IMG/VR virus record: IMGVR_UViG_3300025073_000623 | Span: 1 to 30,945 of that record | Source of the DNA: a virus | Lineage: Duplodnaviria; Caudoviricetes | Reading direction: 5' to 3' (one strand) | Length of the DNA stretch: 30,945 nt | Part shown: piece by piece, positions 1 to 30,945 of the stretch | Layout: every line of letters begins with the position of its first letter | Numbering within the stretch: position 1 is the first letter of the stretch | The notes under the pieces: generated by a model | Seen by the model: only the letters and a program-made list of their open reading frames with translations | Databases searched by the model: none | Told to the model about the DNA's origin: nothing | Made by a program: the position numbers and the translations under genes

Positions 1-107
1 TGGAGGAGCGGCCTTCGCAGCCGGAACCGTCGGCCTGGACACCGGTGGAGGAGCGGCCTTCGCAGCCGGAACCGTCGGCCTGGACACCGGCGGAGGAGCG
101 GCCTTCG
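1..107. repeat. 45-bp coding tandem repeat (at least 2.4 copies) encoding KAAPPPVSRPTVPAA
   Basis: tggaggagcggccttcgcagccggaaccgtcggcctggacaccgg at 1-45 and 46-90, partial third copy at 91-107. Confidence 0.95.
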
Positions 108-834
108 TGACTGTCATCAGCGGAATCGGATTGCTGCTCTGGAGAACCTCGTAGTCCGGCGCACCGATCAGCTCGATTCCTTCCCAACCTTTTTGCTCAG
201 GTAGTACGGACAAATCTTCCCATGGATCCCAGAGCGGGTAGATACTGGCATTCGGGAAGGTCGTACTGTCCCGACCGTACTCATCCTCAGAACGCTCTTT
301 CGGGATTACATCTACCTTGAACGTCATTCCGACCAGCGATTGGTGTTTCCAGAGATTATCCCAGAGCTGATCGGCATAGTCCTGCCCCTGGTTGTCGTAT
401 TCGACCTCGCTCATTCCGCTGAATGCCCGGAAGAACTTCTTGCAAAGCCCCTCCGTTGCTTGTCGACGGTAGAGCTGCATGATCGATCCGCCCATGTTTG
501 GAGTAAGATCTACAGGCCGGTACTCCCCTTTCTTGATTCGGAGCGACCCGACTGCTCCGGAGCCGCACGCCAAAACGGTTCCTTCGATGATGTAGTATAT
601 GTCAGCCCCATCCTGGGCGATCTTGAATGCCCCGGCATTCAAGATATACCCACAGGGATACTTCGTTCCGTCGGAGGACTCGGCCCACCCGAGCCGGGCG
701 GAATTCGTATACTCACCCGGCTCTTTCACGGACGGGTTGTTGTAACTGCGGGCCTGGTGGCCCACAAACTGCACAAGGTTCTCATAGTCCGCAGCCTGCT
801 GAGCGGCGGACTTCTTCGGAGGTTGAACTGGCAT
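1..834 (-). CDS. Hypothetical protein, 3'-truncated (possibly SSB-like), with Pro/Ala-rich repeat tail
   Basis: Absent from the ORF track because it runs off the window. Manual translation from ATG at 834 (after AAGGAAG) is open for 278 codons: MPVQPPKKSAAQQAADYENLVQFVGHQ...SLVGMTFKVDVIPKERSEDEYGRDSTTFPN...KAAPPPVSRPTVPAAKAAPP. The SSB-like guess is positional only. Confidence 0.8.
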   Translation of the reverse strand, partial: MPVQPPKKSAAQQAADYENLVQFVGHQARSYNNPSVKEPGEYTNSARLGWAESSDGTKYPCGYILNAGAFKIAQDGADIYYIIEGTVLACGSGAVGSLRIKKGEYRPVDLTPNMGGSIMQLYRRQATEGLCKKFFRAFSGMSEVEYDNQGQDYADQLWDNLWKHQSLVGMTFKVDVIPKERSEDEYGRDSTTFPNASIYPLWDPWEDLSVLPEQKGWEGIELIGAPDYEVLQSSNPIPLMTVTKAAPPPVSRPTVPAAKAAPPPVSRPTVPAAKAAPP

Positions 835-921
835 TTCGCTTCCTTTCTTTCATCAGATACCGCCTCTTCCAAGGCGGCGGATTAGTTCTCCAGAGGACCG
901 ACCGGGTGGTCAGACAACCGA

Positions 922-2562
922 TCAGAATGGGATATTTTCATTGAGCCGGGCAAGGCCGGCAATCCTGTCTTCGATCGTCAGTGCGTCGAACGCCTGGATC
1001 CATGCGGTCAATTCGGCAGTCAAAGCCTCAGGTTCGGGTGTCTCCTCTTCCACTTCCTGCGGAGTAGCCCAAACGAACATCGGTGTTCCATCCTCCTCCT
1101 GAATAGCGTTCTCCAGGGCGTAGTTCTCAGTGACCCAGGAGAAGAAGGCCACAGCGGACTCGGCATCTGCGAAGCACGCCGATACCTCTTCCCAGGTCCA
1201 ACCGACGAAAGTCTCACCGACGAAGTCCGTCACTGCCGAGGCGAAACCCTTCGACACCGCTCCGGAGAAGTCGAAGTACTCGCTCAACGGGCAGGTCAGA
1301 AAATCCGCTACAGAATTTCGGTTGTCCAGCATTTCCGGCAGCGCTTCGACTTCGGTCTCCTTGACAGGCAATGCGGTATCTGTCTCCGGCAGAAGGGGCG
1401 TGCCGTCGTTTCGGACATCCTGTCGCAGGAAGGGCCGGAACGGAAACTCGAGCGTCTCTCCAACGTCTCTCAGTAGCACCGCGTAGAGATGCTGAGACAA
1501 GGTCTCGCCACACTTCTCTACGAGTTGCTCCCAGGAGTATCCTGAGAGTTCGAGGAGCTGAGTGTGCTTACGTCCGGTGCCGTCACTGATCATCTGCATC
1601 GTGTAGATCGCGTCAAAATCAGGGTACATACTCTGAATGTACTCCAACACATCTACCGTACCGTCGATCCCCTCGGCCTCGTCAGATACCGCTTCGGCTT
1701 CGGCTTCGGCTTCGGCTTCGGCTTCGGTCTCCGGAGATACCTCGGCCGGCAAACCCGGCATGACAAAGTGCTCGCCCATGTTCTGCTTTTCGATTCCCCA
1801 CTTCTGCAAAAAGACGGCGAGGGCGTTCGATCCTGAGTTGCCACCGACTCCTGCCCAGCAGCCCGGAATGACGAACAGGTCGTTCCACGAGATTGCCATA
1901 AGGTGTTCGAACGTAACATCCGCTACTGAGACAGCGCCCTGATACGCGTCGCACACCGCCTTAACCAGCTTTCTCGGAAACCCCTGAATGTCCTTCAAAG
2001 GTGTATCCAACGTGGGACAGTTCATTTCTGGTCCTTTCTTTTTAAGAGAAGCGAAAAGCTCCTCCGGAGGAGGCAGATTTACTGCCTGATATTGCGCCCG
2101 AAGCAGATGCTCTGCCAAGGGTGCCTTAAGAACAAGTACAGCTCCGTCCACAGGCAACGGATAGGTCTGAGCTTCGAACTCCGTGTCTCCTACAGGAGAC
2201 ACCACACGACACTTTCCAGGCTCACAAACAAACCACATCAGTACCCCGAGAATGAAACAGTCTCCCTCGGTAAGAGTCTCTGGAGACACTCTTCGATGCC
2301 CGGAGTTCTGTGAGAACAGTATCCGCCCTTCTGCCTCAAGGGACAGCCGCTCTTGCACACCATTGCGGGTACAATCGGGACTTTGTCTCCACTCAAAGAG
2401 CACAGTATCTGCATCCACACTCAGTACGACACCGATGTAACCGTCAATGAGAAACAGATCGTCTTCTTCGAGAAGTGTCGCAGGACCGTCGAATTCAATA
2501 AAGTCCATAGTAACCCTCAGAGGCGGTCTGAGAACCGCCATTGCTTCATCCCAAAGATCCAT
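922..2562 (-). CDS. Large acidic hypothetical protein with possible RNAP alpha-CTD/HhH-like repeats
   Basis: 546-aa ORF with GGAG 6 nt before the ATG. Very Glu/Asp-rich. The segment LDTPLKDIQGFPRKLVKAV...VTFEHLMAISWNDLFVIPG resembles the alpha-CTD pattern by eye. Ends in NENIPF. Confidence 0.8.
   Translation of the reverse strand: MDLWDEAMAVLRPPLRVTMDFIEFDGPATLLEEDDLFLIDGYIGVVLSVDADTVLFEWRQSPDCTRNGVQERLSLEAEGRILFSQNSGHRRVSPETLTEGDCFILGVLMWFVCEPGKCRVVSPVGDTEFEAQTYPLPVDGAVLVLKAPLAEHLLRAQYQAVNLPPPEELFASLKKKGPEMNCPTLDTPLKDIQGFPRKLVKAVCDAYQGAVSVADVTFEHLMAISWNDLFVIPGCWAGVGGNSGSNALAVFLQKWGIEKQNMGEHFVMPGLPAEVSPETEAEAEAEAEAEAVSDEAEGIDGTVDVLEYIQSMYPDFDAIYTMQMISDGTGRKHTQLLELSGYSWEQLVEKCGETLSQHLYAVLLRDVGETLEFPFRPFLRQDVRNDGTPLLPETDTALPVKETEVEALPEMLDNRNSVADFLTCPLSEYFDFSGAVSKGFASAVTDFVGETFVGWTWEEVSACFADAESAVAFFSWVTENYALENAIQEEDGTPMFVWATPQEVEEETPEPEALTAELTAWIQAFDALTIEDRIAGLARLNENIPF
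1691..1726. repeat. Hexamer microsatellite (GCTTCG)x6 encoding a Glu-Ala repeat
   Basis: Six exact copies, in frame within 922..2562 (EAEAEAEAEAEA). Confidence 0.95.
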
Positions 2563-2578
2563 TTAGTGCTCCAGAGAA

Positions 2579-2866
2579 TCAGAATGGGAGCGGAATGTCA
2601 AATTCAGCACACCACGCAGTTATGGTTGGTGCGCTCAATCCGGTAGCCTCCGCAATCTCCTTGCGTCCACGCGGCCAATCCCGACGACTCTTAATCACTG
2701 CCCGCAGATACCGCTCTTTGAGCTTTCGCTCAAGGACCGGAAAAGAGTCCGTCACTTGAAAAGTTAGAACCAGCTTCTTCGGCTCCTCTGGAGCTACTTC
2801 GATAGCCGCCTCAGGTACTGGATTCTTCGTAACCACTGTTCCAACCGGTTGTTGTGTAACTTTCAT
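2579..2866 (-). CDS. Small HTH DNA-binding protein (Fis-type HTH-like)
   Basis: C-terminal VLERKLKERYLRAVIKSRRDWPRGRKEIAEATGLSAPTITAW fits a Fis/NtrC-type HTH. Start ATG 2866 preferred: GGAGGAG SD and ATGA overlap with the helicase stop. Confidence 0.7.
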   Translation of the reverse strand: MKVTQQPVGTVVTKNPVPEAAIEVAPEEPKKLVLTFQVTDSFPVLERKLKERYLRAVIKSRRDWPRGRKEIAEATGLSAPTITAWCAEFDIPLPF

Positions 2867-4659
2867 TTTCTCCTCCGGAGATACCAAAGACTCCCACCGG
2901 TCTTTCTGTCAAATGTCGTATAGTTCTCTGTTAAAAATTGTCGTCCCTGGTGCCCAAACTGCAAACCCATCAGAAGGGTGACATCAGTTCCAGGAATCAT
3001 CCCGCCATTGCGGTATCTGTATTGCAAAAGTCGCTCGGCATACTCCCGGAAGCAAGCTTCTGTTGCTCCTGCCACCTGTTCCGCCGTCCACAGTGTGTGC
3101 AACGTATATGGTGCCAGAAGCTCTAAGGCCGTTCCGCCCCGCAGAATGCTTTTCAGCCATCTCAGCGGTTCGTCCATTGCCTTTCGACCGGCCCAAGCCT
3201 CGTGACACAATCTACTATAAGTATAGCTGATTTCCTCTGTTGAGTCAAATAAAAAATTTTCCTCGAAGCTTCTCCGGAGCTCCTCTAGCCTTGCCGCAGC
3301 CTCTTTTTCTGCGGCTAATCTCTCTTCGACTGTCCGTTTGTCGTAACCACATCTTCGACAAGTGTTTTGATTAAAGAAGAGGTCTGCTTTGCACTGAGGA
3401 CAAGTCTCTTCGAAGAGATAAGCACACTCGACGCATCGTAAACGCATGGACCCATTCAGTGTTCCACACTCTGGACAAGTCTTTTGTCCGATCTCTCGCG
3501 TTCCTTTCTTGCGAGTTCCTTCGAAAAGGTACTCATCAAGATCCTCTGGAGGGGGAAACCCCATGCCTCGCATTCGCTCAATGTTACCAACAACGTCAAA
3601 AATCCAGCAGTATTCCTTTCCAGGAGCTGTTCGTAGTCCTCTACCCCACTGCTGGTAGAAGACAATAGGAGACATTGTATGTCTAAGGAAAACAATACTC
3701 CGGAGATCTGGGATGTCAATTCCTGTACTGAGGACGTCAATCGAGATGCCAGACGTATCAACTGACCGGCGAATTCGTCCGAGGGCCTCAGCACGCCCTT
3801 CGGTGTCAGCAAGAATAACTTCATTTGGAACCCCAATCTCATCTAAAGCAGCACCAACATGAGCTGCGTGTAATTTGTCGGCTACGAAGTACAATACTTT
3901 GCCGTGTGGAATAACAGACCGAATAAAACGTACAATACGTTTCGTCACACCGGGATTTTCCCGCATTAACTTGCTGACTGCTCCGGAGGAGAAATCTCCG
4001 GCTTGTACAGGTAGCCCGTCAGCAGATACCGTATCTGGTGGTTCTATTACACGGCTGTACACCAAATATCCCATAGCCTGCAGCACAGACGGAATTGGAC
4101 CTGGAACGATCTCGTCGAAGCGAAGGGGGAGTGTCTTATTCCAGGGAGTGGCAGTATATCCACTCACGAAGGCGTCCCAGGTCCAAACTAGTTCCCCTAC
4201 TTTACCGGACAAAGATCGATGAACTTCATCAAAGATGAGTTTGGTGCCTTTGGACTGTAAACGTTTCATTAGGTGGCTGTACTTGAGGGAGTCGTGTCTC
4301 CGGAGAAGTGTCGCAGTAGAGATCAGTTGAATCGGCGCTAACTGATTCTCCTGCTCACCAGCAGCAACCCAACCATACGGTATCCGGAGTTCCGTGAGGG
4401 GACCGGGTTTTCCATCATTATCTACAAGGAGCTGTCTCAACACATCTACTGAATGACAGCAGATGCCGATTGTACTAAACTGGCCGCCCATTAGCGTTCG
4501 ACGAACATCCTCGACAATGGCTCGTGTCTTCCCTCCACCCGTGGCCATTGTACCGATCGGATTGAGACATCCAGCTTCGACGCGCTGAATATCATCAACG
4601 AACTGCACCTGATGCGGCCAGAGGTGCAGGTCAATTTTCTTGAGGGAGTCATAAGGCAT
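2863..4659 (-). CDS. Superfamily 2 (DExH) helicase with C-terminal zinc ribbons, RadD/YejH/UvsW-like
   Basis: Motifs I MATGGGKT, II IFDEVH, III TATP, V DVLSTGIDIP, VI QQWGRGLR, then CxxC pairs CPEC/CVEC/CPQC/CRRC. Start at ATG 4659 (MPYDS), just after the upstream stop, preferred to 4779. Confidence 0.92.
   Translation of the reverse strand: MPYDSLKKIDLHLWPHQVQFVDDIQRVEAGCLNPIGTMATGGGKTRAIVEDVRRTLMGGQFSTIGICCHSVDVLRQLLVDNDGKPGPLTELRIPYGWVAAGEQENQLAPIQLISTATLLRRHDSLKYSHLMKRLQSKGTKLIFDEVHRSLSGKVGELVWTWDAFVSGYTATPWNKTLPLRFDEIVPGPIPSVLQAMGYLVYSRVIEPPDTVSADGLPVQAGDFSSGAVSKLMRENPGVTKRIVRFIRSVIPHGKVLYFVADKLHAAHVGAALDEIGVPNEVILADTEGRAEALGRIRRSVDTSGISIDVLSTGIDIPDLRSIVFLRHTMSPIVFYQQWGRGLRTAPGKEYCWIFDVVGNIERMRGMGFPPPEDLDEYLFEGTRKKGTREIGQKTCPECGTLNGSMRLRCVECAYLFEETCPQCKADLFFNQNTCRRCGYDKRTVEERLAAEKEAAARLEELRRSFEENFLFDSTEEISYTYSRLCHEAWAGRKAMDEPLRWLKSILRGGTALELLAPYTLHTLWTAEQVAGATEACFREYAERLLQYRYRNGGMIPGTDVTLLMGLQFGHQGRQFLTENYTTFDRKTGGSLWYLRRRK
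3220..3248 (-). promoter_or_regulatory. Sigma70-type promoter inside the helicase gene
   Basis: TTGACT (3248-3243), 17 bp, TATACT (3225-3220), preceded by AT-rich AAAATTTTTTAT. Confidence 0.65.
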
Positions 4660-4660
4660 G

Positions 4661-4870
4661 TCAGGAACGCTCCAGAGACGGTCTGACCCACATTGCTGCG
4701 AAAATGGGGTCTTCTTCCGCAAGTTCGTCACAAGCTTCATCTGGATCCGTCCCTGCGTCATACAGATCTCGCCAGGCAATATCGACGAAATCTTCGTGTG
4801 TCAGGCCCTCTGTACTAGAAGCCATTGCTGTATCAACCTCTTCAAGCCACCTGCTAAATGCTTGACTCAT
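4661..4870 (-). CDS. Small acidic hypothetical protein (69 aa)
   Basis: ATG 4870 after AAGGAGGAG. First gene after the promoter at 4940-4968. 18 D/E versus 4 R and no K. Confidence 0.75.
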   Translation of the reverse strand: MSQAFSRWLEEVDTAMASSTEGLTHEDFVDIAWRDLYDAGTDPDEACDELAEEDPIFAAMWVRPSLERS

Positions 4871-4939
4871 AACTCCTCCTTGTCGCTCCTCTGGAGCGCT
4901 GGTTGACAAACGGTATTTGATGACGAACAAACTAGAGGA

Positions 4940-4968
4940 AGTATAGCACAGGAGGGGAGTTAAGGCAA
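4940..4968 (-). promoter_or_regulatory. Sigma70-type promoter with extended -10
   Basis: TTGCCT (4968-4963), 17 bp, TGcTATACT (-10 at 4945-4940). Intergenic, AT-rich upstream. Confidence 0.75.
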
Positions 4969-5005
4969 GAAAATCTTTTCGAAGGTGTTCCGAAAACGTT
5001 TCGCG

Positions 5006-5218
5006 TCAGTCAGCGACACCTAGAATTTTTGATAGCCAGCCGATCAGTGCAGCATGCTTGGTTTCGGCACTTGAAGCAGCAACATACTCGAAGCCGTTAC
5101 CTGATACCGTCCAGATATCTTCAGTATCTTGTGTGAACGTCACATTGACGCTGATCGCAATCGTCGGTGCTGCACTGGAACCCACTTGAAGAACCACTTT
5201 TTCCGTTGTTGAAGCCAT
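5006..5218 (-). CDS. Hypothetical protein (70 aa)
   Basis: ATG 5218 (MASTTEK) preceded by GGAGG. Fills the gap after the methyltransferase. Confidence 0.6.
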   Translation of the reverse strand: MASTTEKVVLQVGSSAAPTIAISVNVTFTQDTEDIWTVSGNGFEYVAASSAETKHAALIGWLSKILGVAD

Positions 5219-5262
5219 AATTCCTCCGAACCACCAGCTGGCGGTTTGTCTCTGGAGAACCA

Positions 5263-6060
5263 TCATCCGAAGATTCGGACGACGACCTCCGTCGTGTTTT
5301 CATTTGAAAGTCCACAAATGGTGTGGACTTTCTTCACTGCTTCATAATCGAATCTCGTACCTAAATAGCGAAGTGTCTCCAGTACTGCATCCGTTTCGGT
5401 GAGAAGGCACACTGCACCGCAAAAAGCCCAGTACTCCATTGACCGAATGAGATGCTCCTGCTCCTCCGGAGACCAGCCGTCCTTTGCGTAATTGACCGCC
5501 GTACCGACGTAGGGCGGGTCACAAAAAATGACGTCACCTTCTCCGATCTCCTGTTCGAGGAGCCAGGTCCAGCTACCGCTCCGGAGAACCGTCAATCGCA
5601 AGAGATCAGCCAGTTCTTTTAATTGAACCTCAGAAGGCAAAGGTTTTCCACCGTCACTTGCGAAGGTTCCATTGAAAGTACCGTCGCTGTTCTCTCGGTA
5701 CTTCGCACTGAAACACTTCTGAACGAGATAGATAAACGAGCCTGGCAATTGCAACCCGGCATTGTAGTCTGCCTTCACCTGCTCGAAATCGCACTCTAAG
5801 TCATGCCATTCAAGGTCCTCGAGGACGGCAGATACCGAGTCGCGAATAAACTTCCACTGTTGGATCAGGCGAGGGTTAACGTCGCTTAGAAAAACGTCTC
5901 CTTCAACTGTTGCTGTCTGTAATACGGCTATCTCCAGAGCACCTCCACCAAGGAATGGAGAATAAAAGTTCCGAATCCTGTACGGTATCTGTGAAAGAAT
6001 GTGAGGTAGAAGTTTTCGCTTTCCTCCGCTCCAACTGAAAGGCGGCTTAACGTAAGACAT
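5263..6060 (-). CDS. dam: DNA adenine N6-methyltransferase, D12/Dam family
   Basis: N-terminal PPFSWSGGKRKL, SAM-binding motif I FYSPFLGGGAL, SDVN, catalytic FCDPPY. TGATG coupling to the upstream gene. Specificity not established. Confidence 0.92.
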   Translation of the reverse strand: MSYVKPPFSWSGGKRKLLPHILSQIPYRIRNFYSPFLGGGALEIAVLQTATVEGDVFLSDVNPRLIQQWKFIRDSVSAVLEDLEWHDLECDFEQVKADYNAGLQLPGSFIYLVQKCFSAKYRENSDGTFNGTFASDGGKPLPSEVQLKELADLLRLTVLRSGSWTWLLEQEIGEGDVIFCDPPYVGTAVNYAKDGWSPEEQEHLIRSMEYWAFCGAVCLLTETDAVLETLRYLGTRFDYEAVKKVHTICGLSNENTTEVVVRIFG

Positions 6061-7850
6061 CAGATACCGCCTTTCTTTCGAAGCGAATCAAACTGTACGA
6101 TGTTCTCTTTCGAGTCATCTGCCCACTGCGACTTCTCTGGAGAAGTGCCGACCGGCCGGGCGAATTGTCCCTTGCGAGGCGCTGCTACGCTATCCCAGCC
6201 TGTCGGAGCTGGCCGCCAGGTTGTCGGGGCTTTCCAGCCGACAAGTCGACTTGGCCCTCGCCATTCACGCCCTTGAGACCAACCAAGGGCTGTCATTGCT
6301 GTGGAGATATTTGCGCTAACTTTACTGTCAATCCGTTCTTTCGTTACATCTAGCAGCACTTGCGCAACATCCATAGTTTGGACGAATGTAAGCCCATACC
6401 TATACAGGTCTTCTCGAATTACTTCCGTAAGGGCGTTCGGAACCAGGCGAGTATTCATCTCCTCATTTATGAGAAGTGTCTCTTCCGCGTTCGGAAAGTA
6501 ACTCCAGCCTGCTGCTAAAAGCGCAATAGCTTCTGCAATAATTTGCCCTCGGAACTCAGCAATGTAGTCTGTATCGATATTCCGGTGCACAGTTATCGGC
6601 ATATATCCGCGCTGTTTGCCTGAGTCGTTGAGCCAAGCTCCCTCTGCGTTTACTGTACAGTAGGTAACGAAAGTTCGTGCATACATCCTAAATTCTGTGT
6701 CATAAGGTGCACGGTAGTGATCTGTGCTCGAACGTGCCCAGCCCTTAAGCTCGGCCGCGTTCTTTCTCCAGAGGAGCTTATCAAGCTCCGAAATTTCCCG
6801 CATGAGAATACTACTGCCCGCCTGGAGCCCTTCCTTATCCCCAAGTTCTAGAGGGGAGTCAGAAAAATAAATCTTATGTGGAACAAGAAGGGCCATCGAC
6901 GTGCTCTTACGAAATCCTTGTGGCCCTTCAAGTACAAGCAGTGTGTCAACTTTGCAGCCGGGTTTTAGCAACCGAGCAACAAACGACAGAACGAATATCC
7001 GAAGAAAAGGAGTGACAACTCTGGTGGCGTATTCAATGTCATCCGTAAAACATAAAGCTAGACGACTCGGCTCCTCCGGAGCATCTTTTTGGCCGTAGTG
7101 CGGTGGTATCAGCCGCAGTTCACCTCCCCACACTTGTTTTTTAGCCCACTCCAACGCCCGATTAGAGCGCTGGAACATAGCCGCCGTTTGAGCGGCTTGA
7201 ATCAGCGCATTCTTACTGTTCACAGAAAGTTGCCACGCCTCTGAGAACCAAGATGACATAAGACCGAAGGCTGTCGGGTGTGAAATGACGGCCGGCAGTA
7301 CGAAATCCGGTGCCTGAGTGAGTGAGTCTTTGACGACAGATGTCTCCGGAGCTATTTCGTCCAGAGTCGAAGCATCGAGCGCCAGCGGCAAGGGTCGTTC
7401 GATCGTGACCTTCTTGAGCAGGGTGTCGTAACCTAGACAGCCGGCCCAAGCGGGGTCGTTACGAAAAATTGATGTGAGATTGGCGATACCTGTATCAATC
7501 AAACCGGTGACAGGGTTACGTAGTAACGCCTGTCGCCAAGCGGTATCTGCCTGCGCCTTTAACCGCGCGAGATTGACAGGCTGCATCTGGCCTGCATCCC
7601 AGCCCCCGTCGAGAACAGCCACCAGAGCATCAGTATCAAAATCAAATCTAAGAGCCTCAATTACCTGATCGTAAATCTCTTCTTTCGATGGAAAGTTTTC
7701 TCCGAGTGTAGCAGATACCGCGCCGGCCCAGCCAATGAGCCTCTGGAGTGCTTCAATAACCTTTTCGATTTTGGAGTCGTCTCCAAGGTTAGAGAAGCGT
7801 TGAATCTTTACCGCTAACTCTCGTCGAGCGTACTCAGAAACTTCCACCAC
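6060..7850 (-). CDS. VapE/VirE-family P-loop ATPase (phage replicative helicase-like)
   Basis: ARLLKPGCKVDTLLVLEGPQGFRKST Walker A, EISEL Walker B, YRAPY and TVN motifs typical of virulence-associated protein E family. Follows the primase-like gene. Confidence 0.88.
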   Translation of the reverse strand: MVEVSEYARRELAVKIQRFSNLGDDSKIEKVIEALQRLIGWAGAVSATLGENFPSKEEIYDQVIEALRFDFDTDALVAVLDGGWDAGQMQPVNLARLKAQADTAWRQALLRNPVTGLIDTGIANLTSIFRNDPAWAGCLGYDTLLKKVTIERPLPLALDASTLDEIAPETSVVKDSLTQAPDFVLPAVISHPTAFGLMSSWFSEAWQLSVNSKNALIQAAQTAAMFQRSNRALEWAKKQVWGGELRLIPPHYGQKDAPEEPSRLALCFTDDIEYATRVVTPFLRIFVLSFVARLLKPGCKVDTLLVLEGPQGFRKSTSMALLVPHKIYFSDSPLELGDKEGLQAGSSILMREISELDKLLWRKNAAELKGWARSSTDHYRAPYDTEFRMYARTFVTYCTVNAEGAWLNDSGKQRGYMPITVHRNIDTDYIAEFRGQIIAEAIALLAAGWSYFPNAEETLLINEEMNTRLVPNALTEVIREDLYRYGLTFVQTMDVAQVLLDVTKERIDSKVSANISTAMTALGWSQGREWRGPSRLVGWKAPTTWRPAPTGWDSVAAPRKGQFARPVGTSPEKSQWADDSKENIVQFDSLRKKGGI

Positions 7851-7884
7851 GTACCTCTGTTCTGGCGACTTCTCTGGAGGAGTG

Positions 7885-8985
7885 TTATCTTAAAAGTTTT
7901 GCGAGCTTCTGTGCTCGTTCTTTTCCATCTCGGTATCGCTGGAGATCCGAGATACCAACCGCCACGGTGTGTGTACCAAAACCGTTGTTGTAACCATTAT
8001 ACACAGCTTGTTCGGCGTGTGCATCTGGCCACAACTCCAGTGCGGCCCGGAGCCAGCCTTCCGTATCTCCGAGCAAGCCTATATCACCAAGCTGTCGAAC
8101 ATCCCCGCCCACAGCGTACAACCTATTGTTAACGCCATCCCCCACCCTTGCCTGGGCCAGCCAATCAAAGTGTGACTTCATCCAGCGGGCAGCAAAGTTC
8201 TCCATCCACCTTCGCTCACAACGCTCCAGGTTCAGGGGTGACTTCGATCGTTGCTTCTCTGGAGAAGCAAGCCAAGTTGGCTTTGGCAACCGAATCGACG
8301 CTTCCAAGCCCTGCATACTGTGTGGAAGGCGCAAGGTTCCTTGTCCCGGCTTATCAATCTGTGGAAGATACATAAGTCTTGACGGTTGCGCACAAGACCG
8401 GTCCAAAGACAGCGGTATCTGAAGCTCCGCAGCAACCCTCTTCACTGCAGGAAGCAGTCCTTCAATGAAAGCATCAGCATACGCCAAAGCTTGCTCATAT
8501 GGTACGGGCTCGATCGGTGTAAGAATGTGCAGGCCGCCTCGACTCATATACCAATTCCAACCGGGACAAACCGATTCACAGAAGATTTCACACAGCCCGG
8601 CTGCCTTGTCGGAAGCACGCCAGATACCGTCTTTGTCCTGCGAGACCCCAGGCCAAACCTTCTGACCTGCCGGATCTGTGACAAGGTCGAACTCCAGATG
8701 TAACCACTCTACAGACACCTTCAGTCCACACTCCCGTCGCGCCTGAGGTCCAGTGAAACGAACCCAAGGAAAGAGTTCGTCTGGCTCCTCCGGAGAACGA
8801 AGGTTATACACTGAACAGCAGGCAGCGGTATTTGTCGGTCGAAAGGCTTCTTCAAGGGTAGTGTACGGATACCCGGTGATGTCCCGCCCTTTCCGGGACA
8901 CAAATTGCCCTTCGACGACCTGGTAGGCGCCGGGCGTGAAGATATTGTCGATTGCGGCTATGCGAATCACAGGGTAGTTGTCCAC
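7885..8985 (-). CDS. Putative archaeo-eukaryotic-type primase (prim-pol/RepB'-like)
   Basis: WLHLEFDL acidic motif, YMSRGGLHIL (SxxGxH), DRSCAQPSRLMYLP, and C-terminal GDGVNNRLY resembling PriCT. Adjacent to the VapE ATPase. Confidence 0.7.
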   Translation of the reverse strand: MDNYPVIRIAAIDNIFTPGAYQVVEGQFVSRKGRDITGYPYTTLEEAFRPTNTAACCSVYNLRSPEEPDELFPWVRFTGPQARRECGLKVSVEWLHLEFDLVTDPAGQKVWPGVSQDKDGIWRASDKAAGLCEIFCESVCPGWNWYMSRGGLHILTPIEPVPYEQALAYADAFIEGLLPAVKRVAAELQIPLSLDRSCAQPSRLMYLPQIDKPGQGTLRLPHSMQGLEASIRLPKPTWLASPEKQRSKSPLNLERCERRWMENFAARWMKSHFDWLAQARVGDGVNNRLYAVGGDVRQLGDIGLLGDTEGWLRAALELWPDAHAEQAVYNGYNNGFGTHTVAVGISDLQRYRDGKERAQKLAKLLR

Positions 8986-9260
8986 CAGTCTGGCGTTTTT
9001 CGCATTTCGGACTGGAATTCTGTTCGCTGAAGTCGGCGTCGTATCTCCAGATTCAGTCGCAACTGCTTTTCAGAAAGCGTCTCCAGTTCCAGCTCTGATT
9101 CCTTCAGCTCCTCCAGTGTCTCCACAGGAAGTTGCTGGCTGTGTTCTGAGCAATGACACCTGTATTCCCTTTCTTCCTCCTCCAGAGGAGCCTCCTCCGT
9201 TTCTACGTCACATTCACACTCATTCAACGCACAACCACACTTTGCACAAGCACTGTTCAT
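8967..9260 (-). CDS. Small hypothetical protein with Cys-rich N-terminus and coiled coil
   Basis: ATG 9260 after AAAGGAG, downstream of the promoter at 9311-9339. Contains CAKCGCALNECEC and a Glu-rich heptad region. Confidence 0.65.
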   Translation of the reverse strand: MNSACAKCGCALNECECDVETEEAPLEEEEREYRCHCSEHSQQLPVETLEELKESELELETLSEKQLRLNLEIRRRLQRTEFQSEMRKTPDWWTTTL

Positions 9261-9310
9261 ACTGTCTCCTTTCGATTTCAAATAGAAGACTAACCACTTG
9301 AACTGAAGAC

Positions 9311-9339
9311 AGTATATCACATCTCAGCAGTAAGGTCAA
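9311..9339 (-). promoter_or_regulatory. Sigma70-type promoter of the replication module
   Basis: TTGACC (9339-9334), 17 bp, TGaTATACT (-10 at 9316-9311), with AT-rich UP-like AAAAATTTTATT upstream. Confidence 0.8.
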
Positions 9340-9443
9340 CAATAAAATTTTTCTTGTTGTAGAAAACACAAGCCGTCGACCCAAGGATCAACGGCTTGCG
9401 GTTAGAGACTACTCTGGAGAACTCCGAACTACTCGAGAGAAGA

Positions 9444-10175
9444 TCAGACGCGACGGAGACCTTGCGCTTCGACCTTGGCGCCGTTGGCCGGGGCGTTCCC
9501 CGCACCGAACGTCAACTCGTCCACACCGCCGGTTCCGGTTCCTGCTCCGATGGACCACGTCGTCGGGAGCTGCATGATTCCATCCACATACACCGTGAGT
9601 GCGACCGTTCCGGCGTAGGGAAGATCGAAGATCAGCGTCGAACCATCGCCATCTGCCAGCGCCGCGGGCTCGCCGGTTGCAGTAATGGGCGAAAGGCCCT
9701 CTTCCTGCTCCTCGAACGTCACAGCGTCGGAGCCGATGGTGACCACAGCCGAGGTGAGCTTGAACAACTTCCCACCATGCACCGCGCCATTCTGCACGTA
9801 CACCAGCATACCCTGCGGAAGCTCCGCAGCCGCATCCCGTTCCGTCGCCCGTGTCATCACACCGTTGGACCCTGATCCGACAGTGTCGTCGTTGTAGATG
9901 CCGTTCTCGGTCGCCGGATCCTGCATCCAGGCCAGCACATCATCATTCTGCTGGAGATTGTACCCGTCGATCACGGAGGGTGCTCCGGAGGCCAGGTTCG
10001 GAATGTCGGCCAGAGTAGCACACTTGACTCGAGCATAGGTCAGATTCTGGTTGGGATCGATGTCCACGCCAGACTTCTGCAAAGTGCCGGTGAAGTTGAA
10101 CGCCTCGTCCAGCTTGATCTTACCAGGAAGAATTCCAGCTGTCGGGATCAGAGACAATACTGTTCGAAGAGCCAT
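9444..10175 (-). CDS. Virion structural protein (decoration or fibre-associated domain)
   Basis: VKCATLADIPNLASGAPSVIDGYNLQQNDDVLAWMQDPATENGIY matches a pattern common in phage structural proteins. C-terminal GDGSTLIF...LTVYVDGIMQ beta domain. Last gene of the tail module. Confidence 0.7.
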   Translation of the reverse strand: MALRTVLSLIPTAGILPGKIKLDEAFNFTGTLQKSGVDIDPNQNLTYARVKCATLADIPNLASGAPSVIDGYNLQQNDDVLAWMQDPATENGIYNDDTVGSGSNGVMTRATERDAAAELPQGMLVYVQNGAVHGGKLFKLTSAVVTIGSDAVTFEEQEEGLSPITATGEPAALADGDGSTLIFDLPYAGTVALTVYVDGIMQLPTTWSIGAGTGTGGVDELTFGAGNAPANGAKVEAQGLRRV

Positions 10176-10219
10176 CAGATACCGCCTTCCTTTTTAAGTG
10201 CTCCGGTTCTCCGGAGCGG

Positions 10220-10612
10220 TTATGTAGCAGACCGTTTCACACGTACTACCAGAGGTTCCCCAGCTGCAACCTGCTCTGCAGTAGGGGCTTTTCCTGTTGC
10301 CAATCGAAGTCTGTCCTCCAAGATTGTGTAGTCAAGCAGTGGAGCAAGCATTGCTACTCCCCACTGCACCATTGCATTGCGCGCCTCAGTACGAGCGTCG
10401 CTATCAATCTCCCCCTCCTGTTGACTCCCTGTACCCCACAGGTAGTCCAACTGATCCTCCACAGGAACAAAGACTTCACAGTAATCAAATGCTCCGTAGG
10501 AGCCACCTGCAAGGGCTTCCAACTGGTCGAGAATGGCATCGAGGCGTGCTGCCAATTCTGTAACAAAAAGCACCTTGCCATTCGACCCAGTACCGGGTAC
10601 GTCTGCCATCAC
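10220..10612 (-). CDS. Hypothetical virion-associated protein
   Basis: 130-aa ORF between fibre-like genes. The GGAG SD favours ATG 10609. Confidence 0.65.
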   Translation of the reverse strand: MMADVPGTGSNGKVLFVTELAARLDAILDQLEALAGGSYGAFDYCEVFVPVEDQLDYLWGTGSQQEGEIDSDARTEARNAMVQWGVAMLAPLLDYTILEDRLRLATGKAPTAEQVAAGEPLVVRVKRSAT

Positions 10613-10624
10613 TTCTCCAGAGAA

Positions 10625-11743
10625 TTAAAGTGTAGTGCGCTCTGTACGAATTTCAGCAAAAAATAGCCGTGAAACGTCGTCTATACCAAAAGGAGCTTCG
10701 AATTGAACGCGGATAAAGTACGCGTTATTCTCAAGGTCTATCGCTTCGGCAAGTGGCGTGATCAGGTCTACATAAGTCGCCACCCACGCACCGACAGTTC
10801 GTGTCGCCACGGTATCTGGCCAGGCTTGCAAAGCAATTGCTTCTGCCGCCCCAGACGTTTTTTGAAGTTTGTACAAATACACGACAGCCCCTGTCGAACC
10901 TGGTGCAGTACCAGTTATTTGTACACATGATCGAAAACCGGTGATAACATCGTCAGCTGCAAAGACTACTTCTGCTTCAAATTCAGTATCTGTATTTCCA
11001 CGCCAGGATAGTATCCCGGGTTTTTCTCTTACCACATCCGTGACTAATGTCGTTTCAACCAACTCGAAGCTCGTACCAAGCTTCGTATAGTATTTGGGAG
11101 CCACTCCGGAGGAGTGGAATAGAAATTGTTGTGCCGTTACCGTCTCCGCGAGTAAGGTATCTGCTGAAAGAGCGTTGGCCAAAACACGTCCAAGTTTATC
11201 TACAGAGAAGCGATATGGAGAACCGTCAGAATCAATCACAGCCAACTGCGGCTGATCGTCGTCGTCGGCGACATCATTATATATAGCCAGTTTGAGACTA
11301 TTCGCACTTCCCGCGCGCAGTCTCGTCTGCCCAGCTCGTAATAGCTTATCTTCCGAAACTTCCACGGAATCGTCATCAACTGTAATAAGCGGCGCCGCAC
11401 CTGCAGGTATCGAAGCAATGACCTGCATAATCGGAATGCCGTGATTCTCCGGAGGACCTTGCACGAACAATGACGAACCCCAGCCATCCGGAGACTGAGT
11501 AGATACTCCTGTATGGTAACCGGTTGCTGGATCATGCTGCACAGCAAACATAGTCGGCCCTACTGAAGCGGCCTGTTCAGCATGCTCGGCATTATCAGCG
11601 AGATCTTCGAGTAGATCCTTCACATACGGACCCGGGTATACAACTCCATCAACAGGAGTGTCATCCCATACGTGAGGCTCATTTCCGGCCGGAATTATTA
11701 CGGTGTCGTGTTTGACGTTCTGAGGGGTATATTCCGTGGACAT
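10625..11743 (-). CDS. Putative tail fibre / receptor-binding protein
   Basis: Follows baseplate J and I-like genes. ATG 11743 (MSTEY) has GGAG 5 nt upstream, whereas the 11917 start overlaps the upstream gene. Function is positional. Confidence 0.6.
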   Translation of the reverse strand: MSTEYTPQNVKHDTVIIPAGNEPHVWDDTPVDGVVYPGPYVKDLLEDLADNAEHAEQAASVGPTMFAVQHDPATGYHTGVSTQSPDGWGSSLFVQGPPENHGIPIMQVIASIPAGAAPLITVDDDSVEVSEDKLLRAGQTRLRAGSANSLKLAIYNDVADDDDQPQLAVIDSDGSPYRFSVDKLGRVLANALSADTLLAETVTAQQFLFHSSGVAPKYYTKLGTSFELVETTLVTDVVREKPGILSWRGNTDTEFEAEVVFAADDVITGFRSCVQITGTAPGSTGAVVYLYKLQKTSGAAEAIALQAWPDTVATRTVGAWVATYVDLITPLAEAIDLENNAYFIRVQFEAPFGIDDVSRLFFAEIRTERTTL

Positions 11744-11756
11744 TACTTCTCCGGAG

Positions 11757-12374
11757 TCACTCATCGTTAAGAATGACAAAGACCTCTGATCCGCCCGGCT
11801 GCACGAAAATAAAACCAACAAAGAGATTACCAGCAAACCGGCACCGAAGCACAATCTGTCGCATCTCTTCCAACAAGGCACCGTCGAAACTCGCATTCCA
11901 GACCTCAGTTGGCTCATTCCAAGTCTTCAGGGGCTGATTCCAAGATTCGACTTCAAAGCCTTCAACTCGAACCCAGAAACGATTCCACATCTCGATTTCG
12001 TCGGGTTTCGTCTCGGGTGTCCAATCCTTCTCACAAATAACCTCGGCTGTATAACCAAGAAGAGCGAAAGTGTCTACTATGCTCTTACTAGTACCTAAAA
12101 ACTTGTAAAACTCCAGAGCTTGCCAGATACGGTTCCTGTACGATTGGTCTGTATCAAGGCTGTATCTAGGAAGCTTACGGAGTTCTCCAGAGAACTTAAG
12201 TGCATCAACCGGCTGATTCACGATCAGCCAACTCTGCCAAGTGATCCGTGATAAGTACGCAACCCGCTCCAATTCTTCGCCAATAGCAGCTACAACCGCC
12301 CAAACTTGTGATCCAGGCAAATTGACAAGCCATCGAGGAAGTTCGGCAAAAAATCTGTCGCGAGTCGGAAACAA
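11757..12374 (-). CDS. Baseplate wedge protein (P2 gpI / Mu gp48-like)
   Basis: Directly after baseplate J. GELRKLPRYSLDTDQSYRNRI...GTSKSIVDTF pattern typical of gpI-like proteins. Confidence 0.65.
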   Translation of the reverse strand: MFPTRDRFFAELPRWLVNLPGSQVWAVVAAIGEELERVAYLSRITWQSWLIVNQPVDALKFSGELRKLPRYSLDTDQSYRNRIWQALEFYKFLGTSKSIVDTFALLGYTAEVICEKDWTPETKPDEIEMWNRFWVRVEGFEVESWNQPLKTWNEPTEVWNASFDGALLEEMRQIVLRCRFAGNLFVGFIFVQPGGSEVFVILNDE

Positions 12375-12376
12375 GA

Positions 12377-13504
12377 CTACTCCGCAGAATCAAAGAAAAC
12401 CAAAGAATTGACGAGAACAGTAAGTCCCCATTGAGATCCAGTATACACGGTATTTGGAAGTAAGTCAACTATCTTCTCAATTGCAGGTGATGAAAATATA
12501 CCCACCACAGCGTTCTCTTCAGCATCGAGACCGAAATTCTTACGCCAAATATCTGAAGCCGGGATCTCGTCACCATAACTCAGCGATGCTTGCCACAAAG
12601 CTATGGCATCAGATACCGCTTCTTCTGCCTCAGCTTTACGACCAGGGTATACAGTAACCGTTCCGCTAATCTCCAGCTCCTCCGGAGTAGCGGCCAACAC
12701 TGTCACAGAAACAGCTTGAAAAACTTGCAGGGCTTCAATTGCCGCAGCTAGTGCAGCAACCTGGTCCACATTTGCTGCCTCCGCTGTTTGCCCAGCATAG
12801 ACAATCATCTCACCTGCCGCAGTACTGTCAACGCGTGTCCTTACCTTCGTCAACAAAGGATCCGTATTGATGGCTAGGTTCTGAACGAACTCCTGCGCAC
12901 CTGCCCCGATTCCTCCAAGGGTAAGCTGACAACGTGCGTGAAGAGCCGGTATCGTTTCTTTATCTACTCCAGAGGAGTAGATCACAACCGGAGTAATCGT
13001 AACCCCAACAATCGGAGTCACGATGTTCACCAGTTGTTCCGGTGTAACATTGCCTTCTATTCCGGCGACTACAGCTTGAAACAGGAGATCCTCTGAAGTA
13101 CCACTATCAACTACGACTGCGGTCTGAAGAAAATACTCCTGCCCCCAAGAGGTGCTTATACGGAAGTCCGTTGTGAGGTCCGCTGCTGGTTGACCCTCTT
13201 CCACAGCCACAGTAACTGAAAACACCGCCGCTTCAGCAGGCAACCTCGTCAAGCCAAACTGGGAGTATGCCCACCGTTCTGCAAGTGTCTCCACAGAAGT
13301 AGTTGTGAAAGCTGCTCCTCCTGCGAAGAAGCGGATCATGTCGTATATCAGTACGAATACAACACTGACCGCGTAAACAATCACGGCCATTATCCCGCGA
13401 TCTTTCCACGTGTCAGGTTGTGCCCCTTTCACAGCCGCCGCAGCCCGCAACCGGGCGTCAACAGTTTCCTGTGTCTCGATAACAAGAAGGTCAGAATAGT
13501 TCAT
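12377..13504 (-). CDS. Baseplate J-like protein (P2 gpJ / Mu gp47)
   Basis: FGLTRLPAEAAV, FQAVVAGIEGNV and SSGVDKETIPALHAR motifs of the Baseplate_J family. 375 aa. Confidence 0.85.
   Translation of the reverse strand: MNYSDLLVIETQETVDARLRAAAAVKGAQPDTWKDRGIMAVIVYAVSVVFVLIYDMIRFFAGGAAFTTTSVETLAERWAYSQFGLTRLPAEAAVFSVTVAVEEGQPAADLTTDFRISTSWGQEYFLQTAVVVDSGTSEDLLFQAVVAGIEGNVTPEQLVNIVTPIVGVTITPVVIYSSGVDKETIPALHARCQLTLGGIGAGAQEFVQNLAINTDPLLTKVRTRVDSTAAGEMIVYAGQTAEAANVDQVAALAAAIEALQVFQAVSVTVLAATPEELEISGTVTVYPGRKAEAEEAVSDAIALWQASLSYGDEIPASDIWRKNFGLDAEENAVVGIFSSPAIEKIVDLLPNTVYTGSQWGLTVLVNSLVFFDSAE
12440..12468 (-). promoter_or_regulatory. Sigma70-type promoter in the 3' end of baseplate J, facing the wedge/fibre genes
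   Basis: TTGACT (12468-12463), 17 bp, TATACT (12445-12440). Confidence 0.6.
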
Positions 13505-14111
13505 TGTTCAGCTCCAGAGCTACGGAGCCTTCCGCTCCGGAGTACAGTACAAACGAAATAATGATCGTGGTTCCTTCCTGAACAAAGGTGTGGCTTTCTA
13601 TGTCATCCATTTCCGCCACAATTCGTTCGAGCGTGTTCTTAAGTACAGGGTTTACCATCGACCCAAGCAAATCGGTTATGTCTACACACGGAAGTTTTGA
13701 TCCACCTATTAACGAAGCGTAGTAACCTCGCATCACCCGCTGTGCCACATCTTCAAGCTCTGTCGTTAATGCTGGCCAGTTGAAAGCAACATCTGGCCCC
13801 GTCCAAGCGGGCGAACAATACACTTCGACAAAAGCAAAGTCCGAATCTACCTTCTCTGGAGAAGTAAAACTCGCAGAAAAACCTCCTGGCCAGACAGCCG
13901 ACTCCACCCACAACTCTCCTGCTCCTCCTGAAGCGTCCCACTGCCAGACACCTTCACGATATCGAAATAGGTTGTACCTCGCTGCTTCAGTAGGAGTAGC
14001 TACAGCCACAACACAACCGGCAAATACCAAATCTGTACTCATAGACACAACGACAGATGCCGGATGTTCAGTCGTGGCAAAGAGATTGACATCTTCGATT
14101 GCGGCGGTCAT
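13491..14111 (-). CDS. Putative baseplate wedge / sheath initiator (gpW/gp25/Mu gp46-like C-terminal half)
   Basis: Lies between the spike and baseplate J. C-terminal half loosely fits gp25-like proteins. Confidence 0.5.
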   Translation of the reverse strand: MTAAIEDVNLFATTEHPASVVVSMSTDLVFAGCVVAVATPTEAARYNLFRYREGVWQWDASGGAGELWVESAVWPGGFSASFTSPEKVDSDFAFVEVYCSPAWTGPDVAFNWPALTTELEDVAQRVMRGYYASLIGGSKLPCVDITDLLGSMVNPVLKNTLERIVAEMDDIESHTFVQEGTTIIISFVLYSGAEGSVALELNNELF

Positions 14112-14674
14112 CCGATATTTACCTTTCCACTCCCCGAAGTGATCCTACTATCTACTGTAACAGGAGGCCAGGTGTACCCGAGTGCATTGGCTGCCGCCAT
14201 TGCAGCTTGAAAAGCACTCGAACCCGGAGTCGTCAAGCAAGCTGCCTGCACCGCTGCCGCCCACAATACGAATCCTGGGTCTGTAACAACTGACATTTGT
14301 ACGTCATCCCCTACACGAGCAGCAGCGGCCCCTCCTGGAAGAATAGTCACAGATACTGAGGTGCCTGAATAAAAGCCTACGATGACAGGCAACTCGCCCG
14401 GTGCAGCAGCGTCTTCAGTATCTCCAGAGACACGAGGCCACTCCAACAGTACATCAGCACCCTTCTGAAAAGTAAGTGTACAGCCTGGCCATGGCTGCAT
14501 AACCTTGACCTTCGGTATCTGTCCCCCCCAGGCGTCTACAACACAAGTACCATCAACAGACACAGTCCTTACAATACCACGGCGAGGCTGAAGAAAACGA
14601 ATTCCAAGCCTGTCGCGACAAAGACGTACAATTTCCACTATAAGAGCTTCTGCGATCACATCTGCACCACGCAA
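14108..14674 (-). CDS. Putative baseplate central spike (gpV/gp45-like)
   Basis: N-terminal OB-fold-like GIVRTVSVDGTCVVD...QKGADVLLEW. C-terminal AAARVGDDV...ITSGSGKVNIG. Canonical position. Confidence 0.65.
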   Translation of the reverse strand: MRGADVIAEALIVEIVRLCRDRLGIRFLQPRRGIVRTVSVDGTCVVDAWGGQIPKVKVMQPWPGCTLTFQKGADVLLEWPRVSGDTEDAAAPGELPVIVGFYSGTSVSVTILPGGAAAARVGDDVQMSVVTDPGFVLWAAAVQAACLTTPGSSAFQAAMAAANALGYTWPPVTVDSRITSGSGKVNIG

Positions 14675-15279
14675 TGCGCACTATTTTCTGCACTGGCAGT
14701 GTATTCCACTGCCTTTACAGTAACCGAAGGCCAAATGAAGGTCTCAGGCTCCAACATTAACTGCTGAATTCCTGCTTGAGGGTGCGAAGACAGGTAGTAA
14801 CTTTCGCCAGTATCGTCTTCAGGCCACACTTCGCCTACGACTACTTCTCCAGAGGCCAAACAGTGCCACTTGACACCTAGTTGACCCAATATCTGAGGCA
14901 GTGTCTGGCCAGGAAAACGAAACCAATCCTTTATCTTTGTACTCAGCACTGACTGCACAGACAGTGTTTCACCGCAATCAGATACCGCATCCCGAATCAT
15001 AGTTGCAACTGCTCCGGAGGAGTAACTCCTGGCCTGTGCAATACTTTGCAGCCCTTTTCCTGGCCGGATATCAACGTGATACGTCCGACTCTGTCGTTCA
15101 GATGCTACCACCTTCCCGCTAAAGAGGATATCTCGAAAAGTCACCTGCACCTGTGTAAGGTTGGCTACCTCTTCCGGCAACTCGAGACAAATCCTCCAAG
15201 CCCCTTGCGCGGGAAGCTGTACTGTGGTTCGAAACGCTGTAAGCGGTTCGTGAAGACCAGTATATGAAAGCGTAGCCAC
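14656..15279 (-). CDS. Putative baseplate hub protein (gpD/gp44-like)
   Basis: 207-aa ORF just upstream of the spike with an overlapping stop/start. Function is positional. Confidence 0.5.
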   Translation of the reverse strand: MATLSYTGLHEPLTAFRTTVQLPAQGAWRICLELPEEVANLTQVQVTFRDILFSGKVVASERQSRTYHVDIRPGKGLQSIAQARSYSSGAVATMIRDAVSDCGETLSVQSVLSTKIKDWFRFPGQTLPQILGQLGVKWHCLASGEVVVGEVWPEDDTGESYYLSSHPQAGIQQLMLEPETFIWPSVTVKAVEYTASAENSAHCVVQM

Positions 15280-15986
15280 TACTGCTGTACTCCGTAATCG
15301 TAGTCCGAATAGGGTGTCTCAGGTATAGCCGAGGACATATTCGGAGGCGCTTGAACCAAAGGTTTTGCTGGCGTCTGGTATACCGCTGCGGGCTCCTTCG
15401 ACCTCAGTAAATGAGCGTTCCACTTCCGTTCAAGTTCGGCGTTCGGATTGATAGCCCTCTTCGTATCCTGTGGAACGTCTCGAACCAAGCCTTTATCCTT
15501 ATCCGATGCCGAAGGTGGCTTCGGAACGAACCGTCGCGGGAATGCCTCAAGCAGCGTGAAACTGTAAACGTAACTAAGTCCTACCTCCGGAGCAACCGGC
15601 GGTGCCCAGTCGTTGATGAGCATCATACGACTGGGGTGTTCATTCAGAATAGGGTTTGTGACTTGGACTGCACCCCCTCGTAGACTCAATAGCGGACGGG
15701 GGGCGTACTTCTCATACAGCCGCAGCAGTTCTTCGTACTGCGGTTCATTCCAGATTTGAAACGCTGCTTTGAAAGCCGGAACCTTGAAACCGCTGAAGTA
15801 TACGAACGTTGCGAACATCCGCTCTTCTTGCTCAAGACGGTATTTGAAGGACCGAACTCCTCCGGAGAGTGTAAGCAACCCAGGACAAAGATCGTCTTGG
15901 GTCGTACCAAGGTACAACATTTGTGCAGGGCCTGGATTCGCGATGTGTCGTGGGGGCTCTGAGCCCCAAAGAATTTTTGCACTCAT
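15279..15986 (-). CDS. Putative tail tube initiator / baseplate protein
   Basis: Immediately after the tape measure gene with an ATGA overlap. Function is positional. Confidence 0.5.
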   Translation of the reverse strand: MSAKILWGSEPPRHIANPGPAQMLYLGTTQDDLCPGLLTLSGGVRSFKYRLEQEERMFATFVYFSGFKVPAFKAAFQIWNEPQYEELLRLYEKYAPRPLLSLRGGAVQVTNPILNEHPSRMMLINDWAPPVAPEVGLSYVYSFTLLEAFPRRFVPKPPSASDKDKGLVRDVPQDTKRAINPNAELERKWNAHLLRSKEPAAVYQTPAKPLVQAPPNMSSAIPETPYSDYDYGVQQ

Positions 15987-18301
15987 GCCGGAAGTCCTCT
16001 CAGTTCGCCCACAATACCGGCTACCACCCGTTGAGAAAGCGCTTCACCGTCTTCCCCCGGTTGCTGATATATGTTGATATCTCCGAACACAGCGCCTCCT
16101 CCGGAGAAATTTCGCGATCCAAGATTCGGGTCTACCGATCGCTGTTGTCTTTCAGTTTCTTTCTTTTCGTGATATTCCTTTAGGGCGTCATCTAAGCTTT
16201 GATATCCACCGCCTATTGCACCAGCCGCTGGATTCCAAATGTAGTTATCCCAGGCGTTGAAAACTTCATCGACCGCTGCACCTGTCCAAGTGAGCGGATT
16301 CAGCTTACCACCAAAATTCATTCTTGCCCGCTCTTCTACGGCAGAGGAGCGATCTTTCAAAGGAGCTGCCAGAAAATCCAGAACCTTTATGGTTGTAGCA
16401 CCCAAGTCCGTCAACGCGACGGCAAGTTCGATCAGTGCATTCGTAGTTTCCCGTACCTTCTCCGGAGAATCGAAGAACTTCATCATTCCGCCGAAGATTG
16501 ACTGAAATTTCGGACGACTGTCCTCCATTGCCAACATAAAACCTTTGAACGCACTGCCGACCCAGTTCACAGACTCCGCTCCAAACTTCCCAAACTCTTC
16601 CCAATTGAAGGCGCTTATGCCTCCAACAATATCGTTCAAAAAATCAAAACCTCGAAAGTTCTTAACGAACCCTGTGCTGAATCCCAACAGCGAAGTGACA
16701 GCCTTGTCTATTCCAACAGCAATACGTTCTTGTGAAGACGTACTCCCAAGAGTCGGTACAAAACTTCGCAGCATCTCCATAACTTTGTCAGCCGACCCCC
16801 CCTTTCGTTGAGCAATCACATCTGCGATCTCAATTGGGAAAGACGCAAGCTGACTCATCAAACCTTGAATCGTGTTGTTAGTCGCCCAAACGGAATATTC
16901 TCCGGTCTTTTCCCGTCGCAATCGCTGATTGGAGACCGCCGCAAAGGCGTTTATCACCATGTTCGGGCCAACTTCTCCGGAGGAGATCTTCTCCATCACT
17001 TCCGAAACATTCTTCAACTTCCCTACACGAGGATTCAGTTTCTGAAACTCAGCTGAGTTCCACTGCTCAAAAATATTCTGCCGAATCATTGCCAAGGGCA
17101 ACCCGAGATTAGCCGCCTGACGCCCTTCTTCTGCTTGAAAACGCCCCTTAGAAATGACGTCTCCAACAAGTTTCTCTGTGAGATGCATCGCACGTGTAGC
17201 ATCTTTCGGATTCAGACCGAAGGCAACGTCAGAGCTAAACTGGGTAAGAAAGTCAGCTTCAGAAAGACTTTTACCCATACTCATGAACTTAGGTGTCATG
17301 AGCAAGGTATCTCTGGTAGTAAGCGGCGTCTGTCTGGCTACCTCTCTCCGGAGATAGTCTCCTAATCCGACAGCGAGATCCTTATTCCCGCCAGCCAAAG
17401 CATCAATAATGCCGTTAGCCTGCTGATTAAACCCAACGGCTTCTTCATACCACTTCGCGACGTATATTGTCGCAGCACCAGCAGCGACACCCAACCCAGC
17501 CAGCATCTTCGCTACGGCAGCAAATCCAGTTAAGCCAGCTTCGGCTACAAGTCCAGCAGCTCCCAAAGCTGTACCTATTGGACCAAGACTTGCTAGCGCG
17601 GTAAGAACACCGTAGCGGGGGCCAAAAGCGAAACCGCCAAAAGCTCCCGGTCTTCCTCCGAATCCCCCTCCTCCACCACCTCCACCGGAACCACGAAGCA
17701 TCTGTCGCTGCGTCGCACGCTCTTGAGCTTGAGCCATCCGTTGAGTATGTAACGCAGCACCGTTCGTCAACCGCTGTGCATACAGCTGCCGACGGTAGTT
17801 AAGCATTTGATTTTGGTTGACAAGTACCTGATCAGTCATCAGACGCTTATGCTGAAGAGTATCCGCAAAAAGCTGCTGCCTATATCTTGTCAACTGTGCC
17901 TGATTCAGAGCTGCTTGATTCTGTCTAACCAAGGTCTGAGCATTCATTCTCCGGATAGCAGATATTCGATCGTTGTTTGATTGTCTCCGGAGAAATTGAG
18001 ACTGTTGCCTCCATTCATTTTGACGATCGTGAGCAAAAGCCTTCTGAAGTATCTCCTCCTCACGTATCGCAATACGTGCAGCAGACCACTGGGCATCTCG
18101 CTGTGTAGCCTGTAACCTAAAAGCCTGAAGCTTCTTAGTAGCAGCTCTATTCGACAAGTCGAACTCCTGCCGCGCAGCTTTCCACTGCGCAGCAGCGGTC
18201 TCAGACTGTTGACGTATCGTTTGGAGTGTTTGCCGGTGTGTTGCCTGTGCCAACTGTTCGACACGGGCAAGTTCGGCAGCCCTAAGTTCCTTCGCAGTCA
18301 T
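15983..18301 (-). CDS. Tape measure protein
   Basis: 772 aa. Gln/Arg-rich coiled-coil N-terminus, Gly/Ala-rich hydrophobic segment, and tape-measure-domain-like TPLT...SKGRFQAEEGRQAANLGLP. Follows the chaperone gene. Confidence 0.85.
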   Translation of the reverse strand: MTAKELRAAELARVEQLAQATHRQTLQTIRQQSETAAAQWKAARQEFDLSNRAATKKLQAFRLQATQRDAQWSAARIAIREEEILQKAFAHDRQNEWRQQSQFLRRQSNNDRISAIRRMNAQTLVRQNQAALNQAQLTRYRQQLFADTLQHKRLMTDQVLVNQNQMLNYRRQLYAQRLTNGAALHTQRMAQAQERATQRQMLRGSGGGGGGGGFGGRPGAFGGFAFGPRYGVLTALASLGPIGTALGAAGLVAEAGLTGFAAVAKMLAGLGVAAGAATIYVAKWYEEAVGFNQQANGIIDALAGGNKDLAVGLGDYLRREVARQTPLTTRDTLLMTPKFMSMGKSLSEADFLTQFSSDVAFGLNPKDATRAMHLTEKLVGDVISKGRFQAEEGRQAANLGLPLAMIRQNIFEQWNSAEFQKLNPRVGKLKNVSEVMEKISSGEVGPNMVINAFAAVSNQRLRREKTGEYSVWATNNTIQGLMSQLASFPIEIADVIAQRKGGSADKVMEMLRSFVPTLGSTSSQERIAVGIDKAVTSLLGFSTGFVKNFRGFDFLNDIVGGISAFNWEEFGKFGAESVNWVGSAFKGFMLAMEDSRPKFQSIFGGMMKFFDSPEKVRETTNALIELAVALTDLGATTIKVLDFLAAPLKDRSSAVEERARMNFGGKLNPLTWTGAAVDEVFNAWDNYIWNPAAGAIGGGYQSLDDALKEYHEKKETERQQRSVDPNLGSRNFSGGGAVFGDINIYQQPGEDGEALSQRVVAGIVGELRGLPA

Positions 18302-18597
18302 TTCTTCTTAGGTCCTCTCAAAAGCTGTCGAAGATCGTACATTTGAAGAAACTCCAGTGTCGCCCCGGTTACTGCCAAAGCAGATACCGGTGTTTGTCGC
18401 GAGGCCAGGAGAGCCTGCGCAGCAAAGGTAAGTTCGATACTATCCAGTTGCTCTGACTTAAAGATGTCTAAGGCGAACTGAACGCCGTCGATTATCGGAA
18501 TCGACGTTTGACTACTCCGGAGAAGTTCCCGCGTCCAGTCCCTAAGTCGTCCTATTCGGTCGAGTTCACGTTCTTGGGCAACAGCAATACCAAAGGG
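18298..18597 (-). CDS. Frameshift extension (gpT-like part) of the tail assembly chaperone
   Basis: The -1 frame is open from 18657 to TGA 18300-18298, which overlaps the tape measure ATG, and has no early start codon. Slippery C CCT TTG at 18597-18591. Translation PFGIAVAQERELDRIGRLRDWTRELLRS...LRQLLRGPKKK. Confidence 0.75.
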   Translation of the reverse strand, partial: PFGIAVAQERELDRIGRLRDWTRELLRSSQTSIPIIDGVQFALDIFKSEQLDSIELTFAAQALLASRQTPVSALAVTGATLEFLQMYDLRQLLRGPKKK

Positions 18598-18947
18598 CTG
18601 CCACCTCCACTGAAGATGTACAGTGCTTGGGCCAGTTGGTTCTGAAAGTAGACAAACTCATCCAGAAGGTCGTCTACTGTAACTCCAGGGTGACAGTAGA
18701 CGCAGGCCATCCTACAAGCAACACGATCCAAGGATACCGGCTTCTCTCCTTTAGCCAGCTTGTCGTTCTTCTCTTTGATCTTGTCAATCATGTCCCAGTC
18801 TGGGGCACGAAGACGTCGAACGACTACAAACGGACAATCTTCCGCCTCCTCCTGAGTAAGAGCCTCAGGATCTATGAACACCTGTTTCAAGGCGCAGCCA
18901 GGATTAGCCTCCCGAATTACCGCAAACACTTTCGGATCGAGTTGCAT
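18552..18947 (-). CDS. Tail assembly chaperone (gpG-like)
   Basis: 131 aa between tube and tape measure genes. AAGGAG SD and a slippery site near the 3' end. Confidence 0.75.
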   Translation of the reverse strand: MQLDPKVFAVIREANPGCALKQVFIDPEALTQEEAEDCPFVVVRRLRAPDWDMIDKIKEKNDKLAKGEKPVSLDRVACRMACVYCHPGVTVDDLLDEFVYFQNQLAQALYIFSGGGSPLVLLLPKNVNSTE

Positions 18948-18993
18948 GAGACACTCCTTTTTCGCTCCTCTGGAGGAGCACTTACGGTACTAA

Positions 18994-19524
18994 TTACGCA
19001 AACTGAAGGCTGATCGACGCCTCAATTTGCACGTCCAGACTGAACGTCCAACCTTCCGGGTCATACTGCCGAAGACCGTTGAGACGGTACTCAAGGAAAC
19101 CGAAGGATACATTCTCCGCAAGGGGCTCCCCACCCTCTGTTGCATTCTCTTCCTTGTGAGACTCATTGTTCACCCCACGGTACTCCTCGATATAGTCAAT
19201 TCCGTTCTCCTGGGTGAGAATCTCGATATCGTAGGTATTCCCCAGCGGGGAGCCTTTGAAGAAGTTGATGTAGCAGTCCATCCAAGAGCTATGCCCTAAG
19301 GTATACGAGCCGGAACCTGGACCATCCTGCTGTCCCGCAGACCACGCCTTCGGCGTCTGATACTGCCCCTGCATGTGCTTGCGGTTGTTCTTGAGTTCTC
19401 GGCCATCGCAACTCTTAAACAGCCGATATACCTTCGTTAAGCCGTCGCCACGAATGAACTTGATTCGCTTCGAAACAAAAGACGCTGCCTTAGTTGTGTA
19501 GACAGGATCATCGAACTTCTGCAT
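18994..19524 (-). CDS. Tail tube protein
   Basis: Directly after the sheath. ATG 19524 (MQKFDD) follows GGAGG, giving 176 aa, a typical tube size. The 19707 start overlaps the sheath. Confidence 0.7.
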   Translation of the reverse strand: MQKFDDPVYTTKAASFVSKRIKFIRGDGLTKVYRLFKSCDGRELKNNRKHMQGQYQTPKAWSAGQQDGPGSGSYTLGHSSWMDCYINFFKGSPLGNTYDIEILTQENGIDYIEEYRGVNNESHKEENATEGGEPLAENVSFGFLEYRLNGLRQYDPEGWTFSLDVQIEASISLQFA

Positions 19525-19558
19525 GGAAGTATCCTCCGGAGAACCGCCGATCGGCGTA

Positions 19559-21034
19559 TTACTGCCCGATAGAGAATGAACCGTTGAGCGTGACACTACC
19601 GACCGGCAGAGCCACAGTGAAATCCCAACCAACAACCATCTGAACCGTCGAATCGTTCGTGGTCGAATCGGCGACTGTGACAACAATACCGAGAAGCACA
19701 TTGCCATCGATGAGACTCATCGCCGACTTGTAGAACTCCCCGCTCCAGAATCTCTGAGCGTCTGTCGTAAGACCTCCCGTCGCAAGCGCAGCCGCAAACT
19801 TTCCATAGACGTGTACAGCATATCTCCGGAGCCGCTCCTCAATCAAGTCGGCGATCCGACGCACGTAGATATACTTCATCTTGTTATCTGGGGGTGTGGA
19901 CATCAGTCCCCCAGCAAGATAGTGCCCAACGTAACCCGGGTGCTGCCTAGTGACGAGCCACTGCCTTGGGTAGAGCGATCCGCCGATTTCCTCCGTTGAG
20001 TAGCTCGTCAGTACGTCTTCAATCGGACCCAGGTCGGTATCCATCAACTCCTGCTTGTAGTCCGACGCGACGAACCGGTACATTTCATTTTCGAGCTTCA
20101 GCCGTCGAGGTTTCAAGCCGTGTACCAGGTCCTGCGTTCGAAACTCACCGTGACTTTTGAGAACGCGAAGACCGCCGGCGTACTCCAACCCGACAGCCGA
20201 TGTTTCATACTGAGCGTCTGTCTCCGGAGCACCTGCAGTACCGAAACCGTCTTCACCTGTTACGTCCTGTCGTCGAAACGACAGGAAACACGAATACAAA
20301 TTCAACTTCGCAGGTCCGTCTTGAGCTGCATCCTCAGCAGCCTCAAGAGCCTCCGCCAAATCATCCGTATTCCATCCTTGATGCACCACAACCATTCCAA
20401 AACGCTCAACCATCTGCGTCGAAAGAGCGTCAAGCGCGGCTGACATTCCGGCCACAGACATAGCCGGTGCAACGGTACGACATCTCCAATACGTACCAAC
20501 CGGAAAATCACCGGCGTCGTCACTGAATGTCAACGTGACACCCGAGAGTGCATTGACAATCGTAGCACCAGATACCGCTACCTCATCCAACCAGGTTGAG
20601 CCGTTGTCAAGAGAGAGCCTTCCACGAGCGTCTCCGCCGATGACACCCCCAACCGTAAACTTCCAGAGCAACTCGAAATCGTCAAGGGCCGCTCCGGAGA
20701 ACACAACGGTTCCGATATCTTCCGGAGTGGCACTTTCGGAGGCCGTACTGGACGCTGCATACCGAGTCAAGCCACAGGAACCGGCGACAGCCGTTGCAGC
20801 CTTACACAGCAACTGAGGCACACGCAACTTCGCCAGTGCGTTCTTCCCCACTCGAACCAACGGCCCGAGCCCGAAGGAACTCTCAATGAGGCTGTTGCTG
20901 TTGCACTTCGTGAGCAAGTTGGCCGTTCCTGTGGAGGAGCAGCCGACATGACACAAGACCTTGTACACATCTCGTGAACCTGATGCAGCCAAATACCCTG
21001 GATCGAAGGATCCGGAAGTGTTAGGAAGTTCCAT
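19559..21034 (-). CDS. Tail sheath protein (DUF2586-like)
   Basis: 491 aa. IESSFGLGPL, SLDNGSTW, FPVGTYW...TVAP and VTRQHPGYVGHYLAGG...YVRRIAD patterns of contractile sheath-like proteins. Confidence 0.8.
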   Translation of the reverse strand: MELPNTSGSFDPGYLAASGSRDVYKVLCHVGCSSTGTANLLTKCNSNSLIESSFGLGPLVRVGKNALAKLRVPQLLCKAATAVAGSCGLTRYAASSTASESATPEDIGTVVFSGAALDDFELLWKFTVGGVIGGDARGRLSLDNGSTWLDEVAVSGATIVNALSGVTLTFSDDAGDFPVGTYWRCRTVAPAMSVAGMSAALDALSTQMVERFGMVVVHQGWNTDDLAEALEAAEDAAQDGPAKLNLYSCFLSFRRQDVTGEDGFGTAGAPETDAQYETSAVGLEYAGGLRVLKSHGEFRTQDLVHGLKPRRLKLENEMYRFVASDYKQELMDTDLGPIEDVLTSYSTEEIGGSLYPRQWLVTRQHPGYVGHYLAGGLMSTPPDNKMKYIYVRRIADLIEERLRRYAVHVYGKFAAALATGGLTTDAQRFWSGEFYKSAMSLIDGNVLLGIVVTVADSTTNDSTVQMVVGWDFTVALPVGSVTLNGSFSIGQ

Positions 21035-21599
21035 CGTTTACCTCACCCTCTTCAATGTCAACCTGAGTGATCGGAAGGTAAACAGTGCCTTCCGCTGTCG
21101 AAAGATCAAATAACGGTATCCAGTACCTTACGTTGTGTACCCACGTCCACAACGCTGTAGACAGATTTGAAAAATCCCCCTGCGGGAAGCCCGACCGCTC
21201 AAAAGTGAGATTCTTCGGCCCTACCGCACTACTCCGGAGAATCGTAGCTACTCTGTCCCTAAGACCAAAGAAAACGGTATCTGCAATCTTGTATGTAAGT
21301 AGTTGTCGTCGGGTACCAAAGCAATATACAGACACTCCAATACCGTCGTTCTGGATAGTGTCCGGGAGATCCTCCTGATCGTCTTCTCCGGAGACACTCA
21401 TGTCAAGTGCTCCTTTGTAAAGTTGATGCTCATCTTGATCAACATCATCCCGAGACACGTAGACAACACGACACTGAGCGGTATTCTGCGACAGTGCGTT
21501 ACCGCCGTAGTACCACTTAATGTCATCACCCGGAAACCGAGCGGCATACGCCGCTGCGCAGGTTTCAAAGTGGTCATAAGGGTCAAGCCAGGGTATCAC
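21021..21599 (-). CDS. Putative tail terminator / neck protein
   Basis: 192 aa between the adaptor and sheath genes. Function is positional. Confidence 0.5.
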   Translation of the reverse strand: MIPWLDPYDHFETCAAAYAARFPGDDIKWYYGGNALSQNTAQCRVVYVSRDDVDQDEHQLYKGALDMSVSGEDDQEDLPDTIQNDGIGVSVYCFGTRRQLLTYKIADTVFFGLRDRVATILRSSAVGPKNLTFERSGFPQGDFSNLSTALWTWVHNVRYWIPLFDLSTAEGTVYLPITQVDIEEGEVNDGTS

Positions 21600-21602
21600 G
21601 CG

Positions 21603-22046
21603 TCACCAAGGATTAATATTGATTGCCCTATAACCACCGATCTTCGGCGTCCCCGGGTGTTCATCTGGACTGTCTGTTTCTCCAGAGGAGTCAATTGTAC
21701 CTGTCGGCGCACGTTTACGCCGAGTCCAGCGCTCTAACTCGTCGAGAATAAACGCATATCGGGCTTCAATCTGAGGCCACTCTACCTCAGACGAAGGTAA
21801 ACCAATTACACTCTTGGCACTATATGCAGCGAGCACACAGACGTATTCTATTAACACCTCTCCCCAGCTAACCAAGGGAAGAATCATGAAATGTCCAAGA
21901 GCGTCAAGCACCTTACCGCTGGCTGCACGCAACCACGCATCTATCACGGAGGAATCCTCGTCAGAGGTATATTCATCCTTAATACGGGATTTTTCAAGCC
22001 CGTGTATGTAGAAATCTTCGCGTGTGGCGAGCTGTTGTGTTGCCAT
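21603..22046 (-). CDS. Head-tail adaptor (Mu gp36 / DUF1320-like)
   Basis: IDAWLRAASGKVLDAL...LPLVSWGEVLIEYVCVLAAY...RY fits the gp36 family. ATG 22046 has a GGAG SD and lies downstream of the 22149-22177 promoter. Confidence 0.7.
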   Translation of the reverse strand: MATQQLATREDFYIHGLEKSRIKDEYTSDEDSSVIDAWLRAASGKVLDALGHFMILPLVSWGEVLIEYVCVLAAYSAKSVIGLPSSEVEWPQIEARYAFILDELERWTRRKRAPTGTIDSSGETDSPDEHPGTPKIGGYRAININPW

Positions 22047-22148
22047 AGGTGCTCCAGAGAAATTAAGCACGTCGTCAAAAACCAACTCCCAGTCGTGTCT
22101 ACCAGAAGGAGTGTCTCGCTCGAGAAAGAGACGACGCTGCTTACTATA

Positions 22149-22177
22149 AGTATAGCTGATCACACACGCAGAGGCAA
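22149..22177 (-). promoter_or_regulatory. Sigma70-type promoter between capsid and neck genes
   Basis: TTGCCT (22177-22172), 17 bp, TATACT (22154-22149), AT-rich upstream. Confidence 0.7.
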
Positions 22178-22235
22178 GAGAATATTTGAAAATGCGGAAA
22201 GAAAACTGGCAGGTGCTCTGGAGAACCGAAGAAAA

Positions 22236-23309
22236 TCAGACCTGAGAATCGCCCGAAGGAAGAGCGTGCAGAATTTCACAGAGACCGATGCGATCCCACG
22301 AATCTTTCGGCAATTCGATGATCGGACTGTGGATCATGGCGAGATACCAGGTATTGCCGGCGGACTGCCCGTTTGCCGGATGTCCACTGGTCCCCGCTGC
22401 AATCGGTGGTGTATCCATCTGCATTTCGCCGGGTGACCATCCGGTGTACTCCTTGACCACGTAATCCGTGGCAAGGAAGGTTCTGTAACTGTACGGATTG
22501 GTCTCCTCGTTGTACTCTGACTCAGGATCGGTCAGATACCGCAGGCCAGCGCGGGTGTAGTCGGCGTAGTCTTTCTGTACCTCGAGATCGTCGAAGGGTA
22601 CGAACATTACCGGAATCCCTTCCATGAGAACCCGACCCTTCGGGAAGCCGGCCTCGGCAGCTCCTCTGGAGATCCATTTGAGCTTCGCTTCGGACGGCGC
22701 CCGGTCCGCCTCCATCTCAAACCATCTTTGGTTGTCCGTGTGTGTGTACCACGTGTTGCAGGCTTCACGATAGTCTCCGGAGTAGAAGTCCAGAGCGTCG
22801 TGAACCATGTCGTAATCCAGAGGTGTCGCAGCTTCTCCGAACAGCGCTGAGGGCAGACTGAGGTTCGGAATCGCATCTGCCTCATTCTCGTCGACCGCCA
22901 GTTTGAGCGCATCGAAGAACGCCCGCGATCTGAACATCTTGCACTGCATTCCGAGCACCTTTGCGGCTTTCAGCCGCAGCGAAGGCTGCCCTCGAATCAT
23001 TCGACGGGTGATCTCATCGATCGTCAGAAACACCTGCATCGGGTACTGGTAGATTGTACCCATCCTGGTTGTCGACCCGAGCCGCAGAACTGAGTTCCCG
23101 CCTTCCACACCCCAGGTTCTGAAGTCCCCTACTTCTGCCGGGAACAGATCGATCTCGAAGGGCACCTGATTGGAAATCAGACCATCCGGAAACCGACGGG
23201 CCTCGGTGTAGGGAGCCTGCAGATACTTCGGGCGATACTGCCCAAGTGTCATCGCCGCTTCCTGCAGCGCTCGCTTTACAGCGTCAGAGAAATCATAACT
23301 CGACGTCAT
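22236..23309 (-). CDS. Putative major capsid protein
   Basis: 357 aa, directly after protease/scaffold and before the adaptor, with strongly G/C-ending codons. Sequence family not recognised. Confidence 0.7.
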   Translation of the reverse strand: MTSSYDFSDAVKRALQEAAMTLGQYRPKYLQAPYTEARRFPDGLISNQVPFEIDLFPAEVGDFRTWGVEGGNSVLRLGSTTRMGTIYQYPMQVFLTIDEITRRMIRGQPSLRLKAAKVLGMQCKMFRSRAFFDALKLAVDENEADAIPNLSLPSALFGEAATPLDYDMVHDALDFYSGDYREACNTWYTHTDNQRWFEMEADRAPSEAKLKWISRGAAEAGFPKGRVLMEGIPVMFVPFDDLEVQKDYADYTRAGLRYLTDPESEYNEETNPYSYRTFLATDYVVKEYTGWSPGEMQMDTPPIAAGTSGHPANGQSAGNTWYLAMIHSPIIELPKDSWDRIGLCEILHALPSGDSQV

Positions 23310-23390
23310 CAGATACCGCCTTTCTTTTTCTTGCGCCTTAGGCGCGGTACTCCGGAGAACCGAACCCTCTTCGGGTTGGTGGAGTGTTGC

Positions 23391-23822
23391 TTATTCGATC
23401 TCATCCAGGAAAGAGGCACCCTTCGCCTCGAGTTCGGCTGCAAGTTCTTCACGGGACATGCCGGCAGCATTCCGCTTTCCACCGTTCAGACCTGGCTGCT
23501 CCTTCGGCGTTTTCCCGAAAGGAGTCGCCGGAGTCACCGGAACCTTCGCGACTTCGGGAAGATACCTCATCCAGGCGTTGCCAGCCTTGGTGACGACGTC
23601 CGCCAGGGACTCAAGCGCCTCGGAGCCTTCGACGATTTTACCTTCGAGCTGAGCTTCACGCGCCTGTGCCTTGGCTTTCTCATGCGCGAGTTCCGCCTCG
23701 ACCTTCTTGCGTGCGTCGGCCTCCCCTTGAATTCGTGATGCTTGTGTTTTCGACACTTCAAGCAGTTCAGCCAATTGCTTCGACTGCTTCTCGAGTTCAG
23801 CCCTCATTTCCTCTTCAGTCAT
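23391..23822 (-). CDS. Nested in-frame scaffolding protein (Nu3-like)
   Basis: In-frame ATG 23822 (MTEEEMRAELEK) preceded by AAAGGAGA, giving a 143-aa charged coiled coil. Confidence 0.6.
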   Translation of the reverse strand: MTEEEMRAELEKQSKQLAELLEVSKTQASRIQGEADARKKVEAELAHEKAKAQAREAQLEGKIVEGSEALESLADVVTKAGNAWMRYLPEVAKVPVTPATPFGKTPKEQPGLNGGKRNAAGMSREELAAELEAKGASFLDEIE

Positions 23823-24572
23823 TGGATTTCTCCTTTGTACATGATTTACGACGCCGGCCACCTTTGCGGACAGCACGGCGCCTTGCTGATCCGCCCAAAA
23901 CTGTTCTGATCCGTAGCCGAAAGTAGCTACGGATTTCTGAAATTCTTTCGTCGAAGATACCGCTTCGGCCTTCCAATGTTCCAGCTCCTCTGGAGACATC
24001 TTCGAATTGGGGTCTCCCCACCCCTTCTTGCTACCTCCGGAGAACTGTGTTATCTTAACACCTGCTTTTTCGAGTCTCTCTGTCTGATCGACTCTTCGAC
24101 GAATTGTCGCAACCGAGGCCAGTAAGGCCTCTGGAGAAGCATAAAGACTCTTTGCCGGCGAAGCCGCAGCTGTCGCCAGTAGATACGCAGCAGAAGTAGC
24201 ATAAGCAGGCACCCATACCGTAGTAGGTTTTTGCTTGGCGAAACCGTTCAAGGCTTCAGCAGCGTCTTGATTGCCAATTGTAGTGCCACCTGGAGACATA
24301 ATCTCAAACTGCACGCGTTTGACCTTTGAATCTGCATAGAGATCCCCCACCTTTGCAACCAGATCGGCATATCCTACCTCACCCCACTCTGGATCAAAGG
24401 AAAGCGCACTACTAAGCTGAATCAGACCTGTTTCTCTGGAGCGTCGGACGGTCAGCCCCTCCTTCACCTCGAAAAAAGAGAAGAAGGCTCGCTCAAGCAA
24501 GATCGGATCTACACTGAGCAGCTGACCTTCATACCGTGCAAAGTAACCTTCCGGAGAAATATGTATCGTCAT
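23391..24572 (-). CDS. S49-family prohead protease with C-terminal scaffold domain
   Basis: IMSPGG, ATSAAYLLA and LASVA motifs of S49 (lambda gpC/SppA-like) peptidases, plus a C-terminal coiled coil. Confidence 0.85.
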   Translation of the reverse strand: MTIHISPEGYFARYEGQLLSVDPILLERAFFSFFEVKEGLTVRRSRETGLIQLSSALSFDPEWGEVGYADLVAKVGDLYADSKVKRVQFEIMSPGGTTIGNQDAAEALNGFAKQKPTTVWVPAYATSAAYLLATAAASPAKSLYASPEALLASVATIRRRVDQTERLEKAGVKITQFSGGSKKGWGDPNSKMSPEELEHWKAEAVSSTKEFQKSVATFGYGSEQFWADQQGAVLSAKVAGVVNHVQRRNPMTEEEMRAELEKQSKQLAELLEVSKTQASRIQGEADARKKVEAELAHEKAKAQAREAQLEGKIVEGSEALESLADVVTKAGNAWMRYLPEVAKVPVTPATPFGKTPKEQPGLNGGKRNAAGMSREELAAELEAKGASFLDEIE

Positions 24573-25717
24573 TTTGAAGCCTCCAAAATCCGCTTGGCGT
24601 CGGCTTCACAACCGGGCCAGTTTTTCACTGCGGTACTGAGATCCATAAGAATCTTCGCTCTGCGCTCCATGTCCTTCATGGAGCGAACCTTCCAGCTGAG
24701 CTCAAACACCACAGAAGACGGTATCTGCCGAAAGGTTCTCCAGAGCGGAATCCACCACCAATTAAGACTGTACGCCAGTCGAGCCAATTCCAACGCGAGC
24801 ATCGGAACCGAAACTTCGTTGATGAGAACTTCTACTGCATTGTATGACCCTGAATCAAGACGGGTCGTCGTCGACTGACCCTTCAAATATTCTGCCTTGA
24901 TCATGTCGATCTCCTTCTTCAGTTCCGCTGTGGAGCGGTAGTCAAAAGGAGTCGACTGTACTCTTGTGATGCAGTCTTCGGTGGCACCGTCCGGTACTTC
25001 AATCCAAGTCTTCTGGCCAATCTCGTCCATAGTTCTAAAGAACTTAGGCTTATCCTTCTTCGCGTCCATGCCTTCTGTACGAACGAGAAGAGGACTGATC
25101 GAACTGTGCATGGCATTCCGAAGCCACCAAACGAGAGCCTGAACCCCACCTACACACAAAGGTCCGAGAATATTCCAGCCCGCCCCAATGCCACTCCAGG
25201 GCTTAGGATCAATCTCTGTTCCAAGAAGAAGGTAGTCCTCACCAAATTCTATCGGAGATTTGTTATTCCATCCTCTTCCACTTGGAAGGAGAATAGAGGT
25301 TTTTGCGTCTTCCCTGAGCCACCAAGTTCGCTCTGCATCTCGAGATAAAAACGCCGGATTCCACGGTTGAAGAATCGGACCGCGCAACGTATCGTGGATA
25401 ACCTGACAAAATTCTGCCTTGTTTAGCCGTTGCCAGGTGAGGAGATCAGATACCGTATCTGGAGGTATGCACCTTGCGAAATCGGCTCTCAAGGTGGCTT
25501 GCTGCTCTGGAGAACCGCCTTCAATCTCGAGAACAGCATTTTGCATGACCGCTGCTCCACGATCAACGATGCACTGCCCGATCCGAGGATCCTTACAAAG
25601 CCAGTGGTCGAGATATCCCAGTGACTCGAAGTCTCCAGACTCGAGATCGTTTGGAACTGTTTTCAGCCGATCGAAGTCCCACGTACCGTAGTCTTCGATT
25701 TCTGGTTGCGTCTTCAA
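24569..25717 (-). CDS. Portal protein (Mu gp29 / DUF935-like)
   Basis: KDPRIGQCIVDR and AEYLKGQSTTTRLDSGSYNAVEV match DUF935 patterns. Follows TerL. TTG start with GGAG SD. Confidence 0.8.
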   Translation of the reverse strand: MKTQPEIEDYGTWDFDRLKTVPNDLESGDFESLGYLDHWLCKDPRIGQCIVDRGAAVMQNAVLEIEGGSPEQQATLRADFARCIPPDTVSDLLTWQRLNKAEFCQVIHDTLRGPILQPWNPAFLSRDAERTWWLREDAKTSILLPSGRGWNNKSPIEFGEDYLLLGTEIDPKPWSGIGAGWNILGPLCVGGVQALVWWLRNAMHSSISPLLVRTEGMDAKKDKPKFFRTMDEIGQKTWIEVPDGATEDCITRVQSTPFDYRSTAELKKEIDMIKAEYLKGQSTTTRLDSGSYNAVEVLINEVSVPMLALELARLAYSLNWWWIPLWRTFRQIPSSVVFELSWKVRSMKDMERRAKILMDLSTAVKNWPGCEADAKRILEASK

Positions 25718-25756
25718 TTAGGTTCTCCGGAGCGGTCGAAATGACCTCGTGCGTCC

Positions 25757-27574
25757 TTAGGCAGCCATAGCTTTTCCAAATCGATCATTTTGTGATCGAC
25801 CTGCGTATGTTCTAGAGTATACCATAGCACAGCCCATTCTGTCAAGTATTACTTGCGTCGCGTAACGCAACGCGTCCAACGCATGCTTGAGAGCTTTATC
25901 TTTTTTCGATCCGTCCGCCACGTAATGGCGGAATGACCGAGACAAAACTTTGCAGCGGCTATGAATTTTCAACCGACGCTCCTTAAACGCTTGATTTACT
26001 CGTCGCTCCTCTGTCTCGACGGAGCCAGGATACTTGTTCGGCTTGCGAATATAGGGTGCAGCTTCTCCGGAGAGTTCGCCAATTGCCTTGGAGAGAAGCT
26101 TATTCAGTTTCTCCCCACGAACCTCTTTTCCACCTGTGTTGATATCCCCAACCCAAAACGTTACCTCCTCAACAGAGAGACTGTTCCGATGAAGCATTTC
26201 AAGAATGCCTTCGGCATCATCTGTCGAGGTCGTCTTTTTCTTAGAGACATACTCATCAATTATAACCGCCGTTGAGCTTGGGTCATACATTCGGTATGCA
26301 ATGAGTACCGCTACCTGCGTAAAGGCGCCCTCACCGTGGTCGATGCCTACTGCAAACATCCACTCGTCTGCGTCCTCCTGTACGAGTCGCAACCAGCGAT
26401 CTACAGTGGAGCGATCTGTACCTGTCTCCTTGTAATACGTGAAAGCGCGGTTTTTCGTCACGCCTTCCCATTCACCGAAAAGCCTTTGCGGAGTTTGTTC
26501 CTCCCGGTAAGCGTCCCGCCTTGATTCCAACTCCTCCGGAGCAAACCAAGGACAGTCCGGGATACCGATCACATGCTGCTTCCACTTTCCTCGAGGACCA
26601 ACTCCGCTCTCTCCGTGTGTCTCTCTGTACTCCGCATCTCCCTCCACATAATCCCGCAGCCAGGTAAAGTCCTCCCCCTCTTCTCCGATAGGGGTAAAAG
26701 ACATTATCACCCAAGCCGTTCGAGCAAGCCCGGCTCGACGAATCTCGTCGATCGTTCCGGCTTTCGGAGGCTCGTCGATCCAGATACCGTCTGCAGTGAG
26801 CGAGTTGAGACTGTCTGTATCTTGGTTCGAGGACCGAAAGATGATCTTCGTATTCGTTTTTGGAAAAACGATACAGGGGTTTCGGACGCCCCACATATTA
26901 CGAGTATCGTAGTGGGTACTGATCCAATCAATGGCATCAATGGGGCATAGCGCCCAAAGTGCTTTGAAGACCCCTTCCCGATTCTTATCACTTCCTGTGA
27001 CTACCAGAATAGTCTTCTCAATTAAAGGATCCACCCACTTTGCATCGATCTCCTTCCAAGGATGCTTCCCGGAAGCGTAGAAAAGCACCTCCGCAGCGGC
27101 AGCATAGCTTTTCCCAACCTGGTTTGGCGCTCGCAAGAAGCGCAATAACGCTTCGTCTGCATGAAAAGCCTGAAATTTCGGTGCGTAGTTAGCATCACGA
27201 AGGCCGATTCGTAGGGTGCTGTAGAACCAGCTAAGGCGATCGTTTTCCTTGTGCCATTGCTCAAGCCACGTGAGAGACCGTTCGAGTGCACGCTCCAGAT
27301 ACCGTTTGCGTGGACCTCCGGGGTATGAAAAAGCGTTGGTTGCTCCGGAGAACCGAACCGGGTCCCCCGCCATAGCCCCCATCGCTGAGCCCGTCGTCGG
27401 CCCGTCTGCCTTAGCAAGCTCGATTCGAATTGCCTGAATTGCTCGAACGCAGTTATCCCTGCGGTTCCGATCTGGGTCAATCGTATACCTTATGGGACAA
27501 TTTGGCCCCGGACCTTCAGGCCAAGGGGCGGCGGTTGTTTTTGCCCTTTCCAAGGGGCGGTATCCGGTTCTCAT
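25757..27574 (-). CDS. terL: Terminase large subunit (P22 gp2-like ATPase motifs)
   Basis: Walker A APNQVGKS, Walker B IWIDEPP, coupling motif SFTP, nuclease VGIDHG and HALDALRY. Confidence 0.93.
   Translation of the reverse strand: MRTGYRPLERAKTTAAPWPEGPGPNCPIRYTIDPDRNRRDNCVRAIQAIRIELAKADGPTTGSAMGAMAGDPVRFSGATNAFSYPGGPRKRYLERALERSLTWLEQWHKENDRLSWFYSTLRIGLRDANYAPKFQAFHADEALLRFLRAPNQVGKSYAAAAEVLFYASGKHPWKEIDAKWVDPLIEKTILVVTGSDKNREGVFKALWALCPIDAIDWISTHYDTRNMWGVRNPCIVFPKTNTKIIFRSSNQDTDSLNSLTADGIWIDEPPKAGTIDEIRRAGLARTAWVIMSFTPIGEEGEDFTWLRDYVEGDAEYRETHGESGVGPRGKWKQHVIGIPDCPWFAPEELESRRDAYREEQTPQRLFGEWEGVTKNRAFTYYKETGTDRSTVDRWLRLVQEDADEWMFAVGIDHGEGAFTQVAVLIAYRMYDPSSTAVIIDEYVSKKKTTSTDDAEGILEMLHRNSLSVEEVTFWVGDINTGGKEVRGEKLNKLLSKAIGELSGEAAPYIRKPNKYPGSVETEERRVNQAFKERRLKIHSRCKVLSRSFRHYVADGSKKDKALKHALDALRYATQVILDRMGCAMVYSRTYAGRSQNDRFGKAMAA
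25816..25845 (-). promoter_or_regulatory. Sigma70-type promoter in the 3' end of terL, facing portal/head genes
   Basis: TTGACA (25845-25840), 18 bp, TGgTATACT (-10 at 25821-25816). Confidence 0.65.
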
Positions 27575-27587
27575 TCTTTAGCCAGAC

Positions 27588-27902
27588 TCAAGGGTAAGTC
27601 AAACTCTCCCAAGTGTCATATACGCTCCTGTAGACTTCCTCAGGTCTACAAGATATGGCTTTTGAATCACTTACTTGCGTCTCAGTAAGAAAGAAGGCCA
27701 CAAGTTTGTCTTGCTTTTCGAAAATGATCTCCACATATTGCCACTCCCACTCTCGTAGCGCCTGGACCAGTAACGACAATGTCTCATAGTCAGGTCCTTC
27801 GTAAAGTCTACATACAAAAGGCACTGACATTAGGGGTACACCTATATTAGACGTGTCACGGTAGCAGGGGCTCCCATCGCGGTAGCACACTTGCATTCCC
27901 AT
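27588..27902 (-). CDS. Hypothetical protein
   Basis: 104-aa ORF filling the gap between putative terS and terL. Start uncertain. Confidence 0.5.
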   Translation of the reverse strand: MGMQVCYRDGSPCYRDTSNIGVPLMSVPFVCRLYEGPDYETLSLLVQALREWEWQYVEIIFEKQDKLVAFFLTETQVSDSKAISCRPEEVYRSVYDTWESLTYP

Positions 27903-28575
27903 GCGTTTCCTTTGTTTCCTTCTTCTCTGGCTCGATAACTAATACTGTTCGGCCAGAGCCATCACCCAACTCCTCCAGAGATACCGGCGCACGGCCAACA
28001 AGCGAAGCTTCTGATACCTCCGTGCGCTGCGGAGTACTCATTTCGATCAACCGCGCAGCAGTCGTGGCCGCCGTGGCCGCCGAATCAGCTGTTTTGAGCA
28101 TGTCATGTAACCGTTCTCTGGGAATTGGTACACCTCTTTCAATATAACCATCAATAAAAGCCATCTGATGTACATACATCCGTTGAAGCCCGTTTGCGCG
28201 TTCAGTTGCGTGTTCCAAAAGCCTTTGAACCCGCGGATCTTCAGCAGATACCGCGCTTTCTGTGGTGGTAACCGTAACAGCAGCGGTGCCAGAAGCAACA
28301 ACAAGGGGAGATGCCATACCGGCTGCGGTCTGTACTTGTACCTGGTACTCCGGAGAAGCTAGCGCCCGCTCTCGAAGGGAAACGTACTGTTCTCGGCTGA
28401 GTGTAACCCCGGTGAGAGCGCTTATCTGTGAAATGGCAGATACCGGTGTTGCCCGGAGTGCGACAAGCTCACAAAGATGTTCTCGCAACACCTCATTCGC
28501 CCATAAAGGGGCCAAGGTATCTGGCGTTTTGTTTAAGACCGCGCGCAGGCGACTTCTCATCTCAACAGGGTTCAT
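27856..28575 (-). CDS. Putative terminase small subunit
   Basis: First gene after the 28596-28624 promoter, strong TAAGGAGG SD, helical character, upstream of terL. Function is positional only. Confidence 0.55.
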   Translation of the reverse strand: MNPVEMRSRLRAVLNKTPDTLAPLWANEVLREHLCELVALRATPVSAISQISALTGVTLSREQYVSLRERALASPEYQVQVQTAAGMASPLVVASGTAAVTVTTTESAVSAEDPRVQRLLEHATERANGLQRMYVHQMAFIDGYIERGVPIPRERLHDMLKTADSAATAATTAARLIEMSTPQRTEVSEASLVGRAPVSLEELGDGSGRTVLVIEPEKKETKETHGNASVLPRWEPLLP

Positions 28576-28595
28576 CTATCAAACCTCCTTATGCA

Positions 28596-28624
28596 AAGAT
28601 AGCAGACTTGTATCGGCAAAGCAA
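28596..28624 (-). promoter_or_regulatory. Sigma70-type promoter of the packaging operon
   Basis: TTGCTT (28624-28619), 17 bp, TGcTATCTT (-10 at 28601-28596), with UP-like GAAATTTTTT upstream. Confidence 0.65.
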
Positions 28625-28823
28625 GCGAAAAAATTTCAAAACAGCCTCTAATACTGAAGTTCGGTACTCCGAAGAACCTACTCAGTTGGCTAAAACGGTT
28701 GTTTGAAGTTACTTCTCCAGAGAACTTGTTCGGAAGGACTCGATTTGTAAGTGTTTTTCTGGAAAAAATTTCGTGGTAGCCTTTTCTGGTGTGCTCGAGG
28801 CCCCTGGGGGGGGCCCCACCCGC

Positions 28824-29300
28824 CTAAGTGCATGAATTCATTGAGGTTTTCGGCTGCCATCGATGTCATTTTCAAGTAATCAACTGACTATTAGACGTCT
28901 TTTTAGCCCTTGACTGTTTGCTAAGTGCTTGATTTCATTGAGGAATCGGGCTGCCACTTTTGGCATCGTCTAATAGTCAACTAATTACTTGACGCTCCTC
29001 TGCCACTTTTGGCACTGTCTAATAGTCAACTGGTTATTAGATGGTAGTACGCAAAAACAGACTGTTAGATGTATACACAACAGGTTAGATATATGCCTCT
29101 ATGGGAATATGTTTATATATCTATGTGTACATATGTGCATATGTACTCCAGAGGAGCGAGTAACAAACTGTTAGTCAGTATACCTAACAACAGTTGACTG
29201 TATCATCAACAATCAACTGGTCACTAGACGTTGACAGAAATGGCAGCATCCAGATACCGCTGACTGTTTGGTTCTCCGGAGTAGTCTGCCACTTCTGGCA
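28824..29300. repeat. Cluster of direct and inverted repeats in the main non-coding region
   Basis: CTAAGTGCwTGAwTTCATTGAGG at 28824 and 28921. CTGCCACTTyTGGCA at 28951, 29000 and 29286. GTCTAATAGTCAACT twice plus an inverted copy at 28885-28897. Palindrome GTACATATG-TG-CATATGTAC at 29127-29146. Confidence 0.85.
28922..28934 (-). promoter_or_regulatory. IHF consensus site
   Basis: Minus strand AATCAAGCACTTA matches WATCAANNNNTTR exactly. Several near-matches lie nearby. Confidence 0.5.
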
Positions 29301-29453
29301 CACATTCAAATAGTCAGATCCTTAGCGGAAAAGCTGAAAGGCCAGAACGCATTAGCGCCCCGTGGACGAACGAACGACGGGCAGGGAATGGTAAGGGTAA
29401 GGGTACCGGGAAGATCGCTAGCAAGGGCTCTGCTAGGCGCAAGGGCGAACGAC

Positions 29454-29481
29454 AAAAAACCCCGTCGCACGTGCGACGGGG
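29454..29481 (-). terminator. Rho-independent terminator of the ParB-like gene
   Basis: Perfect 22-bp palindrome CCCCGTCGCACGTGCGACGGGG (29460-29481) followed by T6 on the minus strand, about 30 bp after the stop. Confidence 0.85.
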
Positions 29482-29510
29482 CTTGAAGGGGGGGGGGAAT
29501 TCGGGCGGGT

Positions 29511-30944
29511 TTACTTCGCGGCGGCCTTGTCCAACAAAACGAGAAGATCGTCAAGCTCCGGCATCCCGAATCCAGTCATCCCGTCCGGTGCCTTGAACCC
29601 GAACGACCATGCGACCACTGCCAGCATCGCACCGTAGGAAGGAGCTGTCTTGAGCGCCGTCTGGATGCGTCCGGCCAATTCGGCCGGGCCGATCTTCGAC
29701 ATACCACCGAGCAGGCTGAGCGGAAACCTGACAGCCGACGATTCCGGCACATTCTTGTACACGTTCTGAACGGATTTTCCGCCCCTGAAGGCCGGATGGA
29801 AAAGCCCGTCTGCCTCGCGCGCTTCCCGGTCACCCGTCCCTTCGCCCGTCCCGGTCCCTTCGCCCGTCCCGGTCCCTTCGCCCGTGCCCGTGCCGGTTTC
29901 GCCCGTGCCGGTACCTTTCGCCGCGCGCCCCTTTGCCAGTGCCTCGAGCCGGCGGGTGCCGGCAGCCATTGCCTCGAGACTTGCCACCCGTCCCGGTTCG
30001 CCACCGATCTGGATGCCGATCGTCGCGTAGTCGTTCGCCGCTTTCAGGCTGATGCGGCTCTCCAGGAATGCCCGCTGGATCTCCGAATCTGCCTTGCTGA
30101 TGCGCAACAGATTGAAGTATGCCCCGCTCGGCTTCCCCTCGGAATTGAGCGCATACCCGAGCCGCTCTGCACACTGCACATCGGTCCAGCCAGCGACCTT
30201 GAATCCGACGAGGAGACCGAACTTTTCCGTTGCCTCCGCTGCTTTCGGAGCAACGTTCGCCGCAGCTTTCAGTGCCTGTATCGCGATGCGCTCCTCCGGA
30301 GAGTACACGTCAACCCACACGTTCGGATCGACCGGCGCGTTTTCCGCGATCAATTCGGTCAATCCCTGCGTTCGACGGTGCCCATTGATGAGCACATCCC
30401 AGTATGCACCGTCCTCCGATCCGGCCGGAATACGAAGCACGCTCGGAGCAAGCGTCGAGATGATACCACCCGCGCCCTTGATCGACGCCTTGAGCTCCTC
30501 GAGCGACGTGAGGCTACCTGCCGCGATTCGCGCGTCGTCGGAGAGAAAACTCCAGTCATCCTCACCGAGCAACGGTCCATGGACAGCCGGATCGAACGGC
30601 ACGAGCGTCGAGACGGGCACCTGCTCATAGGTCGGCACATGGGCCAGACCGGTTGACTGCGCTTCCTTGATTGCCTCGATCAACGCTGTGTCCAATGCCT
30701 GAACAACAAACGCAGCTCCCATAGCGGCATCCATCGCTGCGTTGAGCCGTGCGATGTCGTCGTTCGTAAATTTCTGGACGGCGGGCTTGCTGGGAGCCGG
30801 CTTGCTGGGGGCCGGCTTGCTGGGAGCCGGCTTGCTGGGGGCCGGCTTGCTGGGGGCCGGCTTGCTGGGGGCCGGCTTGCTGGGGGCCGGCTTGCTGGGG
30901 GCCGGCTTGCTGGCCGGGGATGCCGCCGGGGTAGTGGCCGGGGT
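29511..30944 (-). CDS. ParB-like protein (ParB/Srx N-domain plus HTH) with repeat-rich extensions, 5'-truncated
   Basis: LEELKASIKGAGGIISTL...VLINGHRR (GxRR arginine patch) and HTH-like GWTDVQCAERLG...LLRISKADSEIQRAFLESRISLKAA. The frame stays open upstream of 30734 to the window edge through (PSKPA)n. Confidence 0.82.
   Translation of the reverse strand, partial: TPATTPAASPASKPAPSKPAPSKPAPSKPAPSKPAPSKPAPSKPAPSKPAPSKPAVQKFTNDDIARLNAAMDAAMGAAFVVQALDTALIEAIKEAQSTGLAHVPTYEQVPVSTLVPFDPAVHGPLLGEDDWSFLSDDARIAAGSLTSLEELKASIKGAGGIISTLAPSVLRIPAGSEDGAYWDVLINGHRRTQGLTELIAENAPVDPNVWVDVYSPEERIAIQALKAAANVAPKAAEATEKFGLLVGFKVAGWTDVQCAERLGYALNSEGKPSGAYFNLLRISKADSEIQRAFLESRISLKAANDYATIGIQIGGEPGRVASLEAMAAGTRRLEALAKGRAAKGTGTGETGTGTGEGTGTGEGTGTGEGTGDREAREADGLFHPAFRGGKSVQNVYKNVPESSAVRFPLSLLGGMSKIGPAELAGRIQTALKTAPSYGAMLAVVAWSFGFKAPDGMTGFGMPELDDLLVLLDKAAAK
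29836..29915. repeat. 18-bp coding repeat encoding a (GTGEGT)n linker
   Basis: GTCCCTTCGCCCGTCCCG x2 exact plus degenerate copies. Protein reads GTGTGETGTGTGEGTGTGEGTGTGEGTG. Confidence 0.9.
30781..30913. repeat. 15-bp coding tandem repeat, about 9 copies, encoding PSKPA
   Basis: GCCGGCTTGCTGGG(G/A) units with period 15. Confidence 0.95.
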
Positions 30945-30945
30945 A

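What the first reader, a model, noticed from the sequence alone, without database searches (positions are those of the whole stretch)
137..30301. Genome-wide lattice of about 84 quasi-palindromic sites, CTC(CG/CA/TG)GAG, written into nearly every gene
Seen: by manual count about 46 CTCCGGAG, 19 CTCCAGAG and 19 CTCTGGAG, roughly one per 370 bp, versus about 1.4 expected for three octamers at equal base frequencies. Sites are spread fairly evenly through structural and replication genes, occur in different reading frames (SPE/SGE, PE, LRR/LRS peptides) and sit in most intergenic gaps. Flanks extend the symmetry to about TNCTCYRGAGNA, e.g. ACTTCTCTGGAGAAGT 6131-6146, TTGCTTCTCTGGAGAAGCAA 8251-8270, AGTTCTCCAGAGAACT 12181-12196, GCTCCTCTGGAGGAGC 18964-18979, and GGTTCTCCRGAG or its reverse about a dozen times. 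Known: phages usually avoid palindromes because of restriction, while dense palindromes are known from chromosomes (cyanobacterial HIP1, Noc NBS, SlmA SBS, matS). Inference: a dimeric protein binds along the whole phage genome to coat, condense, shield, segregate or silence it. I do not recognise such a system from phages.
Basis: partly seen in the sequence, partly recalled or inferred. Interest (0 to 1): 0.92.

Follow-up and report, generated by a model that had tools for sequence, protein, structure and literature searches.

The report
Dense palindrome lattice tiling phage genome
A groundwater phage writes one DNA palindrome about every 370 bases through nearly all of its genes, spaced far more evenly than chance and even bending its protein sequences to fit, likely as docking sites that let its own ParB-like protein coat the whole genome.

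Summary
Confirmed and stronger than reported. The window holds exactly 84 CTCYRGAG sites; the complete 47-kb record (G001) holds 122. Synonymous shuffles give 5 against 72 in genes. Spacing is even (CV 0.49 against 0.98; 0 of 20,000 random sets). The three variants are random alone but fill each other's gaps, and flanks extend the site to a graded 16-bp dyad, RSTYCTCYRGAGRASY. That is a protein-binding site under coverage selection (reach about 200-300 bp), not mutational drift, hairpins or a methylase target. A second motif, CGGTATCTG (57 copies), is evenly spaced on the coding strand. A relative carries altered versions of both. Likeliest reader: the phage's orphan ParB-like protein (GHRR box plus HTH, divergent Box III, no ParA); binding is untested. 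None of 170 prokaryote genomes exceeds a tenth of the density, but the host is unknown. Dyad arrays are known (Cluster O mycobacteriophages), and this scan has noted sparser ParB-linked lattices on other phage DNA before. This one is 3-10 times denser and mostly coding. New variant of a known, unexplained kind.

The parts
137..30301 (.). Lattice 1: 84 CTCYRGAG cores (CG 46, CA 19, TG 19) inside a graded 16-bp dyad RSTYCTCY|RGAGRASY; 70 in coding sequence, 14 intergenic; weaker CTGYGGAG-type variants also in excess
854..29259 (.). Lattice 2: 30 copies of the non-palindromic 9-mer CGGTATCTG/CAGATACCG (57 in G001: 34 on the coding strand, evenly spaced; 23 opposite, random); four copies sit directly before an ATG (855, 6062, 10177, 23311)
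29511..30945 (-). Orphan ParB/KorB/Noc-like gene, candidate reader; runs off the window (starts at G001 16047, with a lattice site over its ribosome-binding site); low-complexity PATT/PAPSK N-terminus, GHRR box, HTH-like segment, GT-rich linker
29457..29484 (-). Terminator-like 12-pair hairpin with T run directly after the ParB-like gene
   Evidence: consensus match only
2579..2887 (-). 102-aa protein with an HTH-like C-terminus, alternative reader; lattice sites at both ends of the gene (2873, 2569)
   Evidence: phrog_2745 repressor E=0.063, weak
5263..6060 (-). Dam-family N6-adenine methyltransferase; neither motif contains GATC, so probably unrelated to the lattice
   Evidence: PF02086 E=2e-26; TIGR00571 above cut-off; GATC spacing random
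9444..28575 (-). Virion and packaging module of a contractile-tailed phage (terminase, Mu-like portal, S49 protease, DUF2586-type sheath, baseplate J), tiled by both motifs
2863..8985 (-). Replication module (SF2 helicase, VapE-like helicase, adjacent unassigned 366-aa gene), tiled by both motifs

Best explanation
The phage keeps a 16-bp dyad (core CTCYRGAG) evenly along its whole genome so that almost no DNA lies more than about 300 bp from a site, and these are likely docking sites for its own orphan ParB-like dimer, which would coat the entire phage chromosome. Shown: enrichment, even spacing, interchangeable variants, graded flanks, amino-acid footprint, a ParB-like gene without ParA. Inferred: the protein binds the dyad through its HTH; its divergent Box III shortens or abolishes CTP-driven sliding, so each site serves only about 150-250 bp either side and sites must be dense; the coat marks phage DNA as one physical unit, shielding it from position-independent attack (host or phage nucleases, host silencers) and organising it for replication or packaging. 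The second motif is probably read by a different factor.
For: Coverage-type selection: only the union of the three variants is even (G001 CV 0.54; CG alone 0.98, CA/TG alone 0.93; 0 of 20,000 sets with CG fixed and variants random reach 0.54); pair density is 0.22/0.44/0.70/1.2 of expectation at 0-100/100-200/200-300/300-400 bp with no helical phase. 82% of G001 lies within 200 bp of a site against 65% at random, 95% within 300 bp against 79%. 70 of 115 synonymous opportunities are used, and used ones lie 271 bp (median) from the next site against 99 bp for the 45 unused (P=9e-9); drawing sites at random among opportunities gives CV 0.75, 0 of 20,000 as low as 0.49; [SAPT]PE tripeptides 32 against 10.3. 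None of 674 control words is as even (best z -2.0 against -4.7). Protein-type site: graded flanks to +/-8; non-CG cores carry better flanks (p=0.03); sites in wide gaps have better flanks (rho 0.22, p=0.015); no site-specific self-complementarity. Reader: two-sequence alignment A2 against 21 ParB-family segments gives HHalign probability 89%, E=2e-6, score 44.7 against at most 18 in 40 shuffles, colinear over N-domain and HTH; 63%-identical relative P0001 hits phrog_1033 at 4.6e-9; ESM feature neighbours are ParB clusters at 0.94-0.96. parS, NBS and OB are also 16-bp sites (PMC7383237, PMC11790492). A relative (L030) has the same TCYRGA core with other flanks, as expected of a lineage-own reader.
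Against: No binding data. The window's own ParB-like protein has no Pfam or NCBIfam hit and PHROG E=0.036; my ParB HMM found P0001 but not the window's protein at E<=1; the HTH alone aligns at only 6% probability; both structure models were unusable (pLDDT 38, 36). KorB clamps reach 1.5 kb, so 370 bp is denser than a working clamp needs; the short-reach argument is ad hoc. I could not link P0001 or L030 to each other, so reader-site co-variation is untested. The host is unknown. The ParB-like gene and its upstream region are the least tiled part (G001 10.7-17.9 kb, one site per 720 bp), and junction enrichment (12 of 14) fits gene regulation too. Under-dispersion could also come from selection against close sites.
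Confidence: 0.45

Rival explanations
1. Same kind of phage-encoded dimer, but the job is genome-wide transcriptional silencing or timing (KorB- or stoperator-like roadblocks) in a non-integrated latent state.
For: 12 of 14 intergenic gaps hold a site, several over ribosome-binding sites, including that of the ParB-like gene; all genes lie on one strand; the ParB-like gene's own region is spared; KorB is a ParB-family long-range repressor; no integrase hit in Pfam/PHROG scans.
Against: 70 of 84 sites are inside genes at amino-acid cost, far more than silencing a few promoters needs; GGAG in the core doubles as a Shine-Dalgarno sequence, so junctions are simply cheap places; no ParA for plasmid maintenance.
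Confidence: 0.2
2. The reader is a host protein (nucleoid organiser, uptake receptor or self-licensing defence factor) and the phage mimics a HIP1/DUS-like host chromosome code.
For: HIP1 is an octamer palindrome of comparable abundance inside genes, under selection and non-randomly spaced (PMC5861425); the host is unidentified, and L030 could simply infect another host.
Against: 0 of 170 genomes exceed 0.26 sites per kb against 2.6; 0 of 80 full-flank loci picked for the best 16-mer exceed 0.66 further sites per kb (that scan covered 11 of 64 parts of the collection); HIP1 periodicity is about 40 kb, not 300 bp.
Confidence: 0.2
3. Another phage protein reads the dyad: the 102-aa HTH protein (2579-2887), the small-terminase-like protein, or a virion core protein that condenses DNA for packaging or ejection.
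For: Two motifs imply two readers; the 102-aa gene is flanked by sites and weakly resembles a repressor; most phage proteins are unassigned.
Against: 16-bp dyad length matches ParB-family sites; earlier scan notes and Cluster O repeatedly pair dyad arrays with ParB-like genes (notes unchecked).
Confidence: 0.1
4. A methylase- or repair-driven mutational ratchet (methyl-CCGG decay to CA/TG, or CTAG-removing repair) creates the sites without any function.
For: CA/TG variants are single transitions of CG; CTCTAGAG is absent and CTAG is depleted (O/E 0.23); the phage has a methylase.
Against: Decay or drive would not make variants fill gaps between CG sites, leave opportunities next to existing sites unused, or triple PE tripeptides; graded 4-bp flanks are unlike enzyme targets; the methylase is Dam-family and neither motif holds GATC.
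Confidence: 0.05

Closest known systems
17-bp dyad repeat TGTTCGGNNNCCGAACA of Cluster O mycobacteriophages (PMC4351075; passages and section 8 read)
   Same: Dyad repeated through a phage genome, function unknown, proposed dimer-binding sites; ParB-like gene present; no integrase or parAB.
   Different: 34 copies in Corndog, invariant half-sites, 14 between genes and 10 near gene starts, denser at one end; here 122 copies in 47 kb, graded PWM, 70 of 84 in coding sequence, demonstrated even tiling, second motif. No sequence relation.
KorB with OB operators on plasmid RK2 (PMC11790492; abstract and introduction read)
   Same: ParB-family protein, 16-bp site dispersed on a mobile element, role beyond partition, second DNA-binding partner with its own site (KorA/OA).
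   Different: KorB slides up to 1.5 kb to repress promoters and has a working CTPase; about a dozen sites (recalled); here one site per 370 bp inside genes, Box III divergent, no ParA/IncC partner found.
Noc with NBS, ParB with parS (PMC7383237, PMC12704722; passages read)
   Same: 16-bp palindromes read by a ParB-family HTH dimer; half-site RSTYCTCY shares T(-6), T(-5), C(-2), C(-1) with NBS TATTTCCC by eye.
   Different: Chromosomal, tens of sites or fewer per megabases (recalled), roles in division or segregation; positions -4 and -3 differ; likeness not tested statistically.
Cyanobacterial HIP1, GCGATCGC (PMC5861425; passages read)
   Same: Hyper-abundant octamer palindrome in coding DNA, selected, non-random spacing.
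   Different: Host chromosome feature with about 40-kb period and embedded methylase targets (PMC13756078, listing only); here a phage feature with 300-bp exclusion and graded flanks.
Cluster A mycobacteriophage stoperators (as described in PMC4351075 discussion)
   Same: Dispersed protein-binding sites, many at gene junctions; motif 2 is asymmetric, biased to the coding strand and sits at four gene starts.
   Different: Motif 1 is symmetric; 23 of 57 motif-2 copies face the other way; no integrase found.

Membership tests
ParB/KorB/Noc family (candidate reader) | N-terminal ParB-CTPase fold with Box II GxxR | tested here: met
   GHRR at residues 118-121 of the 407-aa frame; HHalign 89%, E=2e-6; P0001 phrog_1033 4.6e-9; ESM 0.94-0.96. 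No Pfam/NCBIfam hit for the window's protein.
ParB/KorB/Noc family (candidate reader) | Central HTH DNA-binding domain | tested here: inconclusive
   Colinear with ParB HTH in the full alignment, with a 7-residue insertion; alone only 6% probability, E=0.006, score 21 against at most 15.5 in 40 shuffles; models unusable.
Canonical ParABS partition system | Conserved Box I and Box III CTPase motifs | tested here: not met
   AANVAPK aligns to ENLQRE and GIISTLAPS to GVIQP; orphan ParBs often lack Box III.
Canonical ParABS partition system | ParA partner and ParA-binding motif LG(R/K)GL | tested here: not met
   No ParA Walker A among 511 six-frame ORFs of G001 (motif search only); none in Pfam/PHROG scans; motif absent from the translated gene.
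Canonical ParABS partition system | Few clustered centromere sites | tested here: not met
   122 sites spread over the whole record.
ParB/KorB/Noc family (candidate reader) | 16-bp palindromic cognate site | tested here: met
   Information extends to +/-8 from the dyad axis and stops there; that this protein reads it is not shown.
ParB/KorB/Noc family (candidate reader) | CTP binding, clamp closure, sliding, binding to the site | not testable with these tools
   Needs biochemistry.
Cluster O-type phage dyad array | Over 30 dyad copies across a phage genome with ParB-like gene, no integrase or parAB | tested here: met
Cluster O-type phage dyad array | Invariant half-sites, mainly intergenic or near gene starts | tested here: not met
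   Graded PWM; 70 of 84 in coding sequence.
HIP1-like host palindrome | Equal or higher density on the host chromosome | tested here: inconclusive
   Host unknown; 0 of 170 genomes above 0.26 per kb; 0 of 80 loci above 0.66 per kb.
HIP1-like host palindrome | Contains the target of a resident methylase | tested here: inconclusive
   Phage methylase is Dam-family and GATC is in neither motif; its true target and host methylases are unknown.
Stoperator | Asymmetric site oriented with transcription | tested here: not met
   Motif 1 symmetric; motif 2 is 34 coding-strand against 23 opposite.
Chi-like or uptake-sequence signal (motif 2) | Over-represented and oriented in the host chromosome | tested here: inconclusive
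   At most 80 copies in 4.8 Mb among 81 genomes of one phylum against 57 in 47 kb; host unknown.

The most novel reading that the evidence does not exclude
This phage lineage writes a two-layer address code into its coding DNA: a 16-bp dyad at nucleosome-to-loop scale (about 360 bp) read by a slide-impaired ParB dimer that builds a sequence-programmed phage chromatin over the whole genome, plus an oriented 9-mer read by a second factor; both words change together between relatives, so each phage marks only its own DNA as self.
Probability: 0.3. Interest if true: 0.9.

Novelty: new variant of a known kind. Interest (0 to 1): 0.72.

Why it matters
Phage dyad arrays have been unexplained since the Cluster O report. 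This genome gives an unusually sharp handle: enough sites to measure the reach of one site (about 200-300 bp), to show that variants are interchangeable, and to show the virus pays in amino acids for coverage. It names a site, a candidate reader and a natural specificity variant (L030), so a binding assay is direct. If right, a chromosome-segregation fold has been turned into a whole-genome coat in a small tailed phage, a possible new form of self-marking or counter-defence, and a new orthogonal ParB-site pair.

Tried and rejected
Hairpin or cruciform role: flanks not self-complementary beyond consensus. Helical phasing and long-range period: none. Deamination decay: rejected by gap filling. 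Site density tracking AT-richness (anti-silencing): correlation exists (gap length against GC rho 0.35) but vanishes outside G001 10-18 kb. Degenerate sites filling gaps: 18 non-core sites at score 11 or more against 2.7 background, but the 35 at score 8 or more are not significantly mid-gap (P=0.09) and do not lower CV. Motif 2 placed relative to motif 1: no (P=0.41). GATC, GANTC, GTAC, CCGG spacing: random. Relatives: terminase has no match in 50,697 GenBank phages; viral scans found only this phage plus 4 distant loci at 31-33% without a lattice; pattern scans gave unrelated loci (10 of 10; 33 of 36, highest 0.93 further sites per kb; 7 of 8; 15 of 18). AlphaFold models unusable and Foldseek empty; PDB sequence search empty. 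First ParB profile held wrong-frame ORFs and was redone; first L030 synonymous shuffle had one gene out of frame and was redone. Population variation: 4 of 14 listed runs laid on window 1000-20900 differ at five adjacent bases only, so no site turnover could be measured. No RNA holder listed. The 1.84-billion-protein search never ran, so distant ParB relatives are unexplored.
Full report
Context. The window is the reverse complement of positions 16157-47101 of a 47,120-bp virus record, G001, rated 100% complete, with five mismatches. It is a contractile-tailed phage with terminase, Mu-like portal, S49 protease, DUF2586-type sheath, baseplate J, SF2 and VapE-like helicases and a Dam-family methylase; the rest of the record adds a PolA-like polymerase, an exonuclease and many small genes. 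All genes lie on one strand. Holder runs are labelled groundwater or soil (13 of 14 rows hold part of it; 10 may be its source). The host is unknown.

Observation. The counts are exact: 46, 19, 19 and no CTCTAGAG; G001 has 122 (62/29/31). Shuffles that keep amino acids and codon usage give 5.2 sites (max 14 of 1000) against 72 gene-wise counts; 72 of 117 synonymous opportunities are used against 0-4 of 27-72 for five control octamer sets. Proteins bend to it: [SAPT]PE 32 against 10.3, SG[ADEGV] 33 against 17.5, L[RQW][RS] 26 against 13.8, while [SAPT]LE is not enriched (23 against 18.1). In the terminase the three sites fall in an insertion and two variable stretches.

Spacing. Gap CV is 0.49 in the window (random 0.98; 0 of 20,000) and 0.54 in G001. 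The key result is that CG sites alone (CV 0.98) and CA/TG sites alone (0.93) are random, yet together they tile: the variants are interchangeable and placed with regard to each other. Pair density is depleted below 300 bp and flat beyond, without helical phase. Unused opportunities lie near existing sites (median 99 bp, like random positions), used ones far (271 bp), and an opportunity-constrained null does not reach the observed CV (0 of 20,000). None of 674 other 4-6-mers is comparably even. G001 10.7-17.9 kb is half as dense (one per 720 bp, CV 0.35) and holds several high-scoring CTGYGGAG variants. The simplest reading is positive selection for sites with diminishing return inside about 300 bp; selection against close pairs could contribute.

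Site anatomy. The symmetrised logo is R S T Y C T C Y with no information beyond 8 bp from the axis. Non-CG cores have better flanks (p=0.03). A site's two flanks are independent. This is the behaviour of two half-sites read by a protein dimer, not of a hairpin or an enzyme target (inference). 12 of 14 intergenic gaps hold a site, often with the core's GGAG placed as a Shine-Dalgarno sequence.

Second motif. CGGTATCTG occurs 57 times in G001 against 0.27 expected, with little flank preference. The 34 coding-strand copies are evenly spaced (CV 0.57, P=2e-4), the 23 opposite copies are not, and 14 of these lie in the first 14.4 kb. Four copies directly precede an ATG. One pair forms a perfect 16-bp dyad (G001 2468-2483). 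Its reader is unknown; Chi-like, stoperator-like or half-site readings are untested.

Relative. Of 30 terminase homologues, 8 are 45-63% identical, but DNA could be had for one comparable relative only, L030 (1.8 kb, 59%). It has 0 CTCYRGAG but 12 WTCYRGAW (0.8 expected, max 5 of 3000) and 3 CGGTATTG (0.03 expected); in coding parts 8 against 2.5 under synonymous shuffling (P=3e-4). These words were defined after looking, six of the 12 come from three copies of one double site, and evenness cannot be tested on 1.8 kb. Still, both words appear in altered form.

Candidate reader. The gene at 29511 to beyond 30945 has a GHRR box, an HTH-like segment and low-complexity arms, a lattice site over its ribosome-binding site and a terminator-like hairpin behind it. 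It has one homologue in the protein search (P0001, 63%). Evidence for ParB kinship: HHalign 89% against 21 ParB-family segments, P0001 phrog_1033 4.6e-9, ESM neighbours. Against: no Pfam/NCBIfam hit, my HMM missed the window's own protein, models failed. Box III reads AANVAPK for ENLQRE and no ParA motif was found. It works like an orphan ParB/KorB/Noc protein at best; it is not a member of a ParABS system.

Host test. No genome approached the phage's 2.6 sites per kb: highest 0.26 of 50 (one of the 50, G018, is unpublished and enters only this tally, not the maximum), 0.18 of 61, 0.11 of 61; 170 distinct genomes of 199,900. A 16-mer scan gave 120 loci from 11 of 64 parts; the 80 with full flanks reach at most 0.66 further sites per kb, and the 40 short ones were counted genome-wide. 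The estimated 730 stretches are near my uniform expectation of about 555. This lowers but does not exclude host mimicry.

Mechanism. I commit to a coat: the ParB-like dimer loads at each dyad, reaches only a few hundred bases, and covers the genome, shielding and organising it (0.45). Only the DNA pattern and the gene are shown. The spacing also sits near the length at which DNA loops close most easily (recalled, no call), so bridging of neighbours is possible; KorB-CTP did not condense DNA in vitro (section title). VirB shows a ParB-family protein can counter host silencers (abstract), but the AT-tracking test failed here. Rivals: silencing 0.2, host reader 0.2, other phage reader 0.1, mutational ratchet 0.05.

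Comparison and novelty. Nine literature searches found Cluster O as the only phage dyad array and no description of even tiling or of a density like this; subscription journals and supplements were not seen. Papers seen: PMC4351075 (passages, section 8), PMC5861425, PMC12704722, PMC7383237 (passages), PMC11790492 (abstract, outline, introduction), 10.64898/2025.12.19.695565 (abstract), PMC13756078 (listing). This scan's notes list several evenly spaced 14-17-bp lattices at one per 1.3-3.5 kb in other phages, often with a ParB-like gene (unchecked); two word searches for a dense or two-motif case returned nothing, and none matched by place or sequence. Verdict: real, strongly selected, new variant of a known but unexplained kind; distinctive for density, coding cost, cooperative variants and the second oriented lattice. 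Interest 0.72.

Noticed in passing
window 854-29259; G001 834-46248: Second genome-wide motif CGGTATCTG, 57 copies in G001, evenly spaced on the coding strand only; four copies fused to AAGG..ATG gene starts.
   Followed up: partly
L004:2059-5241: PolA-like DNA polymerase fused to an N-terminal circularly permuted YpsA SLOG domain (PF12694 E=2e-29; phrog_17 E=2e-4).
   Followed up: no
L004:10700-17500: Region with half the lattice density, higher GC, many small unknown genes and a non-coding stretch with about six tandem copies of a 21-bp unit (about 14870-15000); possible origin or genome end.
   Followed up: partly
window 15631-15635: Five adjacent bases differ between the window and G001 and three laid runs, the only variation seen in 20 kb; may be an assembly error or a local inversion.
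   Followed up: no
window 1-110, 1681-1736, 29860-29920, 30790-30945: Low-complexity coding repeats (AAPPPVSRPTVPAAK, EA, GT/GE, KPAPS) at which assemblies break; two are in the ParB-like protein.
   Followed up: no
window 28576-29510: AT-rich non-coding region before the small-terminase-like gene with a repeated block (AGTTGACTATTAGAC..GTGCCAAAAGTGGCAG) and a 249-bp ORF candidate.
   Followed up: no
window 7525, 12733, 14540: Loose contig ends in runs X11 and X13 at the same places; possibly chance short matches or a related element.
   Followed up: no
G001, after masking both motifs: Lone half-site GCTCCTCC is still in excess (15 against 1.5), as are CTCCGCAG and CTCCACAG.
   Followed up: partly
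L071: Unrelated viral locus with two ParB-domain genes and 7 CTCCGGAG in 6.5 kb at 68% GC; sites clustered, not tiled.
   Followed up: partly
L004:6309-6713: Small protein resembling DUF488 (label recalled; phrog_2450 E=9e-14, unknown function).
   Followed up: no
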